A program made the position numbers and the translations under genes. Under the pieces are notes generated by a model, which saw only the letters and a list, made by a program, of their open reading frames with translations, had not been told where the DNA came from and did not search any database. Of a DNA stretch of 64,000 bases, positions 1-64,000 are shown piece by piece (positions within the stretch are counted from its first letter, which is position 1; every line of letters starts with the position of its first letter). This DNA comes from Parcubacteria group bacterium GW2011_GWC1_45_13. GTDB taxonomy: Bacteria; Patescibacteriota; Minisyncoccia; UBA11713; 2-01-FULL-45-33. Where the stretch lies: contig LCKG01000004.1 in assembly GCA_001001285.1 (NCBI GenBank), positions 1,957 to 65,956 on the forward strand, written 5' to 3'.

Positions 1-1349
1 ATCTTTCCATTTTCATCAATTGACCAGTTTCCGTTGGAGCTCCAAATGGCTGGCGCTTCAACCGCGTAAACTGCCTTTAATTTGCCGAGAGTTTGGTCGA
101 GCATCCAGCCATTACTTAATTCGCTTGACTCGCTTAATTTACTTAATTCGCTATCTAACTTCGCGTATCCCAAATTTACAAAAACGAGTATTTTTCCCTC
201 TGCTTGGGCTTCGCAAATATTATCTTGGCAAGAAATGCCGTCGAATGACTCCAAAGCAATGCCAATCGTCACTCCGGAAGTAGTCGCTTTCGTTCCCACG
301 CCAGCTTCTGAAGAAATAACGATTCTGTCCCCAACTTTGAGCGGCCCATTTTCCAAAGATATTTTCACCGGAACCCGCCCGGCCATTGCGACGGGATAGC
401 CGTTCGTGCTAGTCGCGTCAGGGCCGAATCCCAAAATGATTCCCGGATCGGTAGAAATAATTCCTATTACTTTATCCGTATTTTCTTTCATGGCCCTTTC
501 CACAAAATTTCCACCCGATGCCATTACTATTTCTCCTGCTTCCAGACTTTGTACGGAATTATATATTTCCGCCACGTCAGTCGCACCAATGGTTGATGTC
601 ACGGAACTTATCCGTCCGGTTGTTGAGGCGTTACAGCCGCCGTCGTTGTCCACACAAAGACCGCCGTTTGAAATTTCAACTCTGGAACCATTCCAGCCAA
701 CCACCAAAGAGCTTCTAGTGGGGCTGGTTGTGCCAATACCTACGCTTCCATATAATATGTTTCCGGCAGTTGTGGTTGTGCCGTAAATCGTCAGAATTGC
801 CGTGCTGTCTAGCATTGCCGAATAACTGTTTACAATACCGGCTGTTGTAGTTGAACTCGGCAAATCAATCCAGCTTAAAATTCCGGCATCCGTATCAAAG
901 GCCATGGGCCCGGTCTGAATTGAATCGGCGGAAATTATGCCGCTTGAGGAATCGTAATTAACAGCGCCAGAATCAACTACGAACCCGCCGTTGATTGAGG
1001 TCGTGGCGTAAGGCCCGTTGGTGTTGAAAGTAAAAAGAGGAGAAGCGGTGGTGGAGGTAGCGATAGACCAGGCGTAGACTTGATTTGAAGGAATTGTGGT
1101 AGTCGCGCTTGATAAATAATTAACAGTTAAAGTGGAGGCCGAAGAAGAAGCGATGTTTAGGATATTCGAGTTAAGCCAGGTGTTGCCGTTTATAGAGAGA
1201 GTAGAAAAAGGAGTTGTTGAAGCAATGCCGACGTTGCCCTTCATATATATTTGTCCATCGTTTCTTGCTTCAAAAGAACTCGCTAGGCCAGCACCAGCAA
1301 TAGCAAAGCCTTCGGTCGTACCGGAACCGGGGATAATCGTTGTTCCGCC
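1..1349 (-). CDS. C-terminal part of giant surface/fibre-like protein with peptidase G2 (intramolecular chaperone)-like region; runs off window
   Basis: Manual translation gives an open frame from ~1349 to base 1 (GGTTIIPGSG...GNVGIASTT...DVAEIY...AMAGRVPVKISLENGPLKVGD...). It is absent from the ORF track because there is no stop in the window. Confidence 0.75.
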
Positions 1350-3394
1350 GTCCCAATGCCGACGTTGCCGCTTCCTGCAACCACAAATGACGGCGTTGAT
1401 GTTCCTTCGTCTCCTACCCAAAACGGAAACTGTTGCGTGCCCATCTCTACTGACAAAAGTCCGGTTGGACTCGTCGTCCCGATGCCTAAAGCGCCTGTAA
1501 AGAAAGAAGCTGTTGAAGATGTGGCGTGCAGCCATCCGAAGGTGGGGGTAGTTGAGCCGTAGAAGTTGTGTACAGTGCCGGCGGCGGAAGAAACAATGCT
1601 GATTAAGTCGTTTGAAGCAAATGTTTGAGTTCCTCCTGTAAGCCCGTTAAGAGAAGAGATACCGCTTGCCGCGCCTATGCAAGTTCCGTTGGGCAAGCAA
1701 ACATTCCCTGTTCCTGTTACTTGAATTCCGCCAGCATAAGTTGAGGTGGCGGCGCCCAAAGCGGCAAAGACTCCTCCGGAGAGTATGAGTCCGGATGATT
1801 CAATGGCTCCGGCAGTTGTCGTGGCCATTCCTACTCCCAAGCCTCCGGAAGTTCCTCCGGCGGCTGAAGCTCCAATGAAAACATTCCCTCCTACCGATAA
1901 AAGTTGGGCTGGCGTGGTTGAAGAAATGCCAAGCCTGTTGTTAGCAGTGTTCCAGAAAAGATTGGAGTTGGTCAAAAAAGGTCCCGTGCCGTTTCCATAA
2001 AGTATTCCTCCGCTAATCAGAGTGGTTGTGCCTGTGCCTCCTATGTTAGTAGCAAGTGTTGAGGAAGAAGAAAGAATGCCGGTAGAGCCGAGCTCTGCTA
2101 TGCCCGCTCCCAAAGAACTGAATCTTACAGTACTTGTTGCAAAGAGCGTTCCGAAAAAAGGAGAAGAAGAGGCGTTGAAGTAGTGCACCGATCCTGCCGC
2201 TGGAGAAACGACATCTATGGGACCGCTGGCAGAGAAGGTCTGCGTTCCCCCTGTAAGCCCGTTAAGAGAGGTGATGCCTCCGCTTCCGGCTCCGGCGCAA
2301 GTGCCGTCAAGTAAAAGAAAACATCCTCCGGTAAGTTTTATCCCGTTGGCGAAAGTTGAAGTGGCCGAACCCGTCACCGCTAAATATCCGGTAGAAGTTG
2401 CATTTTGAAAAGTTAAATCTCCAACTACCGTTGAGGACGCCAGTGAAATAAATCCACCTGTTGTCAGAAGCCCAGACAAATTAAGTGTGGACGCGGAAAG
2501 AGAGTTTGTTGAAAGAGATGTAAATCCGGAAGCGGCTCCGGCAGAAGTAATTTTCCACGTATTGGAGGTGATTTCAGTGGATTTGGCCGAGTCGCCTAAA
2601 ATAATATTTCCAGTAGCAGTAAGATTTCCTCCTGTGGAAATTCCGTTGGAGAAATCTCCAAAAGAAGCTGAAACGCCCGAGCCGGTTTGCGGCGGAGAGT
2701 TGTAGGTTGGTCCGGGAATTGAGGCCGTTAAGAAAACAACCGGGTTTTGAACTTGATTGGAAGGAAGTCTTTTTTCCAAAGCCGCAAGAGAAAGCTGGAT
2801 TTGTGCAATAATGGAAGAGTTTATCTGGGCAAGGCGCTGGTCAATGTTTGAAGGAACAGAAAATTTGGACTCCAAAGAAGCCAACCTTGTTTGAAACGAG
2901 TCTAGACGGGCAAAGATTCCAGTCCAAGGCTGGTCCGTATTTGGTTGAGATGATGACTGGACTTTCGCAACAGACGGAGTTTCTGAAGTAGAAGTGCCGA
3001 AAGTCACAACTCTACTCCCCTCTGTGGGCAGCTCCAGAGTAGGAGCTTTCCCGGGCAACTCTTTGGCTATTTCAGTGGGTTCTGTGTATAGAAAATCTTC
3101 TACGACTAGCTTAAAGCCGCGCCCCAACGAAATCGTATAATCCCGCCAGGCGAAAAGATTACCCAAAAACCTGTCTTTAATATCGGAGAGAGAAAGTTTT
3201 ATATCTTCTAAAGTGAAAGGCGGTGCCGGTAAAGCGGCCAGAGATATCTCGGGAAGCGAGATATTACTCATTATATCTGGGAGTTCTGACAGCGATAGAA
3301 CGGTATAATCTTTCCAGGCAAAAAGATTGTTCAAAAACCTGTTTTTAATATTAAACAGAGATAGTTTTATATCTTCTAAAGTGAAAGGCAGTGC
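1283..3394 (-). CDS. Middle part of giant Ser/Thr/Gly-rich surface protein (frameshifted at both ends)
   Basis: ORF 1283..3334 extends upstream in frame to ~3394. It has GNVGIGT/GIGTTSP motifs, a duplicated C-x-DGTC...SLNGLTGGTQTF unit and a duplicated PFTLEDIKLSL...LFAWxDYT unit. Confidence 0.75.
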   Translation of the reverse strand, partial: ALPFTLEDIKLSLFNIKNRFLNNLFAWKDYTVLSLSELPDIMSNISLPEISLAALPAPPFTLEDIKLSLSDIKDRFLGNLFAWRDYTISLGRGFKLVVEDFLYTEPTEIAKELPGKAPTLELPTEGSRVVTFGTSTSETPSVAKVQSSSQPNTDQPWTGIFARLDSFQTRLASLESKFSVPSNIDQRLAQINSSIIAQIQLSLAALEKRLPSNQVQNPVVFLTASIPGPTYNSPPQTGSGVSASFGDFSNGISTGGNLTATGNIILGDSAKSTEITSNTWKITSAGAASGFTSLSTNSLSASTLNLSGLLTTGGFISLASSTVVGDLTFQNATSTGYLAVTGSATSTFANGIKLTGGCFLLLDGTCAGAGSGGITSLNGLTGGTQTFSASGPIDVVSPAAGSVHYFNASSSPFFGTLFATSTVRFSSLGAGIAELGSTGILSSSSTLATNIGGTGTTTLISGGILYGNGTGPFLTNSNLFWNTANNRLGISSTTPAQLLSVGGNVFIGASAAGGTSGGLGVGMATTTAGAIESSGLILSGGVFAALGAATSTYAGGIQVTGTGNVCLPNGTCIGAASGISSLNGLTGGTQTFASNDLISIVSSAAGTVHNFYGSTTPTFGWLHATSSTASFFTGALGIGTTSPTGLLSVEMGTQQFPFWVGDEGTSTPSFVVAGSGNVGIGTAEQRLSPVPVRPKALLLLVLA

Positions 3395-3842
3395 TTTTTT
3401 CTGACATTGCGCCGATTTTATTCATAACATCCAAAGAGCCGTCCGGATTCCAAAATATTAAGTTAAGCACGATCAGAGCGCTGGCAATCAGCGGAAATTT
3501 TTTTGATTTGAGCGCATCGGATAAGCTAAAAAATTTTTCTTCATAACCCAACAGGGCCTGGTCCCAATCGTCTAAACGAGATTTGCGAATAGAAAAAATT
3601 TGTCTTGTCAGTCCGTATAATTTATGAATCTCGCCAAAGCGAGCTGTTAAATTATTTTTTATACTTTTTAGTTGATTACCTTCGTTTCTATAATTTAAAA
3701 TTGATCTTTCCGAGACCATCCAATCTCGGCCGATGCGTCTACATTTCACTTTGCCAAGACGGCAAAGCTGGCCAACATAATCACTTGTGTAACCAGTTAT
3801 CTTTGCTACTTGTTTTGACGAGATATATTTCTCACCAGACAT
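3351..3842 (-). CDS. N-terminal HTH plus TM segment of the same giant protein
   Basis: YISSKQVAKITGYTSDYVGQLCRLGKV..RIGRDWMV is an excisionase-like HTH, followed by a hydrophobic stretch. The frame is lost near the T6 run at 3395-3400. Confidence 0.75.
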   Translation of the reverse strand: MSGEKYISSKQVAKITGYTSDYVGQLCRLGKVKCRRIGRDWMVSERSILNYRNEGNQLKSIKNNLTARFGEIHKLYGLTRQIFSIRKSRLDDWDQALLGYEEKFFSLSDALKSKKFPLIASALIVLNLIFWNPDGSLDVMNKIGAMSEKSTAFHFRRYKTISV

Positions 3843-3985
3843 GATGTATAATAAAAGTATATCGTTCTACCGAGATAACATAAAATGTTTCTGTGGATAA
3901 ATAAGATAAAAAATTAAAAAGTGAAGGCAAAAACTGAAATTATCTAAAAAATAATTTTAATAAACATTATTAAACATTAATAACA

Positions 3986-4318
3986 ATGAATCCGAGAAAG
4001 CAGAAAAATGATATTAAGGCGTTTATTGATTTTTTTCATGACGCTTGTTTAAAAATAAGGAAAGAAAAACCAAAATTCGCCCGCGGGAAAGACGGTAAGT
4101 TGGCTAAATACGCTTTAGCAAAATTTTCACGCGTACAGCTTGAGATGCTGGCGGTATGGTTTTTGGCCAAAAAACCCAAGCTTGCTCCAAGCATGGGCGC
4201 TATGCTATCTTCAAATGTGCTTTTGGAGCTTGAACGAGAAATAAAGAAGCCAAGTTTCTGGAAGGACTTGGACTCAATTTTAGAATCAAGCAAATATGAT
4301 TTTACAAAAAGAAAATAA
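3986..4318 (+). CDS. Hypothetical basic protein
   Basis: 110 aa ORF overlapping the def start; no recognised motif. Confidence 0.7.
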   Translation: MNPRKQKNDIKAFIDFFHDACLKIRKEKPKFARGKDGKLAKYALAKFSRVQLEMLAVWFLAKKPKLAPSMGAMLSSNVLLELEREIKKPSFWKDLDSILESSKYDFTKRK

Positions 4319-4829
4319 AATATTACGTAAAAGCGCCGAGGCAGTTGCCAGCCCGAACTCCGCGGACATTAAAACACTTATTAAAAAAATGGCCGAGGCA
4401 ATGTTCGCGGAGCCAGATGGCATTGGCATTGCCGCCCCGCAAATCGGAACGAATCTGCGGATTTTTTTAGTAGCTAAAGAAGCAGCTATAAAAAGCGCCG
4501 ATTGGCTTCACGAAAAAATCGGTGGTAAAAATAAAACAAGAAACGTGGAATATTTGGTTTTTATAAACCCCGTTGTCAAAAACTTTGCGTCTAAAACAAC
4601 AAAAGACATTGAAGGATGTCTTTCTGTGCGCGGATTTTATGGTGAGGTACCGAGGGCGGAGAAAATTACGATTGAGTATTTAGACGAATTTGGAAAAAAA
4701 CGCCAACGGGGGGCATCAGGGCTTTTTGCGAGAGTCATCCAGCACGAGCTGGATCACCTAAGCGGCGTTTTATTTATTGATAAAGCAAAAAAAATTAAAC
4801 ATTTTCCGCAAAATTTAAAAGATGCCTAA
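4296..4829 (+). CDS. def: Peptide deformylase
   Basis: GIGIAAPQIG, EGCLS and QHELDHL motifs. Confidence 0.97.
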   Translation: MILQKENKILRKSAEAVASPNSADIKTLIKKMAEAMFAEPDGIGIAAPQIGTNLRIFLVAKEAAIKSADWLHEKIGGKNKTRNVEYLVFINPVVKNFASKTTKDIEGCLSVRGFYGEVPRAEKITIEYLDEFGKKRQRGASGLFARVIQHELDHLSGVLFIDKAKKIKHFPQNLKDA

Positions 4830-5553
4830 AAAAATAATTTTCTTCGGCGGTTTTAAGGTGTTTTCTGAAATATATCTTAATGCTCTCAAAAGCGCCGGTT
4901 TTGAAATTGTCTTAGAAGCCAAAAACGCGGATCTGGGCATTATTGCTTACTACGGAAAAATTATACCGAAAGCTGTTTTGGAGCTACCTAAATATGGGTT
5001 TTTGAACGCCCACCCGTCGCTGCTCCCCCGCTGGCGGGGGCCGTCTCCAATCCAGGCGGCTATTTTGGCCGGAGACAAAACCACCGGTGTGACTATACAT
5101 ATGGCAACGGAGGAGCCTGACGCCGGGCCGATTTTAGCCCAGAAAGAAATTCCGATAGAGCCCGAGGATACCTGTTTTAGCTTAACCGGGAAGCTCGCTA
5201 ATGAAGGCGCGGCGCTTTTAATCCCGACTATTGAAAAATGGCTTTTGGGTAAAATTGCTCCAAAAGAGCAGGACCACTCCAAGGCCACTTTCACTAGATT
5301 GATTAAAAAAGAAGATGGGCTGATTGATTGGACCAAGGGCGCCGAATATATAGAAAGAATGGTGCGGGCGTATAACCAGTGGCCCGGGACATTCATAAAA
5401 ATGAAAAATGGGAAGATTTTAAAAATAAAAAAGGCAGCGGTAATAAATGGTGCTTTAAAACTTTTAATAGTCCAGCCGGAGGGGAAAAAAGAAATGGCGT
5501 ATGACGCTTTTGTGAGAGGACACAGGGAGATTATAGGAGAGCCGCTCCGATAG
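4822..5553 (+). CDS. fmt: Methionyl-tRNA formyltransferase (compact)
   Basis: NAHPSLLPRWRGPSPIQ and DAGPI motifs; follows def. Confidence 0.95.
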   Translation: MPKKIIFFGGFKVFSEIYLNALKSAGFEIVLEAKNADLGIIAYYGKIIPKAVLELPKYGFLNAHPSLLPRWRGPSPIQAAILAGDKTTGVTIHMATEEPDAGPILAQKEIPIEPEDTCFSLTGKLANEGAALLIPTIEKWLLGKIAPKEQDHSKATFTRLIKKEDGLIDWTKGAEYIERMVRAYNQWPGTFIKMKNGKILKIKKAAVINGALKLLIVQPEGKKEMAYDAFVRGHREIIGEPLR

Positions 5554-6226
5554 CAGCGGCGTTTTTGCCGAATTTCGATTTTCTTACAGGCAATTTTACC
5601 GCTTTTTGAAACTCAGCCACAAAATTTTGCCTTCCGGTTACTCCCCCGCCAACTATTATTAGTTTAGGGTTGTATTCTTTAAAGCGCCATTTCAAATGTT
5701 GGACTAAAAAAATGGCGAGGGCGTAGTTATTTTTTGAATCGCGTAATTTCTGATATTCTTTTTCCCAGCTCTCTGGGTACTCAAATTTTTTAATTTTTAA
5801 AATTTTGCCGGCTCTGCTGATCGCGCGCCCTATGCCCGTCCCCAGCGTAATAAATAAAACGGCCTGCCCGTCTAAATGCGTTAGCCCTGCCTTGCCAGTA
5901 GGCAGGTTTTGGTGGGCTCTCGCGAAACACCTAGCATCGTTATCAAGCCGCAACTTAGACGTCGGACGTCTAAGTTGCGAAATATCAAAATTTTTAAGAT
6001 ATTTAATGTTGGGGCAAAATAGAATTTTATTTCCTGAAACTGCGCCGGGCACTCCGATGCCGATTTTCTTTGCGCGGTAACTTTTTAAAATATTTTCCAA
6101 AAGCTTTTTAAAAGCGGCTAAATTTTTAGGCGTTTTAAACTCGCGAGCTTTTACGGCCCGCTTGCTGTCCCACAAAACCGCGCGTATTTTTGTGCCTCCA
6201 ATGTCTATACCTAACATAATATCCAT
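5531..6226 (-). CDS. ROK family sugar kinase-like protein
   Basis: GIDIGGTK, GIGVPG, DNDA and TLGTGIG motifs; carries two palindromic inserts. Confidence 0.88.
   Translation of the reverse strand: MDIMLGIDIGGTKIRAVLWDSKRAVKAREFKTPKNLAAFKKLLENILKSYRAKKIGIGVPGAVSGNKILFCPNIKYLKNFDISQLRRPTSKLRLDNDARCFARAHQNLPTGKAGLTHLDGQAVLFITLGTGIGRAISRAGKILKIKKFEYPESWEKEYQKLRDSKNNYALAIFLVQHLKWRFKEYNPKLIIVGGGVTGRQNFVAEFQKAVKLPVRKSKFGKNAAAIGAALL
5886..5906. repeat. Family B 21-nt palindrome inside ROK gene
   Basis: CCTGCCTTGCCAGTAGGCAGG; near-identical copies at 20421, 45639, 48672 and 60171. Confidence 0.9.
5949..5979. repeat. Family A (GACGTC) palindrome inside ROK gene
   Basis: CGCAACTTAGACGTC-G-GACGTCTAAGTTGCG with perfect 15-bp arms; same core as the copies around the transposase. 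Confidence 0.9.
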
Positions 6227-6230
6227 CCTT

Positions 6231-6262
6231 AGGCTTGTGTCCTACCGCTAGACGACCCCTCA
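6231..6262 (-). pseudogene. 5' half of a tRNA-Gln-like gene
   Basis: TGAGGGGTCGTCTAGCGGTAGGACACAAGCCT resembles the 5' half of the adjacent tRNA-Gln and ends at the anticodon loop. Confidence 0.7.
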
Positions 6263-6271
6263 CAACCATAA

Positions 6272-6342
6272 CTGGGGGACCTGGATTCGAACCAGGATAC
6301 CATCCTCCAAAGGGATGTGTCCTACCGTTAGACGATCCCCCA
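6272..6342 (-). tRNA. tRNA-Gln(TTG)
   Basis: Cloverleaf with anticodon arm CATCC-CTTTGGA-GGATG and T loop GGTTCGAATCC; CCA not encoded. Confidence 0.95.
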
Positions 6343-6533
6343 GCTATGGTTGCGAATTTTCGATGCTTCTTATAATTTTTTCTTTATTGTATTATTTTAT
6401 CCACGTTTCCGTTTTTTGGCAATTGCGATTTATGATGTTCAGTTTCTTTGAAACTTGACGTATTAACATGTTCGTGTTAGTATGTCAATACAACCTGATA
6501 CCGCCACATAAGGCGGTTTTATGTTGAAAATAC

Positions 6534-6899
6534 ATGAATTATCTCGTTTTAGCGGTAATTACAGCGCTTTTTTCTTTTCCGCAAAAAGCCCAAGAACAAG
6601 TTTTGCCGGAAACGCCGGCCAGCGTTACAGAAAACGCTACTCCGGAAATTTTGGAGAAAATCGCCATTTGTGAATCGCGAGGCAGACATTTTGACGAAAA
6701 CGGCAAAGTGCTTACCGGCGAAATTAATAAATATGACGTTGGCAAATATCAGATCAACGCTCTTTACTGGCGCGAGCTTGCGGAACGGCTCGGACACAAC
6801 ATTGATGACAAAGACGGCAATGAGGCAATGGCGATTGAGCTTTATCGACGGTATGGAACGGCACCGTGGAAATCATCAAAAAAATGCTGGGACAAATAA
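6534..6899 (+). CDS. Secreted lysozyme-like/lytic transglycosylase-like protein
   Basis: Signal peptide, IAICES (catalytic Glu-Ser), DVGKYQIN and PW...CW motifs. Confidence 0.75.
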   Translation: MNYLVLAVITALFSFPQKAQEQVLPETPASVTENATPEILEKIAICESRGRHFDENGKVLTGEINKYDVGKYQINALYWRELAERLGHNIDDKDGNEAMAIELYRRYGTAPWKSSKKCWDK

Positions 6900-6905
6900 A
6901 GCGGA

Positions 6906-7931
6906 TTATTTATACGTCGCGATTTTAATCAGCGCCAACTCCAGAGGCAGAGATGTGGAGTAATCGTCTGTGTGGGTGTCCAATGAATTCATTATTTGGT
7001 GAAGGGCATGCTCGGCACGTCCGGCTTCAGAAGGGACCATCTTTTTAAATTCCGTTATCTCATCTCCGGAAAATTCGCGCTCTAACATACGCTCCGTTTT
7101 AGGGTCAAGCGCCAAAAAATAAATCGCCCGCAAGCTCCGCAAAAGCAATTTTCCCAAAAGCGCTGGGTCTATTCCCTCTTCCAGAACTTTATCTAAAAGT
7201 TTTAAAACTTCTTCAACGTTTTTTTCAAACGCGATTTTTATTATTTTCTCTACGCTCTCCTCCTCCGGCGCCCCTAAAAGTGTGCGCACATCTGCCTCTT
7301 TGATATTTTTCTCTCCTAAACTTGCGATTTGAAACAAAATATTTTCGGCGTCCCGCAAAGAGCCGTCCGCGAAAAAAGCGATCAGTTTCAAAACATCGTC
7401 TTCCGTGGTAAGTTTTTCCTCTAAAGATATCTTTTCAAGTTCTTTGACTATATCCGGAATCGCAACCTTATTAAATTGAAAATGCTGTGTTCTAGAGATT
7501 ATCGTATCTGGAACTTTTGCAGGCTCAGTGGTGGCCAAAATAAAAATAGCATGCTCCGGCGGTTCCTCCAAGGTTTTTAAAAGTGCGTTGAAGGACTCTT
7601 TGGTCAACATATGCACTTCGTCAATAATGTAAGTTTTATATTTTGAGCGGAGCGGCACCGTGCGCACGGCTTCCCGTAAAGCTCTTGCTTCGTCTATCCC
7701 CCGGGATGAAGCCGCGTCAATTTCAATAACATCCTCTTCATAGGAACCTGTTTCTCTAGCCAAAATTCTGGCCACGGTCGTCTTTCCGGTTCCTCTCGGA
7801 CCCGAAAAAAGATAGGCGTGGGCGACACGTTTTTTTGAAACAGCGTTTTTTAAAATTTTGATAGTGTTCTCCTGTCCCACTACATCTTCAAAACGCTGCG
7901 GACGGTATTTTCTATAAAAAACCTGTGACAT
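6906..7931 (-). CDS. dnaX: DNA polymerase III subunit gamma/tau
   Basis: YRKYRPQRF, GPRGTGKT and IIDEVHML; start placed at MSQVFY. Confidence 0.96.
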   Translation of the reverse strand: MSQVFYRKYRPQRFEDVVGQENTIKILKNAVSKKRVAHAYLFSGPRGTGKTTVARILARETGSYEEDVIEIDAASSRGIDEARALREAVRTVPLRSKYKTYIIDEVHMLTKESFNALLKTLEEPPEHAIFILATTEPAKVPDTIISRTQHFQFNKVAIPDIVKELEKISLEEKLTTEDDVLKLIAFFADGSLRDAENILFQIASLGEKNIKEADVRTLLGAPEEESVEKIIKIAFEKNVEEVLKLLDKVLEEGIDPALLGKLLLRSLRAIYFLALDPKTERMLEREFSGDEITEFKKMVPSEAGRAEHALHQIMNSLDTHTDDYSTSLPLELALIKIATYK

Positions 7932-7932
7932 A

Positions 7933-8541
7933 TTATTTTTTAAACACAAAAAACTTAAATCCGATAAAATTCCAGATAAGCACAGCAATATTGGCGATAA
8001 ATTTTGCAACGTTCAGCCATTTTGACGGCCCTACAGCGGAAATTATTGAAACGGGCGCGTATGTTGTAAGTATTATAATAAGGACACTGTTAATGACAAG
8101 CCCACCAATGCCAACCGCGAAAAATTTCGGAAAATCTTGGAACAAATTATTTTCGTCGTAATCTTTAAAAACCCAGAGCTTGTTCCATAAATATCCATTT
8201 ATCACTGCAATTAAAAATCCTGGCGCATTGACCCAGCCGACAACGATGCCAGCGGTTACGCCAGTAATATAGCTTGTAAAGTTTAAAACTGTGAAGTCAA
8301 TCGCTGTTGAAAGAAATCCGGCGGCGGCATAGCGCCCAAATTGCGAAAAAAATGGCTTGACGTGTGCTCCAAGAAAATTGCCTAGCCAAACCCCCACCGC
8401 CCAAAGAATTGGAATAAAAACCAAGGCAACGAGATTTTGATATGGGAAAACAATATTTAAAAAACGCAAAATAACCAGCCCGAGCGCTCCCGTCAAAAAC
8501 CCCGCAACAGCACCGATCAAATAATCTTTTTTGGTGGTCAT
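7933..8541 (-). CDS. GtrA-family membrane protein
   Basis: QFGRY...IDF..LN, NGYLWNKLWVF and WNFIGFKFFVF patterns. Confidence 0.8.
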   Translation of the reverse strand: MTTKKDYLIGAVAGFLTGALGLVILRFLNIVFPYQNLVALVFIPILWAVGVWLGNFLGAHVKPFFSQFGRYAAAGFLSTAIDFTVLNFTSYITGVTAGIVVGWVNAPGFLIAVINGYLWNKLWVFKDYDENNLFQDFPKFFAVGIGGLVINSVLIIILTTYAPVSIISAVGPSKWLNVAKFIANIAVLIWNFIGFKFFVFKK

Positions 8542-10952
8542 AATGCTTGAAGCCGTTTTCTGATTTCTTCCTCCACATCCTCGCGCGGACGGCCATATTT
8601 AGCGCGGGAAAGATTCTTTATATATGCGGCCGCGCTCGCCTCGCCAACTTCCTGTGGGATTGTTTTTATGTTAAACGCCTTGGAAGTCTGCCCGTCTATC
8701 AACAATTTAAGATAGGCGTTGAAATTATCAATGTTCAGCAAATCCTGCGCGGAAAACACTGGTTGAAACTGCTTTTCCATATATTCGGCGTCGTCCGAGC
8801 CGATGCGGAAAGATAAAATTGATCCGACATTTCCAAAAACCGCTTTTTTTATCTCTTCTTCCAATTGCCCGATAAATTGGTGCGCGATTATAAGATTGAG
8901 TTTGTATTTTCTCGCCTCTGACAGAATGGTAGCGATTGATTTTGTCGTAACGTTTTGGAATTCGTCTATATAAAGGTAAAAAGCTCCGCGCTCGGTCTGC
9001 GGCCTGTCTACGCGCGATAGCGCCGCCATTAAAATTTTCCCTACCATAATAAGGCCCAAAAGGCTGGAGTTGAGCTCGCCCAATTTACCCTTGGAAAGAT
9101 TTAAAAGCAAAATTTTCTTTCCGTCCATCACGTCGCGAATATTAAAGGCGGAGCGTTCTTGGGCGATAATTGGGCGCATGATTTCATTGGAAAGAAAAGT
9201 GTCAAATTTGGAGACAACATAAGGCACCATATTAGCGAGCGACTGCTCGCCACCGGCCTTTTCAGCGATTTGCCGCCAAAAAGTTTCCACCACAATATTC
9301 TTACTTCGTGAAAGCTTGTAGTCACGAAATGATTTGTCGGTCAAAACTCTCTCAATCTCTAAAAGCGTATTGCCGCTTTCCGGATCTTCCATTACAAGCA
9401 TCGTTGCGTTTCTAAAATACTGTTCAAACATGGGGCCTCCGGCGATGGACATATTAAAAAGTTTGTTAAAAATTTCAAGAAGTTCGTTGACAATAAGGCT
9501 TTTCTGCTCCGGATACCTAGGATCAAACTCCAGCATGTTTAATCCAATGGGGTGTTTGACGTCCCCTGGGTCGAAATAAATAACGTCTTCCGCGCGCTCC
9601 TTGGGTACCAGAGGCAATATAGACTCAATAAGATCTCCGTGCGGATCAATCACGGCAACACCTTCTCCCCATTGGATATCCTGAATAATCATGTTGTGCA
9701 TAAGACTGGATTTTCCAGTGCCGGTCTGCCCGATTATATAAAAATGGCGTTCTCTGTCCTCGCTTTTAATGCGCACAGTGCGCTCGTCGCCCCTGAAAGA
9801 ACTTATACCCAAAGACAAGCCATCCTTCGGCAAATTTACAGGTGGTGCCGCTTCTCTGGCTTTTAGCGTGCGCACCGTCGGTGCCGCCCTTTTGGAATAA
9901 GGCAGATGATAAATACTCACGATTTCTTCCACATTCAAATTTAAAACGCGGTTTTCGTCAAATAACCTAAATGAAAAATACTCAACCAATTTTCGCAGCG
10001 CCTTCCCGCCGAGCTCTTTTATTTTAAATTCACTGCCTTCCGGATTTGTAAATTGAAAAAAACTTGCTCCCAAATCTTTAAGCAAAGCGTCGGCTCGCTC
10101 CGTGGAAGCGGCGGATGTAAGAATGCGTACGTTGCATTCAAACATGGTTTTGCTTGCTTTCTCGTCCAAAAGCTTGGCAAACTCCTCATCATAAACTGAT
10201 TTTTGGTCTTTGGACTTTTTCTTGCCGAAAAAAATATCCCAAAACACGCTCCAAAACCCAGTTTCACCCAAAACTTCTTTACGGGAGACCCCCTCTTTTA
10301 ATTTTTGCGCAGCGAGATGTGCCCGTTTTTTCGTGTTCTCGCCGCCAAATCTTAAAACGATCTGTAAAGCCGCCCCCTCGCCATATTCTTTGATTTTAGA
10401 AAATGCGGAAGTTATTGTTTCCAAAGGGTCGGCCGCAAGCTTTTGGTAAGTTTTTATCGGTAAAATTTCGGATCCGGAGCGCAAAACCAAAGCGCCGGCA
10501 GTCGCACCCTCAACATTAAAAATATTGTAGTCCGGCGTCCTTTCTATTTTGGCTTCGGGAAAAGCGCCATGAAGCTGATTTTGAAGCAGAGATTCGTAAA
10601 TTTTTGGGAACGCAATGTAGAAAAAAATCTCATTCCCGCGGTTGTGCAATGCGATTTCCAAAGCGAAAGAAGGATTGCCCCATAATTTTTCTTTCAACCC
10701 CTTTCTTCGAAAAGTCGCCAGGCCGCTCAAAAATTGTTCCATCTGCATAATGAAATTTTTCAGAGCTTGGAATTCGTCGCCTTGCTGGGCCTTAGCGATT
10801 TCCGGCGAACTGATTAAATAAAGCGCAAGGCTTAGGCCAGAGCTTACGTCGCGCAGTTTTTTATTTTTTTGGTAAGAAGAAAAAAGTAAAAACCAAAAAA
10901 TCAAGGCGAGGACTATCGGTAAAACGATATAGAAAAAAGTGAAAGAATTCAT
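8538..10952 (-). CDS. VirD4/TraG-HerA-like membrane-anchored ATPase
   Basis: N-terminal TM, Walker A GQTGTGKS, IDPHGD, LYIDEFQ and SEARKY motifs. Confidence 0.88.
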   Translation of the reverse strand: MNSFTFFYIVLPIVLALIFWFLLFSSYQKNKKLRDVSSGLSLALYLISSPEIAKAQQGDEFQALKNFIMQMEQFLSGLATFRRKGLKEKLWGNPSFALEIALHNRGNEIFFYIAFPKIYESLLQNQLHGAFPEAKIERTPDYNIFNVEGATAGALVLRSGSEILPIKTYQKLAADPLETITSAFSKIKEYGEGAALQIVLRFGGENTKKRAHLAAQKLKEGVSRKEVLGETGFWSVFWDIFFGKKKSKDQKSVYDEEFAKLLDEKASKTMFECNVRILTSAASTERADALLKDLGASFFQFTNPEGSEFKIKELGGKALRKLVEYFSFRLFDENRVLNLNVEEIVSIYHLPYSKRAAPTVRTLKAREAAPPVNLPKDGLSLGISSFRGDERTVRIKSEDRERHFYIIGQTGTGKSSLMHNMIIQDIQWGEGVAVIDPHGDLIESILPLVPKERAEDVIYFDPGDVKHPIGLNMLEFDPRYPEQKSLIVNELLEIFNKLFNMSIAGGPMFEQYFRNATMLVMEDPESGNTLLEIERVLTDKSFRDYKLSRSKNIVVETFWRQIAEKAGGEQSLANMVPYVVSKFDTFLSNEIMRPIIAQERSAFNIRDVMDGKKILLLNLSKGKLGELNSSLLGLIMVGKILMAALSRVDRPQTERGAFYLYIDEFQNVTTKSIATILSEARKYKLNLIIAHQFIGQLEEEIKKAVFGNVGSILSFRIGSDDAEYMEKQFQPVFSAQDLLNIDNFNAYLKLLIDGQTSKAFNIKTIPQEVGEASAAAYIKNLSRAKYGRPREDVEEEIRKRLQAL

Positions 10953-11344
10953 GCTTTAAGTTTTCTAGCCGCAAGCAGTTTTTCGTAATATTTATCGGCC
11001 AGTGCATCGTGAAATTCATCCAATAGATGCGGATTTTTTAAGTGATTCGCGGCTTTAACGGCAATAGCCAGTCCTTGGGCAAACGCCAGACCTATCAACC
11101 TTTCTACAATTTGCTGGTGCTCTTTTTCTTTTAGAGCGTAAGCCGCCTTTTGGGCGGTGTCATCCGAAACAGCAAGGAGTCCGCCGATAGGCATAGACGT
11201 TTTTCCAAGAGAAACGTCTATTATGACTTCCCGCACCATTTCTTTTTCTGGCTTTTCCGCGCCACCAGTGGCCAGCTCTTTCTTTTTGGCCTCCAGCCGC
11301 TCTTCCAGCCATTTTATTTCTTCATGAACAGCTTCCTGAAGCAT
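10949..11344 (-). CDS. Hypothetical protein
   Basis: 131 aa ORF whose stop overlaps the ATPase start. Confidence 0.75.
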   Translation of the reverse strand: MLQEAVHEEIKWLEERLEAKKKELATGGAEKPEKEMVREVIIDVSLGKTSMPIGGLLAVSDDTAQKAAYALKEKEHQQIVERLIGLAFAQGLAIAVKAANHLKNPHLLDEFHDALADKYYEKLLAARKLKA

Positions 11345-11374
11345 GTATTTATAATAACATGCTATAATTAAATT

Positions 11375-12910
11375 ATGAAAAATTCTGCTTACTGGCTGAT
11401 TGTAATTATTTTAATTGCCGTTTTTTTGAGATTTTGGGATTTAAAAAATACTCCGCCCGGGTTTTGGTTGGATGAGGCTATGAACGGAACCAATGCTATC
11501 CAGGCTATAGAGATTAGTGGCTGGAAGGTGTTTTACCAGGAAAATTTCGGGAGAGAGGGATTATTTATAAATATCCAAGCGTTATTTGTAAAAACTTTTG
11601 GCCACGAGCCATGGGTTTTGCGCTTGCCTTCGGTGATTTTCGGCTTATTAACGGTCTTGGGACTTTATTTTTTGACAAAAGAACTGTTTTCTGGGCGTGT
11701 TTCGCTTTTCGCGTCTTTTTTTCTGGCAACTTCGTTCTGGCACATTAATTTTTCACGAATCGGGTTCCGCGCGATAATGGCTCCGTTTTTTTTGGTTTGG
11801 GCGTTTTATTTTTTATTTTTAGGAATGCGGAAGCAAAAAGAATGGATTTTCACCTCAGCCGGATTTACTTTCGGCCTCGGCTTTCACACTTATATTGCCT
11901 ATCGCGCCGCGCCCATAATCGCGTTTTTGCCTTTTTGGAGTTTTTATAAATCATGGCGAGAGGACACCGGACGTCCACTTGGACGTCCGGTGTCCAAGCA
12001 CTGCGCTCCATGCTTAATTGGCCTTTTTATTTTCATGGCGTTTTTAGCGGCATTGCCATTGCTCTGGTATTACGCCCAAAACCCTGCTGATTTCCTAGGC
12101 AGGACCTCGGCAATATCAGTATTTAAATCTTCAAATCCGCTTGGCCAATTTTCAGAAAATTTGGTAAAAACTTTGGGAATGTTTAATTTCGCCGGAGATT
12201 TCAATTGGCGGCACAATTTAGCAGGTTCGCCCCAGCTTTGGTGGCCCGTGGGAATTTTATTTTTGATAGGGATTTTTGGAGCATTGCGCTCGAGTGTTTT
12301 CCCGCGCAATGCTTATAATTTTATTTTGCTGTGGTTCATTGTCATGATTCTTCCCGTCGCGTTTTCAAATGAATCTCTGCCTCACGCGCTTCGCGCCATT
12401 GTTTTAATACCGCCAGCTATGATTTTCGCCGCTTTGGGGCTGGACTGGCTTTGGAGAAATGTCAGGCCGCGGCTTAGGATTTTTATTTATATTTTTTTAG
12501 TCACCGCCGCGATTCAGGCATACAGCCAGTATTTTCTCCGCTGGGCGCCAAACTTTAATGTTTATCAAGCCTTCCATACTGACATTACGGAAAAGGCGCG
12601 TTGGCTCAACAAACAACCAAATGATATTAAAAAATACGTCATAACTGACGCGGTTGATCGGGTAGACACAACCGGAACGCCCATGTCATTTCAGCCAATA
12701 ATTTTTATTACTGATACTGCCACGCCGGCAAAACAGACAAGGAAAAACATCTATTATGCTTCTCTGCAAAATATTTCTTCAGCAAATTGTTCCCAAAAAT
12801 GCCTTTTCGTGCCCGTTGAATACCAACCTTCCATTTTTAAAATTATCAAACAAAAAATCCCGGGTTTGCGTCTAGACGCCTCTTCGGGATTTGTGGTTTT
12901 GAAAAAATGA
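11375..12910 (+). CDS. GT-C fold (ArnT/PMT-like) glycosyltransferase
   Basis: Multi-TM protein; LRFW..DE motif in the first loop; RLPS. Confidence 0.88.
   Translation: MKNSAYWLIVIILIAVFLRFWDLKNTPPGFWLDEAMNGTNAIQAIEISGWKVFYQENFGREGLFINIQALFVKTFGHEPWVLRLPSVIFGLLTVLGLYFLTKELFSGRVSLFASFFLATSFWHINFSRIGFRAIMAPFFLVWAFYFLFLGMRKQKEWIFTSAGFTFGLGFHTYIAYRAAPIIAFLPFWSFYKSWREDTGRPLGRPVSKHCAPCLIGLFIFMAFLAALPLLWYYAQNPADFLGRTSAISVFKSSNPLGQFSENLVKTLGMFNFAGDFNWRHNLAGSPQLWWPVGILFLIGIFGALRSSVFPRNAYNFILLWFIVMILPVAFSNESLPHALRAIVLIPPAMIFAALGLDWLWRNVRPRLRIFIYIFLVTAAIQAYSQYFLRWAPNFNVYQAFHTDITEKARWLNKQPNDIKKYVITDAVDRVDTTGTPMSFQPIIFITDTATPAKQTRKNIYYASLQNISSANCSQKCLFVPVEYQPSIFKIIKQKIPGLRLDASSGFVVLKK
11962..11998. repeat. 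Family A-derived compound palindrome inside glycosyltransferase
   Basis: GGACACCGGACGTCCA-CT-TGGACGTCCGGTGTCC (16-bp arms). 11978-11998 differs from CTTGGACGTCCGACGTCCAAG at 2 positions; reads DTGRPLGRPVSK. Confidence 0.85.
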
Positions 12911-12918
12911 TAAAATAA

Positions 12919-14610
12919 ATGGATAAATATGCAAATATTTTAGCAATTTTGATGCTCGTAGCCATGTTCGGGCTGATGCTTGGGTCAAGCCGGAATGATT
13001 CGGCGATTTTTGATGAAGTGGCACATATTGGGGCCGGATACACGTATTTGAAATATTGGGACGGACGGCTAAATCCGGAGCACCCGCCGTTTTTGAAAAG
13101 TTTGGCCGCGTTGCCGCTCTTATTTTTGAATTTGAAAGGAGATGCCACATTGCAGCCATTCTGGACAATAGAAAACGTGAACGACCGCCAATGGCTTGCC
13201 GGTAACTACCTTCTCTATGAGGCTGGCAACGACGCAGACCAAATTCTTTTCTGGTCGCGGCTGCCCATAATTTTGCTAACGATGCTTTTTGGATGGATTT
13301 TGTTTTTGTGGGTGAAAAGGCGCTATGGCGTGGGAGTGGGGTTGCTTACCTTATTTTTCTTTACCGTCTCCCCTACTTTTTTGGCGCACGGAAGATACGT
13401 AACAACTGATGTCGGCGCCGCATTCGGATTTTTTATCGGAATCGTTTTTTTTCTAAAGTTTCTAGAAAGGTTGGATTTTAAATCAGTGATTTGGCTTGGT
13501 ATAGTTTTGGGGATTGTCTTGCTTCTTAAATTTTCGCTTATTTTATTGCTTCCGGTTTATTTGATTTCTGGAGTGTTTTGGTTGTTTTTTGGCAGAGTGA
13601 AAGTTGGGAAGGTGGTGGGGTTACTCTCCTTCTTGGGGACACTTGCTTTCTCCGGTCTCATCGCTCTCGCAGTCATCTATGCCGCTTACATACCACAAAT
13701 CTGGAATTACCCGCGCGAGCAACAAATAAAAGACGCGCGCTATATTCTTGCCGGCTATAAATATCCTTCTTTGGAAAAATTGGATTTTTGGCTTACGGAG
13801 CACGAGTCAACGCGACCATTGGGTCTCTACGCTCAAGGGTTTTTGATGGTTGCGCGGCGCACCGCCGGCGGGAATACGGCTTACTTTATGGGCGAGGTTT
13901 CATCAAAAGGCTGGCGGTTGTATTTCCCAACTCTTGCGTTATTCAAAGAACAGCTTGGTTTTTATATTTTGGCGCTTCTGGCACTTTTATGGGCGCTTAA
14001 AAATAGGGCGAGGTTAGATTTTACCGGTTTATCCGCGATAATTTTTATAGTTTTTTATTGGGTTAGCTCAATTTTAAACCCATTAAATATAGGTGTCCGG
14101 CATGTTTTGCCGACTTTCCCGTTTCTTTATTTGCTTGTTGCGCTGGTAGTTGTGAGCTTTAAACGGCGTATTTTTACGACTCTCATAATTATTTGGATGA
14201 TTGCGGAAATTATTTTTGCCTTTCCATTTTATCTGTCTTATTACAACAAGCTGGGCGGAGGATCGCAAACTGGATATAAAATCGCCACAGACTCAAATTA
14301 CGACTGGGGGCAAGATTTGAAACGGCTTCGCGATTGGGTTTCCGAAAACAGCGTCCAAAAAATTTATCTGGATTATTTCGGCGGAGGCTCTCCAAAATAT
14401 TATTTAGGAGAGAAATATGAAAGCTGGTGGTCCGCAAAAGGCGCTCCGCCGGCCGGTTCCTATTTTGCCGTATCGCTTAATTCTCTAGCTGGCAACCAAG
14501 CAAAAGCAATTGGCGACATAGTTATCAAACCGGAAGATTCCTACTCTTGGCTCAAAGGCAAAACTTCCTTTGCACGCTCCGGAAGTTCAATTTTAATTTA
14601 TCGCTTTTAA
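12919..14610 (+). CDS. GT-C fold glycosyltransferase
   Basis: Multi-TM protein; FDE..H, NPEHPP, TTD and DSNYDWGQD motifs. Confidence 0.88.
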   Translation: MDKYANILAILMLVAMFGLMLGSSRNDSAIFDEVAHIGAGYTYLKYWDGRLNPEHPPFLKSLAALPLLFLNLKGDATLQPFWTIENVNDRQWLAGNYLLYEAGNDADQILFWSRLPIILLTMLFGWILFLWVKRRYGVGVGLLTLFFFTVSPTFLAHGRYVTTDVGAAFGFFIGIVFFLKFLERLDFKSVIWLGIVLGIVLLLKFSLILLLPVYLISGVFWLFFGRVKVGKVVGLLSFLGTLAFSGLIALAVIYAAYIPQIWNYPREQQIKDARYILAGYKYPSLEKLDFWLTEHESTRPLGLYAQGFLMVARRTAGGNTAYFMGEVSSKGWRLYFPTLALFKEQLGFYILALLALLWALKNRARLDFTGLSAIIFIVFYWVSSILNPLNIGVRHVLPTFPFLYLLVALVVVSFKRRIFTTLIIIWMIAEIIFAFPFYLSYYNKLGGGSQTGYKIATDSNYDWGQDLKRLRDWVSENSVQKIYLDYFGGGSPKYYLGEKYESWWSAKGAPPAGSYFAVSLNSLAGNQAKAIGDIVIKPEDSYSWLKGKTSFARSGSSILIYRF

Positions 14611-15375
14611 TTTATAGAACGCTTTATCGGGGAAGCGCAAATCTATATATTCCAGCCGCGGTCGGTAGTCGGCTATTTTTTGCGAAAGAAGCAATTGCAA
14701 ATCTTTAGAAACGCTGTCGGCAGACAAATCCGATGAGGTTAAAATATACCATCCTTCTTTTGTAAATATTTTAACATCTTTGTTCCCAAAAACATCTATT
14801 TGGAACGGTGCGATATTTAAATTTTTTAAAGAAACTAGGAACTTTCCCAAAAACTGGGTTTGCGGTTCCGAAAGAATTTGGTCGCCTATTTTTGCGGAGT
14901 TTTGTCCGGAAACCGCCAACTCCGGCAACGGGCTTTCGCTGAAACGCGGGGCGCGTCCGCCCAAAACGCCGGCGGCGTTAACGTAAAAGCAAGTGCTTTT
15001 ATCTTGGCAGAAAATAAAAAGCGAAGGCGTTGAAATAAAACGGATTAAGAGCGCGTTGGGGATTTGCTTGTTTACTTCCGGCAAATCAAAACCTTTCTCT
15101 TTCAAAATTTGCTCGATATTATCGATATTCAGTAGGAAAAAATTATTTCGCGGTAAAAAAAATTTATTCAAAGAAGATAAATAATCGGCTAAAGCGATTT
15201 TTACGTTACTTGCATCAGCGTAGCCTTCTATTTTCATATTTACCACTCGCAAATACGGTATCCAAAAAAAAACCCATGCAATAATCAAAATTAACAGCAA
15301 CCCACCGCCAAGAATAACAGCTTTGCCAATCAATTGCCGCCTCCTTCTTTTTTTATAATAATCCGCGAGCTCCAT
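14593..15375 (-). CDS. FtsQ/DivIB-like cell division protein
   Basis: Basic N-terminus, single TM, C-terminal EYIDLRF. Confidence 0.75.
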   Translation of the reverse strand: MELADYYKKRRRRQLIGKAVILGGGLLLILIIAWVFFWIPYLRVVNMKIEGYADASNVKIALADYLSSLNKFFLPRNNFFLLNIDNIEQILKEKGFDLPEVNKQIPNALLIRFISTPSLFIFCQDKSTCFYVNAAGVLGGRAPRFSESPLPELAVSGQNSAKIGDQILSEPQTQFLGKFLVSLKNLNIAPFQIDVFGNKDVKIFTKEGWYILTSSDLSADSVSKDLQLLLSQKIADYRPRLEYIDLRFPDKAFYKLKAIN

Positions 15376-15378
15376 TTT

Positions 15379-16623
15379 TCATATTAACTCTTTTCCCAAA
15401 TACTTTTGGAGCGCTACGGGGATTTTTATGGAGCCGTTGGGCTCTTGGTGATTTTCCAAAAGCGCTTCCAAAATTCTGGGAGTAGCAATGGCTGTGTTGT
15501 TTAATGAGTGCACGAAACGGAGCTTTCCATCAACATCGCGGTATTTAATATTTAACCGCCTTGTCTGAAAATCATGAAAATAAGAAGCCGAATGCGTTTC
15601 GCGGTATCTTTTTTCCGAAGGAATCCACGCCTCTAGGTCATATTTTTTTACTTGCCCCAAGCCGAGGTCACCTCCGCAATTTACTACAATACGGTAAGGA
15701 ATTCCCAAAGCTTGCATGATTTCTTCCGAATTTTTCGTAAGCTCTTCGTGCCATTTTACAGATTCTTGATGATCTGCTCTGCATAAAACAATTTGCTCAA
15801 CTTTAAAAAATTCATGCACCCTAAAAATCCCTTTTTGGTCCTTGCCGTAACTTCCAGCTTCGCGCCTGAAGCAGGAAGAAAACGCAACATATTTTTTGGG
15901 CAGCTCTTCTTCTTTTAAAATTTCGTCTCTATGATAACCCATCATAGGGATTTCGGCTGTGCCCGAAAGATAAATGTCGTCTCGCGTTTTTTCGTCGGAT
16001 GCCGATCCGCCTTTGGCGGAATAAACATCCTCTTCCGCTTGCGGAAACCATCCAGTTCCTACTAAGTTTTCTCTTCTTACAAGGGCGGGGGACAAAAAAG
16101 ACGTGAACCCTTTTTTAGCCACGAAATCCAGCGCAAATTGCCAAAGCGCTACGGATAAGAGCGCGGCGTCTCCTTTTAAAAAATATCCCCGGAAACCTGA
16201 GACTTTCGCTCCGCGCTCGAGATCCAGCATATCGCTGGACTGCATCAGATTTAAATAATTTTTCCCGTGCTCAACTTTTATCTTCCCCCACTTTCTTATT
16301 TCTTGATTCTCCACGTCTGATTCCCCTTCCGGAACTGACGGATCGGGGACGTTCGGCACTTGAAGCATCAACTCTTCAAATTCTTTTTCCACGGCGGAGA
16401 GTTCAAATTCTTTTTGCGAAAGCGCGTTTTTTGACACCCTAGCTTCTTCGGAAGCGTCGGTGAATTTTTTATGCTCTTGACGCAGCTTATCAACTTCATG
16501 GGTCAACGCGCGCCGTTTTTCATCAATTGCCAAAAGCCGGTCAATATCAACTTTCACGCATTTTTTTCTCGCGGCCTCTTTTATTAAATCCTTATTTTCC
16601 CTTATGAATTTTATGTCCAGCAT
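15379..16623 (-). CDS. serS: Serine-tRNA ligase
   Basis: MLDIKFIR, GTAE, FRREAG, RVHEF.KVEQ and LNNT motifs. Confidence 0.97.
   Translation of the reverse strand: MLDIKFIRENKDLIKEAARKKCVKVDIDRLLAIDEKRRALTHEVDKLRQEHKKFTDASEEARVSKNALSQKEFELSAVEKEFEELMLQVPNVPDPSVPEGESDVENQEIRKWGKIKVEHGKNYLNLMQSSDMLDLERGAKVSGFRGYFLKGDAALLSVALWQFALDFVAKKGFTSFLSPALVRRENLVGTGWFPQAEEDVYSAKGGSASDEKTRDDIYLSGTAEIPMMGYHRDEILKEEELPKKYVAFSSCFRREAGSYGKDQKGIFRVHEFFKVEQIVLCRADHQESVKWHEELTKNSEEIMQALGIPYRIVVNCGGDLGLGQVKKYDLEAWIPSEKRYRETHSASYFHDFQTRRLNIKYRDVDGKLRFVHSLNNTAIATPRILEALLENHQEPNGSIKIPVALQKYLGKELI
15991..16020. repeat. Family D 30-nt double-hairpin insert in serS
   Basis: Contains TCCGCC-TTT-GGCGGA and adds SAKGGSASDE; removal restores EDVYKTRDDIYLSGTAE. 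Confidence 0.85.
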
Positions 16624-16645
16624 AAATTGATTTTAACATATTATT

Positions 16646-16720
16646 TGCCCCCGCCGGGATTTGAACCCGGGTTACATGGATGAGAACCATGCGTCCTAGA
16701 CCAGACTAGACGACAGGGGC
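16646..16720 (-). tRNA. tRNA-Glu(CTC)
   Basis: Acceptor GCCCCTG/CGGGGGC, anticodon arm CATGG-TTCTCAT-CCATG and GGTTCAAATCC. Confidence 0.93.
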
Positions 16721-16739
16721 CTGTCTGCGCAGGCAGGCC
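16718..16739. repeat. Short family B-like palindrome between murF and tRNA-Glu
   Basis: GGCCTGTCTGCGCAGGCAGGCC. Confidence 0.65.
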
Positions 16740-18016
16740 TATTTTTTATTCTTCCAATATTCGTCCTGTCTGGCAAGTATATTTTGGGCTTCTTCAGGAT
16801 GAGCCATAAGTTCTTCTGTAATCAGCTCCATGCGCATGGACTGCGATCCTTTAACCAAAATTAGGTCGCCTTCTCGAATGATTGATTTTAAATGAGACGC
16901 AGCTTCTTGGGAAGTTGAAAAATTTATTACTTTAGACTTATTCATTTCTTGAGCGATAGCTTCTTCTGCGGCGAAGCGCGAGCGCGGACCGACTGCGACA
17001 AAATAATCCGCGATTTTAGCGATTTTTTTCCCTGCTGCTTGATGGGCCAAGATAGTAAATTTACCGATTTCAAGCATATCGCCGAAAGCGACAATTTTTC
17101 TCTCCGCATCTAATTCTTTTAACGTATCCAGAGCTGCCTCCGTGGCCAAGGGAGAGGCGTTATATGAATCGTCAAGAATCAGACTATTTTTAATTCCCGG
17201 AAGTAGTCTCAATCTGCCGGGAGGCGCGTGATACCTTGAAAGTGCCTCTGAAATTTCTATAAGGTTCATCTCAAAAATTATTCCTACCGCCGTCGCGGAC
17301 AACGCGGCGTACACAAAATGTTTTCCAAAAACATTTTTTAAGCGCACAGGCACCGAAGAGCCCTTATAGTCCATTTTAAAAGAAATGCCTTCTTTGGAAA
17401 TTTTATAATTGGAAGCCAAAATATCCGCGCCGTTTCCGAAACCGAAACCAATCACACTTGCGTTGGTTTTTAATTTTTCTCCCAAAGCAGACATGCTCCA
17501 AACTGTTTCATCGTCAAAATTCAAAATAGCCCAGTTGTCGGATGATAGATTTTTTACAAGCTTGGATTTTTCGCGTGTTACTTCCTCCGGCCCAGAAAAA
17601 AATTCAACATGCACTGGAATCTCTCCCACAGCCGTAACTATTCCGATGTCCGGACGCACAATTTTAAGTAATTTATCAAAATCGCGCGGCCGGTCAACCC
17701 CCATCTCCAAAACCAGTATTTTTGGGAAGTTCTTATTAAAAATTTCTTCAAACCCATAAATTATATTTTTAATCCATCCTATCGGACTATTCCAAGCGGT
17801 TTTTAGACCTAAAACGGCCAAAGCCATGCCCAATTCGCTGTTGTAGCTTTTAATACTTTCTCTGATATTAAACCTGCTTTCCAAGACCGCGGCCACAGCT
17901 TCTTTAGCGGACGATTTGCCAACGGACCCGGTTATGCCTATGATTCGAGGCTGGTAGCGTCTTAGCGCAATTTTAGCTTCTAAAGCGAGAATTTTTGTTA
18001 CAATTGTTTTTATCAT
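16739..18016 (-). CDS. murF: UDP-MurNAc-tripeptide D-Ala-D-Ala ligase
   Basis: GITGSVGKSS, LEMG, DDSYNASP, GDMLEIG and LVKGS motifs. Confidence 0.93.
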   Translation of the reverse strand: MIKTIVTKILALEAKIALRRYQPRIIGITGSVGKSSAKEAVAAVLESRFNIRESIKSYNSELGMALAVLGLKTAWNSPIGWIKNIIYGFEEIFNKNFPKILVLEMGVDRPRDFDKLLKIVRPDIGIVTAVGEIPVHVEFFSGPEEVTREKSKLVKNLSSDNWAILNFDDETVWSMSALGEKLKTNASVIGFGFGNGADILASNYKISKEGISFKMDYKGSSVPVRLKNVFGKHFVYAALSATAVGIIFEMNLIEISEALSRYHAPPGRLRLLPGIKNSLILDDSYNASPLATEAALDTLKELDAERKIVAFGDMLEIGKFTILAHQAAGKKIAKIADYFVAVGPRSRFAAEEAIAQEMNKSKVINFSTSQEAASHLKSIIREGDLILVKGSQSMRMELITEELMAHPEEAQNILARQDEYWKNKK

Positions 18017-19713
18017 CGGTCTGGTGGAATTGTATAATAATTTATTAAAAAATCAACCACAGATCTGAAAGTGTCGGTTATGGATTGCGAAGCGTATTTC
18101 ACGCCTTGAGGCTTTTCTAAAAATATCAGAATTAAAAATTTTGGGTCATAGGCCGGGAAATAACCAAAAAAGGAGTGTAAAAACTGGTCGTCAGAATAGC
18201 CCCTGCCGCCGATGTTAACTACTTGCGCCGTTCCGGTTTTGGCTGCGATGCTCATCTGTGGTATCTTGGCCTTCCCGCCAGCCAAAGACATATCCACGAC
18301 GTCAACCAGCATTTTTGTAATGGTTTCGGAAGTTTGCGGTTTAATCACGTCGCGGATAATTTGCGGAGCGGTGCCATCTTTTATAAAAGGCTTCATTAAA
18401 TGTCCGCCATTGGCGAGAGCCGAAAGCGCCATGGCCAACTCCAGAGGCGTCACGGCCACGCCTTGACCGAAAGCTGCGGTCGCAAACTCAACTTCCCTGC
18501 CGGATTCCAAATTGCTAAGATTCCCTTTTAATTCGCCGGGCAAATCTATGCCGGTTTTGTCGGCTAAGCCGAATTTATGAAAATATTCTTTCAATTTTTC
18601 TCCGCCTACGCGCTGCATGGCAAATACCGCGCCGGTATTTAAAGATTCTTCCAAAACTTGCGTCATAGTGCGCGTTCCGTGCGCTTTGCCGTCAAAATTT
18701 TTAATAATACGGTCCCCGATTTTAATCTGGCCCATATCCACGTAAGTAGTGTATGGAGTAACAGCCCCTTGATCCAAGGCCGCGGACATTGTGAGAGGTT
18801 TGAAAACCGAGCCCAGTTCAAAAATTTTTTCCACATAGGGATTCAAAAAAACGCCCAGATTGTTTTCGGCCTGATATTTGTTAGGGTCAAAATCCGGAGA
18901 ACCGGCCAAGGCTTTTATAGCGCCGGTTTTTGGATCAATAATTAAAATTCCTCCGGCCGCGGCGCGCCACTTTTCCCTTAATTTTTTTAATTCTTCTTCC
19001 GCAGTGCGCTGGACCGTCGGTTCTATGGTTAAAACCAAATCCTGCCCTTCGGCCGGCTCGGCGCGCAAATCTTCGCCTAAAGCGATTAATATGCCCTTGG
19101 CGTCTTTGTCGCCCGAAACGCTTCCCTTGGCGCCCCTTAAAGAATCGTCGTAATATTTTTCCGCGCCGTATCTGCCGACAGGCTCCTCCTCCGCCGACAG
19201 CGACGACACAAATCCCAAAATTTGGCTGCCGGTATCGCCCATCGGATATGCTCGCCATCGTTCTTTGGCCAGCCCAACGCCAGGAAGATTTAAAACGGAG
19301 ATTTTATCGGCTTCTTCCTGATTCAAGCGATGCTTAAGAATTTCATAAGGATCATTTGTTTTATTCGCTATTTTATCGAATAAAACGCGGTCTATCGGCG
19401 TAATAGCGTTTAATTTATTAAATATGTTTTCCGGGTCTTTTAAAAGTTTGGTATTCAAATACAAAAGAGCTCCTATTTTTGTAGTAGCCGCTTTAACAAG
19501 TTCTCCGTTTTTATTTTTGTAGTAAATATCTCCGCGTTTCGGCTCCAAAATTTCGCTGAACCTTTGCTGTTTTTTAGCCAGGTCGCGATAAACCGGATAA
19601 CGGACGATTTGAATAAAAAAAAGACGGCCGGCTACGGCCGTACTGATTAAAACGATAATGGCAAGAGTGAGCCCCAGGCGGTTATTGCTAGTAAAAATTT
19701 TGTTTTTCCGCAT
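18013..19713 (-). CDS. ftsI: Class B penicillin-binding protein (FtsI-like)
   Basis: GSVFK, SLN and KTGTAQ motifs; lies in the dcw cluster; start placed at MRKNKIF. Confidence 0.88.
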   Translation of the reverse strand: MRKNKIFTSNNRLGLTLAIIVLISTAVAGRLFFIQIVRYPVYRDLAKKQQRFSEILEPKRGDIYYKNKNGELVKAATTKIGALLYLNTKLLKDPENIFNKLNAITPIDRVLFDKIANKTNDPYEILKHRLNQEEADKISVLNLPGVGLAKERWRAYPMGDTGSQILGFVSSLSAEEEPVGRYGAEKYYDDSLRGAKGSVSGDKDAKGILIALGEDLRAEPAEGQDLVLTIEPTVQRTAEEELKKLREKWRAAAGGILIIDPKTGAIKALAGSPDFDPNKYQAENNLGVFLNPYVEKIFELGSVFKPLTMSAALDQGAVTPYTTYVDMGQIKIGDRIIKNFDGKAHGTRTMTQVLEESLNTGAVFAMQRVGGEKLKEYFHKFGLADKTGIDLPGELKGNLSNLESGREVEFATAAFGQGVAVTPLELAMALSALANGGHLMKPFIKDGTAPQIIRDVIKPQTSETITKMLVDVVDMSLAGGKAKIPQMSIAAKTGTAQVVNIGGRGYSDDQFLHSFFGYFPAYDPKFLILIFLEKPQGVKYASQSITDTFRSVVDFLINYYTIPPDR

Positions 19714-20068
19714 CTTTAACAGCGACGTTGCCTGCGGTTCTGATAATCTCCAGATTTTTAGGCTCCTCATAGCCATGTTCCTTAAAATATTCTACGCTCT
19801 TACCGTAGCTCTCGCTAATAAACATGCTTTCAGCCCCGGCACTTTCCAGAGTGCTTTTATTTAACGCCTCCGCCAGATCGCTTCGCTTGAGATTTTGAGT
19901 TACAATAGAGCCCGTTAAATAAACGTACAAAGCGACTAAGGCGATAAAGCTAAACGAAAGAGTTTTTAAAAGATTTTTTTTCTTTCGGAAATTCAAATCT
20001 TCCAACGCCCCACTGGCTTGGGAAATATAAGGTCTGACGTATGAAAATGTTAAATTAAGCACGCTCAT
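19688..20068 (-). CDS. FtsL-like small bitopic protein
   Basis: Single TM plus coiled segment, between rsmH and ftsI. Confidence 0.6.
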   Translation of the reverse strand: MSVLNLTFSYVRPYISQASGALEDLNFRKKKNLLKTLSFSFIALVALYVYLTGSIVTQNLKRSDLAEALNKSTLESAGAESMFISESYGKSVEYFKEHGYEEPKNLEIIRTAGNVAVKDAEKQNFY

Positions 20069-20069
20069 A

Positions 20070-20954
20070 TTAAATTTTTTCTAAAACTCTTAATTTGGCC
20101 GACCTGGAACTAGGATTTTTAATAATTTCTTCCTGGGATGCGGTTTTTGGTTTTTTAGTCAGAATGATTGCCTTTTTTCCGACAACGGCGGAAAAAAAGT
20201 TTTTTACGATTCTGTCTTCCAGAGAATGATAGGAAATAATCGCCAGCCTCCCGCCGGCATCCAACGCGTCAAACGATTTAGGCAGAGCTTCTGTTAAAGC
20301 TTCCAACTCGTTGTTTACCGCTATCCGCAAAGCTTGGAATATCCGCGCCAGTATCTTCTCTCGGCCATCCGGCTTTTGCGCGCCCAGAGCATTGAGCAAA
20401 TCTTTTACTGAAATGATGCGCCTGCCTTGCCGGTAGGCAGGCTGTTTTTTTCTGAACTCCATGATTTTTTTGGCAAACAGCCTTGCTTTTGGTTCTTGTC
20501 CGAAATTTTTAAATATTTCTGCGAGCCTGTCTTCGGGATATCCATTTAATATTTCGGCAGCCGTGTTCGCGGATTTTTTATTTAAATTCATAAATAACGC
20601 CTCCTCCGGCTTTTGAAAAGAAAATCCTCTTCCGCTTTGTTCAAGATGCCACCGCGACATGCCGAGATCGAATAATACGGCTTTTATTTTGTTAAACCCA
20701 AGTTTTTTGATAATTTCATCAATATCTTTGAAATTTCCCCAAATAGCTGTAATATTTTTGTCTCCCTCCATCCGTTCAATCATGCTTTTATCCTGGTCTA
20801 TCCCCAGCACTTTGCCGCCTGGTTTTATAAGCTCCAGCATCATTCGCGCGTGCCCGCCGCCGTTCAAGGTGGCGTCCACCGCGTTATCCCCCGGCTTAAG
20901 ATTTAAAAGTACTTTCAATTCTTCAGTTAAAACCGGCGTGTGGATCTCTTGCAT
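20070..20954 (-). CDS. rsmH: 16S rRNA m4C1402 methyltransferase
   Basis: HTPVL, DATLNGGGH, FQALRIAVN, ISYHSLEDR and RSAKLR motifs. Confidence 0.97.
   Translation of the reverse strand: MQEIHTPVLTEELKVLLNLKPGDNAVDATLNGGGHARMMLELIKPGGKVLGIDQDKSMIERMEGDKNITAIWGNFKDIDEIIKKLGFNKIKAVLFDLGMSRWHLEQSGRGFSFQKPEEALFMNLNKKSANTAAEILNGYPEDRLAEIFKNFGQEPKARLFAKKIMEFRKKQPAYRQGRRIISVKDLLNALGAQKPDGREKILARIFQALRIAVNNELEALTEALPKSFDALDAGGRLAIISYHSLEDRIVKNFFSAVVGKKAIILTKKPKTASQEEIIKNPSSRSAKLRVLEKI
20421..20441. repeat. Family B 21-nt palindrome inside rsmH
   Basis: CCTGCCTTGCCGGTAGGCAGG adds PAYRQGR. Confidence 0.92.
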
Positions 20955-21388
20955 CAGTAAAGTCCCAGCTCTCCTAATTTTTCGGCAATCATTTCAATAT
21001 TATCTTTCGTGACTTCGCTGTAACGCGCCCAAAGTTCCGGATTCCAAATTTCTACACGATTGTAAAGCCCGACAATCTGCGCTGTGTCCGACAATCTCGC
21101 GTAAACTTTCAGATAATCCGGCAAAAGTATCCGCCCAAGCGAATCAACTTCTATGTCGGTTGCTCCGGCAATCATCGCGCGGATGAAACTGCGATGTTCG
21201 GCTTTGCCCCAAGGCAGTTTGGCTAGCTTTTCCGCAAGCTCTTTCCAATGGGCTAAAGGATAAAGAAAAAGGCATTTATCCAATCCGCGGGTAAGCACAA
21301 CGATCTTTCCCAAGTCTTTGCGAAATTTTGAAGGTACTGAAACACGGTTTTTCTGGTCTATAGTATGTAAATATTCGCCTATTAACAT
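20954..21388 (-). CDS. mraZ: Division/cell wall cluster regulator MraZ
   Basis: MLIGEY.HTID.KNR, D..GRILLP and RVEIW; start placed at 21388. Confidence 0.95.
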   Translation of the reverse strand: MLIGEYLHTIDQKNRVSVPSKFRKDLGKIVVLTRGLDKCLFLYPLAHWKELAEKLAKLPWGKAEHRSFIRAMIAGATDIEVDSLGRILLPDYLKVYARLSDTAQIVGLYNRVEIWNPELWARYSEVTKDNIEMIAEKLGELGLY

Positions 21389-21398
21389 ATATTTAAAG

Positions 21399-21459
21399 TT
21401 ATCCACACTATCCACAGGTTTATCCACATTTTCCCACTTCATATACATTGTAATCCACA
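21399..21459 (-). promoter_or_regulatory. GTGG repeat array upstream of mraZ (MraZ-box-like, overlapping perfect DnaA boxes)
   Basis: Minus strand GTGGGA/GTGGAT repeats about 10 nt apart; TTATCCACA at 21399-21407 and 21420-21428. Confidence 0.65.
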
Positions 21460-21552
21460 GGCCGCTCGCGCGCAAATAAAAACGTCCCGCCGATGGCTGG
21501 ACAAAATAAAGCTAAATCAGCTTATTTACTCACAGCTTATTCACATTTATTT

Positions 21553-23025
21553 TTATTTCGGCTTCATTGTGGGGAAAAGGATGACTTCTTTGATGTTGTC
21601 CGTATCGGTGAAAAGCATGACCAATCTGTCCAGGCCTATTCCTAATCCGGCCGCCAGAGGCATGCCGTACTCCAAAGCCTCAATAAACTCTTCGTCCAAA
21701 GGTTGTGCTTCGATATCTCCTTCCGCGCCAACCATTGCTTCTTTTTTGAGCCTCTCCTGCTGGTCTAGTGGGTCGTTTAATTCGTTAAAAGCTTTCACTA
21801 TTTCAATTCCTCCGGCGACAACCTGAAAAGACAAAACCGCTTCCGGATTTTTAGGCGAGCGCTTTGCCAAAGGAAGAATGCTTGCCGGATAATCGGTAAC
21901 AAATGTCGGTTGGATAAATTTCGGCCGGCAAACTTTGGCGAATATTTTCTCCGCTATTTTATCTTTGGATTCGTGGCTCTCCAGATTAACTCCGAAGCGC
22001 ATGGCGATGGTCACCAGATCTCCCCGCGATTTTTTACGGTATTCGGTGATTAAAGCGTGTCGTTCTAAAGCCTCAATAAAAGTTATTTTTTTAAACGGAG
22101 CCTTGAAAGAAATTTTTTGTCCGCCGAAGGTGATGCTTTTATCCTTGGCGACTAAAGCGGCTAGGTCGCCGAGAAGTTTTTCAATAAATTTCATTAAATT
22201 TTCGTGGTCGGAGTAGGTAATGTAAAGTTCCGCGGTGGTAAATTCCGGATTATGGGTCGCGTCTATGCCTTCGTTTCTAAAAACGCGGCCGATTTCATAA
22301 ACTTTATTGAACCCGCCGATCAGTAGATATTTCAGATGAATTTCCGTGGCTATTCTCAACCAAAGATCAATATCCAAAGCGTTGTGGTGTGTTTTGAATG
22401 GGCGCGCTGACGCGCCGCCCGCCATGGTTTGAAGCACCGGAGTTTCAACTTCCATAAACCCATCTTTATTTAAAAGCGCGCGCAATTTATAAATAAGCCG
22501 GCTTCGGAATAAAAACCTGTCTTTGATGTTGCTATTCATCAATAAATCCAAATAACGTTTGCGGAAGCGCTCTTCCACATCCTGAAGGCCATGCCATTTT
22601 TCAGGCAAAGGCAAAAGAGATTTTGCAAGCATTTCCCATCGCGCGACTTCCAGCGTCTGTTCATTTCGCTTGGTAAAAAACAGTCTTCCTTGAACCGCGA
22701 TAAAATCCCCTATGTCGCTTGTTTCCGAAAATAATTTGTAAGCACTCTTGCCAACCTTGTTCTCTCCAAAAAAAACTTGAAGCTTCTCGGTTCCGTCAAA
22801 AATATCCAAAAATACCGAACCGCCATGCTCCCTTTTGGCTAAAATCCTGCCAGCAACGCCGAGCGTTTTTTTAGATCCGGTATATTTTTTAAAATTCTTT
22901 TTTATATCCTCTGCCGCTAAAACTACAAAGGAAATTTTGCTGGGATAAGGAGCTATCCCTGCTTTTTGCAGTATCTCTAATTTCTTTATGCGGTGGCGCC
23001 TAATTTCTTCTCCAGATGAAGCCAT
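21553..23025 (-). CDS. lysS: Lysine-tRNA ligase (class II)
   Basis: LPEKWHGL, RYLDL, FRNEGID..HNPEF and GIGLDRL motifs. Confidence 0.97.
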   Translation of the reverse strand: MASSGEEIRRHRIKKLEILQKAGIAPYPSKISFVVLAAEDIKKNFKKYTGSKKTLGVAGRILAKREHGGSVFLDIFDGTEKLQVFFGENKVGKSAYKLFSETSDIGDFIAVQGRLFFTKRNEQTLEVARWEMLAKSLLPLPEKWHGLQDVEERFRKRYLDLLMNSNIKDRFLFRSRLIYKLRALLNKDGFMEVETPVLQTMAGGASARPFKTHHNALDIDLWLRIATEIHLKYLLIGGFNKVYEIGRVFRNEGIDATHNPEFTTAELYITYSDHENLMKFIEKLLGDLAALVAKDKSITFGGQKISFKAPFKKITFIEALERHALITEYRKKSRGDLVTIAMRFGVNLESHESKDKIAEKIFAKVCRPKFIQPTFVTDYPASILPLAKRSPKNPEAVLSFQVVAGGIEIVKAFNELNDPLDQQERLKKEAMVGAEGDIEAQPLDEEFIEALEYGMPLAAGLGIGLDRLVMLFTDTDNIKEVILFPTMKPK

Positions 23026-23030
23026 TATTT

Positions 23031-23501
23031 TTATATTATATCAATGATTTTATATTCAAGTACGCCCTTGGGAGTGTGAACGGAAACGGCGTCAAATTTT
23101 TTGTGATTTAAGAGAGCCTTGCCCAAAGGAGACTCGTTTGAAATTTTGTTTTCCGCGGGAGACGCTTCGTTCGCGCCGACAATAGTGAAATTCAATCTCT
23201 TCCCCAGAGCATCCTCCACCGTCACCTGCGAACCGATGTCCACTTGGCCGAGGGACGCGGAATGCTCCACCACAACCGCCCGGCGGAGCATATCTTCCAA
23301 TTCTGCTATTTTAGCTTCATTTAATATTTGAGATTCTTTAGCTTCCTGATATTCAGAGTTTTCCGAAAGATCTCCTAAGCTTTTGGCGTACTCTAAACGA
23401 TTGGCAATTTCCTTGCGCTTTTTGGTTTTAAGGCTTTCAAGCTCACTTTTAAGCTTGGTTAGCCCGACTTTTGAAAAATATGTTGAATCTAATTCAGCCA
23501 T
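23031..23501 (-). CDS. greA: Transcription elongation factor GreA
   Basis: GDLSENSEY and ISNESPLGKAL motifs. Confidence 0.97.
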   Translation of the reverse strand: MAELDSTYFSKVGLTKLKSELESLKTKKRKEIANRLEYAKSLGDLSENSEYQEAKESQILNEAKIAELEDMLRRAVVVEHSASLGQVDIGSQVTVEDALGKRLNFTIVGANEASPAENKISNESPLGKALLNHKKFDAVSVHTPKGVLEYKIIDII

Positions 23502-23513
23502 AATTTAATTTAT

Positions 23514-25193
23514 CTATTTGGGGAGTATATCATTATCCAGCTTAGAAAGAAAACCGGTATCCGCGATCCAGCGAATAACCTGGGTGGCGACGTAAGTGGC
23601 GCCCACGGTGTTCTGCCTCGGGCCGCTTTCCATTAAAACAGCGAAAGCCACCCGCGGATTTTCATAGGGGAAAAACCCGATTGACCAAGAATGCACCGTG
23701 TTTGTTCCGCCGACTTCTGCCGTTCCGGTTTTAGCGGCTATTTCAATTGGCAGATTAAACAACCCCTGGGCTGTGCCGAATTTAACGGAATCTCGCATGC
23801 CTTCTTTAATTATTTTAAAAATGTCCGGCGATATCGGCAAAACGCGCTTGGGAGGATAAGAAAAAATCTGCAGAGGTTTTTTATCCCTATCAACTACGGC
23901 ACGAACCAAGTGAGGATACCGCAAAACGCCGTCGGAAGCGATTGCGGCCGCGTAAGAAACTATCTCAATCGGTGTGACCGTTACGTCGCCTTGGCCGATG
24001 GCCATATGATAGGTATCACCTATGGTCCAATTGCGGCCGCCTTGTTTTTCCGAAGGGTCCGGCAAATGCCCCGATTGTTCTCCCGGAAGATCAATCCCGC
24101 TTTTGTCTCCAAGTCCAAACATGGAAAAATATTTTTTAATGTTCCACGGCCCCAGACCTTTTTGATCTTGATACCCCCCGCCAACTTCATAAAAATAAAC
24201 ATCGCTGGAAACCGCCAAAGCTTGCCTTATATCCACCCAGCCATGTGCCTTCCAATCTAAAAAAACATTTGGATGCGCGAGGTCATAGGGATTGGGCAAG
24301 CTAATTGAGCCGGTGCTCAATATTTTTTTATCAGGTGTAATGATATTTTCCAAAAGAGCGCCTGCGGCCAAAGCCGGCTTCACTATAGACCCAGGCGCGT
24401 AAAGGCCAGCGATAGCTCTGTTCAAAAAAGGCTTGCCTTCGTTGTGGATTAACTTATTGATTTCTTCCGAAGTGTTTTTTTTGGAAAGTAAATTCGGATC
24501 GAATTCCGGCGCGCTGACCAAAGCCAGAATTTCTCCGCTTTTTATATCCATAAAAACACCAGCGCCTCCTGTGAATCCTCTTTCTTCTTTGGTGTCATTG
24601 ATAGCCTCGGCAAGTTTTATATTAAGGCCCATGGAAATACCTGTTAAAATATTTTTGCCTTCTTGACCTTTTTCTAAAATGCCCTGTTCAATAACGTTTC
24701 CTTTGGCATCAACTTCTTCTATATTTTTATCGGGAGCGCCACGTAATATATCGTCGTAAGTAGCTTCCAAACCGCTGGCTCCTCTAGGCGCGTCGCCTTC
24801 TTTTTCCGGTGCCGTTAAAAATCCCGAAACGTGCAAAAATCCGACAGGAGGATATTTTCTTAAATTTTCCGCTTCAACCATGTCGTTATAAGCCAGCAGA
24901 TTGCCGTCTTTATCGTAAATAATACCGCGCTGGGTTTCTAAGTTTACAACTCTTAAATAATTTTTTTCGGAGCGTTCTTTTAATTCTCCCCCTTTCGCCA
25001 GTTGGAGATAGCCCACGCGCAAACCAAAAACAGTAAGCGCTAAAATCAAAAAAACGCCCAGAAACCAAAAAATCTTGTTTTGTATAGGATTTTCCAGCAT
25101 ACCTTCCATACTTTCCTGGTGGAATCCCGGGGCGTTTTTTTGGTCCGGAAATATCTCGTCAACTTCTATCTCTTTGTTATTTTTTCTCCGCAT
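23514..25193 (-). CDS. mrdA: Penicillin-binding protein 2
   Basis: PGSIVK, SSD and KTGTAE motifs; downstream of mreBCD. Confidence 0.88.
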   Translation of the reverse strand: MRRKNNKEIEVDEIFPDQKNAPGFHQESMEGMLENPIQNKIFWFLGVFLILALTVFGLRVGYLQLAKGGELKERSEKNYLRVVNLETQRGIIYDKDGNLLAYNDMVEAENLRKYPPVGFLHVSGFLTAPEKEGDAPRGASGLEATYDDILRGAPDKNIEEVDAKGNVIEQGILEKGQEGKNILTGISMGLNIKLAEAINDTKEERGFTGGAGVFMDIKSGEILALVSAPEFDPNLLSKKNTSEEINKLIHNEGKPFLNRAIAGLYAPGSIVKPALAAGALLENIITPDKKILSTGSISLPNPYDLAHPNVFLDWKAHGWVDIRQALAVSSDVYFYEVGGGYQDQKGLGPWNIKKYFSMFGLGDKSGIDLPGEQSGHLPDPSEKQGGRNWTIGDTYHMAIGQGDVTVTPIEIVSYAAAIASDGVLRYPHLVRAVVDRDKKPLQIFSYPPKRVLPISPDIFKIIKEGMRDSVKFGTAQGLFNLPIEIAAKTGTAEVGGTNTVHSWSIGFFPYENPRVAFAVLMESGPRQNTVGATYVATQVIRWIADTGFLSKLDNDILPK

Positions 25194-25488
25194 AGCTGAA
25201 GATGTAAAGCAAAATTAAAAGTAAAAAAACGTACATGAAAATATGCGAAGTAAATTTTAATGAAGGCGTTTCCCAACCGTTTGTGGCGAACGCCCAGAAT
25301 ATCATTAAAAACAATCCGGAAACAAAAGCCAAAACGGCATTAACAGCTTTGAGCATAAAAAGGAATTTAAAATACAAAAATGCCGCCACCATCGCCGGCA
25401 ATAAATAAAAACCTGGAGCCTCCGCCCCGAGACTTTCGAATATCAGGCCATAAAAAAAACCGGCTATCAAAACTTTTTGCTTAATCAT
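25177..25488 (-). CDS. MreD-like membrane protein
   Basis: Hydrophobic ORF between mreC and pbp2. Confidence 0.6.
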   Translation of the reverse strand: MIKQKVLIAGFFYGLIFESLGAEAPGFYLLPAMVAAFLYFKFLFMLKAVNAVLAFVSGLFLMIFWAFATNGWETPSLKFTSHIFMYVFLLLILLYIFSYAEKK

Positions 25489-26191
25489 TTTTTGAAATTA
25501 TATCCACTTCGTCAAGCAAAACTGGCGATACCGGAGAAATTACGCTGATTTCTTTAAATGGTTCGTCGAACTCAGAAGAAATTCTATCAACTACTCCCGC
25601 GATATATTCGGGGTTCTCGGCTGAACGGAAAATATCCCCTATTTTTAAATTCGTCTCCGCAGGCATCTCCATTTGAAACTCTCCACCGCCGCGGCCCGTA
25701 GCCTCCATGGGAACGAATTGAATATTTTCTAAAGCATCTTGGCGCAACGTAATTTTATCTCCAACGTGCCCCAAAAGAGCCGCCTTGCTCCAGTCTGCGC
25801 CGACCTCCGTGATCCGCCCGATGAGAATTTTATTTTGATAAGTAACCAGATCGCCAATTTTTATTCCTGCGTTCTCGCCTTGATTTATAAAAAGAATGTC
25901 AGAAAAAAGATAACCTCCTCCGAAAACGATATTAGCCGGTATCAGTCTATTTTTGCCGTTTACTCCCAGAGCTTTTTTTAGTTTAAGATTTTCTCTTTCA
26001 AGATCCCTGATTTTAATAAGCAACGCCAAAGCTTGGTTACTGGCCTGCCGGGATTCGCGTTCGGGGACCAAAAAAAGTGAAGCTTTGATAATTAAATTTT
26101 TGATGAAGCCTCGGCTACCGCCAAAAAAAACCAGCACTAGAAGCACCGCCCAAAAAACCTTACTTTGGAGGGAGATCATAATCATCTTCAA
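25481..26191 (-). CDS. mreC: Rod shape-determining protein MreC
   Basis: TM, LERENLKLK coil, INQGENAGIKIGD; follows mreB. Confidence 0.88.
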   Translation of the reverse strand: MKMIMISLQSKVFWAVLLVLVFFGGSRGFIKNLIIKASLFLVPERESRQASNQALALLIKIRDLERENLKLKKALGVNGKNRLIPANIVFGGGYLFSDILFINQGENAGIKIGDLVTYQNKILIGRITEVGADWSKAALLGHVGDKITLRQDALENIQFVPMEATGRGGGEFQMEMPAETNLKIGDIFRSAENPEYIAGVVDRISSEFDEPFKEISVISPVSPVLLDEVDIISKND

Positions 26192-27212
26192 TAAAAACTT
26201 CGCGAAAACTGTCTATATCCTCCAGAATTATTCCGGTTCCCCGCACCACAGCCGTCAAAGGATCTTCCGCCAAATAAACCGGCATTTTTGTTTCGCGCTC
26301 CAAGAGCTTGTCCAAACCCCGAATCAAGCTCCCTCCGCCCACCAATAATATTCCGCGATGCATGATATCAGCCACCAGCTCCGGCGGAGTATCTTCTATG
26401 GTGCCCTTTACTCCGTCCGCGATTAAGCGGATAGATTTGGCTAAAGCAGCCCGCACATCGCTGTCCGTTACCAAGACTTCCCTCGGCAGTCCAGTTACCA
26501 AATCCCTTCCGCGCAAGGTTCCCTCAAAAATTTCGTTCGTTTTCCAAACCGACCCGATTGAAATTTTTATATCTTCTGCGGTGCGCTCGCCTATCAAAAG
26601 TTTAAATTCGTCTCTGGCGTAATTGGCAATGTCCTCGTTGAATTTGTCGCCAGCAACCCGTAAATTGCGGGACGCAACGATGCCGCCTAAAGAAATCACA
26701 GCAATATCCGTCGTTCCGCCGCCTGCGTCTATCACCATACTCCCTACCGCTTCCTGAATCGGGAGCCTCACGCCGATAGCCGCGGCCATCGGCTCCTCCA
26801 CCAAATAAACCTCTCTGGCTCCGGCGTTGTGAGCCGCATCCCGCACGGCTCGACGCTCAACTTCCGTGATGCTGGAGGGAATGCCAATCACCACGCGCGG
26901 GCGAGCGAAAAGCTGGGCGGAAGAGCTATGCACTTTTTTTATGAAATAATTGAGCATCTCCGCCGTAACCTCAAAATCCGAGATCACTCCCTCAACCAAG
27001 GGGCGCAAAGCAATAATATGACCTGGCGTCCGCCCCAGCATTTTTTTGGCATCATGGCCAATGGCCACCACCTGCCCGGTTTTTTGATTAATGGCCACTA
27101 CCGAAGGCTCATTGATTAAAATGCCCTCGCCGCGCACGTAAACAAGTGTATTGGCGGTGCCCAAATCAATCCCCAGATCTTTTGAAAAGATGCCAAAAAT
27201 TTTATTTATCAT
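26160..27212 (-). CDS. mreB: Rod shape-determining protein MreB
   Basis: GIDLGTANT, EPSVVA, EEPMAAAIG and DAGGGTT motifs. Confidence 0.97.
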   Translation of the reverse strand: MINKIFGIFSKDLGIDLGTANTLVYVRGEGILINEPSVVAINQKTGQVVAIGHDAKKMLGRTPGHIIALRPLVEGVISDFEVTAEMLNYFIKKVHSSSAQLFARPRVVIGIPSSITEVERRAVRDAAHNAGAREVYLVEEPMAAAIGVRLPIQEAVGSMVIDAGGGTTDIAVISLGGIVASRNLRVAGDKFNEDIANYARDEFKLLIGERTAEDIKISIGSVWKTNEIFEGTLRGRDLVTGLPREVLVTDSDVRAALAKSIRLIADGVKGTIEDTPPELVADIMHRGILLVGGGSLIRGLDKLLERETKMPVYLAEDPLTAVVRGTGIILEDIDSFREVFIEDDYDLPPK

Positions 27213-28449
27213 ATTTTTCTAAAAATGTTTTTATGGTTTCCAGCCGAATCGTTTCGGAATTTCTTTCCTTTAGTTCCACACTGTCTTTTTCCAAAGTCTT
27301 CTCGCTCACGACCATCCTTAGTGGAATCCCCAAAAGATCGGCGTCGGCAAACTTTTCTCCGGCCATCTTTTCTGCGCGATCATCGTATAACACTTCCCTG
27401 CTTCTTGCAGTAAGGTCGACATAAAGTTTTTCACCGGCTTTTTTTACTTTGGGAGATTCGCCGACCGCTATTAAATGAATAGTAAAAGGCGCAACCCCCT
27501 TCGGCCAAATAAGCCCTTTTTCATCGCTCATAACTTCGGCAATGATTCCCATAACTCGGGATGTTCCCAAACCATAACATCCTGCTGAAACCAGTTTCTC
27601 TTTTCCGGCTTCATCTTTAAAATTTAGATTAAAATCATTAGCGTATTTTTCTTTCAACGGGAAAATATTCCCCGCCTCTATAGCTTTGATTTCTTTAGTA
27701 ATCCCGCTGCAATTTGAGCATTTGTCGGATTTGGCGTCTGCCTTGCTTGCTACTTCCTTATTTACCGCCAAATCGCATTTTTCGCAAAGAAAAATAATGT
27801 CCTCGCCGGCATCGGAAACAACTTGAAATTCCATAGAAAGTTCCGAAAAAGTTCCGCCGGAAGCGATAGTGGGGATGACGTTTAAACCTAATTTTTTAAA
27901 TACAGTGATATAGGTTTCTTTCATCACTTCATAATATTTATCGCGGTCTTTATCATTCGCATGGAAACTATAAAGGTCTTTCATACGGAATTCTCGCGCG
28001 CGAAGAAGTCCGGCCTTGGGTCTTTTTTCGTCCCTAAATTTTGTTTGAATTTGATAAATATAAACCGGCAGGTCGCGGTATGAACTGATGTGTTTTTTAA
28101 GAAGCGCGTAAAGAATTTCTTCGTGGGTCGGGCCCAAGGCGTATTCCCCACCGAAGTTGCTTTTAGTTTTAAAAAGCGCGTCAAACGCTTGCCATCTGCC
28201 GGTAATCTCCCAATTTTCTTTAGGATGAAGGCTAGGCATTAAAATTTCAACACCGCCAGCGCCGTTCATCTCTTCTCGGACAATGTTTTCTATCTTATTT
28301 AAAACCCGGAGGCCCAAAGGCAAAAAAGTGTAAACTCCGGCCGAGAGCTTCTGAATAAAACCTGCCTGCTCCAAAAGTTTGGCGTTTTTTGACTCTTCGT
28401 CTTTGGGCGGGGTTCGTTGGGTTTTGGCGAATAATTCCGAAAGCCGCAT
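27202..28449 (-). CDS. proS: Proline-tRNA ligase (no editing insert)
   Basis: LGPTHEE, QTKFRDE.RP..GLLR.REF.MKD.YSF and GCYGLG motifs. Confidence 0.96.
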   Translation of the reverse strand: MRLSELFAKTQRTPPKDEESKNAKLLEQAGFIQKLSAGVYTFLPLGLRVLNKIENIVREEMNGAGGVEILMPSLHPKENWEITGRWQAFDALFKTKSNFGGEYALGPTHEEILYALLKKHISSYRDLPVYIYQIQTKFRDEKRPKAGLLRAREFRMKDLYSFHANDKDRDKYYEVMKETYITVFKKLGLNVIPTIASGGTFSELSMEFQVVSDAGEDIIFLCEKCDLAVNKEVASKADAKSDKCSNCSGITKEIKAIEAGNIFPLKEKYANDFNLNFKDEAGKEKLVSAGCYGLGTSRVMGIIAEVMSDEKGLIWPKGVAPFTIHLIAVGESPKVKKAGEKLYVDLTARSREVLYDDRAEKMAGEKFADADLLGIPLRMVVSEKTLEKDSVELKERNSETIRLETIKTFLEKYDK

Positions 28450-28513
28450 AGGAATATGTTAACTTAATTAACGCAAAAAGAAAACCCGTCTTTAGGCGAC
28501 GGGCTCAAAGGAA

Positions 28514-28849
28514 TTAATGAATATTTGATTGACGAAGACGGCTTGCTTTTTCCGGATCAATGCCGAGAATTTGATATTTTTCCCTTGCCTTTGATTCAGT
28601 TATGTCCCCTTTCTCTAAAACCTTTCTATCCAACGCTCCTAAAATAGCTATGCGTGCTTTTAAAAAATCGCCATCGTCAAGATAAATAGCTACATTATCT
28701 TGCCCCTCATCGGTCATTAATTCCGTCGCTAGTTTTAGAAGTTGTTGCTTATATTCTTCATCCCTCCTCAAATCCGTCCCTTCTTTCATATTTATCTCCT
28801 CCTTCATGTATTTATTATAAAAACTAGCATGTCTAAAAAACTTTGGCAA
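28514..28849 (-). CDS. Hypothetical protein
   Basis: Charged ORF; the true start is probably an internal Met (~28808 or ~28790, the latter preceded by AGGAGGAG). Confidence 0.6.
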   Translation of the reverse strand: MPKFFRHASFYNKYMKEEINMKEGTDLRRDEEYKQQLLKLATELMTDEGQDNVAIYLDDGDFLKARIAILGALDRKVLEKGDITESKAREKYQILGIDPEKASRLRQSNIH

Positions 28850-28866
28850 TTTGGTGATTGATTACC

Positions 28867-28893
28867 CCACTTGGACGTCCGACGTCCAAGTGG
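28867..28893. repeat. Family A palindrome just downstream of transposase
   Basis: CCACTTGGACGTC-C-GACGTCCAAGTGG. Confidence 0.93.
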
Positions 28894-28896
28894 CTA

Positions 28897-29541
28897 TTAA
28901 TTTTCTAAAGATAACAGAACCTCTAGCTCTTTTAATAATTCTTTTCTTTGTAAAATATTTTTTAATGACTCTTCTCCAAATGTCTTATATTCTTTTTTGT
29001 TTTTAAATTGCTTAAGAATAATATTTTTATTACAAAGGTTTTCTTCACTTGAACTAATAAATTCTTCCCAACTAGAATAGGCGCCCCCCTCTTTTAATCT
29101 ATGTGCGCGGTTATTTAAATTTACATAAACGCTTGCATGCAATAAATATTCATTGGAATCAATATGACTAGATTTAAATTTGCCCTGAAAAAGTACGCCG
29201 CTCCTTTTATATTTATTATTAAAATACTTTGTATAGCCACCATTTAATCTTTTCATAAACTCGCTTAATCCACCGTCTGTTTTTGGCTCCAAAATCATAT
29301 GATAATGATTTGGATTAAGGCAATAGCAAATGATATTCACCAACTTGGACGTCTGACGTCCAAGTCGGGGTTTATCGAATGAATTTTCGTAAATACTGCC
29401 TATTGGTTCTAGAGAATTAAATTCCTTCATACTTTGAAGAAACCTCTTGAAATCATAATCGTTGTTAAATACAATACGCTTATCAGTGCCGCGGTTATAG
29501 ATATGATAAAATTCACCAATCATGAAAGCGGTTTTTCTCAT
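28897..29541 (-). CDS. HUH tyrosine transposase (Y1/IS200-like, REP-associated RAYT type)
   Basis: YHIYNRG, YCL.PNHYH (HUH), YFN.KY.RSG.LFQ..FKS, YV.LN and YSS motifs. Confidence 0.9.
   Translation of the reverse strand: MRKTAFMIGEFYHIYNRGTDKRIVFNNDYDFKRFLQSMKEFNSLEPIGSIYENSFDKPRLGRQTSKLVNIICYCLNPNHYHMILEPKTDGGLSEFMKRLNGGYTKYFNNKYKRSGVLFQGKFKSSHIDSNEYLLHASVYVNLNNRAHRLKEGGAYSSWEEFISSSEENLCNKNIILKQFKNKKEYKTFGEESLKNILQRKELLKELEVLLSLEN
29343..29365. repeat. Family A palindrome inside the transposase gene
   Basis: ACTTGGACGTC-T-GACGTCCAAGT, read as RLGRQTSKL. Confidence 0.92.
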
Positions 29542-29555
29542 GATACTATATTAGC

Positions 29556-29578
29556 ACTTGGACGTCCGACGTCCAAGT
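29556..29578. repeat. Family A palindrome just upstream of transposase
   Basis: ACTTGGACGTC-C-GACGTCCAAGT. Confidence 0.93.
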
Positions 29579-29595
29579 TGGGAAGTGGGTATAGA

Positions 29596-30657
29596 CTAAA
29601 AAACTTTGGCAATGTCGTGGTAAGTTACTACCAACATAAGAATAATTAAAATCGCGAGGCCTAAACTGTGCACCAGGGCGCTGGCCTTGGGAGAAATCCT
29701 GCGGCCAAGCAAACTTTCAATCAAAAGAAAAAATAATCTCCCACCATCCAAGCCTGGGAACGGTAAAATATTGATTAAAGAAAGATTAATGGATAAAACG
29801 GCAATTAATATAAGAAGGGCGCCAAAGCCAAGATTGATAGCCGAAGAAGTGATGTTAAAAATTCCCACAGGACCAGCGACTTCAATCGGTGGGGTTTCTC
29901 TTTCAAACAAGCTTTGTACAAGATTCCAAAATCCCAAAACCGTTCCTTTTAAAATTTCCCAAGTGAACCGGGCGCCGTCTATCGGAGCCAGATACCACGA
30001 AGTTTTTTTTACGCGCGTAAGACCGAGAGCAATCCCCAACGGCCCCTCCCCTTCCGGCGGATTTTGGCGAGAAAGCGCGCTGATCTCAATAGAATTTTTA
30101 CCTCGGATCATTGTGATTGAGATTGTTTTCCCTTGGTTTTGTTTAATAAGATTTTGCACGTCTTTTATTGTTTGAAAACCCGGAATCTGGTCTCCTGGCA
30201 TAATGCCGGCGCGGGACGCAGGCGAATTCGGCACCACATCCATAATGGTTATTTTAGCGTCGGGATAAATATTGCTTTCCTCTTCGGAGACGACTTGCGG
30301 AACGCCCAAACTGCTTACCAAAGTAAGCGCAAGAAAAGCTAAAATAATATTCGCTAATACGCCGCTGGCCAGTATCACGGCCCTTTTCGGGACAGGTTTT
30401 GACCCAAAACTTTCCGGCTGAGAAACTTCGTCACCCTCTTCGCCAAAAATTTTCACAAATCCGCCAAAAGGCAGAAGATTTAAAGAATAAAGAGTATCAT
30501 GCTTATCGCGCCATAAACTCAAAATCCGAGGAGGGATGCCGAATCCAAATTCTTCAACTTTAACGCCAAAGAACCGCGCCGTAAAAAAATGTCCGGCCTC
30601 GTGGGAGAGTACTAGGATTATAAGAATAGTCAGAAAAATTAAAAAAGTTAAAAGCAC
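29596..30657 (-). CDS. rseP: RIP metalloprotease RseP (M50) with PDZ
   Basis: HEAGH, PFGGFVKI and NILPFPGLDGG motifs. Confidence 0.94.
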   Translation of the reverse strand: MLLTFLIFLTILIILVLSHEAGHFFTARFFGVKVEEFGFGIPPRILSLWRDKHDTLYSLNLLPFGGFVKIFGEEGDEVSQPESFGSKPVPKRAVILASGVLANIILAFLALTLVSSLGVPQVVSEEESNIYPDAKITIMDVVPNSPASRAGIMPGDQIPGFQTIKDVQNLIKQNQGKTISITMIRGKNSIEISALSRQNPPEGEGPLGIALGLTRVKKTSWYLAPIDGARFTWEILKGTVLGFWNLVQSLFERETPPIEVAGPVGIFNITSSAINLGFGALLILIAVLSINLSLINILPFPGLDGGRLFFLLIESLLGRRISPKASALVHSLGLAILIILMLVVTYHDIAKVF

Positions 30658-30661
30658 GGGT

Positions 30662-31213
30662 TTATATTTCCATTAATTCTTTTTCTTTTTTTGCGGCGAG
30701 TTCCGCGATTTTTTTATTTGTTTCTTCGGCAATTTTTTCCATTTTTTCTTTTTGGGAAAATTTTTGATTTTCCGATATGATTTTGGTGCGCTCTTCTTCC
30801 TGAATCGTTTTCCAAATTTCATCCCGGCGCTTTCTTGCCGATATCCGCGCCTCCTCCGCTTTTTGGCCTACAATTTTGGCAAATTGTTTCCTGCGCTCCT
30901 CTGTAAGCGCCGGAAAAATCGCTCTGACCTGATCCGTTTCAGAAATTATAGAAAGCCCCAGATTGGCTCTGGCCAGCGCCTGTTCAATGGCCGGAAGCAG
31001 ATTTTTGTCCCAGGGGCGGATAAGCACGCTTTTGGGGTCGGGCGAAGACAAAGCCGCCGCGTGCGCCAAAGGGGTGAGAACGCCGTAGGATTCAACCATA
31101 ATCCCCTCCAAAACAGAGGAAGTTGCCCGTCCGGTGCGAATTTTTTTAAGATCTTCCGCGAACCATAAAATTATTTTTTGGAATTCTTTTTCTTCTTTTG
31201 AAAAATCTATCAT
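30662..31213 (-). CDS. frr: Ribosome recycling factor
   Basis: IRTGRA, PWDK and P.LTEERRK motifs. Confidence 0.95.
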   Translation of the reverse strand: MIDFSKEEKEFQKIILWFAEDLKKIRTGRATSSVLEGIMVESYGVLTPLAHAAALSSPDPKSVLIRPWDKNLLPAIEQALARANLGLSIISETDQVRAIFPALTEERRKQFAKIVGQKAEEARISARKRRDEIWKTIQEEERTKIISENQKFSQKEKMEKIAEETNKKIAELAAKKEKELMEI

Positions 31214-31848
31214 GATATTAAATTTAAATACTCTCCCAAAAGCCTTTTGTTGACGGTCGGATCGTTTATAATTTTATGAATTTCCAGTATTTTTTCGAAT
31301 TTTAAAATATTGGCATGATTCGGATTCTTTCTTGCGGAAATTTCAGCTCCCGCAAGCGATTTAATTAATTTTGTTTTTAGCTCATCTTCTGACTTTACCG
31401 TCTCCGGCTCCGTAGTCCAGAATCTAAAAACGGAAAAACGCGATTTTATCGTGCTAAGCAAAAAAGATTTATTTTTAGTTGTCGCTATAATAATACTATT
31501 TATTGAAGGCTCCTCCAAGAGCTTAAGCATGGCGGGAGACGCTTCGCGGCTCAAGTTTTCAATATTTTTTATCAAAAAAACATTTTTTCTGCCGGAAACG
31601 GCGCTCTGCGAACTTTTTATTTTAAGCATCCTCACTTCTTCTATAGTTATCGGGTCTTCTTCAGTTTTAAAAAAATCTGGGCTGTGCGCGTAATTTTCCC
31701 CCAAAAAATAAGTCGCAAGCAAATGAACCGCCTCATCCTTCGCTTTTTCATCGTTCCCGGAAAATAAATACGCCTGCGGCAACATTCCACACTCAATTTG
31801 GCGTTTTAATAGTGATAGTGCTGAATTTTGTTGCAATTTTTCGCTCAT
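31210..31848 (-). CDS. holB: DNA polymerase III delta-prime-like clamp loader subunit
   Basis: QAYLFSG, HSPD, ITIEEVR, LKLLEEP and TIKSR motifs. Confidence 0.78.
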   Translation of the reverse strand: MSEKLQQNSALSLLKRQIECGMLPQAYLFSGNDEKAKDEAVHLLATYFLGENYAHSPDFFKTEEDPITIEEVRMLKIKSSQSAVSGRKNVFLIKNIENLSREASPAMLKLLEEPSINSIIIATTKNKSFLLSTIKSRFSVFRFWTTEPETVKSEDELKTKLIKSLAGAEISARKNPNHANILKFEKILEIHKIINDPTVNKRLLGEYLNLIS

Positions 31849-31951
31849 TCTATTTATTCACAGATGGCTATTGACATTAATAATGGGCTTGCTACGCTTA
31901 AATTACATATGGCTTCGGCCTCGCTTCGCTCAATTGCGGAGCAAATTATTT

Positions 31952-32344
31952 TCAGCCAAACAATACTTCAATTAAAGCTAATTTAAGCCTTTCAAATTGG
32001 GCTTCGTCCAGTGTTCCTATTTTACGCACCAACCTTTTTGTATCCAATAAGCGAACTTGCGAAAGCACGGCTGTCGCATCTTGCCCTATGATTTTCCCCA
32101 AGTAAAAATAATGTTTTCCGACCTTTTTTCTACCAGTTAATCCTACTCCAAAAAATGTATTTTTATTAAAGCCGCGCACTACGATTACCGGCCTGTCAAA
32201 ATTCTTGCCTGTTCCATCTTGTTCAAAACCAATATTGACGCCTAACGAACACCACCATATCTCGCGCTCATGATAAAAGTGTAAAACATTCTGGCTGTGC
32301 AGTCTTTTCTTGTTTATGTTCCATCTATCAAAATCCTTTTCCAT
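31952..32344 (-). CDS. PemK/MazF-family toxin-like protein
   Basis: EIWWCSLGVNIGFEQDG..RPV and LSQVRLLD.KRL; start placed at MEKDFD. Confidence 0.85.
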   Translation of the reverse strand: MEKDFDRWNINKKRLHSQNVLHFYHEREIWWCSLGVNIGFEQDGTGKNFDRPVIVVRGFNKNTFFGVGLTGRKKVGKHYFYLGKIIGQDATAVLSQVRLLDTKRLVRKIGTLDEAQFERLKLALIEVLFG

Positions 32345-32348
32345 AATC

Positions 32349-33146
32349 TTATTCTTTATTCTTATCCCTCTCCTCCACAAATTTTTTAACTTCCTCGTAG
32401 CTCATCTTCTTTGGCCAATATAAGTTGCCATATACATCGTAAATTGGTAATAACAAATTCCCTTTTTCTTTATAAACTTGTTCAGATAATATTCCGATTT
32501 CTGCAGCTAATTGGTCATATTGGTAATTATCCTGTAGTTTTAACAAAATGCCATTGAAAAAACGTGGTGGTACTCGGTGAGACAAATTAAAACCATAAGC
32601 TGTGGTAAATTTTCTTGTACTTCGCTTATAATATGTTTCATAGTACTTACGACTCATTTTATTCGTATCGTCATCATATGTGAATTTAGACAGGTCAAAT
32701 ATGAAAGCTAGTGCGTTTTTCTTTGAACTTCCTGCAGATTTACTTATCCATGTTTCTCCTGACTGCGTATTCGGCGTTTCCTCTTCATGCGCCATACCTG
32801 TTACATTAAAATAAACGTTAGATCTTCCTCCTTTTCTAAGCGAAACCTGAGCTTCTTTTGCCCACTGTTCCTTTGTCGGCGGCACTCCCTCCAAATAAAA
32901 TTTTTCTGGGGTGCCTAGTAATCCTTCTTTCAAAATCCGCACGAGTTTTGTTTTTTGTAAGTTATCCTGTTCAAATATGGACCCTGCAGAGTACGGCCCT
33001 CCGCTCACAAAAGAATAAGCTACCCCTGCTTCATTAATATCCTGCACCTTGTTCATCACTTTCTCTAAAACTTCCGGAGAAAGTTCGGATTCTGGAGATT
33101 TAGTACTTTCTTTAAAGCTTTCTATTGCTGGCGGTTTTTCGGGCAT
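32349..33146 (-). CDS. Hypothetical protein (AT-rich)
   Basis: Long ORF with start placed at MPEKPP; contains ILKEGLL and PIYD..GNL.WPK. Confidence 0.75.
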   Translation of the reverse strand: MPEKPPAIESFKESTKSPESELSPEVLEKVMNKVQDINEAGVAYSFVSGGPYSAGSIFEQDNLQKTKLVRILKEGLLGTPEKFYLEGVPPTKEQWAKEAQVSLRKGGRSNVYFNVTGMAHEEETPNTQSGETWISKSAGSSKKNALAFIFDLSKFTYDDDTNKMSRKYYETYYKRSTRKFTTAYGFNLSHRVPPRFFNGILLKLQDNYQYDQLAAEIGILSEQVYKEKGNLLLPIYDVYGNLYWPKKMSYEEVKKFVEERDKNKE

Positions 33147-33147
33147 A

Positions 33148-34161
33148 TTATCTTTTCGCCACGATGCTTTTTTTGTAGGAATCCAAATGCTCAAGAGCAG
33201 TGCCAGTGCCTTTAGCCACGCAATAAAGCGCGTCTTTAGCCACGGTCGCTGGCACGCCCGTAGAGCGCGTGACCAAAACGTTTAAATTTCGGAGAAGCGA
33301 TCCGCCCCCAGTCATCACAATCCCGTTTTCTATAATATCGGACGCCAGCTCCGGCGGAGTATTATGCAGAACCTGCTTGATGGCTTTTATAATATCTCGC
33401 AGTTCGCCGTCTATTGCTTTCACCACTTCGTTGGTACGGATGTCTATGGATCTGGGAAGTCCAGTCAAAAAATCGCGTCCCTTGATTGTAGTAGTCAATT
33501 CTTCTTCCAGAGGAATTGCGGATCCTATGCCTATTTTTATCTGTTCCGCAGTTGTGTCGCCGATCGCCAAATTAAACTGTTTTTTAATATAATCAGCAAT
33601 GGCTTGGTCAATTTTACCCCCGGCAACTTTTACTGAAATGGAACTCACTATCCCGCCCAAAGAAATCACGGCGGCGTCCATCGTTCCTCCACCGATGTCC
33701 ACCACCATATGCCCTCTGGGTTCGTGGATCGGAATCCCCGCGCCAATTGCCGCCAACACCGGCTCTTTTACCACATAAGCGGATTTGGCTCCGGCTTTTA
33801 TCGCCGCTTCCACCACCGATCTTCTTTCGGTGGAAGTGACCCCGGCCGGAACCGAAATCAAAACTTCCGGCTTTATCAAATTCCACCTGCCTACTGTTTT
33901 TGAAATAAAATAGCGTAGCATCGCTTCCGTCACACGATAATCCGCAATCACGCCGTCCTTCATTGGACGGTAAGCAATGATGCTTTCAGGCGTGCGCCCG
34001 ATCATGACTTTTGCTTCCACGCCCACCGCCAGTATCCGATTTTCCGGAAGAGAGACGGCTACCACCGACGGTTCGTTGAGAACTATTCCTTGCCCAGGCA
34101 CGTAAACTAAAGTGTTGGCTGTTCCCAAATCTATTCCGATTTTTTTTATAAATAAATTCAT
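33148..34161 (-). CDS. mreB: Second MreB/Mbl paralogue
   Basis: GIDLGTANT, EPSVVA, DIGGGT and TPPEL motifs; follows murA. Confidence 0.93.
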   Translation of the reverse strand: MNLFIKKIGIDLGTANTLVYVPGQGIVLNEPSVVAVSLPENRILAVGVEAKVMIGRTPESIIAYRPMKDGVIADYRVTEAMLRYFISKTVGRWNLIKPEVLISVPAGVTSTERRSVVEAAIKAGAKSAYVVKEPVLAAIGAGIPIHEPRGHMVVDIGGGTMDAAVISLGGIVSSISVKVAGGKIDQAIADYIKKQFNLAIGDTTAEQIKIGIGSAIPLEEELTTTIKGRDFLTGLPRSIDIRTNEVVKAIDGELRDIIKAIKQVLHNTPPELASDIIENGIVMTGGGSLLRNLNVLVTRSTGVPATVAKDALYCVAKGTGTALEHLDSYKKSIVAKR

Positions 34162-35418
34162 TTATATCTGTTTTATATCTGCGCCTATGGAGCGAAGCCT
34201 ATAATCTATATTTTCGTATCCTCTCTCAATTTGATAAATATTTCCAATACTTGTTTCTCCGCTAGCTATAAGTCCGGCGATTATAAACGCCAAACCTGCA
34301 CGAATATCAGGGCTTTCCAGAGCTCTCCCGGACAATTTAGTAGGCCCGTAGACTATGGCCCTATGCGGATCGCACAGCGTTATCCGTGAACCCATTTTAT
34401 TCAAATCCTGAATATAATTCAACCTCCCTTCAAAAACAGTCTCATGCACCAAACTCTGTCCTTCAGCCTGGGTAAGCAAAATAGTAAAAGGAGCTTGAAG
34501 ATCCGTTGGAAAACCGGGGAATTCTTTGGTGGTGACATTGCTCGCGCGCAAAGTTTTTTTATAAGCATCTTTTCCGCCAAAGGCGGACCAACCTTTGGCT
34601 GGAAAAATAATAGAATTATTTTCCAAAACATACTCCACGCCTACATTGAAAAGCAAAACCAGAAAAGTCGACAGTTCTCCCGCAACGAAATTCTTTATTC
34701 TTAAATTTTTTCCGAGAAGCGCTCCCAAGATAGCGAAACTCCCAGCTTCAATTCTATCTGGCGGTACGATAAATCGCGTGCTATAATTAAGAAGTTTCCC
34801 TGATCGTCCTTCTATTTTTATAGTTGTGGTGCCGGCGCCCGCGATTTGAGCGCCATTGGCATTAAGAAAATCGGCTAAATATTTAATCTCGGGTTCAAGC
34901 ACAGCATTTCGTAAAATAGTAGTTCCTTTTGCTAAAACAGCGGTCATAATCAAAGCTTCCGTTCCAGTCACCGAAGGGATTTTAAACGTGTAATCAACTC
35001 CGAAAAGTCCTTCCGGAGCAGTGATTTCATAATCTGCCGGAGCGCTCTTCGACAATTTAGTTTTTGCTCCCATGATTTTCCAGCCATCCAAAAATACATC
35101 AATTGGGCGCTCTCCAATGACACATCCACCTGGATGAGGAAAAGCGACTTTGCCAAAACGCGCGAGAGCCGCACCAACCGGTAAAATCGATGCGCGAAAT
35201 TTTTTTGCTATTTCGTAATCAATCCTCCCGTCCGCATCCAATTTATCAAGAAGCTCCTGCATTCTTTTTACGTCTTCAATATTTGGTAAATTTTCAATTT
35301 CAATCTTTTCTTTAAATAAAACAGAAGAGGCTAAAACAGGCAGCGCCGCATTTTTACTGCCGTTGATTTCTATCTCGCCTTCCAGTGCCCTGCCTCCCTT
35401 TATTAAAAATTTTGTCAT
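34162..35418 (-). CDS. murA: UDP-GlcNAc 1-carboxyvinyltransferase
   Basis: GSKNAALP, PGGC.IG.RP, PGFPTDLQ, DIRAG and IERGYE motifs. Confidence 0.97.
   Translation of the reverse strand: MTKFLIKGGRALEGEIEINGSKNAALPVLASSVLFKEKIEIENLPNIEDVKRMQELLDKLDADGRIDYEIAKKFRASILPVGAALARFGKVAFPHPGGCVIGERPIDVFLDGWKIMGAKTKLSKSAPADYEITAPEGLFGVDYTFKIPSVTGTEALIMTAVLAKGTTILRNAVLEPEIKYLADFLNANGAQIAGAGTTTIKIEGRSGKLLNYSTRFIVPPDRIEAGSFAILGALLGKNLRIKNFVAGELSTFLVLLFNVGVEYVLENNSIIFPAKGWSAFGGKDAYKKTLRASNVTTKEFPGFPTDLQAPFTILLTQAEGQSLVHETVFEGRLNYIQDLNKMGSRITLCDPHRAIVYGPTKLSGRALESPDIRAGLAFIIAGLIASGETSIGNIYQIERGYENIDYRLRSIGADIKQI
34573..34602. repeat. Family D 30-nt double-hairpin insert in murA
   Basis: TCCGCC-AAA-GGCGGA-CCAACC-TTT-GGCTGG adds PAKGWSAFGG. 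Confidence 0.82.
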
Positions 35419-35463
35419 TGGCTTAAATTTATGCTATTTTAAACGATAAATCAAATTAATTCT

Positions 35464-36369
35464 ATGCTTACCAAAACTAAACGGCGGGTTTTGTTTTATC
35501 TTGCCACACTCATATTTGTGCTGCTGTCGGCTCCGGTTATTTTGTATAGCTTAGGATACGGCATCGGAAGCGATTTTAAACTTCATAAAACCGGAGGCAT
35601 ATTCATAAAAGCCTCAGGAGCTGGCGCCAATGTGACTGTTGATAAAAAAAACAAAAGCACCTCGCTCTTGGCGAATTCCGCTTTGATAAAAAATCTGCTT
35701 CCGGGCGAACATCAAGTTGCCGTGGAAAAAGACGGCTTTTGGAAATGGTCAAAAACATTTGCGGTTCTGCCAGAGATAGTTGCGGAGAGATTTGTGCTTT
35801 TGGTGCCCAAAAATACCGAAATAAAAATTTTAGGAACTACGACTCCAACCTTGGAAACAAAAAAACCGAAATTTCCCGGCGTAAAAAAATTCTGGGCTAT
35901 TCCGAAAACTGACAATTTTTTGATTTTGGGAGATGATGGCAGTTTTTATAGAGACAAAGATCTTTTTGACATCATCGGCCAATGGGGTACCACGACCTTT
36001 AATATTTTAAAAAGCAACAAAAACAGCTTCTTTGATGAAACTTTTTCAAGGGTTATTTATTGGGGCGAAGAAAATATAGATTCCTACTGGATTTCCGATT
36101 TAGACAAAATGCCAGAATGGGAAAAAGAAAGAGGCCTTCATATTTTATCGGCTTCGCCCATAAATGATGTGAGATTTTATCCCGGCTGGCCGGATTATTT
36201 GATGGTCACGAGCGGAGATTCAATTTACGTGGTGGAAATGGAGCAAGCTGGCGGGCAAAACATTTTCCCGATACATAAAGGCAAACAGCCAAAAATTATT
36301 CAGATTGATGCCGGCAAATTAATCTTATTGGACGAAACAAATTATATAGAAGTCACATTGCCTAAATAG
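35464..36369 (+). CDS. PEGA-domain membrane-anchored protein
   Basis: N-terminal TM, KTGGIFI and NLLPG.H.V.V.KDGF..W.K. Confidence 0.78.
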   Translation: MLTKTKRRVLFYLATLIFVLLSAPVILYSLGYGIGSDFKLHKTGGIFIKASGAGANVTVDKKNKSTSLLANSALIKNLLPGEHQVAVEKDGFWKWSKTFAVLPEIVAERFVLLVPKNTEIKILGTTTPTLETKKPKFPGVKKFWAIPKTDNFLILGDDGSFYRDKDLFDIIGQWGTTTFNILKSNKNSFFDETFSRVIYWGEENIDSYWISDLDKMPEWEKERGLHILSASPINDVRFYPGWPDYLMVTSGDSIYVVEMEQAGGQNIFPIHKGKQPKIIQIDAGKLILLDETNYIEVTLPK

Positions 36370-36426
36370 GCTTAACTCGTCTATCCGAGATTGACGACTT
36401 TTTATGTGTTTAGTAAACTTATAGTG

Positions 36427-36654
36427 ATGGATTTAATACAAAAGAAATATCTCACCATTCATCAAGCCGCCAAATTAATAGGCGTTACCGCGCTTACGCT
36501 TAGAAATTGGGACAATCTGCGCAAATTTCAAGCAGCCAGGCACCCCATAAACAATTATCGGGTCTATACTTTAGAACAAATTGAATCATTGCTTAAAAAA
36601 TTAGGACTGCCTAAGCCTGCCAAGAAATTGGTTATAAAGATTTTAGAGGATTAG
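36427..36654 (+). CDS. MerR/excisionase-like HTH protein
   Basis: LTIHQAAKLIGVTALTLRNWD and RHPINNYRVY. Confidence 0.85.
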   Translation: MDLIQKKYLTIHQAAKLIGVTALTLRNWDNLRKFQAARHPINNYRVYTLEQIESLLKKLGLPKPAKKLVIKILED

Positions 36655-36671
36655 TAAGGTTTATTAATATT

Positions 36672-36959
36672 TTGGACATTATACGACAAAATCAGAACCT
36701 TTTTTGAGCAAAATCCCAACTGATTTACCCCTTCATTCACCCCTTCATCGGCTCTGCCTCGGAATGAAGGGGTAGCTCTGTTGATTTGCCTTATGTTTAC
36801 TGGACTTTCTAACCTTCGCTCTTCAAAATCCCAAACCCGACTTCACTCCGCTACGCCCCATTCCACGCTTGTGCTGTTTTCCACGAAAGTCCTCCTGTGG
36901 AGGACTGGCTCGCCGCCCAGCTGGGCGGCTCGCAGGTCGCCGGAATTCCTCCCCTCAAA
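36672..36959 (+). repeat. Left copy of ~290-bp inverted element flanking the island
   Basis: Aligns along its length with the reverse complement of 39880-40170; 36831-36879 is identical but for one indel. Confidence 0.88.
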
Positions 36960-37087
36960 CCCCTCCTTTCGGCTGGTCCTTAGATGAGGTAGATAAGCAG
37001 TTATCCACAGGTGAGTACTTTACAAGAATGTGATATTGGTATAGGATCATACTATCACTTAATAAACTATCAATTAGTATACAAAAT

Positions 37088-38740
37088 ATGGAAAAAAACC
37101 AAAAAACTGAGACCATAGATATCACACCGGATAAGAGTATTTATCACAAAATTGGGGAAGCTAATTATTCGATCTCTGATGCACTTGCAGAATTAGTAGA
37201 CAACTCAATTGATGCTGCGAATGAAGATGGCGTCGAGATATTTATTGTCTTAGATAAGAAGGGAGAAAAAATCATTGTCGAAGACAACGGGCAAGGGATG
37301 AGCAAAGAGATAGCTTCGAAGAGTCTAGTACTTGCCTATTCTAAAAAACATGATGCACTAGGCGAGTTTGGCTTGGGTTTAAAATCAGCTTGCACAAGTC
37401 TCGGAACAATTTTTGTTATAACAAGTACTCCAAAAGGCTCTGAAGAAAAATATACTCTCGAATATAATAAGGAGCAATTTTTACAATCAAGTGATTGGCA
37501 TAAGTATCCTCTTACAATCATAAAGGCTCCGAAGAATGAACACGGAACAAAAATAGAAATTAGTAGTTTGAAGATCAAATTATATGATGCACTTGTTACG
37601 CGTCTCAAGGAGGACTTAGCAAAAAGATACGGCCCATATATTGAGCATAACAATGTTGTCATTAAAGTCGGCTTGAGGAGAGAGACGGCTAAACCGTGCG
37701 TACCTAGCGAAAATAAACTAGTTCCTGACTCGAAGAAAGATTTCTCATATATGCTTTCAAAAGGAAGCACTATTACGGGTTGGTATGGTCTTTTAGAGGT
37801 TGGATCACAAAAACAAAGCGGTTTCAACCTATTCCGAAGAGGACGATTAATAAGAGCGTCTGAGAAACTTGGTTATAACTATCACCCACACCTTATGAGT
37901 GTTGCGGGGGAAATAAATTTGGATTCCGTACCAGTAACACACAATAAACGAGAATTCATTATTGAATCTAGCGAATTTAAAGAATTTATTGAAAAATTTT
38001 GGGGCGATCAAACTGAAAAATATTTGGGGTACAAAGTTAAGGGTAAAATCGATGAGATAACAAAAACCGCCAGAGATCGATCAAGCCAAGAAAAAGCGGA
38101 TAGTATGCCAGTTGAAAGAAAAGAAACAATAAAAAATAACTTATTGAATGCCCTTAACCGCCTCGATGAATTCAAAGAATTAGCTTACCCAGATCTATAT
38201 CAACCTAAAAAGAGGTCTGCAACTGGGAAGGAAGATTTTAAGGAAACCAGAGAAACTGATTTGCGAGTAGCTAAAGAAGAGGAAGTGCCGCTTACAAAGG
38301 AAGAAAGGGATCAAAGAACACCCAAAAAGACACAGCCCAAAACAGCCAAGTTTATAATGGTTGGGGGGAAAAAATTCAAATTTGATTTCTTTCTAAGAAA
38401 TCTGGGGAACGATACTATCGATAAGGAAACTATTATTAATCAAGAAAATGTTATCGAAATATATATTAACACGGGATTCAAGGGTTATGGTTTAACAAAG
38501 GATACTGATTTTTATTCTACCTTCCATATAGCGGAGGCTATTGCCGAACTTTATGTTAAAGAAGCTAATCAAAAGGTAGAAAGGATTTTTGAGCTAAGAA
38601 ATAGTCTCATATACGAAGTTGCATCTTTAATATACGAGGAAGAGGAATATAAAAGGCTTGAAAAAACTGAAAAAGAGTTGGCTGCAGTTACTGACAAAAA
38701 AAGAGAGCTTGAAGAAAAGAGAGCAAGAACGAGTTTATGA
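37088..38740 (+). CDS. GHKL (HATPase_c/MORC-like) ATPase with C-terminal coiled coil
   Basis: AELVDNSIDA, EDNGQGM, GEFGLGLK and HGTKI Bergerat boxes; S5-like region (RRGRLI, THNK). Confidence 0.9.
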   Translation: MEKNQKTETIDITPDKSIYHKIGEANYSISDALAELVDNSIDAANEDGVEIFIVLDKKGEKIIVEDNGQGMSKEIASKSLVLAYSKKHDALGEFGLGLKSACTSLGTIFVITSTPKGSEEKYTLEYNKEQFLQSSDWHKYPLTIIKAPKNEHGTKIEISSLKIKLYDALVTRLKEDLAKRYGPYIEHNNVVIKVGLRRETAKPCVPSENKLVPDSKKDFSYMLSKGSTITGWYGLLEVGSQKQSGFNLFRRGRLIRASEKLGYNYHPHLMSVAGEINLDSVPVTHNKREFIIESSEFKEFIEKFWGDQTEKYLGYKVKGKIDEITKTARDRSSQEKADSMPVERKETIKNNLLNALNRLDEFKELAYPDLYQPKKRSATGKEDFKETRETDLRVAKEEEVPLTKEERDQRTPKKTQPKTAKFIMVGGKKFKFDFFLRNLGNDTIDKETIINQENVIEIYINTGFKGYGLTKDTDFYSTFHIAEAIAELYVKEANQKVERIFELRNSLIYEVASLIYEEEEYKRLEKTEKELAAVTDKKRELEEKRARTSL

Positions 38741-38810
38741 GACCCAAAGATATAGGAAAGACAAACATAAAGGTCGATACGATAATAATAAATTATAATT
38801 TAATACCACA

Positions 38811-39233
38811 ATGAAGAAAAAAGTTTTTGTTAGCTTCGATTATGATAATGATAAGCACTACAAATATCTTCTTGAGGCATGGGACGCGAATCCTCAATTT
38901 AATTTTGTCTTCAATGACGCGACACCAGAGGAAATCGATAGCTACAATATCGGTAGAATCAAAGCGGCCTTAACCTTAAAAGTTAAGGAGGCAGACTACA
39001 CACTAGTTCTTGTAGGTAAGGAAGCGAATAAGACCCATAGACACAGTCGACTTATTGGCTTTAAAAACTGGATCAACTTTGAGGTTGCTAAGAGTAAAGA
39101 GCTTGGAAACAAAATCGTTGCCGTCAAATTAGATAGAGAGAATGAATCTCCAGAGGAGCTGCTCGACTCAGGTGCTTCTTGGGCTATGAGTTTTTCTCAA
39201 GCCGCAATTATCAAGGCATTGAATGATGCCTAA
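38811..39233 (+). CDS. TIR-domain protein (ThsB/DUF1863-like)
   Basis: KVFVSFDYDND, TLVLVG and WINFEV with the catalytic Glu. Confidence 0.9.
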   Translation: MKKKVFVSFDYDNDKHYKYLLEAWDANPQFNFVFNDATPEEIDSYNIGRIKAALTLKVKEADYTLVLVGKEANKTHRHSRLIGFKNWINFEVAKSKELGNKIVAVKLDRENESPEELLDSGASWAMSFSQAAIIKALNDA

Positions 39234-39243
39234 GTGAATATCT

Positions 39244-39849
39244 ATGAGCATAAGCGACGATAAAAAACTAGAGACGCTTAACGATCACTACAAAGATACA
39301 TTCGCTCAAATACGTGATTATATCTCACTGCGTGATAAGTTGTTGATCTGGATTCTCTTGGTAGCTGCAGTGATGTTATTCGAAGTTTTTTCTCCGAGTG
39401 AGGCCGGCTTAGCTATCGCACAATTTGCGTCCGAAAAGGTCGGCCTTAATGGAGCCTTAATTAACACCTCATTCATCGGAAGCGTCATTTGGTTTTTGAT
39501 GCTCGTTTTGACAATGAAATATTTTCAAACAGTGGGGTTAATTGAGAAACATTATGATTATATTGAAAAAGTAGAGGACGCTATAAGAAAAAACTACGAT
39601 GGAGCTACGGGAATCTTTTCTAGAGAGGGACGACACTATCTCGAAAACTATCCTCTCTTTTCTGATTGGTCGTGGCTCTTATATACGATAATTTTCCCGA
39701 TACTATTAGTCGCCGTTTTGTTATATAAAATATATAATGAGGTTTTTATTTCAGGTTGCAGCGTGATTTTCTATATAAATCTTTTAATATTTATTTGCAT
39801 AGTTACGTCAACGATTCTTTATTTAAGGATGTTGCATTTTAAAAAATAG
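39244..39849 (+). CDS. Four-TM membrane protein, putative effector
   Basis: Four hydrophobic segments; starts 10 nt after the TIR gene. Confidence 0.8.
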   Translation: MSISDDKKLETLNDHYKDTFAQIRDYISLRDKLLIWILLVAAVMLFEVFSPSEAGLAIAQFASEKVGLNGALINTSFIGSVIWFLMLVLTMKYFQTVGLIEKHYDYIEKVEDAIRKNYDGATGIFSREGRHYLENYPLFSDWSWLLYTIIFPILLVAVLLYKIYNEVFISGCSVIFYINLLIFICIVTSTILYLRMLHFKK

Positions 39850-39879
39850 TTCTCGGCCATGCGACCTTGAGCTATGAAT

Positions 39880-40170
39880 TTTGAGGGGAGGAATTTCGGC
39901 GACCAAGCGAGCCGACCAGCAGGGCGGCGAGCCAATCCGCCGGAGGCGGATATTGTGGGAAACAGCACAAGCGTGGAATGGGGGCGTAGCGGAGTGAAGT
40001 CGGGTTTGGAATTTGAGGGAGGCGAAGTCAGAATAGCGAGTAATGACAGGCGGATTTGAGAACGGAGGGTAGTCATTCCGAGGTAGGGCGAATGACTACC
40101 TGAATGACTAGGTAAATCAGTCAGGATTTTGCTCAAAATGAGTCCGAACAGTATCATAAAGACACCACCA
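39880..40170 (-). repeat. Right copy of ~290-bp inverted element
   Basis: Reverse complement matches 36672-36959. Confidence 0.88.
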
Positions 40171-40189
40171 AATTTGATTTGCATCAGAA

Positions 40190-40227
40190 TTGACCGAGCC
40201 CGCGCCAAAGGCGCGGGCGAGGTCAAT
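40190..40227. other. Strong hairpin just 3' of tRNA-Ala
   Basis: TTGACC..GCCCGCGCC-AAA-GGCGCGGGC..GGTCAA; terminator-like or repeat. Confidence 0.55.
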
Positions 40228-40248
40228 CTTTCTTCAAATTCGGAATTG

Positions 40249-40319
40249 TGGACCCGAGGGGAATCGAACCCCTATTTTCCGGATGCAAACCGGATGCTCT
40301 ACCACTAAGCTACGGGCCC
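40249..40319 (-). tRNA. tRNA-Ala(TGC)
   Basis: Acceptor GGGCCCG/CGGGTCC with G3:U70; anticodon arm TCCGG-TTTGCAT-CCGGA. Confidence 0.95.
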
Positions 40320-40329
40320 CGGGCACGAT

Positions 40330-40447
40330 TTATTTCTTGCCCATGATCCTTTCCTTTCATTGTCACCTCTTTGGGATTCACCATCGTTCTTTTTTCACGG
40401 CATTTTACACAGTAGGCAATTATTTTTTCGTCTTTATCATTTGCCAT
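40330..40447 (-). pseudogene. Internally deleted small zinc-ribbon (DUF5679-like) gene
   Basis: MANDKDEKIIAYCVKCREKRTMVNPKEVTMKGK, then RIMGKK-stop in another frame; the second CxxC is missing. Confidence 0.6.
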
Positions 40448-40579
40448 ATATTTAATATAAAAAAACGCTTATAAAACAAGTTTCGACCCTAACCTGCCGG
40501 CAGCACAGGCTTTAAAGCTGATTCTAGCACAAATACGCACAATTACTAGTCATGGACAAATAGTTATTCACAAGATGGT

Positions 40580-42016
40580 TTATCTAAGAAAACCGAGATA
40601 AGACCACCAAGGATACTTCACGTTTTTTATGTTGCCGCCCTCATCTTTTGTTGTTGTTACTTTAACGTCAACTGGGATCAGAAAAAGAAATTTTAAACGA
40701 ACGTACTCAACAATTTGAAACTCTTTTTTTATTGTGGTTTTTGCGTCGGTTGGTGGTATATATGCATGAGGCGCATCTACTTTCGGCCTCGGCGCGGGCG
40801 CGGTCTGCGGCTGCGCCGATTGATTCTGCGAGGATTGGGGTACCACCGATTTTGGAACGTTTGGGGGCAATAGCTGCGGCACTTTCGGCGCAGCGACTGA
40901 CGCTCTGGCCGAATTTTTCGGCCGGACTTCTACGCTTAATGTCCTGTTTTTTGTGGCATCGTATCCGGTTTTTGCTTTAAAGGCAGGAGTTAGATTTATA
41001 CTGACAACGTTTAACAAACTCCCGCTATTTTGAAAAGAAAGATTGAGATCCCCACTTGGAGGGAGAAGGTCGTTATCCGCGAATGCGTAATTACCGCAAG
41101 GCAGCGCCAAGGATGGATTTTTAGAAGATGTTGCGGTTATGCCATCCGCGCAGGAAATTTTCAGATTTACGCCTTTTGTGTTTTGCGTTGACCAGGAAAT
41201 TGGCAAAACTTGGCCGGGATAAGCAGGTGCAGAAACCGAAGTAGTAAAATAATTCACGACCGGATCCGGTACTATATCCGAAGCGATCGTTAAAATAAGA
41301 GTGGAGGGGTAGATGGCGTTATAAACCCCCGGCGCCATAGCGGGAATCAGGGTTAGAGTGAAAGGCAAAGGATCTACGGAAGAGTTGGTAAAATTAAGTT
41401 TTAGTGAGCCGGATTTGGCTAGATCCGGCTGAAAAATCGGCTTACCGCATGGGAGGTAAAGCCCCGCTGTATAGCTCTGTGACAATACTTTTATTTCCGG
41501 TTTGCATTCAATTGACAGGTTTACATTATCTAAATCAGTTGAGCTCCATGAAATTGTAACCGGGTCGCCGGAAACGGTAGTTGTGGTTGAAGTTGTGAAT
41601 TTTTCTATGGGCTGCTGGTTTACGCCTACCGAAATATACAAAGTCTGCCCGCCAGCGTCATAATCTTTACCAGAAGAATCTTTTGGAATCACGCGCGCGG
41701 CAACGCTGACCTGATTGCCGCTTATATTGATTACCTTGACCCCTAAGCCGTTGTTTGTCGCGACTTGAGATGTGATGCGCGTTCCGCAAGCGAGCGCGCT
41801 GTCATTTAAATATTTTAATTTAATGCCTTGGATGCACGGGATTAAAAAAGAAGAACCGAACGCATTCTCTAAAGACCATACAAAAGCAAATGGATAACCG
41901 GATGGACCCGATGCCGGAGAAACCGTAAACGACGCAACCGCCGGATTTTGAGCCAGTGAAATTAAAGGAGAAAAAACCGTTGCGACAAAAACAATCGCCG
42001 AGAACAACTTCTTCAT
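40580..42016 (-). CDS. Secreted protein with three beta-rich repeats and Pro-rich linker
   Basis: Signal peptide; three units with WS...C...CG...L.F.N; C-terminal KFLFLIPV...YPWWSYL. Confidence 0.8.
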   Translation of the reverse strand: MKKLFSAIVFVATVFSPLISLAQNPAVASFTVSPASGPSGYPFAFVWSLENAFGSSFLIPCIQGIKLKYLNDSALACGTRITSQVATNNGLGVKVINISGNQVSVAARVIPKDSSGKDYDAGGQTLYISVGVNQQPIEKFTTSTTTTVSGDPVTISWSSTDLDNVNLSIECKPEIKVLSQSYTAGLYLPCGKPIFQPDLAKSGSLKLNFTNSSVDPLPFTLTLIPAMAPGVYNAIYPSTLILTIASDIVPDPVVNYFTTSVSAPAYPGQVLPISWSTQNTKGVNLKISCADGITATSSKNPSLALPCGNYAFADNDLLPPSGDLNLSFQNSGSLLNVVSINLTPAFKAKTGYDATKNRTLSVEVRPKNSARASVAAPKVPQLLPPNVPKSVVPQSSQNQSAQPQTAPAPRPKVDAPHAYIPPTDAKTTIKKEFQIVEYVRLKFLFLIPVDVKVTTTKDEGGNIKNVKYPWWSYLGFLR

Positions 42017-42053
42017 GATTGTATTATATCACGCGTTCTATTCCAACCCCCGC

Positions 42054-42126
42054 TCCGCCCACCAGGAATCGAACCTGGAACCTTCTCCTTAAAAGGGAGC
42101 TGCTCTACCAATTGAGCTATGGGCGG
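42054..42126 (-). tRNA. tRNA-Lys(TTT)
   Basis: TAGCTCAATTGGTAGAGC, anticodon loop CTTTTAA and GGTTCGATTCC. Confidence 0.93.
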
Positions 42127-42347
42127 AGCGGGGTTTTGAATTTATCCGCAATAAAATTTTTATAGCTATAGACGGTTTTTGTATTTTACTCCATTTTTGG
42201 CCTTATTGCAATATAACCTTGGCTTTATATTTGCTACTTGACTTCTTACAGGTTATTTGCTAGACTCCGAAACAGAGTCCGAAACCAACAAAATAAGGCT
42301 AAAAACAAAGGATTTTAACTTAAACGAAGGAAAGGAAGGAGAGAGCG

Positions 42348-43589
42348 ATGAAGAAGAGAATACTAGCCGCTGTGTTCCTGTTTTTGGGATTGGGAGTCGT
42401 AGTCCCGGAAAGTCATGCCTTTCGGGTCTGGGCAACCAAACCCGAAGTGACGGTGGCAATCGAGGACGGCGACATGCTTGAAAGAGTGTGTGCCGAATTA
42501 TTGTCCAGAGGGTTCGTCCCCATCGGCATAAAAAATGCCGGCCAGTGTGGGGTTAGAACGGCTATAAACGCCTTCGGACCCCCGAAGGAAAAGTCGCTGG
42601 CTATGGCCAGGACTATAAGGGCTGGAGAGTTGTATACAATGCCCCTCCAGTCGCCGGAGCCTGTAGGCAAAGAAACCCAAAGTACCAAAACAGAGGCCGG
42701 AAAAGAGATTGGGAAAGTGGCAAAAGAGGAGAAAGAGGTCTCCCGGGTAGCGGCGTCGGCAAAAACAACTGGGCAAAAGACGGAAACATCTCAAACTGCA
42801 ATTGTCCAGAAAGAACCGGCCCAAAAATCTGCCCCGCAACCGCAAATGGTCGCTCCGGCACCGGTAGCTCCAGCGGTGGCTCCGCAAGCGACTACTAAGA
42901 CAGAAAAACCGGCGAGAAAGGACGATGCCATGGCGACAGCAGCAACAGCAAAGGTAGGAAACAATGAATTTTGGACAATAACTTGGATAACGGGCGCGTT
43001 CGGAATCTTTATCGCATTAGTGACCGGAATAGTGGTTTATCTTTTCCCTAAGCTAACTGCGAGAAAGAGGACGCAGCCAGCGAATTGGTCTGGCAATAGA
43101 CCTGACGCAGAATTTGAGCTTGGCGATGTCGGCAATACAGAACCCTCACACCCGCAAGCCACTGAAAGGCACCGGCGGGGCTCAAAAGTTATAAACCTGG
43201 TGCAGGGTTGGGTCGTGAAGAAAAAAGCCCTTGTAAAACACTTCGATGATGAGCTTAAGCAAAAAACGCTTGAGCTTGAGCAAGCTGAGTTAAAACTATA
43301 TGGCGAAACCAGAGCGGTCAAAGAGCTCCAAGAAAAACTGAGATATTTGGAGCCATTTTCCCCGGGGGTATTCACTCTCAAGTTTGACGGGAAGGAATAC
43401 CAATGCGAGCGCGCAGGATTTGCGCGCGATGAAAAGAAAGTGCCCCGTCCGCTTGTTATGTGTCCTTGGCCGAATGGGTGCAAACGACCAATCTTCGCCA
43501 AACACATAATGCGGCACCTCGCCCGCGAGCTCAAGGGCGAAAAGAGCCTTGAAGAGAGCCCCGAGGAGCCCGAGGAGAATGTAGCATAG
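42348..43589 (+). CDS. Bitopic membrane protein, LysM-like outside, coiled coil and C2H2-like inside
   Basis: SD sequence, signal peptide, Ala/Pro/Thr linker, TM and CPWPNGC...H..RH. Confidence 0.78.
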   Translation: MKKRILAAVFLFLGLGVVVPESHAFRVWATKPEVTVAIEDGDMLERVCAELLSRGFVPIGIKNAGQCGVRTAINAFGPPKEKSLAMARTIRAGELYTMPLQSPEPVGKETQSTKTEAGKEIGKVAKEEKEVSRVAASAKTTGQKTETSQTAIVQKEPAQKSAPQPQMVAPAPVAPAVAPQATTKTEKPARKDDAMATAATAKVGNNEFWTITWITGAFGIFIALVTGIVVYLFPKLTARKRTQPANWSGNRPDAEFELGDVGNTEPSHPQATERHRRGSKVINLVQGWVVKKKALVKHFDDELKQKTLELEQAELKLYGETRAVKELQEKLRYLEPFSPGVFTLKFDGKEYQCERAGFARDEKKVPRPLVMCPWPNGCKRPIFAKHIMRHLARELKGEKSLEESPEEPEENVA

Positions 43590-43753
43590 ACCTTTTTCCT
43601 GTTTTCCATTTTTGCTTAACCTGACGATGTCATTCGACATGCTGAAGGGGCGCATTTTCATTGTCGAGAATTTCATTGCCGAGAATTGAGGTAAAACTCA
43701 ATGTCGAAAGCGATGGAGAAAATGGATAAAGCGGATAAAAAAGCCTTAACGCG

Positions 43754-43790
43754 ATGCCCTTCTGGATAAAACCGGCGGGGCATTTTTTTA
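43754..43790. terminator. Intrinsic terminator-like hairpin
   Basis: ATGCCC...GGGCAT followed by a T run, between convergent genes. Confidence 0.55.
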
Positions 43791-43792
43791 TT

Positions 43793-44284
43793 TTATAGAA
43801 AAATTACTCCGAAAATAGGGAGGATTGTCCACCATCTGGCGGTAGCGGCGTCAGAAAAAAACTTCAAGGTAAGCGGGGAAAGATTCAGTAAATTATTTTT
43901 TATTAGTACCGCCGGAGCCAAACTTAATAAAGAAACCATCAAAAATCCCGCCGTCAAAATCGCGAGTATCAAAACTTCCCACCAAATGCCACTTATATAC
44001 GCCGCACCATGCAAAGCGCGCAGTAAAAAAAGAGTAAGCAAAATCAAAAGCGCCAGAAAAATTCCGGCTCTCCACATAAAAATTTCCGTCTCCGCCCTGC
44101 CTGCGGTCAATTTATCAACTGGCAAGAATGGGAATAGCGCGAGTAAAACGTAAACGGCTAAAATCATAAAAGCCATTTTTTTCTTGCCCCCCGAAATCCC
44201 CCAAAAAAATCCCCCCGCGGCTAAAAACAGCATCAGCACCATGTCCCACTGCGGATTTTTCAATAAATATAAAATTGACTGCAT
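43793..44284 (-). CDS. Hypothetical membrane protein
   Basis: Four to five hydrophobic segments. Confidence 0.75.
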   Translation of the reverse strand: MQSILYLLKNPQWDMVLMLFLAAGGFFWGISGGKKKMAFMILAVYVLLALFPFLPVDKLTAGRAETEIFMWRAGIFLALLILLTLFLLRALHGAAYISGIWWEVLILAILTAGFLMVSLLSLAPAVLIKNNLLNLSPLTLKFFSDAATARWWTILPIFGVIFL

Positions 44285-44315
44285 GAGACTATTTTAACAC
44301 AAGAGAGAGGGGTTA

Positions 44316-45401
44316 TCATAATCCCTCTTTCTCTAAATCCAAAAGTAATTTTTTTGCTTCATATGAAAGTTTTTTGGGAAGCTTGTGGTGGAGAATTATC
44401 AAAAGGTCGCCCCGGTTTCCGCGCGCCTTCGGCACGCCTTTTTGGCGAAGGCGTAAAATGTCGCTTGTTTTGGAAAGCTCCTGAATACGCACAGAAAGTT
44501 TCCCGTCCAGCGTTTCAACAATTTCCTCTCCGCCTAAAAGCATTTTTGTGAGAGGCAAATATAAGTCCATCAGAATATCAAAACCTTCTCTGCGCAAAGC
44601 GTGGTGCGGTAAAACGCGAATCCGGACATAAAGATCTCCCGCCTGCCCATTGGCAATCTCTTCCCCTGCTCCGGTAAATTTTATTGCTTCGCCGTCGCGG
44701 ATGCCCGCGGGGATATTTATATCAATGGTTTCCGATTTTTTAAAAATACCGGAGCCGCGGCAGTGCCTGCAGATTTTCTCCGGCACTTCCCCTCGCCCGC
44801 GGCAATGCGAGCACTCCGAAAGCGCGGTAAATGAGCCGAAAAGCGAACGGCGCGTCTCGCGCACTGTTCCTGTGCCGCCGCAGGTCTGGCATTTTTTGAG
44901 CGAGCTCTCCGGCTCCGCGCCGGAACCTTTGCAAATTTCGCATTTTTTTGATTTCTCAATAACCACGCTTCTCCGTCCGCCAAAAACTGATTCCTTAAAC
45001 GAAACATCAATGCCTAAAGAAATATCGCTGCCGCGCGATTGTTTTCTTCTGCCGCCACGCTCAAATCCTCCGAAACCGCCTAAAATATCTTCAAAAATAT
45101 CGCCCAAGTCCGCGCCGAATCCGCCTTGGCCGGAGAAACCTTCAAAACCAGAAAAATCAAAACCTTCAAACCCGCTTTGCGTGCCCTGTCCGGAAAAAGT
45201 CTTACCGAACTGATCGTACTGTTGGCGTTTTTGCTCGTCCCCCAAAATTTGATAGGCTTCGTTGATTTCTTTGAACTTTTTTTCGTCCCCGCTTTTTTTG
45301 TCAGGATGATGCTGATGCGCCAATTTTCGGTACGCCCTTTTTACTTCTTCTTGAGAAGCATTCTTTCGCACCCCCAAAATTTCATAATAGTCTTTAGACA
45401 T
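44316..45401 (-). CDS. dnaJ: Chaperone DnaJ
   Basis: J domain with HPD, G/F region and four CxxCxGxG repeats. Confidence 0.98.
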
Positions 45402-45403
45402 TT

Positions 45404-47308
45404 TTATTTCTTATCCTCTCCCTCTTCTTTAAAATCGGCGTCTTTGATGTCAGGGCCCGATTTATCTCCGCCACTGCCATCTTCCGGTTTTTTATACATC
45501 GCTTCGCCGATTTTGGAGAGAGATTGGGCGAGCTCCGTTTCAGCGGAGCGGATTCCAGCGACATCGTCTCCGTCTTTAACTTTTTTAAGTGCCTCTATTT
45601 TTTGGCTAACTTCGTCTTTTATCCCCTGTTCAATTTTGCCTGCCTTGCCGTCAGGCAGGTCACCCGCATCGCGCAACGACTTTTCTGCGGTGTAAACCAA
45701 AGCGTCCGCGCGGTTTTTGGCTTCAACCAATTCTTTTTTCTTTTTATCGTCTTCGGCGTGGAGTTCCGCGTCCTTTTTCATTTTTTCAATTTCATCTTTA
45801 GAAAGCCCCGTGGAAGCTTCAATCCTGATGGATTGCTCTTTATTCGTCGCCTTGTCCTTGGCTTTTACGGATAAAATTCCGTTTGCGTCAATATCAAAGC
45901 TGACTTCCACCTGCGGCATGCCGCGAGGCGATGGAGGAATCCCATCCAAAATAAATCTGCCGAGGGTTTTGTTATCTCCCGCCATCTCGCGCTCGCCCTG
46001 CAAAACGTGAATTTCCACGGAAGTTTGGTTGTCTGCGGCGGTCGAGAAAACCTGTGAACGCGCTACTGGCACCGTAGTATTTTTTTCAATAATTTTGGTC
46101 ATCACTCCCCCCAAGGTCTCAATACCCAAAGAAAGCGGGGTGACGTCCAAAAGCAAAACGTCCTTCACGTCGCCCTGCAAAATTCCGCCCTGCACCGCCG
46201 CGCCTACTGCCACAACTTCGTCCGGATTTATGGAAAGATTAGCTTCTTTCCCAAAAAGTTTTTTAATGCCCGCTTGAATCGCTGGCATTCTCGTTTGGCC
46301 CCCGACCAAAACTATTTCGTCAATTTCCTGCATTTTAAAACCCGATTCATCCACCACTTTCTTAGTAATCTCAAAAGACCTATTTAAATAATCTCCTACC
46401 AGCTCTTCCAGTTTGGCACGGGTGAATTTCATCAAAAGATGCCGCGGGCCGGAGGCGTCGGATGTGATGAAAGGAATATTTATTTCCGTCTCAACCGTGG
46501 TGGAAAGCTCGTGCTTGGCTTTCTCCGCAGCTTCTTTCAGGCGCTGAAGAGCCAAAACATCCTTGGTGACATCAATGCCCGATTCTTTTTTAAATTCCAC
46601 AGCGATATATTGGATAATTTTTTGATCAAAATCGTCCCCTCCCAAATGCGTGTCGCCTCCCGTGGCACGGACTTCAATGGTATCATCCCCAATTTCCAAA
46701 ACGGAAAGGTCGAATGTGCCTCCACCGTAATCGTAAACCACTATTTTTTCATTTTTCTTTTTATTTAATCCGTAGGCTAAAGCCGCGGCTGTGGGTTCGT
46801 TTAAAATCCGGCGAACTTGCAAACCAGCAATCTCGCCGGCCGCTTTGGTTGCTTGTCTTTGGGCATCGTCAAAATAAGCAGGCACGGTAATGATGGCTTC
46901 TTCAATTTTTTCTCCCAGCTTGGCTTCGGCGTCGGTTCTTAATTTCGCTAAAATCATCGCCGAAATTTCTTCCGGCCGGTACCATTTTTCATTTATTTTT
47001 ACGTCCACTCCGCCGTTGGCCGATTCTTTGATTTCATAAGGCAACAAGGTTTTATCGCGTTTAACTTCCGTATCGCCGAATTTCCTGCCAATCAATCGTT
47101 TTACCGAAAAAATGGTGTTTTTGGGGTTGGTCACTGCCTGTCTTTTTGCCAAAAGGCCGACCAGGCGCTCGCCTGTTTTTGAAAACGCGACCATTGAGGG
47201 CGTGGTGCGCGCGCCCTCCGCGTTTTCCAATATTTTCGGGACTCCCCCTTCCACGACCGCCATCGCGGAGTTGGTCGTTCCCAAGTCTATTCCTAAAATT
47301 TTTGCCAT
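45404..47308 (-). CDS. dnaK: Chaperone DnaK
   Basis: [21 protein letters not shown] and NPDEVVA motifs. Confidence 0.99.
45639..45659. repeat. Family B 21-nt palindrome inside dnaK
   Basis: CCTGCCTTGCCGTCAGGCAGG; removal restores GGT GAC AAA ATT (GDKI). Confidence 0.93.
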
Positions 47309-47331
47309 AATATTTTATTATATTTTAACTT

Positions 47332-47841
47332 TTAATTTTGAGATTTATAAACCCCGACTTTTACTTTGGAGGGTCGCAAGACCCGATCATAAATCATATA
47401 TCCTTTCTGTAATTCTTCCACCACCGCATTATCTTCTGTTTCGTCTAAAACTTCTTTTTTCTCCAGCGCTTCATGCTCCAACGGATTAAATTGTTTCCCC
47501 AGCGCCTCAATCGGCAGAACTCCTTCTTTTTTTAATATATCAACTAATTGATTATGGATGGGATCCTCCCCGTCTTTGCCAAAGCTTCGGCGAGCAAGCA
47601 ACGAATCAGCCACCGCCAGCATTTCTCTTAAAACTTTCTCTGCGGCAAATTTGGCAAATTCAGCCCTGGCTTTTTCTTCATCCTTCCTCGCGTTTATAAA
47701 ATCTGCTTTCGCTCTCTGCCAGCCAGCCAGATAATTGTCCCGCTCGTTTTTCACCGCCTTCAGCTCTTCTTTTAGTTTCGTCAGCTTGTCTTTGGCCGTT
47801 TCCTCATCTCCCTCATTAATAATTTCCACGTCATCATCCAT
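47332..47841 (-). CDS. grpE: Nucleotide exchange factor GrpE
   Basis: RAKADFIN, FNP..HEA and LQKGY...RVLRP.KV; start placed at MDDDV. Confidence 0.95.
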   Translation of the reverse strand: MDDDVEIINEGDEETAKDKLTKLKEELKAVKNERDNYLAGWQRAKADFINARKDEEKARAEFAKFAAEKVLREMLAVADSLLARRSFGKDGEDPIHNQLVDILKKEGVLPIEALGKQFNPLEHEALEKKEVLDETEDNAVVEELQKGYMIYDRVLRPSKVKVGVYKSQN

Positions 47842-47842
47842 A

Positions 47843-48598
47843 TTATTTCCTTCTTTTATTTTTCCCCGACGCACTAATAATATTTTTTAATAACGAAGTC
47901 GGGGTCCCGACTTTACGTCGGGAAACATCCCCCTTTGCATATTTTAAAACCGACCCAGCTTTTTCATAATTCATCCTGCGGGGGCCCAAAGATATCATGG
48001 CAAACCTCCCCCAATTTTCATCTTCAAAAAGCATTCCGGCCATTCCGAATTCACCAATCGTGAATTCTGGCTCCTCCGATTTTTTGTTCTGTCCGCCGAA
48101 GATTTCCGACACGACTTTTTCCAAATGCTCGGTCAAATTAACAAAATCAACCGCGCGGTTTTGTTCCATAAATTCAGGCTCTTTCAAAACTTCCGACAAG
48201 CCGTGCTTAAAAAATCTGTTTTCGTCTTCCAAAAAAATCGCCGAAAAAAGCCCGAGGTGTCCGGAGATGGCGCTATTTAATTCCTCAAATATTTCGCCAG
48301 GCTGCACAAAAATTTTATCCATTGAGCGCCGGATATAGGCCTCTGGCTCCTTAAGACGCATTAGATTTTGAATAAAATAACGATAACCTTTATCCGTAGG
48401 GGTCCGGCCGGCGGAGGTGTGGGGCTGTTCCAAAAAACCGCCGTTATCCAGCTCCAGCATGGTATTTCTGATAGTTGCCGGGCTCACGCCCAAGCTCACT
48501 TTTTTATTGACACGCTCGGAAGACACGGGGCTGGCCGTCCGGACATAATCCCGCACGATAAAATCCAAAATATTTTCTTTTCTGCTGTCTAAACGCAT
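47843..48598 (-). CDS. hrcA: Heat-inducible repressor HrcA (short)
   Basis: SPATIRN, QPHTSAGR.PT..GYR and GP.RMNY motifs. Confidence 0.94.
   Translation of the reverse strand: MRLDSRKENILDFIVRDYVRTASPVSSERVNKKVSLGVSPATIRNTMLELDNGGFLEQPHTSAGRTPTDKGYRYFIQNLMRLKEPEAYIRRSMDKIFVQPGEIFEELNSAISGHLGLFSAIFLEDENRFFKHGLSEVLKEPEFMEQNRAVDFVNLTEHLEKVVSEIFGGQNKKSEEPEFTIGEFGMAGMLFEDENWGRFAMISLGPRRMNYEKAGSVLKYAKGDVSRRKVGTPTSLLKNIISASGKNKRRK
47896..47923. repeat. Family C (CCCGAC/GTCGGG) overlapping palindromes in hrcA tail
   Basis: AAGTCGGGGTCCCGACTTTACGTCGGGA; related copy at 59590-59609. Confidence 0.7.
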
Positions 48599-48617
48599 AA
48601 TAAAAAATTATAGCAAA

Positions 48618-48644
48618 TTAGCACTCTCTATACAAGAGTGCTAA
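48618..48644. promoter_or_regulatory. CIRCE element
   Basis: Perfect TTAGCACTC-N9-GAGTGCTAA, 20 nt upstream of hrcA. Confidence 0.97.
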
Positions 48645-48671
48645 CGCAAAATCAGGCCGTTGGTTTCTCCG

Positions 48672-48691
48672 CCTGCCTGCCGGTAGGCAGG
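48672..48691. repeat. Family B palindrome, intergenic 20-nt copy
   Basis: CCTGCCTGCCGGTAGGCAGG. Confidence 0.9.
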
Positions 48692-48760
48692 CTTGACTTT
48701 TTTAATTTTTCTGCATAAGCTGAAATCAGAGGAGCTTTAAGCTCCAAAAAGGAGGGCCAT

Positions 48761-48997
48761 ATGCATATATGCATAGAAGAGCTTAACACAAAAGAAGTTG
48801 CTGTCGTCATAGGGGAGAAGCCAAGTTGCTTTTCCCTTAGAGGATTATGGAAACGGTTACTATTTTTGAGGAAAGCTCGAGAAACAGTGGATAAAGAAAA
48901 ACTCGCATGGATGATTGACAGTGCCATTGAAAATCTCCGGCGAGCCAAGCGGAACCTAGAGGATCGAAAAGCAGGAATGAAATTAATCTATACCTAG
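48761..48997 (+). CDS. Hypothetical small protein
   Basis: AAGGAGG SD upstream; co-oriented with the next ORF. Confidence 0.6.
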   Translation: MHICIEELNTKEVAVVIGEKPSCFSLRGLWKRLLFLRKARETVDKEKLAWMIDSAIENLRRAKRNLEDRKAGMKLIYT

Positions 48998-49004
48998 AAG
49001 GAGG

Positions 49005-49334
49005 ATGAATATGAAAGTAATGGTGTACCCGAAAGGAGAGATTGCAATCAAACTGGATGGTGATTTTACCATGCAGGAGATGGTTGCAATCAAGAAGCGG
49101 ATTAGAGAAGACAACGGCTTCCGATTGTTTCTTGTGCACACAACTGAAGAGCAACAATTTGTTGTGCCCATTGACACAATCAGGGAGCTCGGGGTAGATA
49201 TCGGCACTTTCCTGCGACGGGTTGTCGCAACTGTTCTCGATATTGGGGATGAAACCAAGGAATCAATAAGAAACATTAGCCAAATCCCTGACATCGTGCA
49301 TCAGGCAGTCGCGATAGTATTTCGTTCCGCTTGA
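49005..49334 (+). CDS. Hypothetical protein
   Basis: AGGAGG SD; followed by a hairpin and T run at ~49358-49388. Confidence 0.65.
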   Translation: MNMKVMVYPKGEIAIKLDGDFTMQEMVAIKKRIREDNGFRLFLVHTTEEQQFVVPIDTIRELGVDIGTFLRRVVATVLDIGDETKESIRNISQIPDIVHQAVAIVFRSA

Positions 49335-49448
49335 CCTAAGAGCGAATTCTTGTTTTAAGGGCTGGTAATCCTACCACCCTTTTTTATTTTGCAATCATTG
49401 ACAAGCCACTCTTTATCTGCTTATAATAGAAGCGGAAGGGAGGGCTCT

Positions 49449-49655
49449 ATGGCTAAAAAAGCACAAATAGAACCCGCTCAAAATTGCGAAGAAACTCTGA
49501 ATATTGAAGGCGTTATTTTCGTTTGTGATAGCAAAGACAAGAGACATATTAATCCACACTGCTCGCAACGTAGGGTTAAATCGCCAGAGGGGTATGATTC
49601 CGTCTACATCATAACCTGGCGACGGGTTCCGGACTTCATATCTTCGCAAAATTGA
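49449..49655 (+). CDS. Hypothetical small Cys/His protein
   Basis: GGAGG SD, MAKKAQ start and a terminator after the stop. Confidence 0.6.
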   Translation: MAKKAQIEPAQNCEETLNIEGVIFVCDSKDKRHINPHCSQRRVKSPEGYDSVYIITWRRVPDFISSQN

Positions 49656-49658
49656 GCA

Positions 49659-49692
49659 GGCCCCGCCATCCGCGACGGGGCTTTTTATTTTT
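49659..49692 (+). terminator. Intrinsic terminator
   Basis: GCCCCG...CGGGGC then a T-rich tail. Confidence 0.7.
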
Positions 49693-49700
49693 ATTTACCC

Positions 49701-50117
49701 TTACCTCTTCGCCCACTGGGGGGCTTTGCGGGCTTTTTTGAGGCCGAATTTGCGGCGTTCTTTCATCCGCGGGTCGCGTTTTAGGAAGCCCGCGGATTTT
49801 AAGAGTTTGCGGTGATTTTGGTCAACCAGAAGCAAAGCGCGCGAGACGCCGTGTCTTAGAGCTTCTGCTTGAGAATGAATTCCTCCGCCTGATATCTTTG
49901 CCACAACTTTGTATTCTTTCTCCGCGCGCGCTATTTTGAAGCCGTCTTCGGCGATTCTTTTAAGCTCCGCAGTTGGAAAATAAACTGCGTATGGCTTTTG
50001 ATTTACAGAAATATTCGGCGAAGAATTTTTCTCACTAAAAAGGCGCACGCGGGCAACCGAAGTTTTTCGGCGCCCTACCGCTTCAAAATATTTATTATCT
50101 TTATTTATCTTCGCCAT
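49701..50117 (-). CDS. rpsI: 30S ribosomal protein S9
   Basis: GRRKTSVARV and RDPRMKERRK..KARKAPQW.KR. Confidence 0.98.
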   Translation of the reverse strand: MAKINKDNKYFEAVGRRKTSVARVRLFSEKNSSPNISVNQKPYAVYFPTAELKRIAEDGFKIARAEKEYKVVAKISGGGIHSQAEALRHGVSRALLLVDQNHRKLLKSAGFLKRDPRMKERRKFGLKKARKAPQWAKR

Positions 50118-50478
50118 GGTAGATTATTAAATTCTTAATCATAATTTTTCTCAAGCGATTATGCGGAAGCATGCCCAAAACAGCGTGCCGGAAAACCAGG
50201 CGCTTGTCCTTTTTGGCCACCTCCCAAGCACTGGAAACTTTCCTGCCGCCCGGGTATCCCGAGTAGCGCGCGTGTTCTGTCTCTTTTAATTTTTTTTCTG
50301 AAATATCAACCAAATCCACATTTTTTACTATTATTTTCGGCAAAACCGTCCGGTTTGGCAAAAAATCCGCTTCGGTTTTTCCGCGGAGCGCTTTGGCAAC
50401 CTCCGACGCAATTCTTCCCAGCCGTTTATTTTTAGCGTTTATGATTATCTCTTTTTTCATAATTTTATATAAATTCAA
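50101..50478 (-). CDS. rplM: 50S ribosomal protein L13
   Basis: LGRIAS..A..LRGK, SGYPGG and GMLP; the start may be at 50460. Confidence 0.95.
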   Translation of the reverse strand: MNLYKIMKKEIIINAKNKRLGRIASEVAKALRGKTEADFLPNRTVLPKIIVKNVDLVDISEKKLKETEHARYSGYPGGRKVSSAWEVAKKDKRLVFRHAVLGMLPHNRLRKIMIKNLIIYHGEDK

Positions 50479-50809
50479 TAAAGGCCATTTTAGCGGCGTC
50501 CCCTTTTCTGGGAGGAAGTTTAATAATTCTGGTGTACCCGCCGTTTCTTTCTTTGTATTTCGGCGCGATATCTTTAACTAGTTTCTGGGCGGCAGCTTTC
50601 GGCAAATTTTTTCTCAACTCGCGGTATTCGGCAGAATGCGCTTGGTGCCTTTTGGCGCGCGTTACCAGCCTCTCGGCGACACTTCTTAATTCTTTGGCGC
50701 GCGCTATGGTTGTTTTTATTTTCCCTTTCATTATCAAAGCAACCGCCAGGCTTTTTAAAAACGCCCGCCTTTGGTTCCGCTCCCTATTGAATTTCCGTTT
50801 CTTTTTCAT
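50465..50809 (-). CDS. rplQ: 50S ribosomal protein L17
   Basis: IKTT.ARAKE, R.GGYTRI.K and R.GDAA motifs. Confidence 0.97.
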   Translation of the reverse strand: MKKKRKFNRERNQRRAFLKSLAVALIMKGKIKTTIARAKELRSVAERLVTRAKRHQAHSAEYRELRKNLPKAAAQKLVKDIAPKYKERNGGYTRIIKLPPRKGDAAKMAFIEFI

Positions 50810-51733
50810 TTATTCGCGTAATGATAATCCCAACTTAGCCAGAGCTTTTTTGATTTCGGATACAGCTTTATTTCCTACGCCGTCAAAATCTTTCAATTCC
50901 GCCTCCGATTTTTCCGCGAGCTCCCGCGGAGACCCGAGACCGGAGGCTATGAGCGCGTTTTTTGTTCTGGCGGATAATTTCATTTCAGAAAAAGAATCTT
51001 CGCCGGCTTTTTCTTTAACCGACGTTTCTGCCTGACCGTTTTCATTTTCAAAAATATCCATCTCAGTAAGCTGCTTCCTCATGATGGCTATGGCTTCTTT
51101 TAAGGCATCCCTCGCGGAGATGGTGCCGTCCGTTTCAATAAAAAGTCGCAAACGGTTGTAATCAGTCCTGTCGCCTACTCGCATGTTTTCAACTTCATAT
51201 GTCACGCGCCTGATGGGGGTAAAAATGGCGTCTAAAACAATCACGCCCACAGCCACTTTATCTTTTACCAATTCTTCGGAAGGCACGAAACCGACTCCCC
51301 TTTCCACGGTAAATTCGGCGGAAAATTGTGCGTTTTTTGCGGTGAGCGTGGCAATATGTAAATCCTTGTTCATCACCTCAAGCTGGGTAGGGCATTTTAT
51401 GTCTTTGCCTCTTATCTCTCTAGCCCCTTTAATTTCCACAGTCGCGGTTTCCGGTTCATTGCCGTGAAGCTTGAAACGAAGCTGTTTGATATTCAGCAAA
51501 ATCATAACCATGTCCTCCAAAACTCCTGGCAGAGTCGCGAATTCGTGGTTAGCTCCTTCAATCTTTATTTTAGTAACAGCTGCGCCCGGCAAAGAAGAAA
51601 GCATGATGCGGCGGAGAGCATTGCCTAAAGTGTGCCCGTAACCCGGATAGAGACCGTCTATTTCGTACGTCCCTTTAGTGTCTTCTTCGGAAACAATTCT
51701 GGTGTGCGCCGATAAAACAATATTGTGGTCCAT
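50810..51733 (-). CDS. rpoA: RNA polymerase alpha subunit
   Basis: GYGHTLGNALRR..LSS and DAIFTPI motifs. Confidence 0.98.
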   Translation of the reverse strand: MDHNIVLSAHTRIVSEEDTKGTYEIDGLYPGYGHTLGNALRRIMLSSLPGAAVTKIKIEGANHEFATLPGVLEDMVMILLNIKQLRFKLHGNEPETATVEIKGAREIRGKDIKCPTQLEVMNKDLHIATLTAKNAQFSAEFTVERGVGFVPSEELVKDKVAVGVIVLDAIFTPIRRVTYEVENMRVGDRTDYNRLRLFIETDGTISARDALKEAIAIMRKQLTEMDIFENENGQAETSVKEKAGEDSFSEMKLSARTKNALIASGLGSPRELAEKSEAELKDFDGVGNKAVSEIKKALAKLGLSLRE

Positions 51734-51766
51734 AAAAAATTATTTAAATATTATTAATAATAATGA

Positions 51767-52375
51767 TTAACGCGAATAATATTCGACGATTGAACTTAAA
51801 TTGTAAGATCTTATTAAATCATCTGCGGGAGGGTAAGCAATTACTTTGCCGGTGTAATTTGTTTTATCCAATTCCAGCCATCCCGGCGGAGCATACTTTT
51901 TGAGAGCCATAGCCAAATTCATAAAAACGCCCTTTTGCAAGCTTCCCAGCCGAATATTCACAGCGTCTCCTACTTTCAATTGATAAGAAGGAATATTCAC
52001 GCGCTTGCCATTTACCATAATATGCCCGTGGTTTACCATCTGTCTGGCGCCAGCTCTAGTCGGCGCGAGCCCCAAACGGTAAATAACGTTGTCCAAACGC
52101 ATTTCCAAATTTCTGATAATCGCTTCCCCTGACGGAGTAGCGCGCTGGGCCACGGCTTTGTCAATATAATTTCTAAACTGCGTCTCACGAAGGCCGTAAA
52201 GAAATTTCACTTTCTGCTTCTCCTTAAGCTGCTGGCCAAATTCCGAAAGGCCTCTTCGAAAACTTTTGCCATGCACTCCGGGCGGATAAGGTTTTCTTTT
52301 TAAGGCGCACTTTTCGCGTCCGCACACTGACATTCCCAAGCGCCGGCACATTTTACAAGTAATCGTGGTTCTCAT
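51767..52375 (-). CDS. rpsD: 30S ribosomal protein S4
   Basis: CKMCRR, QLKEKQK, LE.RLDN and VEYYSR motifs. Confidence 0.98.
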   Translation of the reverse strand: MRTTITCKMCRRLGMSVCGREKCALKRKPYPPGVHGKSFRRGLSEFGQQLKEKQKVKFLYGLRETQFRNYIDKAVAQRATPSGEAIIRNLEMRLDNVIYRLGLAPTRAGARQMVNHGHIMVNGKRVNIPSYQLKVGDAVNIRLGSLQKGVFMNLAMALKKYAPPGWLELDKTNYTGKVIAYPPADDLIRSYNLSSIVEYYSR

Positions 52376-52386
52376 TGTTTTTATTT

Positions 52387-52821
52387 TTAAACTCTCCTCG
52401 GCTTTGGCGCCCGCGGGCCGTTATGCGGTATGGGGGTAATATCGCGGATAGCGTAAATTTCAAAGCCCTGGGCGGCGAAAGAGCGCAAAGCCGCGTCACG
52501 GCCCGAACCCACGCCTTTTACCAATATTCCTAGATTTCTAATGCCGGCCGCTTTGGATTTTTCTCCCAAAAACTCGGCGACTTTTGTGGAAGCGTAAGGC
52601 GTCCCCTTTTTGGCGCCAGAAAATCCCAAAGCTCCGGAGCTGGAAGATAAAATTATATCGCCTTTCGGGTCAGTTATGGAAATAATCGTATTATTGTAGG
52701 TTGAAAGAATGTGAACCACGCCATCGGAGAATTTCTTTTTCAATTGCGTGGATTTAATCGCTGAAGCTCTACCATCATCGGTAGTCAAATCAATTTTTTG
52801 AATGATTCTTTTTTTGCCCAT
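52387..52821 (-). CDS. rpsK: 30S ribosomal protein S11
   Basis: STYNNTI and D.TPIPHNG.R..K.RRV motifs. Confidence 0.98.
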   Translation of the reverse strand: MGKKRIIQKIDLTTDDGRASAIKSTQLKKKFSDGVVHILSTYNNTIISITDPKGDIILSSSSGALGFSGAKKGTPYASTKVAEFLGEKSKAAGIRNLGILVKGVGSGRDAALRSFAAQGFEIYAIRDITPIPHNGPRAPKPRRV

Positions 52822-52822
52822 T

Positions 52823-53209
52823 TTATTTCTTTTCCATTTTACGCTTACCGGACATCATGGTTTTTCTGATATTACCTCGGCGCGTTCTGGAATTGGTTTT
52901 GGTCCTTTGGCCTCGCGACGGCAAGCCCCGCATGTGGCGTGTCCCACGGTAGGATTTGATGTCTTTTAATCTTTTAATATTCAAAATGAGCTCGCGTCTC
53001 AATTCTCCCTCAACTTTATAACTTTTTTCAATAATGTCGCGGAGTTTCCCGACTTCTTGCGGAGTCAAGTCTTTGGCCCGCTTACTTTTGTCAACTTTGG
53101 CAGAGGTTAAAATTTTCCCGGCCAAAGGATGCCCAATACCATAAATGTAGGTCAAGGATATTGGAATTTTTTTGCTGTCCGGAATATTTACTCCCGCGAT
53201 TCTTACCAT
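52823..53209 (-). CDS. rpsM: 30S ribosomal protein S13
   Basis: [13 protein letters not shown] and [12 protein letters not shown] motifs. Confidence 0.98.
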
Positions 53210-53218
53210 AAAATAAAT

Positions 53219-53332
53219 TTAACCTTGCCTTTGCTTATGCTTCGGATTTTTGCAAGTAATAAAGATGCGGCCACCCCGACGGATGACTTTACAATTAGCG
53301 CATCTTGGTTTTACGGAAGCTCTTACTCTCAC
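53219..53332 (-). CDS. rpmJ: 50S ribosomal protein L36
   Basis: Manual translation [37 protein letters not shown] from a GTG start. Confidence 0.96.
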
Positions 53333-53451
53333 CCCGTTAGAAATAGGACGCAGACGCAAAAAGCGCGTCGCGTACTGGATTATTGCCTATAAATTTTGAC
53401 CTTTTGTTATATATCATGCTTTTATTTTTGCGTCCGCGATTTCTAACGGGG
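53332..53451. mobile_element. MITE-like 120-bp element with 13-bp terminal inverted repeats
   Basis: CCCCGTTAGAAAT ... ATTTCTAACGGGG, with further internal pairing GGACGCA/TGCGTCC. Confidence 0.65.
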
Positions 53452-53458
53452 CGCGTAC

Positions 53459-53680
53459 TTATAATCTTTTAATAATTCGCCCGCGGGAGTCATCGTACCG
53501 GCTGAATTCAACCAGCACTTTGTCGCCTACCAGCACTTTTATATAATTGACACGCATCTTGCCGGAAAGATAGCCCGAAACCTCGCGGCCATCCGTGAGC
53601 AAAATACGGAAAGTTGCCGAAGGCAACGCCTCGATTACCTGCCCTTCTTTGACCTCTGTGTCTTTTGACGAAGCTGGCAT
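53459..53680 (-). CDS. infA: Translation initiation factor IF-1
   Basis: EALP...F and SGKMR..YI....GD.V.VE...YD..RGRI motifs. Confidence 0.97.
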   Translation of the reverse strand: MPASSKDTEVKEGQVIEALPSATFRILLTDGREVSGYLSGKMRVNYIKVLVGDKVLVEFSRYDDSRGRIIKRL

Positions 53681-53756
53681 TAAAAATCACCCTTTAGGCG
53701 CCCGCCTGCCGGCGGACAAGAATGTTCTCCCATACTAGCTCTCCTTTAAAACAATG

Positions 53757-54011
53757 TCAATATGTGTTGCTAGTACGGCGTTTGATTTCAAAAACATATA
53801 TAAGCAATCTCTTTTCATGTATTTCGTAAAAAATTCGATAATTACCAACACGTCTCCGCCAAGCATCTCGACCCTCCATTTTTTCGATATCCCCAGCATA
53901 AGGATTGTAGATTAGCTCTTGAAGCGCGGCACGAACCCGTTCCACATCGTGCCGAGGCATTCGCTTAAGAAATTTTTTCGCATAACTATCAACTATTACG
54001 ATCCAGTTCAT
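53757..54011 (-). CDS. RelE/ParE-family toxin
   Basis: NPY..DI.K, WRRRVGNYRIFY and RR.SNTY. Confidence 0.9.
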   Translation of the reverse strand: MNWIVIVDSYAKKFLKRMPRHDVERVRAALQELIYNPYAGDIEKMEGRDAWRRRVGNYRIFYEIHEKRLLIYVFEIKRRTSNTY

Positions 54012-54219
54012 TATCCAATTGATTCAGAGTAACGTAATTTCCATTAGCAAAATTTTTTCTGCCGCGCGCTAATGCTTTCAATTCTGCTTTAGTTGGCTTG
54101 AAAGTCCTTGCTGATTTTATTTTTTTAAGCCATGTCAAAAACTCGCCGTAGGTATTGCGCGGTACAGCTATTAAATCTTTATTTTGCGCCAGTTCTTTTG
54201 GAATAGTAATTGTTGCCAT
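53989..54219 (-). CDS. Putative antitoxin
   Basis: Small ORF upstream of and overlapping the toxin gene. Confidence 0.75.
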   Translation of the reverse strand: MATITIPKELAQNKDLIAVPRNTYGEFLTWLKKIKSARTFKPTKAELKALARGRKNFANGNYVTLNQLDNELDRNS

Positions 54220-54263
54220 ATATCCAAAATAGCATGATGCCTAAAAAGCTGTCAATATAAAAA

Positions 54264-54288
54264 AATTGACTATCCTGGATAGTCAATT
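54264..54288 (-). terminator. Intrinsic terminator
   Basis: AATTGACTATCC-A-GGATAGTCAATT followed by a T run on the minus strand. Confidence 0.75.
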
Positions 54289-54296
54289 AAACTTGT

Positions 54297-54628
54297 TCGG
54301 ACTATATAATCATAAGAAAAAATGGTGGGCTACTAAAGTTTAAACTTGTTCGCCCATTATTTAATTTATGTTCAACGTATAGTCTCTGAGGATTCTTCAA
54401 AATTTTACCAATGATCGTATTCTGGACAGCGTACATAACCACCCTTTGGGTCCTTTAGCGGCCTTAGGGCTTTGAGTATGGAATCCCAAGATTGAAAAGT
54501 GATTTGATGTCTATTTTCAAAACTGACATTTTGTTTTTTGCTCTTTTTTATTCCAGATTGCTTCCTTTTCTTTTTCATCAATCCTCCTATCGAATTTTAA
54601 TTTTGAAGTTTCCTGCTGATTGTCCGCA
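54297..54628 (-). ncRNA. Group I intron catalytic-core fragment (Q, P6, R, P8, S)
   Basis: Minus strand GGACAATCAGCAGG, AATCCTCAGAGACTATACG and GATTATATAGTCCG in the correct order; 10-bp stem 54395-54404/54599-54608. Confidence 0.72.
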
Positions 54629-54639
54629 CCAAAACATTT

Positions 54640-54810
54640 TTACTTCGTTGGTTCTACCTCTCGAAACAGTCTTCTTTCTTGGATATGCGGATGTTGCTCT
54701 TTGACAATTTTCCACGCATCGTCTTCATCTTCCGCTGGAAAATTAATTTCTGTAGTAGTTTTCCAGCCCAAAGCCAGGCATGGATTCCATCCCTTAAGTA
54801 GAAAGTTCAT
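54640..54810 (-). CDS. Hypothetical 56-aa protein
   Basis: AGGAGGA SD, then MNFLLKGWNPCLALGW...REVEPTK; below the ORF-track cutoff. Confidence 0.55.
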   Translation of the reverse strand: MNFLLKGWNPCLALGWKTTTEINFPAEDEDDAWKIVKEQHPHIQERRLFREVEPTK

Positions 54811-54867
54811 ATATCCTCCTTGAAGTAGTTTTGGATACTAACGAGTATATCTATCGCAACCTTAGCA

Positions 54868-56163
54868 TTACCTTAAAATAATGTCAATGCGGCTGGGGTC
54901 TTTAGGAGGTTTTTTGTAAAATAGGCCTATCCAGAAGGGTTTAAAATTTATTTCCGCCCGCGAAATATAGGGGTATTCGCCCAGAAGCGTGCTGGCCGAT
55001 GAAATGTCTTTTTCTATTATTTTATTTTTAACGGCTACTTGGTCCAGCACAACCTCCACCTCGGCCATGCCAAAAACCTGAATGGTAAAGCTGGGAACAT
55101 CAAATTTATAATTGATTAATTTAATATTTAAATTTTCTAAATTTTTAATTCGTACCGTCGCGCCGTTAAAACCAGCCAATCGCGGATTATCTTTCAGTAA
55201 ATCCGTTTCAAGTTCGCTTCTGGACATAGTCGCAGCCCTAATTTCGCCTTCCATATCGAAAGTGAAATTGTCGGCCACAGCGCCGGCGACCGGATTACTT
55301 TCTTCTTTTAACGCGATGTATTCAACGGATGCCGGAAGCAAAAATTCTTCTTGGGGAATCTTTTTCAAAATTATAGAAACTGCTTCTTTTTGGGCTTCAT
55401 TTACTAAACCGGCTAGCGCCGCGTCCCGGTCGTTTTTTCCGACAACGACTTGTTCTCCCTCGGAACCACCCTGGATTTCTGTTTTTGATCTGCCAAAAAT
55501 CAGTTCGTATTTAAGAGTTCCTTTTAGCCCTGGCAAAGTAAAATCCGCAAGGCCTAAATTGTAAAGAGCGCCAGGCTTGTCCGCCAAAACAGCGATTTCT
55601 TTGGAACCAGGTGTCAGCTTCCCGCTTTCTGATTTGGCCGCCGGCACCACTATGGTTTTGGGAATCCGGTAAATATTTCCGTTGGGAGCCTCCATGCGCG
55701 TGGAAGCGATCAAGACTTGCGCGTCTCTTGATTTATTAAAAATAACCACAACTCCTCCGGCTTTAGCGTCCTCGGTTCTTTTTTCCGTCGCTTTAAACAA
55801 ACCGCTTCTGATATCCGGCAAAGTAAGAGTCCTAAAAACCGGGGGGGCCTGATCCTGGTATCTCTTTAAAATTAAAGTTTTTTCTATTTGCCAAGAAGCG
55901 GTTTTAGGCGTCAGCGTCACCTCCATTTCGGCAAAAAACATACTGCCTAAAATAAAAACCGTTAAAACTACCAAGATAATAAAAGTCACCCAGCCTCTTT
56001 TTCCCCGGCGCCCGCGCTGTTTTAAAACCTTGATGGTTGGTGATGGCTCTTTAAAAAACTGAGAAGTTATTTCTTTTTTTGGCGCCGACACGATATCTGA
56101 AATAACGCGTTTGCCGCTCGCGGGAACTATGTCTATAAAATTTTCTTTAGATTTTTTTTGCAT
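54868..56163 (-). CDS. Membrane-anchored protein of unknown function (baseplate J-like region possible)
   Basis: Single TM; A.G.V.IFN...LIA.TR and AD.PG..YN patterns; start placed at MQKKSK. Confidence 0.7.
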   Translation of the reverse strand: MQKKSKENFIDIVPASGKRVISDIVSAPKKEITSQFFKEPSPTIKVLKQRGRRGKRGWVTFIILVVLTVFILGSMFFAEMEVTLTPKTASWQIEKTLILKRYQDQAPPVFRTLTLPDIRSGLFKATEKRTEDAKAGGVVVIFNKSRDAQVLIASTRMEAPNGNIYRIPKTIVVPAAKSESGKLTPGSKEIAVLADKPGALYNLGLADFTLPGLKGTLKYELIFGRSKTEIQGGSEGEQVVVGKNDRDAALAGLVNEAQKEAVSIILKKIPQEEFLLPASVEYIALKEESNPVAGAVADNFTFDMEGEIRAATMSRSELETDLLKDNPRLAGFNGATVRIKNLENLNIKLINYKFDVPSFTIQVFGMAEVEVVLDQVAVKNKIIEKDISSASTLLGEYPYISRAEINFKPFWIGLFYKKPPKDPSRIDIILR

Positions 56164-57331
56164 CCGCGAAAAGAATAAGGGCTGATAAAATAATATCTCC
56201 TCCTCCCACAAGCTGGTCTGATGGGTAAAGCATGTCTTGAAAAGCTTCGGCTCGCAAAATTTGGGGCTCGATATCAGCGCCGAAATCTTTCTTAAAACTA
56301 TCTTTCAAAAAACTGGAAAATAAAGTGAAATCCGCCCCGCCCCCGGAAATTATAATTCTTTTAGGAACAATCCCAGCCGAAATCGACGTAAAAGTATTTT
56401 TAAGAACGTTTTTCAAGCTTGCCCACCAATCGGCAAGCGCCGGAGAAAGCGCCCGCTCCAATTTCGTTCTTAAAGTTTCGTCCAAAGTTCCTGAAGTGTA
56501 TTTTCTAAAAATTGCCTCCACATCTTTCTGATCTATTTTCAAAGAAGTGGAAATTCTTCTGGATAAAGTGCGAATGCCGAAAGCCGAGGCCCCCGCGTGC
56601 TCAATATTATTTTTGTCAGCCCAGAAAATTTCCGTAACCTCCCCGCCGATATCTGCAACTAAAACCGGGTCCGTAAAATTCTCCGTCGCCTTAAGCAACC
56701 GCCAGAGAGCCCTTGAGTCCGAATAATAGCGCGTTGCTGCTTTCGGAAAAAATTTTTCTCTGGCATTTTCAATATAATCTTTTAAAGTTCTACTGATTAA
56801 AGTAAAAATCATTTCAGTCTCCAACACGCGTCCTTTATAACTTGCGGCGTTTTCAATACTATAGCCGTTAATTTTGACGCTCAAAACTTCACGCCCCACA
56901 ACAAAAAGATTTTTGGTCGCAACGTCCGTTCCAATTGATTTTACCATAGCGTCAATTTCGCTTTCGGAAATAATTTTATCAGGATTGGCTCTTTCAATCT
57001 TTTGTTGCGCTTTTTTATACGCAAAGAACGGATCAGAGAGAGCGATTAAGACAGCGTCAACATGATGCGAAGCGCCGTAAGCATCCTTGAATATTTTTAA
57101 AAAACCGTCTTTTAAAATATAGGGAAGTTTTTGTTCGTCGCCATTTATTTTGTAACCGAATAAATCAATAGGATACCTTAAAACTTTCAAAATTTCGCAG
57201 GGGTCAACAATGGATTTAGGATAATTTTTTTCATACCGAACAGCGACAACAGCCGAAATGGAGGCTGTCCCCAAGTCAATCGCCAAGATATGCGTTTTTC
57301 CTCTTTCTCTCCCAAAAAGCCATGAGAGCAT
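56147..57331 (-). CDS. Divergent FtsA-like actin-fold protein
   Basis: AIDLGTASI, DIGGEVTE and ISGGGA motifs. Confidence 0.72.
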   Translation of the reverse strand: MLSWLFGRERGKTHILAIDLGTASISAVVAVRYEKNYPKSIVDPCEILKVLRYPIDLFGYKINGDEQKLPYILKDGFLKIFKDAYGASHHVDAVLIALSDPFFAYKKAQQKIERANPDKIISESEIDAMVKSIGTDVATKNLFVVGREVLSVKINGYSIENAASYKGRVLETEMIFTLISRTLKDYIENAREKFFPKAATRYYSDSRALWRLLKATENFTDPVLVADIGGEVTEIFWADKNNIEHAGASAFGIRTLSRRISTSLKIDQKDVEAIFRKYTSGTLDETLRTKLERALSPALADWWASLKNVLKNTFTSISAGIVPKRIIISGGGADFTLFSSFLKDSFKKDFGADIEPQILRAEAFQDMLYPSDQLVGGGDIILSALILFADAKKI

Positions 57332-57406
57332 GAAGGTATTATAACACGCCATTTACAAATTTTAAGCAATTGCTATGATGCTGGGCAGGGAAGGAGGACA
57401 AAAACC

Positions 57407-57649
57407 ATGCCGGTAGACAATGTGCTTAGCGATTTTTGGAGTCGCCCTTGGAAATGCGGAGTATACTATAATCGCCATCACAGGCGCCGAGGGTTTATAA
57501 CTTGGCTAAAAATGGGCGGGTGGACGCGTGAAGGGATAAAACAAGAGGCTGAAAACAGAAAGGTCCCGCTCGAGCGTGTCTATAAAGAGCATCTTCGGCG
57601 ACACAGATACAATCCGGAGTGTTTCTTAAGCCGCGCTGAATCCGTCTAA
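57407..57649 (+). CDS. Hypothetical small basic protein
   Basis: AAGGAGG SD upstream; terminator GCCCCG...CGGGGC-T5 at ~57665-57690. Confidence 0.62.
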   Translation: MPVDNVLSDFWSRPWKCGVYYNRHHRRRGFITWLKMGGWTREGIKQEAENRKVPLERVYKEHLRRHRYNPECFLSRAESV

Positions 57650-57781
57650 GATTCCGGTCAATCGGCCCCGACTTCACGGGGCTTTTTATTTTACTCAATT
57701 TCATTTAATTTCACTCAATTACTAATTTTACTTTCTTTTGCGATAGCAAAAGAAATGCAAATCTTGAAATTAGAAAATTTC

Positions 57782-59551
57782 TTATTCCACAGTTGCACGG
57801 ATGCGGCGAATGCCGGAGCCGACGGCTTCCTGCTTCAATATTTTAAACCGGCCGATTTCGGAAGTGTTTTTGACGTGCGGGCCACTGCAGAGCTCTCTTG
57901 AGAAAATTTCCGGCGGGTCGACCTTAAAATCCCCCACTAAATAAACTTTAACTCTTGCTGGATATTTTTCCTTAAAAAAATGCTGCGCGCCCAATTTTAA
58001 GGCGTCTTCATAAGCCATCTCTTTCATCTCAACATGATATTTTTTACCAACCGCAAAATTTACTAGATCTTCAACTTTTTTAACTTCTTCATCCGTAAGT
58101 TTTCTGTCAAACGAAAAATCAAATCTTGTCCGCTCGGCCGTGATGTCAGAACCGGCCTGTTTTACTCCTTCTCCCAAAACTTTTCTCAAAGCTGCCTGCA
58201 AAAGATGCGTCACCGTGTGCAATCTTGTTACTTTTTTCAACTCTGCTTCGTCCGCGGCTTTCAATTCTCCCGTATCCAGCAGCAACCCATGCCCTCCGAA
58301 TTTTTTCTCAATGCCAGCGCGGGATATTTCCTGATGTTTTTGAAATTCTTTATTAAAACTCTCCTCATCTACAGAATGCCCGCCTTGCCGAACTAAATCT
58401 TTTATAATATCAATTGTTAACCCGTAAGTTTGATGAAAATAAAAAGCATCTTTACCAGAAATAACTTTTAAGTCATGAGATTTGTAAGTCCCTCTTTCTT
58501 TCGGGGCATTAATTTGAGCTTCAATTTCCGGATATTTTTTTAAAAACTCATTCAGTCCATTTTCTAAAGTTTTATTAAATTTGTTAATTTCCGCATTGAT
58601 TTCTTTAATGATTTTTTCTTTGTTTATCATTAACTCTTTGTAGAAATCGTAATAATTTATTACTCCTTCAATTTCTGGAATAAACAACTCAAATGATTTA
58701 TGACCAATTGTCCTCCATCTTACCGCAATACGTCGAATCAATCTTCTTAAAATATAACCAGCCTCCTTATTGGATGGGCTGACTCCATCAGCTATTAAAA
58801 AGACACTACCTTTTAAATGGTCTGCGAGAACTCTGCCATCAATACCATAAGCAGGAAGGAGTTTAAATGGTTTTTGAAATAAATCAGTTTCAAAAATAGT
58901 TTTTTTGCCCTGCGAGACCATCGCGAGGCGCTCCAGCCCCATGCCGGTGTCCACGCCTAGCGTTTTCAGTTTTTCAAAAGTACTATCAGGTTTTTTGTAA
59001 TATTCATTAAAAACAATGTTCCACATCTCCACGCCGTTTATGTAAATTTCTGTCGTTGGACCGCAAGGCCCCTCCGTGCCGGTCGGCCCCCAAAAGTTAT
59101 CCTCGCGGCCGGCTTTTCGGATGTCTTTCACGCCGAGCGATTGCCAGATTTTATAAGATTCCTCGTCAAACGGCGTCTTTTCATCACCCGCGAAAACCGT
59201 GACGTATTCAATTTTAAGCCCGAGTGATTCCAAAAATTTTTTAGCGTACTTTATCGCCTCTTCCTTAAAATATCCTCCGAAACTGAAATTCCCCAACATC
59301 TCAAAAAAAGTAAGGTGCGATTCGTCCCCTACTTCATCAATGTCGGAAGTGCGGAAGCATTTTTGAATTGAAACAACATTAGGCGCGGGCGCAAGCGACG
59401 GCTCGGTATAATATTTCTTAAACTGCTGCATTCCTGCGGTGGTCAAAAGCACCGATAGGTCGTCTGGAATTAAAGAAGAAGATGGTACAATTTTGTGCCC
59501 GCGTTCTTTAAAAAATTCCAGAAACTTTTCTCGAAGCTCTGCGGAAGACAT
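57782..59551 (-). CDS. alaS: Alanine-tRNA ligase (lacks C-Ala domain)
   Basis: AGMQQFK, HLTFFEMLGNFSFG, DTGMGLER, HTVTHLL and ELCSGPHV motifs. Confidence 0.97.
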   Translation of the reverse strand: MSSAELREKFLEFFKERGHKIVPSSSLIPDDLSVLLTTAGMQQFKKYYTEPSLAPAPNVVSIQKCFRTSDIDEVGDESHLTFFEMLGNFSFGGYFKEEAIKYAKKFLESLGLKIEYVTVFAGDEKTPFDEESYKIWQSLGVKDIRKAGREDNFWGPTGTEGPCGPTTEIYINGVEMWNIVFNEYYKKPDSTFEKLKTLGVDTGMGLERLAMVSQGKKTIFETDLFQKPFKLLPAYGIDGRVLADHLKGSVFLIADGVSPSNKEAGYILRRLIRRIAVRWRTIGHKSFELFIPEIEGVINYYDFYKELMINKEKIIKEINAEINKFNKTLENGLNEFLKKYPEIEAQINAPKERGTYKSHDLKVISGKDAFYFHQTYGLTIDIIKDLVRQGGHSVDEESFNKEFQKHQEISRAGIEKKFGGHGLLLDTGELKAADEAELKKVTRLHTVTHLLQAALRKVLGEGVKQAGSDITAERTRFDFSFDRKLTDEEVKKVEDLVNFAVGKKYHVEMKEMAYEDALKLGAQHFFKEKYPARVKVYLVGDFKVDPPEIFSRELCSGPHVKNTSEIGRFKILKQEAVGSGIRRIRATVE

Positions 59552-59571
59552 AGGGCTATTTTAGCATTAAA

Positions 59572-59626
59572 ATCATTGCTTTAGCAATGATCCCGACGTA
59601 CGTCGGGATGAAAGCTAAAGCTTTCA
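59572..59626. repeat. Three abutting palindromes upstream of alaS
   Basis: ATCATTGCT-TT-AGCAATGAT, ATCCCGACGTACGTCGGGAT and TGAAAGCT-AA-AGCTTTCA. Confidence 0.85.
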
Positions 59627-59676
59627 AAATAAAAAAGCGGCAGACGCTTATGCCACTCTAATTTTGCGTCTGCCGC
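59627..59676 (-). terminator. Terminator-like hairpin after the 59682..60059 ORF
   Basis: GCGGCAGACGC / GCGTCTGCCGC stem with a T run on the minus strand. Confidence 0.65.
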
Positions 59677-59681
59677 CAAAG

Positions 59682-60059
59682 TTACCTGCGCGAATGCTTC
59701 AATCTAGCGGTGTTTTTCCCCGCCAGCCGCTCCTCTTTCCAACGCACCAGCCCCTTGCGAATATATTGGGGGTCAAACCCCAAAGCACCGCAGATGTTAT
59801 TGAAGGAAAAAAGCCAATCCTTTTCCTCTTCCAAAACCCACTCCTCCGCGTCGCGAAACATCCTCTTTCTTTTGCCGATGCGGGCGGCGACATATTTCTG
59901 GAAGCAAGTCACCGCATCCTTCAGCACTGCCAGCATGAGGTCCTTTTCCGGCTCTAATTGGGCCTTACTGCGCAAGGTCTCAAAATATTGAGCCGGAATA
60001 AGGGTATCCGACTGAAATAAAGACCCTACTTTTTCATCTACCGAGAGACCATTTTCCAT
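59682..60059 (-). CDS. Hypothetical protein, probably acquired
   Basis: GAAGGAGG SD and its own terminator; LEPEK.LMLAVL.DA..CFQKY...AEEW...FSF.NIC..LG.DP.YIR. Confidence 0.8.
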   Translation of the reverse strand: MENGLSVDEKVGSLFQSDTLIPAQYFETLRSKAQLEPEKDLMLAVLKDAVTCFQKYVAARIGKRKRMFRDAEEWVLEEEKDWLFSFNNICGALGFDPQYIRKGLVRWKEERLAGKNTARLKHSRR

Positions 60060-60127
60060 GTTTACGTCCTCCTTCTTTCTTTTTTAACCATAGCACAAGC
60101 TAAGAAAAAAATCAAGAGGCAGGATAA

Positions 60128-61189
60128 TTATACGACTATGACGCCTCCCCCGAGCATTTCTTCATCCTTGCCCGGCTTGCCGTCGGGCAGGTAAAAAACA
60201 GCCGACTGTCCAGGGGCTACAGCGCGCTGGGGAAAATCAAAAACGACTCGCCCATCGCCGAAGAGAGAGCATGCCTGAAGCGGCTGACGGTGGCGAATAC
60301 GAACTTGGCATGGAAAAGGCATTTCTGGTCCGCCAGCCGGCGGATTACCAATCCAATTAAAATTTTCCGCGAACAATTCTCTTTTATAAAGTGCTGAATC
60401 TTGTTTTTGAGATACCATTATAGTATTCGTTGCCAAATCTTTTTTTGCTACATAAACTGGCTCCGCTTGCCCGCCCAGCGCTAAACCGTGCCTTTGGCCA
60501 ATGGTATAAAAATGTGCGCCATCATGCTCGCCAATTTTCTTGCCATCGGACGTCATAATCACGCCTGATTTTTGAGGCAATGTTTCCCTTATGAAATCCG
60601 CAAAATTAACTTTGCCGACAAAACAAAGTCCTTGCGAATCTTTTTTATTGGCCACCGGCAAACCAAAACCGCGCGCGAGATCTCGTGCTTCGCTTTTTAA
60701 ATAATTCCCGATCGGGAACAAGCAATGTTTAAGCTGGTCTTGCGTCAAAGTCCACAAGAAATAGGATTGGTCCTTATTTTTGTCTTTGGCCGCAAACAAT
60801 TTGCTTCCAAACTTTCTTACATAATGTCCTGTCGCCATAAAGTCAGCTCCCGCCTCCAGTGCGCGCTTCAAAAAAATACCGAACTTTATTTCTTTATTGC
60901 ACATAACGTCCGGATTGGGTGTGCGGCCAGCCATATATTCGCAAATCATATAATCGTAAACGGCTTTTTTATATTCTTTTTTAAAATCCCAAACCAAAAA
61001 CGGAATGCCTAAAACCGCCGCAACGCGCATCGCGTCTTGTTTATCTTCGTTATTTTCACATCCTTCCCAACAAATCATATGCGCCCCGGTCACGTCATAA
61101 CCTTGTTTTTGCAACAACAAAGCCGCCACGGACGAATCCACTCCGCCTGACATTGCCACGAAGACCTTTTTATTCAAAACTTTGCGCAT
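60128..61189 (-). CDS. mnmA: tRNA 2-thiouridylase MnmA
   Basis: AMSGGVDSSVAA, TPNPDVMCN, KDQSYFL, DSQGLCF and PGQSAVFY motifs. Confidence 0.97.
   Translation of the reverse strand: MRKVLNKKVFVAMSGGVDSSVAALLLQKQGYDVTGAHMICWEGCENNEDKQDAMRVAAVLGIPFLVWDFKKEYKKAVYDYMICEYMAGRTPNPDVMCNKEIKFGIFLKRALEAGADFMATGHYVRKFGSKLFAAKDKNKDQSYFLWTLTQDQLKHCLFPIGNYLKSEARDLARGFGLPVANKKDSQGLCFVGKVNFADFIRETLPQKSGVIMTSDGKKIGEHDGAHFYTIGQRHGLALGGQAEPVYVAKKDLATNTIMVSQKQDSALYKRELFAENFNWIGNPPAGGPEMPFPCQVRIRHRQPLQACSLFGDGRVVFDFPQRAVAPGQSAVFYLPDGKPGKDEEMLGGGVIVV
60171..60191. repeat. Family B 21-nt palindrome (diverged) inside mnmA
   Basis: CCCGGCTTGCCGTCGGGCAGG; removal restores VFYKDEEMLGGGVI. Confidence 0.88.
60329..60344. 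repeat. Family D single hairpin inside mnmA
   Basis: TCCGCC-AGCC-GGCGGA read as PPAGG; similar CCGCCTGCCGGCGG is intergenic at 53702-53715. Confidence 0.6.
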
Positions 61190-61248
61190 AAACAACACTA
61201 TATTATACCTTTGCAAGCATTTTGTCATATGCTACACTCAAATTAATC

Positions 61249-61620
61249 ATGAAATCGGCTTTCGCTACCTTTTTAATATTCAGTCTGCTAGGCGTGGCTG
61301 TTTTGGGATTTTTAGCGATGAACCATGGCGAGGGGCACAGCGGATGTATCGCCGCCGCGGCTAACGGCGTTGATTGCGCGCGTGAAACCGGCCGCGCCGG
61401 ACTGTTCAGTTTTCATTCCGACGCTTTCAGAAATTTTTCTTTGGCCGTGTTATTCGGTTTCGCGCTATTCGTTTTGGCCCTGCTCTTTAGTTTTGATTTT
61501 AAAATGCCGTTTCCGGCGCTATACCTAAAATGGTATAATCCCCCAGTTTTATCTCTGCCTCAAAAAAGCCTGCTCATCAGCTGGCTCGCACTTCACGAAA
61601 ATAGTCCGAGTTTTTCATAA
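61249..61620 (+). CDS. Small membrane protein with His/Cys-rich loop
   Basis: MNHGEGHSGC...C and a C-terminal WLALHENSPS. Confidence 0.7.
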   Translation: MKSAFATFLIFSLLGVAVLGFLAMNHGEGHSGCIAAAANGVDCARETGRAGLFSFHSDAFRNFSLAVLFGFALFVLALLFSFDFKMPFPALYLKWYNPPVLSLPQKSLLISWLALHENSPSFS

Positions 61621-61668
61621 GACGTAAATATAAACTCTGCAGTTTTTATTCTTATTATTTTAATTCTT

Positions 61669-62172
61669 ATGAAAAAAAACCAAAATCAATTCATCTGGGC
61701 CGGAGTAATTCTGGCGGTGCTTATCGGCTTCATCTGGCTGGCCCGCCCGGCTTCGCAATCAACTCCCGCCTCGCCCGTTTTGGGAAAAAACGGCGCGTTA
61801 ACCGCCCAAGAAAATAATTATGATTTCGGCTCCATTTCCATGGCCGCCGGAAAAGTGTCAAAAACATTCGCGATAAAAAATACGGGCTCCGACCCTCTTG
61901 CCGTAAATCAGCTTTACACTTCCTGCATGTGCACCGAAGCAACGCTTAAAATCGGCAGCCGCGCCGCGGGGCCCTTCGGCATGCCGGGGCACGGCTTCGC
62001 CCAACGCATTAGTGAAACGATAAGGCCAAACGAAGAAGCGGCAGTTGAGGTGGTATTTGACCCGGCCGCGCACGGGCCCGCTGGAGTCGGCCGGATAGAA
62101 CGGGCTGTGTATCTGGAAAATAGCGCCAGCGAAGCGCTTCAACTTAAATTTTCGGCGACGGTAACTCCTTAA
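61669..62172 (+). CDS. DUF1573-like Ig-fold protein
   Basis: YDFG.I, F.IKNTG..PL, TSCMCT and FGMPGHG. Confidence 0.8.
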   Translation: MKKNQNQFIWAGVILAVLIGFIWLARPASQSTPASPVLGKNGALTAQENNYDFGSISMAAGKVSKTFAIKNTGSDPLAVNQLYTSCMCTEATLKIGSRAAGPFGMPGHGFAQRISETIRPNEEAAVEVVFDPAAHGPAGVGRIERAVYLENSASEALQLKFSATVTP

Positions 62173-62176
62173 CACC

Positions 62177-62959
62177 ATGAGCAAAAATTTAATTATTTTC
62201 GCGGGCATCGCCGTCCTGCTCTTGGCTTTGGTATTTTTCCTAAAAACAGACAGCGCTGGAACAACTTTCGTCTGGAATTTGAGCAATGGCGGAAAATGGC
62301 TTTTACCGCTCGTAATAGTTTCTGCGCTAATTGACAGCATTAACCCCTGCGCTTTTTCTATCCTGCTTCTGACCATCGCTTTTCTCTTCAGCATCGGGAA
62401 ACTCCGCTCCGGCATTCTTAAAATCGGAGGCGCGTACATTTTCGGCATTTTTCTTGTTTACCTCCTCATAGGATTGGGGCTTCTGCAAACCCTGCATCTC
62501 TTTTCAACACCTCATTTTATGGCCAAGCTCGGCGCAGGGCTTTTGGTCGCGCTTGGATTCATCAACGTGATAAATGAATTTTTCCCGGCCTTTCCAATCA
62601 AGCTCCGCATTCCGCACGCGGCTCACCACAAAATGGCTGAACTTATGGAAAAAGCATCGTTGCCGACGGCGTTTCTTTTGGGCGGGCTTGTCGGCCTCTG
62701 CGAATTTCCATGCACCGGTGGGCCGTATCTCATGGTTTTGGGATTGCTACACGACCAAGCGACTTATCTTAAAGGCGTGGGTTATCTGATTTTCTACAAT
62801 GTCGTCTTCGTTTTGCCGCTGGCAATCATCTTGCTTATGGCCAGCGACGGAGCATTGCTTGAAAAAGTCCGCGCCTGGCAGCAAAAAGAAAATCGCCTGA
62901 TGCGCTTTGGCGGAGGGGTTGCGATGATTATTTTGGGCGCGATTATTTTCCTTATCTAA
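62177..62959 (+). CDS. CcdA/DsbD-like transmembrane thiol-disulfide transporter
   Basis: DSINPC and CEFPCTGGPY; multi-TM. Confidence 0.82.
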   Translation: MSKNLIIFAGIAVLLLALVFFLKTDSAGTTFVWNLSNGGKWLLPLVIVSALIDSINPCAFSILLLTIAFLFSIGKLRSGILKIGGAYIFGIFLVYLLIGLGLLQTLHLFSTPHFMAKLGAGLLVALGFINVINEFFPAFPIKLRIPHAAHHKMAELMEKASLPTAFLLGGLVGLCEFPCTGGPYLMVLGLLHDQATYLKGVGYLIFYNVVFVLPLAIILLMASDGALLEKVRAWQQKENRLMRFGGGVAMIILGAIIFLI

Positions 62960-62963
62960 AAAT

Positions 62964-63335
62964 ATGCGCCTGGAAATTTGCCCAATTTGCGCGGCGGTCG
63001 CGGGAACATGGCTTCTCCTGACTGCGCTGGTTTTATCCGGGTATTTAAATCCCGAAATTTTTCTGCCACTTATTACGCTCCTCATGGGAGGGACAGTTGT
63101 GGGCGTCGCTTACCAAATCGGCAAAAGAAAACCGGTCGTAATCAGCGTTGGCATGCTGCTCGCTTTCTGGGCAGTGCGCATTTTAAGCTTTAAAGTGTTT
63201 ATTTTGGAGATTGCTGTTCTTGCAATGCTTGCTTATTTATTATTCGTTAAACGAAACGGTGGGGATAAGCCGGCTCTGCCTCAAGACTCGAAAACCCGCG
63301 AATTATTGGAAGAAAAAATGAAAAATTGCTGTTAA
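62964..63335 (+). CDS. Small membrane protein with CPIC and terminal CC
   Basis: ICPICA at the N-terminus and KMKNCC at the C-terminus. Confidence 0.72.
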   Translation: MRLEICPICAAVAGTWLLLTALVLSGYLNPEIFLPLITLLMGGTVVGVAYQIGKRKPVVISVGMLLAFWAVRILSFKVFILEIAVLAMLAYLLFVKRNGGDKPALPQDSKTRELLEEKMKNCC

Positions 63336-63352
63336 TTAAAATTAATAAATTT

Positions 63353-64000
63353 ATGGAAAACGAAATAAAACAAAAAGATTCTTTGCTGCCGGCAAGCATT
63401 CTTGCTTCAACGATCATCCTCGCGATGGTATGGCTTTATACAAGCGGCGCTCAAGATCGCCAAAATCAGCCGCAGACTCAACCGCAGCAAAAAACATCGG
63501 AGGGGATCGTTTTGCCGGTCCGCTGGGGGGATTTGGGCAAGAAGATGATAAACGCTGGCGTGATTGACGCGAAAAGATTTGAAGAGATTTACGCAAACCG
63601 AGGCGGATTGACTAAAGAAACTAAGGAATTACTTTACGGAGAAAACAACGGCAACCTTAAAGTTACTTCGGAAAATTCTGGAATAATTTTAAATCTACTC
63701 TGGGCGTTGGGACTCGGCGCGAAAAATGATATTTTAGAAGCGGGACCAATGACGCAATACGGTGACATTGGAAATTTTGCTTCTACCGGCGGCTGGACCA
63801 TTACCAAAGGCGGCGCGATGGATCATTACAGCAAGCACGTTTTTTTTGAGCTGACTCCGGAGCAACAAGCGCTGGTGGAAAACGTAAGTAAAAATATTTA
63901 CCGGCCGTGCTGTAATAATCCAACCCATTTTCCGGACTGCAACCACGGCATGGCAATGCTAGGGCTTCTGGAGCTTCTTGCCTCCCGAGGCGCTAACGAA
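63353..64000 (+). CDS. Membrane-anchored Cys/His protein, partial
   Basis: Manual translation MENEIKQKDSLLPASIL...RPCCNNPTHFPDCNHGMAMLGLLEL, open to the window end. Confidence 0.75.
   Translation, partial: MENEIKQKDSLLPASILASTIILAMVWLYTSGAQDRQNQPQTQPQQKTSEGIVLPVRWGDLGKKMINAGVIDAKRFEEIYANRGGLTKETKELLYGENNGNLKVTSENSGIILNLLWALGLGAKNDILEAGPMTQYGDIGNFASTGGWTITKGGAMDHYSKHVFFELTPEQQALVENVSKNIYRPCCNNPTHFPDCNHGMAMLGLLELLASRGANE

Follow-up and report, generated by a model that had tools for sequence, protein, structure and literature searches.

A 20–21-nt palindrome inserted in frame in housekeeping genes of a Parcubacteria genome as a likely very small selfish DNA element

Results

We describe a GC-rich palindrome of 20 or 21 nt, here called family B (core CCTGCCTGCCGGCAGGCAGG), that is likely a selfish DNA element of very small size. 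In the reading that we consider probable, it is an ultra-short hairpin element, non-autonomous, that has entered many sites without duplicating the target; its genic 21-nt forms likely reflect selection for reading frame, and their predicted translation products are 7-residue loops. We analyzed a window of 64 kb (the whole stretch of DNA under study) from Parcubacteria group bacterium GW2011_GWC1_45_13 (assembly G000), a groundwater bacterium with a 0.76-Mb genome and an assembly that is 95% complete. Family B is far larger than this window suggests, with ∼27 genic copies in G000 and occurrences in many phyla.

Four of the five copies in the window lie within genes, read from the reverse strand: in a ROK kinase gene (5886–5906; CCTGCCTTGCCAGTAGGCAGG, read as LPTGKAG), in rsmH (mraW; 20421–20441; CCTGCCTTGCCGGTAGGCAGG, read in a second frame as PAYRQGR, residues 172–178), in dnaK (45639–45659; CCTGCCTTGCCGTCAGGCAGG, read as LPDGKAG, residues 552–558) and, as a diverged copy, in mnmA (60171–60191; CCCGGCTTGCCGTCGGGCAGG, read as LPDGKPG). 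Pfam assigned the host genes to ROK, MraW/RsmH, HSP70/DnaK and MnmA. The fifth copy, 20 nt long, is intergenic (48672–48691, no strand assigned; CCTGCCTGCCGGTAGGCAGG), is followed by a T-rich run, and matched no tRNA in ARAGORN and no Rfam family. An earlier note on this DNA had reported these five units, the four peptides, the use of two reading frames and a single orientation relative to the gene, all of which we recovered from the sequence and its translations. At ≤ 3 mismatches the window contains three matches to family B, against none in 100 shuffles; the mnmA copy has five mismatches, and its DNA hairpin reaches just −2.9 kcal/mol.

The note had also named an assembly or adapter artefact as a possible source of the unit. 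This is excluded by independent Logan contigs from other samples and studies (sources coded X6, X12, X13, and X17), which span all five copies without a single difference or indel row: ROK in X6, rsmH in X12, dnaK in X6 and X17, and the intergenic and mnmA copies in X13 and X6. Contigs of 4 + 4 runs, a material that drops rare variants, contained no empty-site alleles.

Insertion sites in orthologous genes

Alignments of orthologues bore out the expected exact 21-nt indels for dnaK, rsmH, and mnmA. The dnaK insert adds exactly 21 nt (7 aa) relative to 26 of 29 aligned relatives, and E. coli DnaK has a 7-residue gap opposite it. The site is occupied in three genera whose congeners are empty, and a derived GCC>GAC change in the copy is common to G000 and G016. 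Informative sites divide 16:2 on one side of the insert and 4:19 on the other (p = 6e-6), and this pattern places an apparent recombination breakpoint next to it. In rsmH, G000 alone among 19 relatives carries the insert, exactly +7 aa, and the copy shows a TGC>TAC codon change. The mnmA insert adds 7 aa relative to both G008 (FYKDEEMLGGG) and the solved MnmA 2hma; in G005 the loop that holds it contains a canonical 20-mer, and in G019 a nested pair of 20-mer and 21-mer. The ROK gene is less clean, its loop being 12 aa longer than in congeners, so that no clean 21-nt indel can be drawn there.

No target-site duplication was found at dnaK, rsmH, 11 sites compared between G000 and its congener G002, or a repeat in G090, and the earlier claim that such duplications are lacking therefore holds at every clean site compared. 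The G090 repeat unit is filled twice with exactly 20 nt and empty once, again without duplication.

Copies, subfamilies, and nesting in the genome

A looser regular expression gave 44 matches in the G000 genome compared with 0–4 in 20 shuffles, 33 of them exactly 21 nt long. Among 36 listed copies, 27 lie in Pfam-supported genes, and some twenty housekeeping genes besides dnaK, rsmH, and mnmA carry exact 21-nt insertions that preserve the frame. Identical copies recur in G000, with five of the master sequence, three of CCTGTCTGCCGACAAGGCAGG, and five of CCCGCCTGCCGGACGGGCAGG. The 23 aligned G002 sites include 11 exact 21-nt gaps relative to G000, one 42-nt nested double, and two sites common to both genomes; a pheS copy occupies the orthologous site in the two. 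Where copies are nested, the inner one interrupts the outer one close to the middle.

The flanks of 36 oriented G000 copies share no tetranucleotide and no GTAG/CGTC-type tag, and the 11 empty coding sites show neither a hairpin nor a common motif. Insertion into pre-existing hairpins in genes was rejected, as 40-nt windows at these 11 sites are no richer in structure than the sequence around them (mean percentile 0.69). Sites of family B in tRNA, 5S, and nested settings are stem-loop junctions. A search of G000 for palindrome halves split around cargo returned no convincing pair.

Copy length, reading frame, and loop position

Where the inserted unit is non-coding it measures 20 nt, without target duplication. 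Genic forms are 21 nt only, made either by an extra base near the centre or by the 20-mer plus one flanking base. ORFs of ≥ 450 nt hold 32 of 34 21-mers compared with 22 of 41 20-mers, the latter share counted in relatives (Fisher p = 8e-5). The proposed contrast between 21-nt coding and 20-nt intergenic copies thus stands for the indels, all of which are 21 nt in genes, but not for the cores, since 20-mers are also genic in relatives; at a genic 20-mer, one flanking base is gained as well, which brings the indel to 21 nt. The lengths of all clean genic indels are divisible by three.

The six frames of the unit are used unequally (31/12/6/6/3/2; chi-square p = 2e-11), with a shift towards cysteine-free peptides, and the LPxGKAG-type frame accounts for 16 of the 27 genic copies in G000. 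None of the six frames contains a stop, so an open frame is by itself no proof of translation; it is the frame bias that argues for translation of the inserts, which we predict from sequence to form 7-residue surface loops.

Predicted structures of DnaK and RsmH place both inserts in loops. In the dnaK model, the insert falls within a non-helical stretch (550–560, pLDDT < 50) between lid helices 504–549 and 561–578. In the rsmH model, it lies in loop 170–182, between helices 157–169 and 183–189, the block where confidence is lowest in a model whose pLDDT is 90.

Distribution across taxa

Of 20 genomes in the GTDB family, 19 contain the 21-mer and 16 the 20-mer, and reversed-pattern controls gave 0; of 151 genomes drawn from the phylum, 28 have the exact 20-mer. 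The exact 21-mer gave >122 matches across phyla where a calculated ∼0.3 would be expected by chance. Records carrying family B are mostly metagenome bins, and they include isolate genomes (Arenibacter, Aequorivita, Marinoscillum, Croceitalea, and Hyunsoonleella). Across unrelated phyla, the genes that hold the 20/21-mer are themselves unrelated, and the 20-mer is also present at 40 IMG/VR loci.

GIY-YIG nuclease genes beside the palindrome

At seven loci, in other genomes and one IMG/VR contig, a mini GIY-YIG ORF lies beside family B, with the palindrome 6–41 nt upstream of the start codon (six loci) or 10 nt past the stop (one locus). A duplicated tRNA fragment contains the palindrome at six of the seven; at the seventh (L385) it is part of a hairpin repeat downstream of an intact tRNA-Pro. 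The encoded nucleases are 77–118 aa long, have GIY-YIG as their only Pfam domain, and find their best solved relatives in the UPF0213 proteins 1zg2 and 1ywl (E ∼3e-7). GIY-YIG proteins beside the 20-mer share 31–70% identity with one another and 28–48% with those of G000 itself, a pattern that weakly hints at a dedicated lineage.

None of the six small GIY-YIG genes examined in G000, a genome with ∼36 family-B copies, adjoins family B. Five of the six carry other hairpins or inverted repeats, so that the G000 cassettes have the layout of the seven loci but different hairpins. No nuclease was found among the ORFs between copies on IMG/VR contigs with paired 20-mers. Two other candidate enzymes were set aside: DUF559 is absent from G000, and its single reverse transcriptase gene is near no family-B copy.

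Discussion

The earlier note had proposed a micro-element filtered for reading frame that supplies peptide insertions to essential proteins. Our results support this proposal through 21-nt presence/absence, subfamilies of identical copies, nesting, frame bias, and loop positions. Copies would arise by a copy-and-insert step, catalyzed in trans by a hairpin-specific single-strand DNA enzyme, for which the most likely candidate would be the 77–118-aa GIY-YIG nuclease, encoded within tRNA genes beside a tRNA fragment that the same palindrome splits. Frames yielding cysteine or arginine-rich peptides would be purged, leaving mostly LPAG(K/E/Q)AG and PA(L/S)PAGR, and homologous recombination would also carry occupied alleles from one relative to another, a step that the dnaK site suggests. 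Insertion is not accounted for by a nuclease on its own, and the pseudo-tRNA fragments may be mere tolerant dumping grounds, the GIY-YIG association covering seven loci.

A more far-reaching version is possible, and we hold it tentatively. The 20-nt perfect palindrome would then be the smallest cross-phylum mobile DNA known, paired as cognate hairpin with mini GIY-YIG single-strand nuclease cassettes in tRNA genes. These cassettes would seed genomes and phage-like contigs with solo copies. Within genes the palindrome would survive as 21-nt versions only, adding the same 7-residue loop (LPAGKAG) to DnaK, GroEL, GyrB, TopA, NusA, and dozens of other essential proteins, and occupied alleles would spread between genera in a homing-like manner with co-conversion of flanks.

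Alternatives and their evidence

Enzymes of the IS200/IS605-type Y1 class work on hairpins in single-stranded DNA, leave no target duplication on insertion, and excise precisely, and family B could be a REP-like element moved in trans by such a RAYT-like transposase. The missing target duplication is what a Y1 mode would give, and Y1_Tnp genes track palindrome load in five genomes (six in G000, seven in G002, nine in G019, two in G001, and none in G012), although these five genomes are all related. Among the six Y1_Tnp genes in G000, five each have a flanking 23–27-nt palindrome of their own (ACTTGG...CCAAGT type, TTGTCAAACAT...), and these palindromes are also dispersed and lie inside long ORFs, which implies that REP/RAYT-type hairpins do land in genes in this genome; the sixth (C8) had no flanking palindrome in our scan. 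Yet none of the six is flanked by family B (CCTGCCTGCC-type hairpins), the family-B flanks lack a conserved GTAG/CGTC-type tag, and a Y1 profile search of ∼250 loci around family-B copies gave one match (L371) compared with eight for GIY-YIG, leaving a Y1 enzyme an unlikely agent. We give somewhat less weight still to the view that little or no transposition occurs at present and that a few old insertions were spread by homologous recombination or transformation, with occasional precise loss. The breakpoint at the dnaK insert, the three occupied genera with empty congeners, and the lack of polymorphic empty alleles in the Logan contigs examined all fit it. New sites, however, cannot come from recombination, and G000 and G002 differ at at least 11 clean sites in different genes; nested copies and several identical copies per subfamily require insertion events, and the finding of the same 20/21-mer in phyla and genes that are not related also speaks against it.

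The earlier note had suggested instead that the hairpin could be removed from the mRNA or act on it. Removal or bypass without translation is very improbable, stable as the hairpin is (−6 to −8 kcal/mol as DNA) and stop-free as its six frames are: excision of a 20-nt core would shift the frame, and neither the clean indels in multiples of three, even for 20-mer cores with an extra flanking base, nor the strong frame bias, nor the codon changes in rsmH and dnaK would be expected of a stretch that never reaches the ribosome. Hardest of all to credit is that there is no element, and that the palindrome is a convergent functional site (for protein binding, uptake, or a restriction-type signal) or an assembly or adapter artefact. 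Perfect palindromes typically serve as binding sites, and most family-B records are metagenome bins; against this, orthologue alignments indicate insertions rather than substitutions, isolate genomes carry the unit, independent assemblies agree base for base, and copies carry point changes and recur at orthologous sites, e.g. pheS in G000 and G002.

If the preferred reading of family B as an inserted hairpin element is correct, a 20–21-nt unit time and again places one heptapeptide in the most conserved proteins that minimal-genome bacteria have, and it crosses phylum boundaries unchanged. It would constitute a natural, replicated experiment on insertion tolerance in the loops of essential proteins, and its recurrent indels could mislead alignments or phylogenies of marker genes such as dnaK. 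Family B would also serve as a marker of recombination between uncultured lineages and as a concrete substrate for testing hairpin mobilization by mini GIY-YIG (Ssn-like) nucleases.

Relation to known repeats

Literature searches returned no paper with the family-B sequence or peptide, nor any account of in-frame micro-palindromes from candidate-phyla bacteria. Its nearest known counterparts are SDR, Ssn/SRM, REP/RAYT, and RPE. Ssn nucleases are paired with cognate SRM/NTS hairpin repeats (Chenal et al. 2025, PMC11893778), and that paper raises a selfish-element origin and leaves hairpin mobilization open. By analogy, the cassette layout at the seven loci outside G000 resembles these nuclease/hairpin pairs: in both, a small single-domain GIY-YIG gene lies beside a cognate 20–50-nt hairpin and more hairpin copies are dispersed. 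The published SRM search sequence found no match anywhere in G000 and overlapped none of the 36 family-B copies. Compared with the SRM, family B is a perfect palindrome that has no direction and no GTC motif upstream, and it is genic in 27 of 36 copies whereas NTS in genes are rare (2%). Family-B cassettes are inside tRNA genes, whereas the word tRNA is absent from the Ssn paper (PMC11893778).

With REP/REPIN elements and their RAYT transposases (PMC3116915, PMC3733652), family B shares short GC-rich palindromes in many copies, the lack of target duplication, and a single-strand hairpin logic, and G000 has real RAYT-like genes flanked by their own palindromes, as in REP/RAYT. Unlike these systems, family B was found to have no cognate RAYT in G000 and no GTAG/CGTC tag, and it is mostly intragenic with the same sequence across phyla whereas REP is extragenic. 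The target-site duplication that belongs to the terminal-inverted-repeat definition of MITEs likewise sets these apart from family B.

Rickettsia palindromic elements (RPE), attributed to Ogata et al. in 2000, are reportedly ∼100–150 bp long and found in one genus. They resemble family B in being palindromic repeats in frame in housekeeping genes, read as an extra peptide; family B differs from that size and range in being 20–21 nt long and present in many phyla, including a 0.76-Mb groundwater host. The small dispersed repeats (SDR) of Nostocaceae, said to have been described by Elhai et al. in 2008 as 'very small mobile repeated elements', are reportedly 21–27 nt long, hairpin-forming, dispersed, multi-copy, and self-inserting, often inside tandem heptamer repeats, and are said to be confined to one cyanobacterial group; neither they nor family B have a known enzyme. 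By this description they match family B in size class, dispersed hairpins, nested self-insertion, and heptamer settings, and SDR1–8, compared by description only, differ from it in that family B occurs in many phyla and mostly inside protein-coding genes. Tandem heptamers flank family B at 9 of 121 loci elsewhere but at none of 485 control positions; within G000, a single copy (C25:2993) has such a heptamer-array setting.

Family-B palindromes in the window and genome

The family-B 21-mer, CCTGCCTTGCCGGCAGGCAGG, consists of a perfect 20-nt palindrome, CCTGCCTGCCGGCAGGCAGG, with one base added near its centre. The window, positions 1957–65956 of contig C4 of the GW2011_GWC1_45_13 assembly (G000; 755,799 bp in 28 contigs), shares sequence with runs from groundwater and soil metagenomes. 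Direct reading of the sequence bore out the coordinates that an earlier note had assigned to five units, four of them in genes for a ROK-family protein (5886–5906), MraW/RsmH (20421–20441), HSP70/DnaK (45639–45659) and MnmA (60171–60191), and one intergenic and 20 nt long (48672–48691). At ≤3 mismatches the window holds three matches to the 21-mer, compared with none in 100 shuffles; the mnmA copy has diverged further: it carries five mismatches, and its DNA hairpin reaches −2.9 kcal/mol where those of the other copies reach −6 to −8. The extra base of the 21-mers is variable (T, C, A or G beside position 7–8), yielding LPAG-K/E/Q-AG in conceptual translation.

Genome-wide, a loose pattern gave 44 matches in G000 (0–4 in shuffles), 33 of which are exactly 21 nt long. 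Genic copies total 27 with the four window genes included, and the LPxGKAG-type frame is used by 16 of these. Pfam families were found in 22 of 31 further host ORFs examined beyond the window genes, the supported hosts including GyrB, PheS, L15, MetAP, an RNase J-like protein, TopA, phosphoglucomutase, GroEL, L9 (two copies), RnpA, CTP synthase, NusA, ClpP, UvrD, HtrA, Mfd and HisRS. Three subfamilies contain several identical copies (five of the master sequence, three of CCTGTCTGCCGACAAGGCAGG and five of CCCGCCTGCCGGACGGGCAGG), which is a signature of copying and not of independent mutation.

Directly beside tRNA-Glu (16646–16720), window 16720–16737 holds an 18-nt sequence related to the palindrome, CCTGTCTGCGCAGGCAGG; a similar 18-mer is located at C28:2226, within a 532-aa ORF.

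Seven-residue insertions in conserved proteins

Alignments with relatives confirmed the 7-aa indels that the earlier note had claimed for dnaK, rsmH and mnmA, whereas its extension of a clean 21-nt insertion to the ROK gene did not hold, because the ROK loop exceeds that of congeners by 12 residues. In DnaK, LPDGKAG corresponds to exactly 21 additional nt between AGD and KI, missing from 26 of 29 aligned relatives, and E. coli DnaK shows a 7-residue gap at the same place. PAYRQGR in RsmH is an exact 7-residue surplus, with G000 the sole carrier among 19 relatives. MnmA reads FY-LPDGKPG-KDEEMLGGG in G000 and FYKDEEMLGGG in its relative G008, and the solved MnmA 2hma is likewise seven residues shorter at the LPDGKPG site.

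In the predicted DnaK model (mean pLDDT 65, <50 at 550–556), the insert at residues 552–558 falls within a non-helical stretch (550–560) between lid helices 504–549 and 561–578. The RsmH insert (172–178) is placed in a loop (170–182) between two helices, where the model (pLDDT 90) has its lowest-confidence block. Logan contigs span all five window copies with zero differences and zero indel rows listed; rare alleles could escape such contigs.

Turnover among relatives and the length of the unit

Within the GTDB family, the 21-mer (≤2 mismatches) is present in 19 of 20 genomes, at 1–18 copies per genome, and the 20-mer (≤1 mismatch) in 16 of 20, while reversed-pattern controls for both gave 0. 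Alignment to G000 of 23 sites that carry a copy in the congener G002 gave 11 exact 21-nt gaps in G000, one 42-nt gap produced by a copy nested within a copy, two sites filled in each genome (pheS, plus a decayed copy) and nine sites that were complex or unalignable. No hairpins that might serve as insertion targets were found at empty coding sites; the empty sites are non-hairpin.

The division into 21-nt coding and 20-nt intergenic copies, as first proposed, stands only in part. Clean genic indels do measure 21 nt, but in four of the 11 clean gaps the inserted stretch is a 20-mer core together with a single flanking base; the 20-mer is thus present in genes, with the indel length kept at 21 nt. 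Of 75 sites compared in four relatives, ORFs of ≥450 nt carried 32 of 34 21-mers vs 22 of 41 20-mers (p = 8e-5), with about six of these 22 lying ≤20 codons from the ORF start, where they may precede the real start. In G090, two instances of a non-coding repeat unit contain an insert of exactly 20 nt and one instance lacks it; no duplication accompanies the inserts. We infer a basic unit of 20 nt, of which only versions that preserve the reading frame persist in genes.

Hot spots, nesting and probable recombination at dnaK

In the MnmA loop, G000 carries a family-B copy, G005 a 20-mer and G019 a 20-mer split by a 21-mer; in G002, G007 and G001 (loci L175, L184 and L190) the loop is occupied by a different hairpin family, e.g. 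CCCTCCGAAGCTTTAGCTGAGGAGGG. Near position 19900 of contig C6, G000 has CCCCGACGCTTTGGTCGGGG at the place of a G002 20-mer, another case of a different hairpin family at a site that carries family B in a sister genome. In mnmA of relatives (L184–L195), the match is split near residue 140–145 in 10 of 19 cases, inside one 377–500-aa open frame, and these split matches point to a further, larger in-frame insertion.

The dnaK site is filled in three genomes of different genera (G000, G014 and G016) and empty in their congeners G001, G002, G003 and G010. Over the last 150 nt 5′ of the insert G000 sides with its congeners (16 vs 2 informative sites), whereas 3′ of it G000 sides with G014 (19 vs 4; p = 6e-6 for the switch), and a derived GCC>GAC change within the insert is common to G000 and G016. 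On sequence comparison, the occupied dnaK allele appears to have moved through homologous recombination. A breakpoint of this kind could also come from a chimeric bin, which is unlikely here because contigs from other samples cross the dnaK junction unchanged.

Distribution beyond the family

The exact 20-mer was found in 28 of 151 genomes sampled from the phylum, and the 20-mer also occurs in 40 IMG/VR loci. For the exact 21-mer there are at least 122 loci across records, compared with a calculated expectation of ∼0.3 chance matches in 596 Gb. By record title, the matches listed include Bacteroidota (isolates of Arenibacter, Aequorivita, Marinoscillum, Croceitalea and Hyunsoonleella among them), Gammaproteobacteria, Omnitrophota, Planctomycetota, Nitrospirota, Ignavibacteria and many Patescibacteria. 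The literature searched yielded no paper containing the 20/21-mer or LPAGKAG.

In the 60 listed loci spanned by an ORF of ≥450 nt, six-frame usage was 31/12/6/6/3/2 (p = 2e-11), the two preferred frames being those free of cysteine. Tandem heptamer repeats flank both sides of the 21-mer in 9 of 121 listed loci vs 0 of 485 control positions; G000 has one heptamer-flanked family-B copy, on C25. The heptamer-array loci in other phyla (L043, L045, L046, L063, L083, L109, L124, L130 and L136) have the 21-mer mid-array, the 7-mer differs from locus to locus, and some arrays lie within genes, such as argG (L063). At L054, a separate heptamer array is found in the same gene as the 21-mer.

Candidate enzymes

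RAYT-like Y1 transposase genes number six in G000, with an NF047646 score of 29 bits, below the cut-off. Five of the six are flanked by their own 23–27-nt palindromes, which are also dispersed, some in long ORFs, and family B flanks none of the six. The Y1 gene of the window (28897–29541, minus strand, 214 aa; PF01797 35.8 bits, NF047646 29 bits and below cut-off) is bordered by the palindrome (CC)ACTTGGACGTCGGACGTCCAAGT(GG) at 28867–28893 and 29556–29578. A third copy of this type sits in frame within the gene itself (29343–29365, read RLGRQTSKL), and the other palindrome-flanked Y1 genes have a like layout with palindromes of their own.

The 23-nt ACTTGG...CCAAGT palindromes are dispersed in G000 (18 regex matches, e.g. 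C3:47993, C5:19849, C7:32021, C12:9837, C14:10664 and C25:3737) and probably represent the “family A” of the earlier note. Several copies lie in ORFs of 700–3300 nt, read for example as TWVSDTQV, and one shares a GH1 gene with a family-B copy.

Small GIY-YIG ORFs occur at 6–10 per genome. At seven loci (G002, G019, G008, G180, G136, G090 and an IMG/VR contig) a family-B 20-mer accompanies a 77–118-aa GIY-YIG ORF, preceding its start by 6–41 nt or following its stop by 10 nt; at six of the seven, a duplicated tRNA fragment is interrupted by the palindrome in its D-arm or anticodon stem, with an intact copy of the tRNA alongside. Cassette ORFs include an 86-aa one at L303:1040–1297 and a 77-aa one at L321. 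The GIY-YIG cassettes of G000 are comparable in layout but carry hairpins other than family B.

As described in PMC11893778, the Ssn family comprises single-domain GIY-YIG single-strand nucleases with cognate hairpin repeats alongside, an arrangement resembling that of the family-B 20-mer beside its mini GIY-YIG ORF. However, the SRM hairpin pattern published there fits 0 of 36 family-B copies (PMC11893778), and the nearest solved relatives of the cassette nuclease are UPF0213 proteins. Given the similar layout, the SRM misfit and these relatives, the palindrome and GIY-YIG cassette may work like an Ssn/hairpin pair by analogy, and we assign no membership.

In G000, GIY-YIG ORFs of 81–90 aa lie at tRNA loci on C3 (62375–63148), C12 (7460–7669) and C10 (2675–2884), each preceded by a hairpin-split tRNA 5′ fragment; the splitting hairpins include an 18-nt CCCCGATGGCCATCGGGG, a ∼30-nt double hairpin and others, and on C3 two cassettes stand in tandem around tRNA-Gln. 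Also on C3 (50339–50634), just before tRNA-Gly, an 11-bp inverted repeat, CCCCGTTAGAG / CTCTAACGGGG, brackets an 86-aa GIY-YIG ORF, while the orthologous place on contig C25 of G002 (L342) instead holds a nested hairpin pile that includes a family-B 21-mer. On C11 of G000 (13755–14080; L293), the interval from the 23S to the 5S rRNA gene contains a second 5S 5′ fragment, interrupted at GGAACTACC^TCTTCC by CCTG plus the 20-mer, and in the 5S gene itself ∼30 nt stand against 6 in the Rfam model. Beside the window tRNA-Gln (6271–6343), contigs of all four runs compared contain a joint 6296>6238 (region 6238–6296) with 19–21 other letters between its sides, which suggests a variant or duplicated arrangement at this locus.

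Follow-up and report, generated by a model that had tools for sequence, protein, structure and literature searches.

The inserts in serS and murA described here are probably solo copies of a 30-nt mobile element, which we call D30 and which is likely spread by a small GIY-YIG nuclease. This reading rests on the fact that D30 bounds nuclease cassettes in other genomes, so that it can be regarded as likely miniature mobile DNA, with the nuclease as its putative mobiliser. In the window (the whole stretch of 64,000 nucleotides that was analysed) three housekeeping genes carry hairpin inserts of 16 to 30 bases which keep the reading frame and are absent from relatives. The hairpins that a preliminary description had taken for one "family D" are two elements: D30 is built of two 15-nt hairpins, a 15-nt unit followed by its reverse complement, and is symmetric, untagged and spacer-less, while D16 is one 16-nt hairpin with the stems of D30 and a different footprint (16 nucleotides in, about 4 out), proposed here to be a sister element. 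No description of D30 or its cassette was found in the open-access main texts that we searched.

Inserts in serS, murA and mnmA

The host is a groundwater bacterium with a small genome, and Rfam matches in the window are confined to four tRNAs. Its serS (15379..16623, minus strand; TIGR00414, 428.5 bits, cut-off 301.65) is intact, is the sole match in the genome and retains the invariant T222 and E224. The D30 insert at 15991..16020 (minus strand) encodes residues 202-211, SAKGGSASDE, and is missing in all 29 orthologues; when it is taken out, the sequence EDVYKT is restored, as had been proposed. The second hairpin of this copy has decayed, the flanks are TAT and AAA, and there is no duplication. 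The structure model has a low-confidence block at residues 201-210 (pLDDT 58). A contig from a separate study spans 15544-16645 with zero differences and includes the insert. The intact murA (34162..35418, minus strand; TIGR01072, 413 bits, cut-off 392.7) carries its D30 at 34573..34602 (minus strand), encoding residues 273-282, PAKGWSAFGG, with a CCAGCC stem variant in the first hairpin and with flanks TTT and AAA. Compared with either genus mate this insert adds a clean +30, and it was seen in no other murA row of the alignment that covers the site. The 30-nt double hairpins of serS and murA are present as claimed, and the orthologue alignments, where both segments face clean gaps in relatives, confirm them as real in-frame insertions.

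The third gene, mnmA (60128..61228, minus strand), is likewise intact (NF001138, 412.3 bits, cut-off 284). The single hairpin reported at 60329..60344 (minus strand, PPAGG) does exist, but its size had been given wrongly as 15 nt or five amino acids: it is a D16 of 16 nt, with a net gain of +12 and +9 against the two genus mates. The claim that mnmA was struck twice holds, as a B-like imperfect palindrome (60166..60191, ends approximate, minus strand; LPDGKPGK) lies near the 3' end in a loop where several relatives bear other inserts.

The two supposed intergenic relatives of the family proved to be something else. The one at 53702-53715 is part of a 22-nt insertion upstream of infA (53698..53719, unstranded), which faces a clean gap of 22 nt in either genus mate and has the look of family B rather than D. 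The other, at 39935-39951, is a lone TCCGCC-N3-GGCGGA stem (39936..39950, unstranded) of putative relation to D within a longer repeat (39880-40014, with an inverted copy at 36826-36959); this repeat measures 135-165 nt and has three copies, one of them with a compensated stem variant. The more general notion that several micro-palindrome lineages coexist in one genome is borne out: D is dispersed and distinct from the Y1-linked family A, to which belongs the only hairpin seen in the ROK gene (5949-5979), for which two hits had been claimed.

Footprint, target site and distribution of D30 and D16

The coding D30-like copies with an aligned orthologue, 28 in all, have a footprint of exactly +30 in 16 cases and deviate from it in 12. 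A target-site duplication of 2-6 nt is seen in just 1 of 161 exact copies. Thymine occupies positions -3, -2 and -1 at 61, 84 and 61% of 322 D30 ends, and at 65, 85 and 67% in 24 non-coding copies, and the preferred site is T-rich on one side and A-rich on the other, about TTY^RAA. The GTAG/CGTC tetranucleotide foot is absent from the ends of the 161 exact copies, the flanks of which are T-rich and A-rich host sequence.

Among 141 deviating stem bases, in copies that are related and not independent, 104 are compensated within the short hairpin and none within the long fold. The alternative 15-bp hairpin, in which the two units would pair with each other, was rejected: zero stem changes are compensated across the units, and the unit loops match in 30 of 161 copies against 23 by shuffle (p 0.06). 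By energy, the murA copy would adopt the long 15-bp fold. We also rejected single 15-nt copies as the mobile unit: three genomes have 9 exact standalone copies, of which three occupy positions that hold D30 in a relative, and they are therefore read as deletion products. The idea of a common 15-nt unit, present singly or doubly, fails as well: the singles are 16 nt long, give net +12 and occur independently of D30 between genomes. Across three genomes 16 of 28 exact coding D16 copies with an aligned orthologue are +12 and only one is +15, a non-coding case gives +13, and 9 of the 151 genomes of the class have at least 9 exact D16 with zero exact D30. The D16 loop is not captured host sequence, as the four replaced bases in the closest orthologues differ from it.

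Exact D30 is found in 26 of the 151 class genomes and in several other phyla. D30 forms also occur in viral contigs (2 and 10), and a phage source was considered and rejected: none of ten checked viral contigs has an adjacent tRNA or GIY-YIG gene, and a search for viral relatives of the cassette nuclease found none.

Nuclease cassettes and the candidate mobiliser

In other genomes D30 bounds GIY-YIG genes of about 80 codons that split a tRNA gene and bring a spare tRNA. The order is tRNA 5' part, D30, nuclease gene with intact tRNA, D30, tRNA 3' part, and the intact tRNA is a copy of the one that is split. The 80-aa protein matches PF01541; in NCBIfam only a sub-cut-off match to TIGR01453 was obtained. 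When a cassette pseudo-tRNA is compared with its own intact tRNA, +30 is seen at the anticodon loops of Lys and Ser and the D arms of Val and Lys, with no target-site duplication in these internal comparisons, and the cut points TTT^AAG, TTC^GAA and TTG^AAA agree with the D30 consensus. D30 sits at differing positions in Lys, Val, Ser, Tyr, Gln and Asn tRNAs, the T loop being split in the last two. Twin hairpins at both ends were found for 11 of 204 genes scanned, with identical loops in 7 of the 11 as read by eye, and in G291, a 0.4-Mb genome with 19 exact D30, a cassette has the same D30 variant at its two ends. In one cassette (n=1) both ends are D16, which suggests that D16 has a partner of like kind.

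Among nucleases with at least 62% identity to the query, 21 of 25 have a D-type hairpin no more than 125 nt upstream, against 14 of 39 at 50-62% and 1 of 25 below 50%; these cassette sets are enriched by design, having been drawn from D-rich genomes and by similarity to a single clade, and the nuclease tree, of 75 columns, is weakly supported. Among Pfam-picked GIY-YIG genes D30 is upstream of 5 of 29 tRNA-adjacent and 0 of 67 other genes, and family B hairpins adjoin a different nuclease group. Among these genomes, which are kin to one another, the mean GIY-YIG count is 4.0 in the D30-positive and 2.2 in the others. When the G291 nuclease served as query, 9 of 151 genomes gave a match; 5 of the 9 are D30-positive, and three of those five had been used to find the clade.

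The pre-planned test of cassettes against copy number was unsupportive: five cassette genomes have 1, 1, 1, 1 and 0 exact D30 copies, one of the single copies being the cassette's own, and the five intended controls have 1, 0, 5, 19 and 0, the two high ones (5 and 19) turning out afterwards to carry D30 cassettes. In the genome studied here none of the six small GIY-YIG genes is bounded by D30, with a best identity of 53% to the cassette query, and such a cassette was not found in the D30-rich genus mate either. Genome G001 has 19 D30-like copies and no close nuclease relative at E 1e-18, and in G098, with its 5 exact copies, GIY-YIG matches are absent.

If the nuclease is the mobiliser, the protein of about 80 amino acids would bind the twin hairpin in single-stranded DNA and nick beside it, by analogy with SsnA, after which host repair would join the D30 piece into a new site. 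Solo D30 could come from direct movement of the 30-mer or from collapse of a cassette between its end repeats. To our knowledge GIY-YIG enzymes are hydrolytic cutters without a joining step, thus insertion would require an additional host step.

One would argue that D30 and D16 are instead mobile via a host process or another enzyme, such as capture of single-stranded hairpins during repair or uptake, and that dead tRNA halves beside GIY-YIG genes fill with hairpins because they are neutral and well-fitting targets. This is the strongest of the alternatives, although rather unlikely. It would accommodate the D30-rich G001 and G098, where no cassette was found, the fit of tRNA loops to the target consensus, and the crowding of pseudo-tRNAs by several hairpin families with up to three 19-nt inserts in one. 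However, matching D30 stand at both ends of the block, at a single tRNA position, the hairpin family tracks the nuclease group across different tRNAs, and ordinary intergenic DNA is not filled, with 2 of 32 D30-like copies outside genes.

Going beyond spread by the cassette nuclease, it could be that the 80-residue enzyme acts as a transposase and defines a new class of mobile elements, and we offer this only tentatively. The class would comprise an autonomous block with D30 ends, which lands in tRNA genes and repairs them with its spare tRNA, together with solo copies of 30 nt that are moved in trans and become Gly/Ser linkers in essential proteins. It would extend over several uncultured phyla, with a separate nuclease clade for each hairpin family.

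The preliminary description had proposed that D is a REP/REPIN family moved by a RAYT-like Y1 (HUH) transposase, which now appears improbable. Strand joining is part of HUH chemistry, Y1 genes of RAYT size number six in this genome and a clear palindrome flanks five of them, and D30, an inverted doublet of short hairpins without target duplication, resembles a minimal REPIN as far as that unit is described in PMC3116915. Yet the second, D-flanked HUH transposase that was expected did not appear at any of 33 Y1 loci (6 of this genome and 27 of 35 from ten relatives), and the gene bounded by D30 is that of the small GIY-YIG nuclease. Y1 is present in 18 of 26 D30-positive and 76 of 125 D30-negative genomes (p 0.51), three D30-rich genomes gave no Y1 match, and the GTAG/CGTC foot is missing. 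A Y1/HUH partner, sought in this genome, ten relatives and the 151 class genomes, was rejected.

Probable translation of the inserts and comparison with known systems

Homologue-confirmed reading frames hold 30 of 32 D30-like copies and 29 of 36 exact D16 in three genomes of this genus; non-Patescibacteria records have more intergenic copies. D30 has three open frames, and coding copies are nearly all in the Gly/Ser-rich one: the SAxGGSAxGG frame is used by 28 of the in-gene copies, where about 41% is expected, and by 25 of 27 independent events (0.41 expected, p 3e-8). This bias points to translation and filtering at the protein level, and the D30 peptide is likely made and tolerated as a glycine/serine loop. 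An in-gene copy would persist when it reads SAxGGSAxGG in a tolerant loop. The hairpins might otherwise be recoding or regulatory RNA, skipped by ribosomes or kept for mRNA control, with peptides unmade or irrelevant. Skipped intragenic hairpins, the byps, occur in yeast mitochondria, and the D stems are structurally constrained; the single preferred frame, the scattered and lineage-specific insertion sites and the serS copy, which kept frame despite losing its second hairpin, make such a role very unlikely.

Chance Ser-Ala-x-Gly-Gly codons or assembly error may account for some one-mismatch single hairpins, which align ungapped, and for a four-mismatch "D30" in G001 (L114:5589), but are already refuted for exact and near-exact copies by the clean gaps in orthologues, by the independent serS contig and by frequency. 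TCCGCC-N3-GGCGGA occurs 11 times and the N4 form 16 times in the genome, against about 0.25 expected per loop length (40-60 times expectation), with 0-2 copies at other loop lengths and 0-1 of the reversed pattern; in the window three hairpins are seen against 0.02 in shuffles.

Because D30 has a precise footprint, a target consensus and empty sites in relatives, and bounds the gene of a named candidate enzyme of 80 residues, its mobility can be tested with a single small protein and a handful of oligonucleotides. If it is true, transposases gain a nuclease fold rarely counted among them. Coding palindromes as such are already known; the inserts amount to linker scanning done by nature on the essential proteins of streamlined genomes, and they give rise to lineage-specific low-complexity loops by which alignments may be misled.

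The closest likeness is to the Ssn nucleases. SsnA cuts single-stranded DNA near hairpins flanking its own gene, and the portion of that account considered here shows cleavage and a role in controlling transformation rather than mobilisation (Chenal et al. 2025, PMC11893778). Both systems, as NTS/SRM are presented there, pair a small single-domain GIY-YIG gene with a flanking, dispersed hairpin of about 30 nt. However, D is a twin hairpin of symmetric build without a tag of the CGTC type, whereas the SRM motif is tagged and oriented; the largely intragenic D30 (30/32) contrasts with 2% in genes for NTS (PMC11893778); and the D30 nuclease lies inside a tRNA-splitting block with a spare tRNA. 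Phage T4 SegB, a free-standing GIY-YIG homing endonuclease which recognises a TPsiC stem-loop motif, similarly lies amid tRNA genes, and the Gln and Asn cassettes recall its target. SegB, in the portion consulted, cuts double-stranded DNA of alleles lacking it (PMC2330249). The cassettes retain an unbroken copy of the tRNA, and the hairpin direct repeats at their ends are also found solo.

REPIN-RAYT systems share with D30 the inverted hairpin doublet as a non-autonomous unit and the flanking of a cognate enzyme gene (Bertels and Rainey 2011, PMC3116915). D30 differs in its units without spacer, its GIY-YIG instead of Y1 gene and its mostly intragenic location, REPINs being described in the relevant part of that source in extragenic space (PMC3116915). 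Rickettsia RPEs and intragenic GTAG/CGTC REPs are also in-frame palindromes adding short peptides to unrelated housekeeping genes, tRNA synthetases included; in the excerpts at hand, RPEs measure about 150 bp and have a long conserved peptide, unlike D with 30 and 16 nt, and most REPs are intergenic and tagged, unlike the untagged, mostly intragenic D30 of several phyla (PMC10969869, PMC3733652). From MITEs, D30 is set apart by its want of a target-site duplication. Cyanobacterial small dispersed repeats (SDR), the subject of work by Elhai and colleagues in 2008, are reportedly very small GC-rich mobile hairpin elements. Similarly, yeast mitochondrial GC42 is a tiny GC-rich moving hairpin with constrained stems and variable loops, but it makes an AG target-site duplication, and its 89 S. 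cerevisiae sites are, in the part of the source that lists them, intergenic or intronic (PMC4478555).

Inserts in serS, murA and mnmA

The genome holding the window comprises 756 kb in 28 contigs (44% GC, 95% complete), and the datasets containing the window sequence are groundwater and soil metagenomes. The genes serS, murA and mnmA are uninterrupted reading frames, each above its NCBIfam cut-off. The 30-nt twin hairpins (D30) that the preliminary description placed in serS (15991-16020) and murA (34573-34602) are indeed present there, and its notion that they are additions is borne out by the alignments: the ten-residue serS block falls in a gap in 29 of 29 orthologues (40 relatives searched), and murA is 30 nt longer than in both genus mates. 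The serS insert is flanked by TAT and AAA, the murA insert by TTT and AAA. A contig of an independent study spans the serS insert with zero differences, and two relatives carry a 30-mer of their own at a different murA site. The predicted SerRS model, whose pLDDT averages 86.8, drops to 58 in the inserted block, ten residues ahead of the invariant T222-x-E224; in solved homologues this position is occupied by a short turn. The mnmA hairpin (60329-60344), which had been taken for a 15-nt unit adding five residues, is a single hairpin of 16 nt (D16) with net gains of 12 and 9 bases.

Some neighbouring features should be mentioned. The mnmA orthologues (L061-L075) have two insert hot spots, around residue 140 and in the last loop, and both hold unrelated inserts of 15-60 residues in many relatives. 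A gene of 294 aa contains a degenerate 15-nt D-like hairpin (20178-20192), with net gains of +3 and +12 relative to the genus mates. The relatives' contigs skip the block at 31830-33129, which holds a PemK/MazF-type toxin gene (31952-32380) and its neighbour. Two intergenic hairpins had to be removed from the family: the one at 53702-53715 lies within a 22-nt insertion resembling palindrome family B, and the one at 39935-39951 is one stem of a longer three-copy repeat. At 36826-40014, a MORC/HATPase gene, a ThsB-like TIR gene and an uncharacterised ORF, with a tRNA adjoining, lie between two inverted copies of a structured repeat of about 135 nt (a third is on contig C6); the arrangement may be a small defence cassette whose ends are long and inverted.

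Two elements, their target and their reading frame

Exact hairpins with loops of 3 and 4 nt occur 11 and 16 times in this genome, 25 and 12 times in the first genus mate and 11 and 8 times in 571 kb of the second. About 0.25 is expected per loop length and the reversed pattern gives 0-1, which disposes of the doubt that the hairpin might be no more frequent than chance allows.

Family D comprises two elements. Allowing up to 5 mismatches, the three genomes hold 32 D30 copies, 30 of them within homologue-confirmed ORFs and 28 in frame 0. Compared with their orthologues, 16 of the coding copies have a largest net gain of +30, seven of +24 to +33, three of +15 and two of zero, and two have no aligned orthologue; one zero-gain case is a chance match and the orthologue of the other itself bears an insert. 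D16 has 36 exact copies, 29 of them coding, with frames split 18, 7 and 4 and net gains of +12 (16 copies) and +9 (4 copies). Among 151 genomes of the class, exact D30 is found in 26 and D16 in 75 (control patterns: 0 and 2). They occur together in 20 genomes, above random (p 0.002, the genomes being kin and not independent), and nine genomes have 9-29 D16 copies each with zero exact D30. A scan of species genomes returned at least 126 stretches, with Patescibacteria, Omnitrophota, Kiritimatiellae, Lentisphaerae, Ignavibacteria, Planctomycetales and Chloroflexota among its 80 titled records. The centre of D16 (CAGCTGG, CAGTTGG, CAATTGG) is similar to tRNA D loops, and at locus L548 D16 occupies the expected D-arm position; a tRNA origin of D16 is a guess.

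In the 161 exact D30 copies, counting both strands, 304 of 322 first loops have A as their last base, the 5' flank on each strand is T-rich, and a direct duplication of 2-6 nt is seen once. The flank bias also appears in 24 copies outside long frames; therefore, it is a preference at the DNA level and not a codon effect. The 59 imperfect copies contain 141 deviating stem bases; 104 of these have a compensating change within the short hairpin, and not one is compensated in the long fold.

The D30 consensus is open in all three frames, and target-like sites are divided among the frames as 0.41/0.21/0.38. The SAxGGSAxGG reading is used in 25 of 27 independent events (p 3e-8; the chance match dropped, two shared sites each scored once), and frame 0 in 64 of the 74 copies of a wider set lying in frames of at least 150 residues, 54 copies in shorter frames being left out. 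This bias points to the insert being translated and to copies in the Pro-rich and Arg-rich readings having been lost.

Y1 transposases and GIY-YIG cassettes as candidate partners

The preliminary description suggested looking for a second HUH (Y1) transposase flanked by the D hairpin; the six Y1 genes of this genome each have their own repeats, none of them D, D is absent beside the 27 loci inspected of 35 from ten relatives, and across genomes the occurrence of Y1 is unrelated to that of D30. In the Y1 block of the window (28467-29608), family-A palindromes flank the transposase gene (28897-29541) on either side and a further one lies within it (29343-29365); the block has a 17-nt direct repeat at its bounds, and relatives' contigs skip from 28466 to 29609. 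Of the genome's six Y1 genes, at least four are flanked on both sides by a host-sequence duplication of 17-50 nt.

Small GIY-YIG genes, unlike the Y1 genes, are associated with D. D30 lay just upstream in 5 of 60 loci of an initial check, and the clade of linked nucleases was then traced through 400 class genomes and metagenomes: a D-type hairpin is upstream in 21/25, 14/39 and 1/25 genes by falling identity band. In the cassette, the nuclease gene and an intact tRNA lie between two D30 copies; the 5' part of a tRNA precedes the first D30 and its 3' part follows the second. In a clade-enriched set of 204 distinct genes, twin hairpins stand at both ends in 11, only upstream in 18, only downstream in 7 (a few of them incidental) and at neither end in 168. 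Both loops are identical between the two ends in 7 of the 11 cassettes. The cuts fall in the anticodon loops of tRNA-Lys and tRNA-Ser, the T loops of tRNA-Gln and tRNA-Asn, and in D arms; those in loops match the target consensus of solo D30. On a quick 75-column nuclease tree, 11 changes account for the D label, where shuffled labels take 33; family B hairpins go with another nuclease group. One tRNA-Lys cassette, in genome G077, has D16 at both ends.

Related arrangements were also seen. In six tRNA-Leu cassettes (L438, L441-L443, L449, L453) a dead tRNA half holds as many as three clean single-hairpin inserts of 19 nt; at the ends of L303 and L483 one D30 is nested in another; and L223 and L236 are small GIY-YIG genes apparently within 16S rRNA sequence. 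The window's genome has tRNA-linked GIY-YIG genes of its own (C3:62300-63300, C10:2675, C12:7460), whose dead tRNA halves bear other hairpin families.

No D30-bounded cassette was found in this genome or the first genus mate, and genome G098 has zero GIY-YIG matches; speculatively, cassettes may have been present there for a time and then lost, or the tRNA loci may have gone unassembled. A planned genome-level test of cassette against D30 failed as designed, two "controls" later proving to be cassette carriers.

Proposed route of insertion and relation to known systems

What was observed of the mechanism is the footprint, the preferred site, the constraint on the stems, the bias in frame and the layout of the cassette. 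By analogy with SsnA (PMC11893778), the nuclease would bind the hairpin in single-stranded DNA and nick beside it. Host repair might then join the 30-mer into a new site, a step without precedent; alternatively, and equally without precedent, the cassette might collapse between its end repeats. In single-copy essential genes such as serS, where arrival of a whole cassette would disrupt the gene, the 30-mer more likely inserted directly. We are highly confident that D30 is a mobile, translated insert, and consider its mobilisation by the cassette nuclease a somewhat better than even prospect.

Searches of the open-access literature yielded no account of the D30/D16 element or of a tRNA-GIY-YIG cassette with D ends. 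Palindromes inserted in frame are already known as RPE and intragenic REP (PMC10969869, PMC3733652), as are nuclease genes flanked by their own hairpin in Ssn (PMC11893778) and a GIY-YIG gene at tRNAs in SegB (PMC2330249). Family D differs from REP-RAYT in the REP tag and RAYT, from RPE in size, from Ssn/SRM in the SRM motif and from MITEs in target duplication.

Follow-up and report, generated by a model that had tools for sequence, protein, structure and literature searches.

The nuclease gene and its surroundings

The window, i.e., the whole analysed stretch of 64,000 nucleotides from contig LCKG01000004.1 of Parcubacteria group bacterium GW2011_GWC1_45_13, carries on its minus strand, at 28897..29541, a gene coding for a 214-aa nuclease of the HUH/Tyr (Y1) type with H79, H81, and Y139 as the catalytic residues. 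The first-pass annotation took this ORF for a HUH (RAYT-like) transposase, and the ORF is indeed intact, with a match to Pfam Y1_Tnp above the cut-off (35.8 bits) and with H79, H81, and Y139 invariant in 81/81 aligned Y1 sequences. The structure model of the nuclease (mean pLDDT 90.5) is least reliable at residues 51-60, adjoining a palindrome-coded loop, and its top Foldseek match is E. coli TnpA-REP (4ER8, E 9e-6); the sequence alignment to 4ER8 is weak (E 0.046), and the score against the NCBIfam RAYT family NF047646 is below threshold (29.2 bits, the cut-off being 80). The model ends in one long helix (residues 182-211), and no C-terminal HTH was found by Pfam.

The gene is flanked by two copies of a palindrome, referred to here as family A. 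The upstream one (29556..29578; 11-bp arms with a 1-nt centre) ends 14 nt before the ATG at 29541 and spans the would-be −35 region, and the downstream one (28867..28893; 13-bp arms) lies 3 nt past the stop at 28897; the distances of 15 and 4 nt given previously reflect a different counting convention. A third copy (29343..29365) is situated in frame within the gene itself and encodes LGRQTSK (residues 60-66), in the loop that is modelled with the lowest confidence. Two more copies are located at a distance, the first being an A/T variant with 15-bp arms (5949..5979), in frame in a ROK kinase gene (5531-6226, minus strand), where it encodes LRRPTSK, and the second an inverted dimer of one full and one footless hairpin (11962..11998), in frame in a PMT-type glycosyltransferase gene (11375-12910, plus strand), with the same two substitutions in both halves. 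The two host ORFs match Pfam ROK and PMT_2, respectively. A search with the 19-nt core, allowing up to 3 mismatches, recovered all five annotated copies as 5 matches in the window vs 0 in 100 shuffles. Folded as single-stranded DNA, each of the five forms a hairpin, with z from −4.1 to −8.3. The palindromes lack a 5' GTAG, in agreement with the earlier remark that no GTAG-type tetranucleotide is present, and have a foot made of paired ACTT/AAGT; their flanks display no more than a slight preference for G, on the 3' side. An assembly artefact is ruled out, since contigs of two other studies (runs X8 and X17) span the cassette formed by the gene and its palindromes with 0 differences.

The upstream palindrome is joined to an extended −10-like box (TG-n-TAnnnT; 29548..29556, minus strand), the first T of which doubles as the final base of the palindrome and which ends 6 nt before the ATG, suggesting a leaderless promoter; a simple −35/−10 scan did not list it. 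The pattern is present in 35/39 genes of the clade to which the nuclease belongs, with a Shine-Dalgarno-like word in just 2/39, and the upstream palindrome ends 14-18 nt before the ATG in 35/39 of them. In 31/39 genes the box abuts the palindrome, and such a perfect dyad with a 1-nt centre over a promoter speaks for the palindromes being double-stranded DNA sites of a dimeric self-repressor, which would also mark other loci and be matched to the protein by selection for binding without the enzyme moving them; the long C-terminal helix predicted by the model could serve for dimerisation. Against this operator role stand the invariant catalytic residues, the lack of an HTH in both the Pfam search and the model, and the inability of E. 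coli TnpA-REP to cut dsDNA, as given in the portion of PMC3333891 used here. We regard the operator model as unlikely; an operator and a hairpin-nuclease role of the palindromes are not mutually exclusive.

The whole cassette is inserted in a slot between rseP and proS. Its left boundary is the 3' end of the working rseP gene coding for an M50 peptidase (29596..29628, minus strand), and directly after the cassette comes a spare rseP 3' end (28833..28865, minus strand), 82% identical over 33 nt. Between the latter and proS lies a 97-aa ORF without a Pfam match (28514..28807, minus strand), which is missing from the slot in 10 relatives examined and is a probable cargo of this variable site. In the neighbourhood there are a PemK/MazF-like toxin gene of the toxin-antitoxin type (31952-32380, minus strand) and two ORFs 6 kb apart (26160-27212 and 33148-34161, minus strand), which we take, from their translations, to be MreB-like.

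Each enzyme has its own palindrome

The host genome (756 kb in 28 contigs) contains six Y1 genes, the other paralogues being 37-62% identical to the window nuclease. Each of the six is flanked on both sides, ahead of the start and past the stop, by a palindrome of 21-27 nt peculiar to it, and 5/6 have a further in-frame copy. Four of these palindromes are of the ACTTGG-variable-CCAAGT form with different interiors, and two are of other types.

Y1 homologues were found in 36/61 genomes searched, including 18/19 within the same family. The flanks were read for 91/139 homologue matches, comprising 45 of the nearest clade and 46 others. An ACTT-type flank is present in 42/45 of the nearest clade, which bears out the idea that homologous transposases are flanked by palindromes of their own; beyond this clade, the upstream and downstream palindromes agree with each other in 24 of the 29 scorable cases among the 46. 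The layout with three copies, upstream, in-gene, and downstream, recurs in a record titled Wolfebacteria (L359). In-gene palindromes number 40 in 40 Y1 genes, all in one phase and at two fixed sites. For 38/40 of them the flank of the same gene is the joint nearest relative, at a distance of 0-2 in 38 compared with a median of 6-9 to other genes, and the class of the palindrome switches at least 18 times on the tree. A fixed foot and length characterise the palindromes in 20/20 genomes of the family (0-1 in controls), and the arms pair least often next to the centre (68 and 71 of 80 for the innermost base pairs), in the manner of a loop. Each Y1 gene thus has a palindrome of its own on both sides, further copies of which are scattered over the same genome, and a change in the enzyme goes along with a change in the palindrome.

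Two homologues, L055 (G006:C15:17091-17717) and G016:C17:11823-12452, have one internal stop codon each, and L055 is broken near the in-gene palindrome.

Copies in host genes and exchange of families

The five sites of the window are not the only ones. Apart from the copies at the gene, family A occupies six loci of this genome and is in frame at each, namely in the LepA, GltX, RecR, UvrB, ROK, and glycosyltransferase genes, and it is found in 12/19 genomes of the same family; in LepA, GltX, and UvrB the site falls between Pfam domains. The sister families of this genome are located in the genes for DprA, pseudouridine synthase, UvrC, MPG, SecA, a LamG protein, and a Pyr_redox enzyme, and in two GH1 genes. 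Altogether, 17/27 palindrome sites of the genome lie inside ORFs of at least 120 aa, and among relatives 41/57 re-read family-A matches are inside long ORFs, in all three phases. The number of generic palindrome copies per genome ranges from 1 to 46. In public genomes at least 60 exact family-A stretches are present, and among the matches listed 58 come from records titled as Patescibacteria/CPR groups, the remaining two being from one record titled "bacterium" and one Bdellovibrionales. The in-frame palindromes in conserved genes are probably translated, judging by the intactness of the essential ORFs.

The proposal that the system writes short peptides into coding genes does not hold as far as targeting is concerned. 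Among the matches listed, 29/60 family-A copies lie in an open frame, defined as open for 120 nt on both sides, compared with 72% of random stretches from this genome, and therefore family A has no preference for genes. Neither are the copies simply added peptides. Relative to palindrome-free orthologues, the loop is only 0-3 residues longer with a single copy, though such a copy encodes 7-8: the ROK loop has 22-23 residues with and 21 without the palindrome, that of the glycosyltransferase 22 and 21, and the MPG loop 24-27 and 24, with two shorter ones at 20. No target duplication is seen at the palindromes (2 nt in 3/80, 3-4 nt in 0/80). This small net gain, together with the lack of target duplication, indicates that a palindrome for the most part takes the place of loop codons. 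Orthologous host loops carry other residues, which follow other palindromes, or have no palindrome at all, as the annotation implied for a genuine insertion.

Dimers lengthen the loop more, by 7-11 residues (31-32 vs 20-21 in LepA). Each is a local duplication in inverted orientation, with the halves meeting at the foot, and local substitutions are copied into both halves, which fits fold-back synthesis. Local templated repair would have the same outcome, so that host replication alone might be considered, with template switching perfecting quasi-palindromes and making fold-back dimers without any dedicated enzyme. Such a process cannot place the same 23-nt sequence at numerous loci that are unlinked, nor can it yield a family for each enzyme or the foot and length fixed across 20/20 family genomes; the family-per-enzyme pattern largely refutes it, and we consider it very improbable.

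The ROK, glycosyltransferase, MPG, LepA, and RecR loops carry different palindromes in different genomes, and the palindrome present tends to be that of the resident enzyme. At loci picked by host gene, 14/25 copies are within 1 mismatch of the flank of an enzyme of their own genome, compared with 2.4 +/- 1.5 under shuffling of genomes (maximum 9 in 5000; kinship uncorrected). A genome-wide tally made by eye gives 86/149 dispersed copies matching their own enzyme and a null of 30.4 +/- 9.2 (maximum 70 in 20000 shuffles; kinship likewise uncorrected). One MPG loop accommodates four ACTT-type families in a single register, with exact matches to the own enzyme in G002, G003, G015, and G016. Since both the dispersed and the in-gene copies track their own enzymes despite at least 18 class changes, the sites appear to be rewritten or refilled as the enzyme sequence changes. 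The MPG copies of G002 and G003 have flanks in common and are set apart by four of their inner bases, and for this pair point changes under the operator model could suffice; that model would need many de novo origins to account for the mid-gene copies in unrelated genes at lineage-specific places.

The remaining 63/149 dispersed copies match no resident enzyme, the genomes being incomplete. The first-pass annotation placed a candidate enzyme in cis with its palindrome, and such an enzyme is often missing where the palindrome persists: the family-A palindrome is kept and its enzyme was not found in the incomplete genomes G001, G002, G005, G007, and G014, and no enzyme of the ACTT clade was found in G001 (15 copies), G012 (six), and G017 (one), also incomplete. 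The ROK copy of the window was described as carrying compensatory G>A/C>T changes on both arms. The changes are present, yet they are not private to this copy and constitute rather the commonest family-A form in relatives, where this form also flanks the relatives' own enzyme; G002, of the same genus, has it at the same ROK site. The copy is inherited from an ancestor of the genus and is two bases off the flank of the present enzyme.

The fate of the rseP-proS slot is similar. Among 11 genomes, rseP leads straight into proS in two, a family-A cassette follows it in two, a cassette of another subclade in five, and another gene in two. As different cassettes occupy the slot in different genomes, cassettes have been exchanged at this one site. 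The spare rseP 3' end is carried by this genome, G002, and G007. In G002 (L292) half of a family-A palindrome is left after the transposase stop, between the other-subclade cassette and the spare rseP end, and is apparently a trace of cassette replacement. Recombination with the DNA of relatives explains this exchange as well as transposition does. It can be extended to the whole system, the palindromes then being old, the loops, cassettes, and segments being shuffled by homologous recombination, and the enzymes being passengers. Co-inheritance of this kind probably explains the cassette exchange at rseP, where a diverged duplicate gene end is found in the slot and where cargo at times occurs with no enzyme at all (G007), and it accords with the ROK copy common to G002 and unlike the exact form of the present enzyme, with the orphan family-A copies in five genomes, and with the MPG flanks shared across genera. 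It leaves unexplained the in-gene copy that matches its own flanks across at least 18 class changes, and also the exact matches of host-gene copies to their own enzymes, since 15/27 at a distance of 0-1, with 14 at 0, would have to be due to chance. As a general account we hold it to be quite unlikely.

No excised or empty allele was seen in near-identical contigs, which drop rare variants, and no close pair of an empty and a filled site occurs in the set, the orthologues being 50-89% identical.

Several other repeats accompany these palindromes. The ROK gene has a second short palindrome in frame (5886-5906), unrelated to the first, in an insertion of 12-15 residues that the closest ROK orthologues lack; this palindrome folds weakly (z −1.7), and none of the Y1 genes of the genome is flanked by it. 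Two further GC-rich families, spread over several contigs of this genome, CCCGA..TCGGG (15 sites, 10 in ORFs) and CCGCCA..TGGCGG (9 sites, 8 in ORFs), have no matching gene among the six Y1 genes. In the ROK (L003) and RecR (L201) genes of G001 a GC-rich palindrome of another family is nested in or beside the family-A copy, and so palindromes may be targets for other elements. A second MPG loop (L160-L165) contains repeat-like insertions of 35-45 codons in six genomes, and a similar one is present in RecR of G018.

Proposed mechanism and relation to REP systems

Taken together, these data are best described by a REPtron-like system of a CPR-specific clade, in which an enzyme acting on its own hairpin spreads copies blind to genes; we assign this reading a probability of roughly 0.68. 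The model for its biochemistry is that of TnpA-REP, in the parts of PMC3333891 and PMC3479197 used here. By analogy, the palindrome would be bound by its enzyme in the form of a single-stranded hairpin, a helix matching the minor-groove helix of E. coli TnpA-REP would read the inner base pairs that vary, and the paired ACTT/AAGT foot would be used instead of a GTAG guide. A nick would be made near the foot, with its CT as the candidate cut site, and strand transfer or primed repair would paste a copy elsewhere, in most cases in place of a few bases there and with no target duplication; inverted dimers would arise by fold-back repair. Since the foot is common to sister families, an earlier copy, or one permissive loop, could serve again, so that the site ends up with the palindrome of the resident enzyme. 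In a genome that is ~90% coding, the copies surviving such gene-blind spread would be those in linkers and surface loops that do not disturb the reading frame. The copy overlapping the promoter would probably provide feedback control, and copies would outlive the enzyme upon cassette loss or exchange.

The putative hairpin-reading helix comprises residues 91-110. In a covariation scan the top columns for palindrome positions 7, 8, 9, and 10 are residues 105, 105, 96, and 97, respectively, i.e., the best covarying column falls within residues 96-105 for four of the six variable positions. Residues 97, 101, and 105 align to R78, K82, and H86 of helix C of E. coli TnpA-REP, which occupies the hairpin's minor groove and makes base contacts through R78 and K82, according to the section of PMC3479197 used here. 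With independent pairs (1-2 on supported branches) the residue-base link falls short of significance, and reading of the hairpin by residues 97, 101, and 105 is a lead, not a result. The same residues would form the code of a hairpin-swapping editor, in which the enzymes, without a GTAG guide, rewrite resident palindromes in place, the copy in their own gene included, and recode 7-8 loop residues with the frame kept, the cassette moving as a unit. In-place rewriting by each enzyme is suggested by the one foot and one length shared by sister families; we treat this version as possible and rather doubtful.

The REPtron-like system proposed here has in common with the REPtrons (RAYT/TnpA-REP of groups 2 and 3 with REPs and REPINs), as presented in the consulted parts of PMC8266576, PMC3479197, and PMC3333891, the HUH/Tyr fold, cognate flanking palindromes dispersed genome-wide, one family per paralogue, inverted doublets, and perfect stems as in group 3. 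It differs by the lack of a 5' GTAG, the paired foot, copies in tens and not hundreds, about half or more of them coding, the multiple paralogues within a genome, and the occurrence of different cassettes at a single slot. According to the introduction of PMC8266576, there is no evidence of tnpA-REP mobility, and the mechanism of REP spread by RAYTs "remains to be elucidated".

In its motifs the nuclease departs from the RAYTs. YVNLNN replaces Y-x-x-x-N-P, the signature of class 2 TnpAY1 in the excerpt of PMC6006769 used, with P lost in the ACTT clade and kept in sister CPR subclades, and the GTAG-reading residues W94, Q95, E/D100, and R104 align to F118, Q119, S124, and D128, Q95 alone being kept. 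The motifs NHYH, LFQ, and SSW correspond to NH[YF]H, FQ, and the proximal SS of TnpAY1 subclass 2.1 (RAYT group 1, TIRYT; portions of PMC6006769 and PMC3733652), and Y[IV]HLNP of that subclass is common to the sister CPR subclades. Among plasmid genes, the best relatives have terminal inverted repeats of the GGGGTCAG type, the GGGGWSAS motif being present at the three examined. These motifs and the nearest plasmid relatives point to TIRYT/subclass 2.1 as the closest group. The flanks here are self-palindromic, unlike the GGGGWSAS terminal inverted repeats of subclass 2.1, for which the part of PMC6006769 used here reports a C-terminal HTH and no REP-like sequences, its REP search having covered complete genomes under a GT[AG]G-foot rule. 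The clade of the nuclease, supported by an SH-aLRT of 99 in a quick tree of 42 rows with four outside references and long branches flagged, carries an extra loop ahead of the HUH strand, and its profile collects 3038 clusters at E below 1e-30.

Subclass 2.4 (RAYT group 4), in the passages of PMC6006769 used, also has an in-frame REP in the gene and a tetranucleotide with its complement at the two ends ("double-foot"). Its insertions are situated between HUH and Tyr, its foot is GT[AG]G, and its motifs are WQ and YIxNNP, whereas here the insertions precede HUH or follow Tyr, with an ACTT foot and the motifs FQ and YVNLN. Membership in the GTAG RAYT groups, subclass 2.4, and the families of Rickettsia palindromic elements (RPEs) failed on the features tested. 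IS200/IS605 was rejected as well, given paralogues 37-62% identical in place of near-identical copies, YVNLN in place of Y-x-x-x-Q, and no tnpB adjoining the gene.

In-frame REPs in host genes and in the transposase gene itself have been published (PMC3733652 and PMC6006769, respectively, in the parts used), and the in-frame behaviour as such is therefore already known for other REPs. With intragenic REPs and RPEs (parts of PMC3733652 and PMC3184786) the system has in common frequent dimers and in-frame palindromes in genes of repair, replication, and translation, such as uvr, tRNA synthetase, and pseudouridine synthase genes. RPEs are about 105-146 nt long in the excerpt of PMC3184786, compared with a 23-nt unit and a 37-38-nt dimer here. 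CGTC-type repeats have no dedicated transposase in the account of PMC3733652 used, and RPEs and these repeats differ from the present families, each of which has an enzyme and which replace one another in one loop in different genomes. Our literature search found no paper on such palindrome-enzyme systems in CPR bacteria. Four points are added here: an exchange of families at one and the same site, backed by a statistic, the swapping of cassettes at rseP, the finding that genes are not targeted, and the placement of the variable residues on the known reading helix. Palindromes are now placed on the branch nearest to a subclass reported as REP-less, and they continually supply streamlined genomes with loop sequence for essential proteins. 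Within the clade there are dozens of naturally occurring enzyme/hairpin pairs built on a single scaffold, with a wide choice of inner sequences, landing sites in common, and a helix that is a candidate for the reading, and this combination makes specificity and mechanism testable by simple swaps.

At L058 and L059 (in G019 and G007) there is a palindrome family with a conserved stem mismatch, which is also dispersed in G007 and G015 and recalls the bulged group-2 REPs.

Follow-up and report, generated by a model that had tools for sequence, protein, structure and literature searches.

A probably recombinase-less island of defence-like genes at a Patescibacteria tRNA-Ala gene, with ends that probably combine attachment sites and putative MOB_C transfer origins

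Analysis of a 64,000-nucleotide stretch of DNA (the window) from the ultra-small Parcubacteria group bacterium GW2011_GWC1_45_13 revealed an island of defence-like genes at positions 36673-40253 (~3.6 kb), integrated at the 3' end of a tRNA-Ala gene. Judged from sequence comparison, this is probably a recombinase-less island whose ends are an attL and an inverted attP, each with a putative MOB_C origin-of-transfer (oriT) unit.

The integration target, tRNA-Ala(TGC), was located by genome and Rfam searches at 40249-40319 (minus strand) and was left intact. In both same-genus genomes (G233 and G354) the site is empty, and the base before 36673 joins tRNA-Ala directly. The attL core TGGAC (36673-36677, plus strand), which marks the left boundary, is repeated at the other end of the island (40249-40253, 5 bp). 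Contigs from public DNA runs contain a joint from 36672 to 40249 with 5 shared letters; such empty-site joints possibly come from other strains. No circle joint was found in the contigs of eight public DNA runs. Beyond the tRNA gene, the window is without 62 bases at 40347/40348 that are present in run X1. The bounded island proposed in the earlier note was recovered, and its ends had to be moved from 36672 and 40170 to the cores at 36673 and 40253.

Three cargo genes lie on the plus strand: a GHKL/MORC-like ATPase of 550 aa (37088-38740; HATPase_c_3, E 1.6e-20, weak Morc6_S5), a ThsB-like TIR protein of 140 aa (38811-39233; PF08937, E 3e-11; PADLOC ThsB1, E 3e-15) and a membrane protein of an unnamed family, 201 aa, which is a possible effector (39244-39849; weak PADLOC 2TM effector match, E 0.008) and matches unnamed Atlas clusters with a score of 0.96. 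The empty site and the differing cargo among relatives bear out the suggestion that a mobile island whose cargo varies lies between the two ends. Inversion of the cargo, also suggested, has happened in relatives: of 12 intact elements, 2 carry the cargo in flipped orientation, and in L164 the segment with the large serine recombinase (LSR) gene is flipped. One opposite-strand joint was present in the run contigs, at a depth of 20 compared to ~6 for this strain, and probably belongs to another organism. No invertase gene was found within the island.

On comparison with relatives, the left element reads as the attL of an LSR element and the right element as a second, inverted attP. The short coding tails at both ends, previously likened to recombinase tails, matched the C-termini of Patescibacteria LSRs when compared with the LSR genes of relatives. 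The P' arm of attL (36673-36723, plus strand) reads as the LSR tail W...RTFFEQNPN-stop and is identical to the tail of the intact element L160 at 52 of 58 positions. The inverted attP (40117-40197, minus strand) was assigned from the layout of relatives and from its tail WWCLY...QNPD-stop (40170-40117), upstream of which lies a short LSR 3'-end (P) arm from another lineage; it agrees with L117 at 21/21 positions across the junction of that element's internal attP. Next follows a palindrome common to both P arms (40198-40218), where layout comparison places the missing LSR-bearing segment; it also sits in an LSR 3' end in L156. The attR P arm and core (40219-40253, plus strand) hold the final codons of the missing LSR, which read into the reverse strand of the tRNA, with 41/42 identities to the LSR 3' end in L156 and 24/26 to L160. 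Only 35 bp of the 3' end of the LSR gene (Resolvase, Recombinase and zinc ribbon) are left in the window. Relatives with the same layout possess the intact gene; the window copy appears to be a derivative element. The host genome encodes five LSR homologues.

In 19 loci, hand-picked from self-BLAST, the internal attP is inverted and comes with 102-167 bp copied from the 3' end of the LSR gene; simple elements with a single copy exist as well (L073, L117). In 15 of 18 relatives (L156 was left out of this test) a GAAC-like motif lies 4-5 bp further outward in the attP arm than in the tRNA arm, the shift being 4 bp in 12 of the 18. A test for symmetry between the arms on the two sides of the attP core was negative.

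It is unlikely, though worth weighing, that the element is actually intact and that the LSR segment was lost by an assembly shortcut via a 27-bp identity at the palindrome; the reading of att sites and oriT would then stand, while the term recombinase-less would not. On both flanks of the palindrome, public-run contigs extend into sequence resembling an LSR, and the 62 bases of run X1 absent from the window would fit such a loss. However, the loose contig ends match the related element seen in L156, such a collapse also occurs in L032 and L188, and no matching LSR arm was found elsewhere in the genome.

The two ends are inward-facing homologues, as the earlier note had described: 36673-36959 (plus strand) and 40167-39880 (minus strand) share 219 matching bases over 287/288. 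BLASTN of end against end within the 756-kb genome gave 77% identity over 266 columns (E 1e-47), and contig C6 of this genome carries a third copy of the end element. The triple repeats are also where they had been reported, on the left at 36727, 36739 and 36762 (the inverted copy) and on the right as TAGTCATTC twice and GAATGACTACC, and both downstream hairpins and both coding tails were found. The repeats form the first ~50 nt of a fixed-length unit of 127/128 bp. The left unit (36724-36850, plus strand, 127 bp) has the CCCTTC repeat type and a conserved core at 36837-36850, and is predicted to be the relaxase-binding part of an oriT; the right unit (39990-40116, minus strand, 127 bp) has the TAGTC type and is identical to the left one at 80 of 127 positions. 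On the left follows a GC-rich hairpin region (36851-36975, plus strand), in which the shared inverted repeat stops at 36959 in a C-run; past it, the copy continues in an 'X' form typical of attL copies. The right copy likewise has a hairpin region (39852-39989, minus strand), which includes a terminator-like 'Y' palindrome (~39852-39871) typical of internal copies.

The unit recurs across Patescibacteria, with 127 nt in 70 and 128 nt in 10 of 82 copies, in a search that tolerated a 30-nt length range and after removal of L053 and other chance pattern matches. Covariation among homologues, which had been predicted, was present in the triple repeat and nowhere else in the unit, and direct identity was as strong as complementarity. 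Positions 53-113 show 10.5-bp A/T phasing and are unstructured (folding z ~0). An att tail lies directly before ~101 of 111 non-tandem copies, as counted by a loose pattern with no chance control. Units of different type are stacked at a 128-bp period (30 second units), and in five units the first repeat differs in type from the second and third. The unit had no match in Rfam, where only tRNAs reached the gathering score. Every copy seen sits in a chromosomal or contig context; two scans of viral contigs yielded 0 core-pattern matches and 0 confirmed relaxases. Binding by the adjacent HTH gene, of MerR/IS607 type or as excisionase, was considered and rejected: this MerR gene, found in 16 of 19 family genomes, is a host gene that is also present at the empty site.

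Comparison of the units with their neighbours indicates that the protein tracking the repeats is the relaxase, which the earlier note had missed. Among 96 copies assessable with a 400-nt flank, 15 have a Replic_Relax (MOB_C) relaxase gene ~170-210 bp downstream (172-211 bp in 13 pairs), and 81 have none directly downstream. Relaxase searches gave no match in 38 of 50 unit-bearing genomes, and none was found at the 40 metagenome loci of the window's subfamily. The window itself has no PF13814 relaxase; the 95%-complete genome gave no match either, though the family control of one search was also silent. Relaxases paired with a unit keep the PDAFF...EADRG motifs intact, and in several elements VirD4-like genes lie further along past the relaxase. 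Two relaxases from Patescibacteria with ~30% identity likewise have CCGACTT inverted repeats upstream.

Across 21 pairs of relaxase and unit, a single position in the predicted recognition helix follows the repeat type more closely than overall kinship does: R goes with TAGTC, Q with CATC, N with CTAC and E/G with CTTC. These pairs are few and related (four are close Doudnabacteria-like relatives, and L215 is 93% similar to L129), the degenerate units L235 and L236 were given their type after the residue was known, and the type of the left unit is represented by only 2 of the 21. Left out were L233, L234 and L241, where the contig does not include the unit or the helix, and relaxases of ≤37% identity, for which the HMM found no unit. 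Homologues of the relaxase number ~2,270 in all, and A and T classes exist besides the four of the code. On leaving one out, the key residue predicted the repeat type in 19/19 cases (2 singletons yield no prediction), compared to 13/21 for the nearest relative. The best-column NMI was 0.97, the highest among 300 shuffles being 0.85, and in a relaxase tree with the recognition helix masked the starred branches still hold mixed repeat types.

The predicted model (pLDDT 86.5) places the key residue in helix 50-62 of a winged helix of MarR-like form, which aligned to a MarR-DNA complex with Z 9.6 and an rmsd of 2.7 Å over 76 residues. An earlier fold from 10 sequences had left the relaxase N-terminus unresolved. 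Foldseek with the relaxase model returned nothing at E ≤ 0.001, the fold matches did not include TraX, and a sequence search against solved structures gave one MarR (E 0.15). The earlier suggestion of binding sites of variable specificity largely stands, with repeat type tracking the relaxase helix residue. Given its position upstream of the relaxase and this tracking, the unit is probably where the relaxase binds in a MOB_C oriT, and we regard it as a candidate for that role. Since the types track the residue in relatives, the island probably has one transfer origin at each end, keyed to different relaxase classes.

Alternatively, the unit may be an iteron-like replication origin of the excised circle, with Replic_Relax acting as initiator and not in transfer. 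Inverted repeats are reminiscent of 2-micron-type flip amplification. An identical binding code would be expected, and fixed length and phased A/T tracts fit origins. MOB_C proteins are also described as multifunctional in the accessible part of PMC5714925. We nevertheless consider this improbable in view of the VirD4-like coupling genes past the relaxase and the chromosomal or contig context of all copies, with none in the two viral scans. It is quite improbable that the serine recombinase or a directionality factor uses the unit as an accessory site, the pair serving to invert the cargo in phase variation. The att tail before most non-tandem copies, the flipped cargo and LSR segments and an XRE-HTH gene often nearby would agree with such a site, but it is the relaxase helix that repeat type follows, the adjacent MerR is a host gene, and one-copy simple elements exist. 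That a structured RNA able to pair in two alternative ways is encoded at the ends, the other option of the earlier note, is highly improbable and did not hold up: repeats 2 and 3 form a stem preserved via double changes and unit positions 1-52 have a folding z of ~-4.9, but this z is equal on both strands, G-T is no commoner than A-C (22 vs 37; 4 vs 40; ~six rows out of register), direct-repeat columns covary as much as complementary ones, no covariation is seen outside the repeats, the central part of the unit lacks structure and is phased, and no Rfam family matches.

Under the preferred reading of attachment sites with transfer origins, the winged helix of the relaxase would bind the three repeats (two direct, one inverted), its third helix reading their central bases, and the phased A/T tracts would bend the unit DNA. 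The nick may lie nearby, in the G/C run at the sharp end of the duplicated block or in the conserved CCGACTT core. An LSR acting in trans would excise a circle bearing two inverted attP-oriT blocks, which would allow flipping of the segments between them. A visiting relaxase, of the E/G class for the left unit or the R class for the right one, would take the circle and hand it to a coupling protein and the host type IV secretion system (T4SS). The host genome has one VirB4-like P-loop gene and two VirD4-like genes. If the two-origin reading is true, either relaxase type could mobilise the island.

Related systems are known in part. PF13814 (MobC) pairs with a serine integrase and VirD4 in streptococcal IME_Class_8 elements, according to the accessible text of PMC5357655. 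Intact relatives of the island have the same trio, and no T4SS genes were seen inside related elements; in contrast to IME_Class_8, the target is a tRNA 3' end, the att site supplies the LSR C-terminus, a second, inverted attP-oriT block is present and the window copy is without LSR and relaxase. Islands with only an oriT (iOriT) and multi-oriT plasmids, for example those mobilized by pWBG749, have origins used in trans, and replacing one amino acid is reported to alter the range of oriTs (PMC11389934; bioRxiv 10.64898/2026.01.13.699239, accessible parts). The island resembles iOriT islands in being relaxase-less with predicted origin(s), but differs in a four-class repeat code drawn from natural pairs and predicted on the relaxase's own winged helix, and in units of different type stacked at a 128-bp period. 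In the accessible text of that preprint (bioRxiv 10.64898/2026.01.13.699239), serine-recombinase islands make up <1% and Patescibacteria are unmentioned. MOB_C relaxases are of the PD-(D/E)XK type (PMC5714925, in part), and the relaxases here resemble those of pAD1 (TraX) and CloDF13 (MobC) in their intact motifs. The unit has a short GTCGG likeness to the CloDF13 nic site, of only 5-6 bases (PMC5935869, accessible part). While MOB_C oriTs usually lie ~2 kb from the relaxase (bioRxiv 2024.01.30.577996), the candidate origin here, unlike those and the origins of pAD1 and CloDF13, is directly upstream. LI/A118 serine integrases also have att sites with a short core and an attP motif ~5 bp further outward (PMC3783163, accessible part); here, attB, attL and attR share such a core, but the shift is mostly 4 bp, and an extra unrecombined attP lies inside the integrated element.

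The open texts searched describe neither the unit nor the inverted attP nor the residue code; the relaxase table of a T4SS preprint could bear on the novelty of unit and code. In its accessible part, this preprint (bioRxiv 10.1101/2025.01.22.634366) reports chromosomal T4SS as widespread in Patescibacteria, with few relaxases (109, of which 58 are MOB_C), leaves oriT unmentioned and suggests that the secretion system has a purpose other than conjugation. With a defined origin for MOB_C relaxases, carried by many defence islands that lack a relaxase, export of DNA by this T4SS can be tested directly. Little is understood of how MOB_C relaxases recognise their sites, and a natural switch of specificity by one residue offers a ready binding experiment; the code possibly yields orthogonal oriT/relaxase pairs, and the LSRs bring readable attB/attP pairs at tRNA genes. 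We tentatively suggest, as a possibility we still hold somewhat doubtful, that Patescibacteria have a modular conjugative mobilome of tRNA-integrating serine-recombinase islands with stackable 128-bp oriT cassettes, a one-residue code, inverted attP and oriT duplicates and a widespread relaxase-less host T4SS. If so, several relaxases could export one and the same circle, more than one recombinase could integrate it, and flipping would yield isomers.

The site of insertion was empty in both same-genus genomes, where a MerR-HTH gene is directly followed by tRNA-Ala on the reverse strand. Compared with this empty site, the window has 3,576 additional bases, and the 5-bp core TGGAC stands at 36673 and again at 40249, so that the insertion at tRNA-Ala(TGC) (40249-40319, reverse strand), whose 3' side adjoins the right element, was site-specific. 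The empty-site joint was also present in contigs of five of eight public runs, mostly at depths pointing to other strains. The neighboring MerR gene belongs to the host and was present in 16 of 19 family genomes. Beyond the tRNA, at 40347/40348, a small ORF lacks 62 bases that are present in a public run (X1) and in a same-genus relative; this is probably an assembly error.

The two homologous ends described in the earlier note aligned with 219 matches over 287/288 bases (BLASTN E 1e-47; 36673-36959, forward, and 40167-39880, reverse), and the motifs and coding tails named there were all found. The enclosed cargo (37088-39849) encodes a MORC-like ATPase, a ThsB-like TIR protein and an unnamed membrane protein, and has a G+C content of 36.6% vs 41-47% in the flanking DNA. 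No complete PADLOC system matched these three genes, which possibly form a defence module. A DnaA-box-like motif, TTATCCACA, stands at 37001-37009 in the gap that separates the left element from the first cargo gene. Elsewhere in the window, palindromic CACTTGGACGTCCGACGTCCAAGT repeats (28861-29582) flank a 214-aa ORF (28897-29541), which we take to resemble a REP-associated Y1 transposase; further copies lie at 5945 and 11969.

By DNA search, 29 of 401 class genomes gave matches, of which many were weak. Scanning 185,579 genomes with a pattern yielded 104 stretches, among which an HMM recognized a fixed DNA block, the unit, in 80 loci (duplicates included); a stricter pattern gave 43 metagenome stretches. 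The relatives' loci bear Patescibacteria titles almost throughout. Read from the tRNA side, intact elements consist of attR entered by a large serine recombinase (LSR) gene, XRE, cargo B, an internal block, cargo A and attL. The LSR combines Resolvase, Recombinase and zinc-ribbon domains. The internal block is composed of a copy of the last 102-167 bp of the LSR gene, tail, unit, hairpins and a terminator-like palindrome (Y), while the attL end contains another end form (X), hairpins, unit and tail; X and Y were swapped in 2 of 12 elements, and the LSR segment was flipped in one locus (L164). As the internal block carries the LSR 3' copy and the tail, it holds a complete attP in inverted orientation. 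In 15 of 18 elements the tail holds a counterpart of the tRNA T-loop motif GAAC (B' arm), displaced outward by 4-5 bp, as is expected between attP and attB of serine integrases according to passages of PMC3783163. The two copies within an element were usually near-identical and sometimes of different lineage.

Sister LSR islands (L033:4992-8994, L034, L035, L042-L044, L048-L050) share the tail, followed by a different region in which the 128-bp unit is missing; L033 also carries an inverted spare attP of the same kind. Just upstream of the internal P arm (in L060, L061, L108, L125, L163 and L173), the duplicated block is bounded on its outer side by a conserved hairpin, GCACGGG-TGG-GTGGGGCAA. 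In L108 (12784-14574), L156 (6692-8164) and L070 the LSR gene is complete and its native tail stands immediately ahead of a unit, which would fit a tandem accretion of elements at a single tRNA.

In the window, 90 bp centred on a palindrome (40198-40218) separate the tRNA from the right tail. In the half next to the tRNA, 41 of 42 bases agree with an LSR 3' end in L156; in the other half, 21 of 21 agree with the L117 attP junction. The LSR segment has thus probably dropped out between two P arms of different lineage, and two other loci (L032, L188) show the same collapse. The missing segment may instead be an assembly shortcut.

Among 82 distinct copies the unit measured 127 nt in 70 and 128 nt in 10, under a search pattern permitting 30 nt of slack; because this pattern fixed both ends, their conservation is partly circular. 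Tandem units followed a 128-bp period (30 second units among 145 contexts). In 74 copies less than 90% identical (mean identity 60%), the strongest covariation was among the three repeats, as direct identity and as complementarity. Repeat types were discrete (28 CTTC, 27 TAGT, 6 CTAC, 5 CATC, 5 mixed, 3 other). G-T was not in excess of A-C, both strands folded alike, the middle was unstructured and A/T content peaked at a 10.5-bp period; the unit therefore fits a double-stranded DNA site. A third copy in the source genome (G000:C6:43740-44110; L031:7741-8110), 1 kb after tRNA-Arg(CCG), comprises an LSR 3' remnant, then a TAGTC half-unit of 48 nt and a complete CCCTTC unit, which set both repeat types in tandem, and lastly a Y end; toxin-antitoxin-like, GIY-YIG-like and IS110-like ORFs (labelled by eye) follow.

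A 287-aa Replic_Relax gene (PF13814, E about 1e-26) lay directly downstream in 15 of 96 unit copies with enough flank, starting 172-211 bp after the unit in 13 pairs; VirD4-like genes followed in several elements. In the first 13 pairs one relaxase residue corresponded to the repeat: R to TAGTC, Q to CATC, N to CTAC and E to CTTC. Eight further pairs fitted this code, namely two N, one Q, a new residue G with CTTC, and four R, among which two degenerate units were assigned their type only once the residue was known. This column reached an NMI of 0.97 against 0.71 for the next-best column (n=20); 300 shuffles gave at most 0.85 (n=21). In leave-one-out prediction the residue gave the repeat type in 19 of 19 possible cases and the nearest relative in 13 of 21. 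In a tree built without the helix, one CTTC relaxase branched within a starred TAGTC clade, and one TAGTC relaxase within a starred CTAC/CATC clade. The same few states occurred across 120 homologues. In the structure model the residue, number 55, belongs to helix three (50-62) of a MarR-like winged helix; in this fold, the third helix is the one that reads the major groove.

The relaxase is rare, occurring in 3 of 401 genomes of the class, 9 of 401 of the phylum and 12 of the 50 genomes that bear the unit. It was found in none of 40 metagenome loci of the window's subfamily, and a search of the source genome (756 kb, 28 contigs, 95% complete) gave no match. This genome has five LSR homologues, two VirD4-like genes and one VirB4-like gene. 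Without integrase and relaxase, the window copy is a derivative, not a full member.

We propose that a relaxase would bind the repeats and a nick would be made nearby. One candidate nick site is the G/C run where the duplicated block stops in each of the 12 listed elements; another is the CCGACTT core, which on its reverse strand has 5-6 bases in common with the CloDF13 nic as quoted in PMC5935869. CCGACTT recurs upstream of distant relaxases: a different origin-like region 100-250 bp upstream of distant Patescibacteria relaxases (L218, L226) has CCGACTT inverted repeats and its own short repeats. At the level of search listings and passages, the literature described neither the unit nor the inverted attP nor the residue code. 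An LSR acting in trans would excise the island, with export through a host T4SS. Since the left unit belongs to the E/G class and the right one to the R class, a relaxase of either class would serve, and the island would work like a MOB_C IME or an oriT-only hitchhiker, as these are presented in passages of PMC5357655 and PMC11389934.
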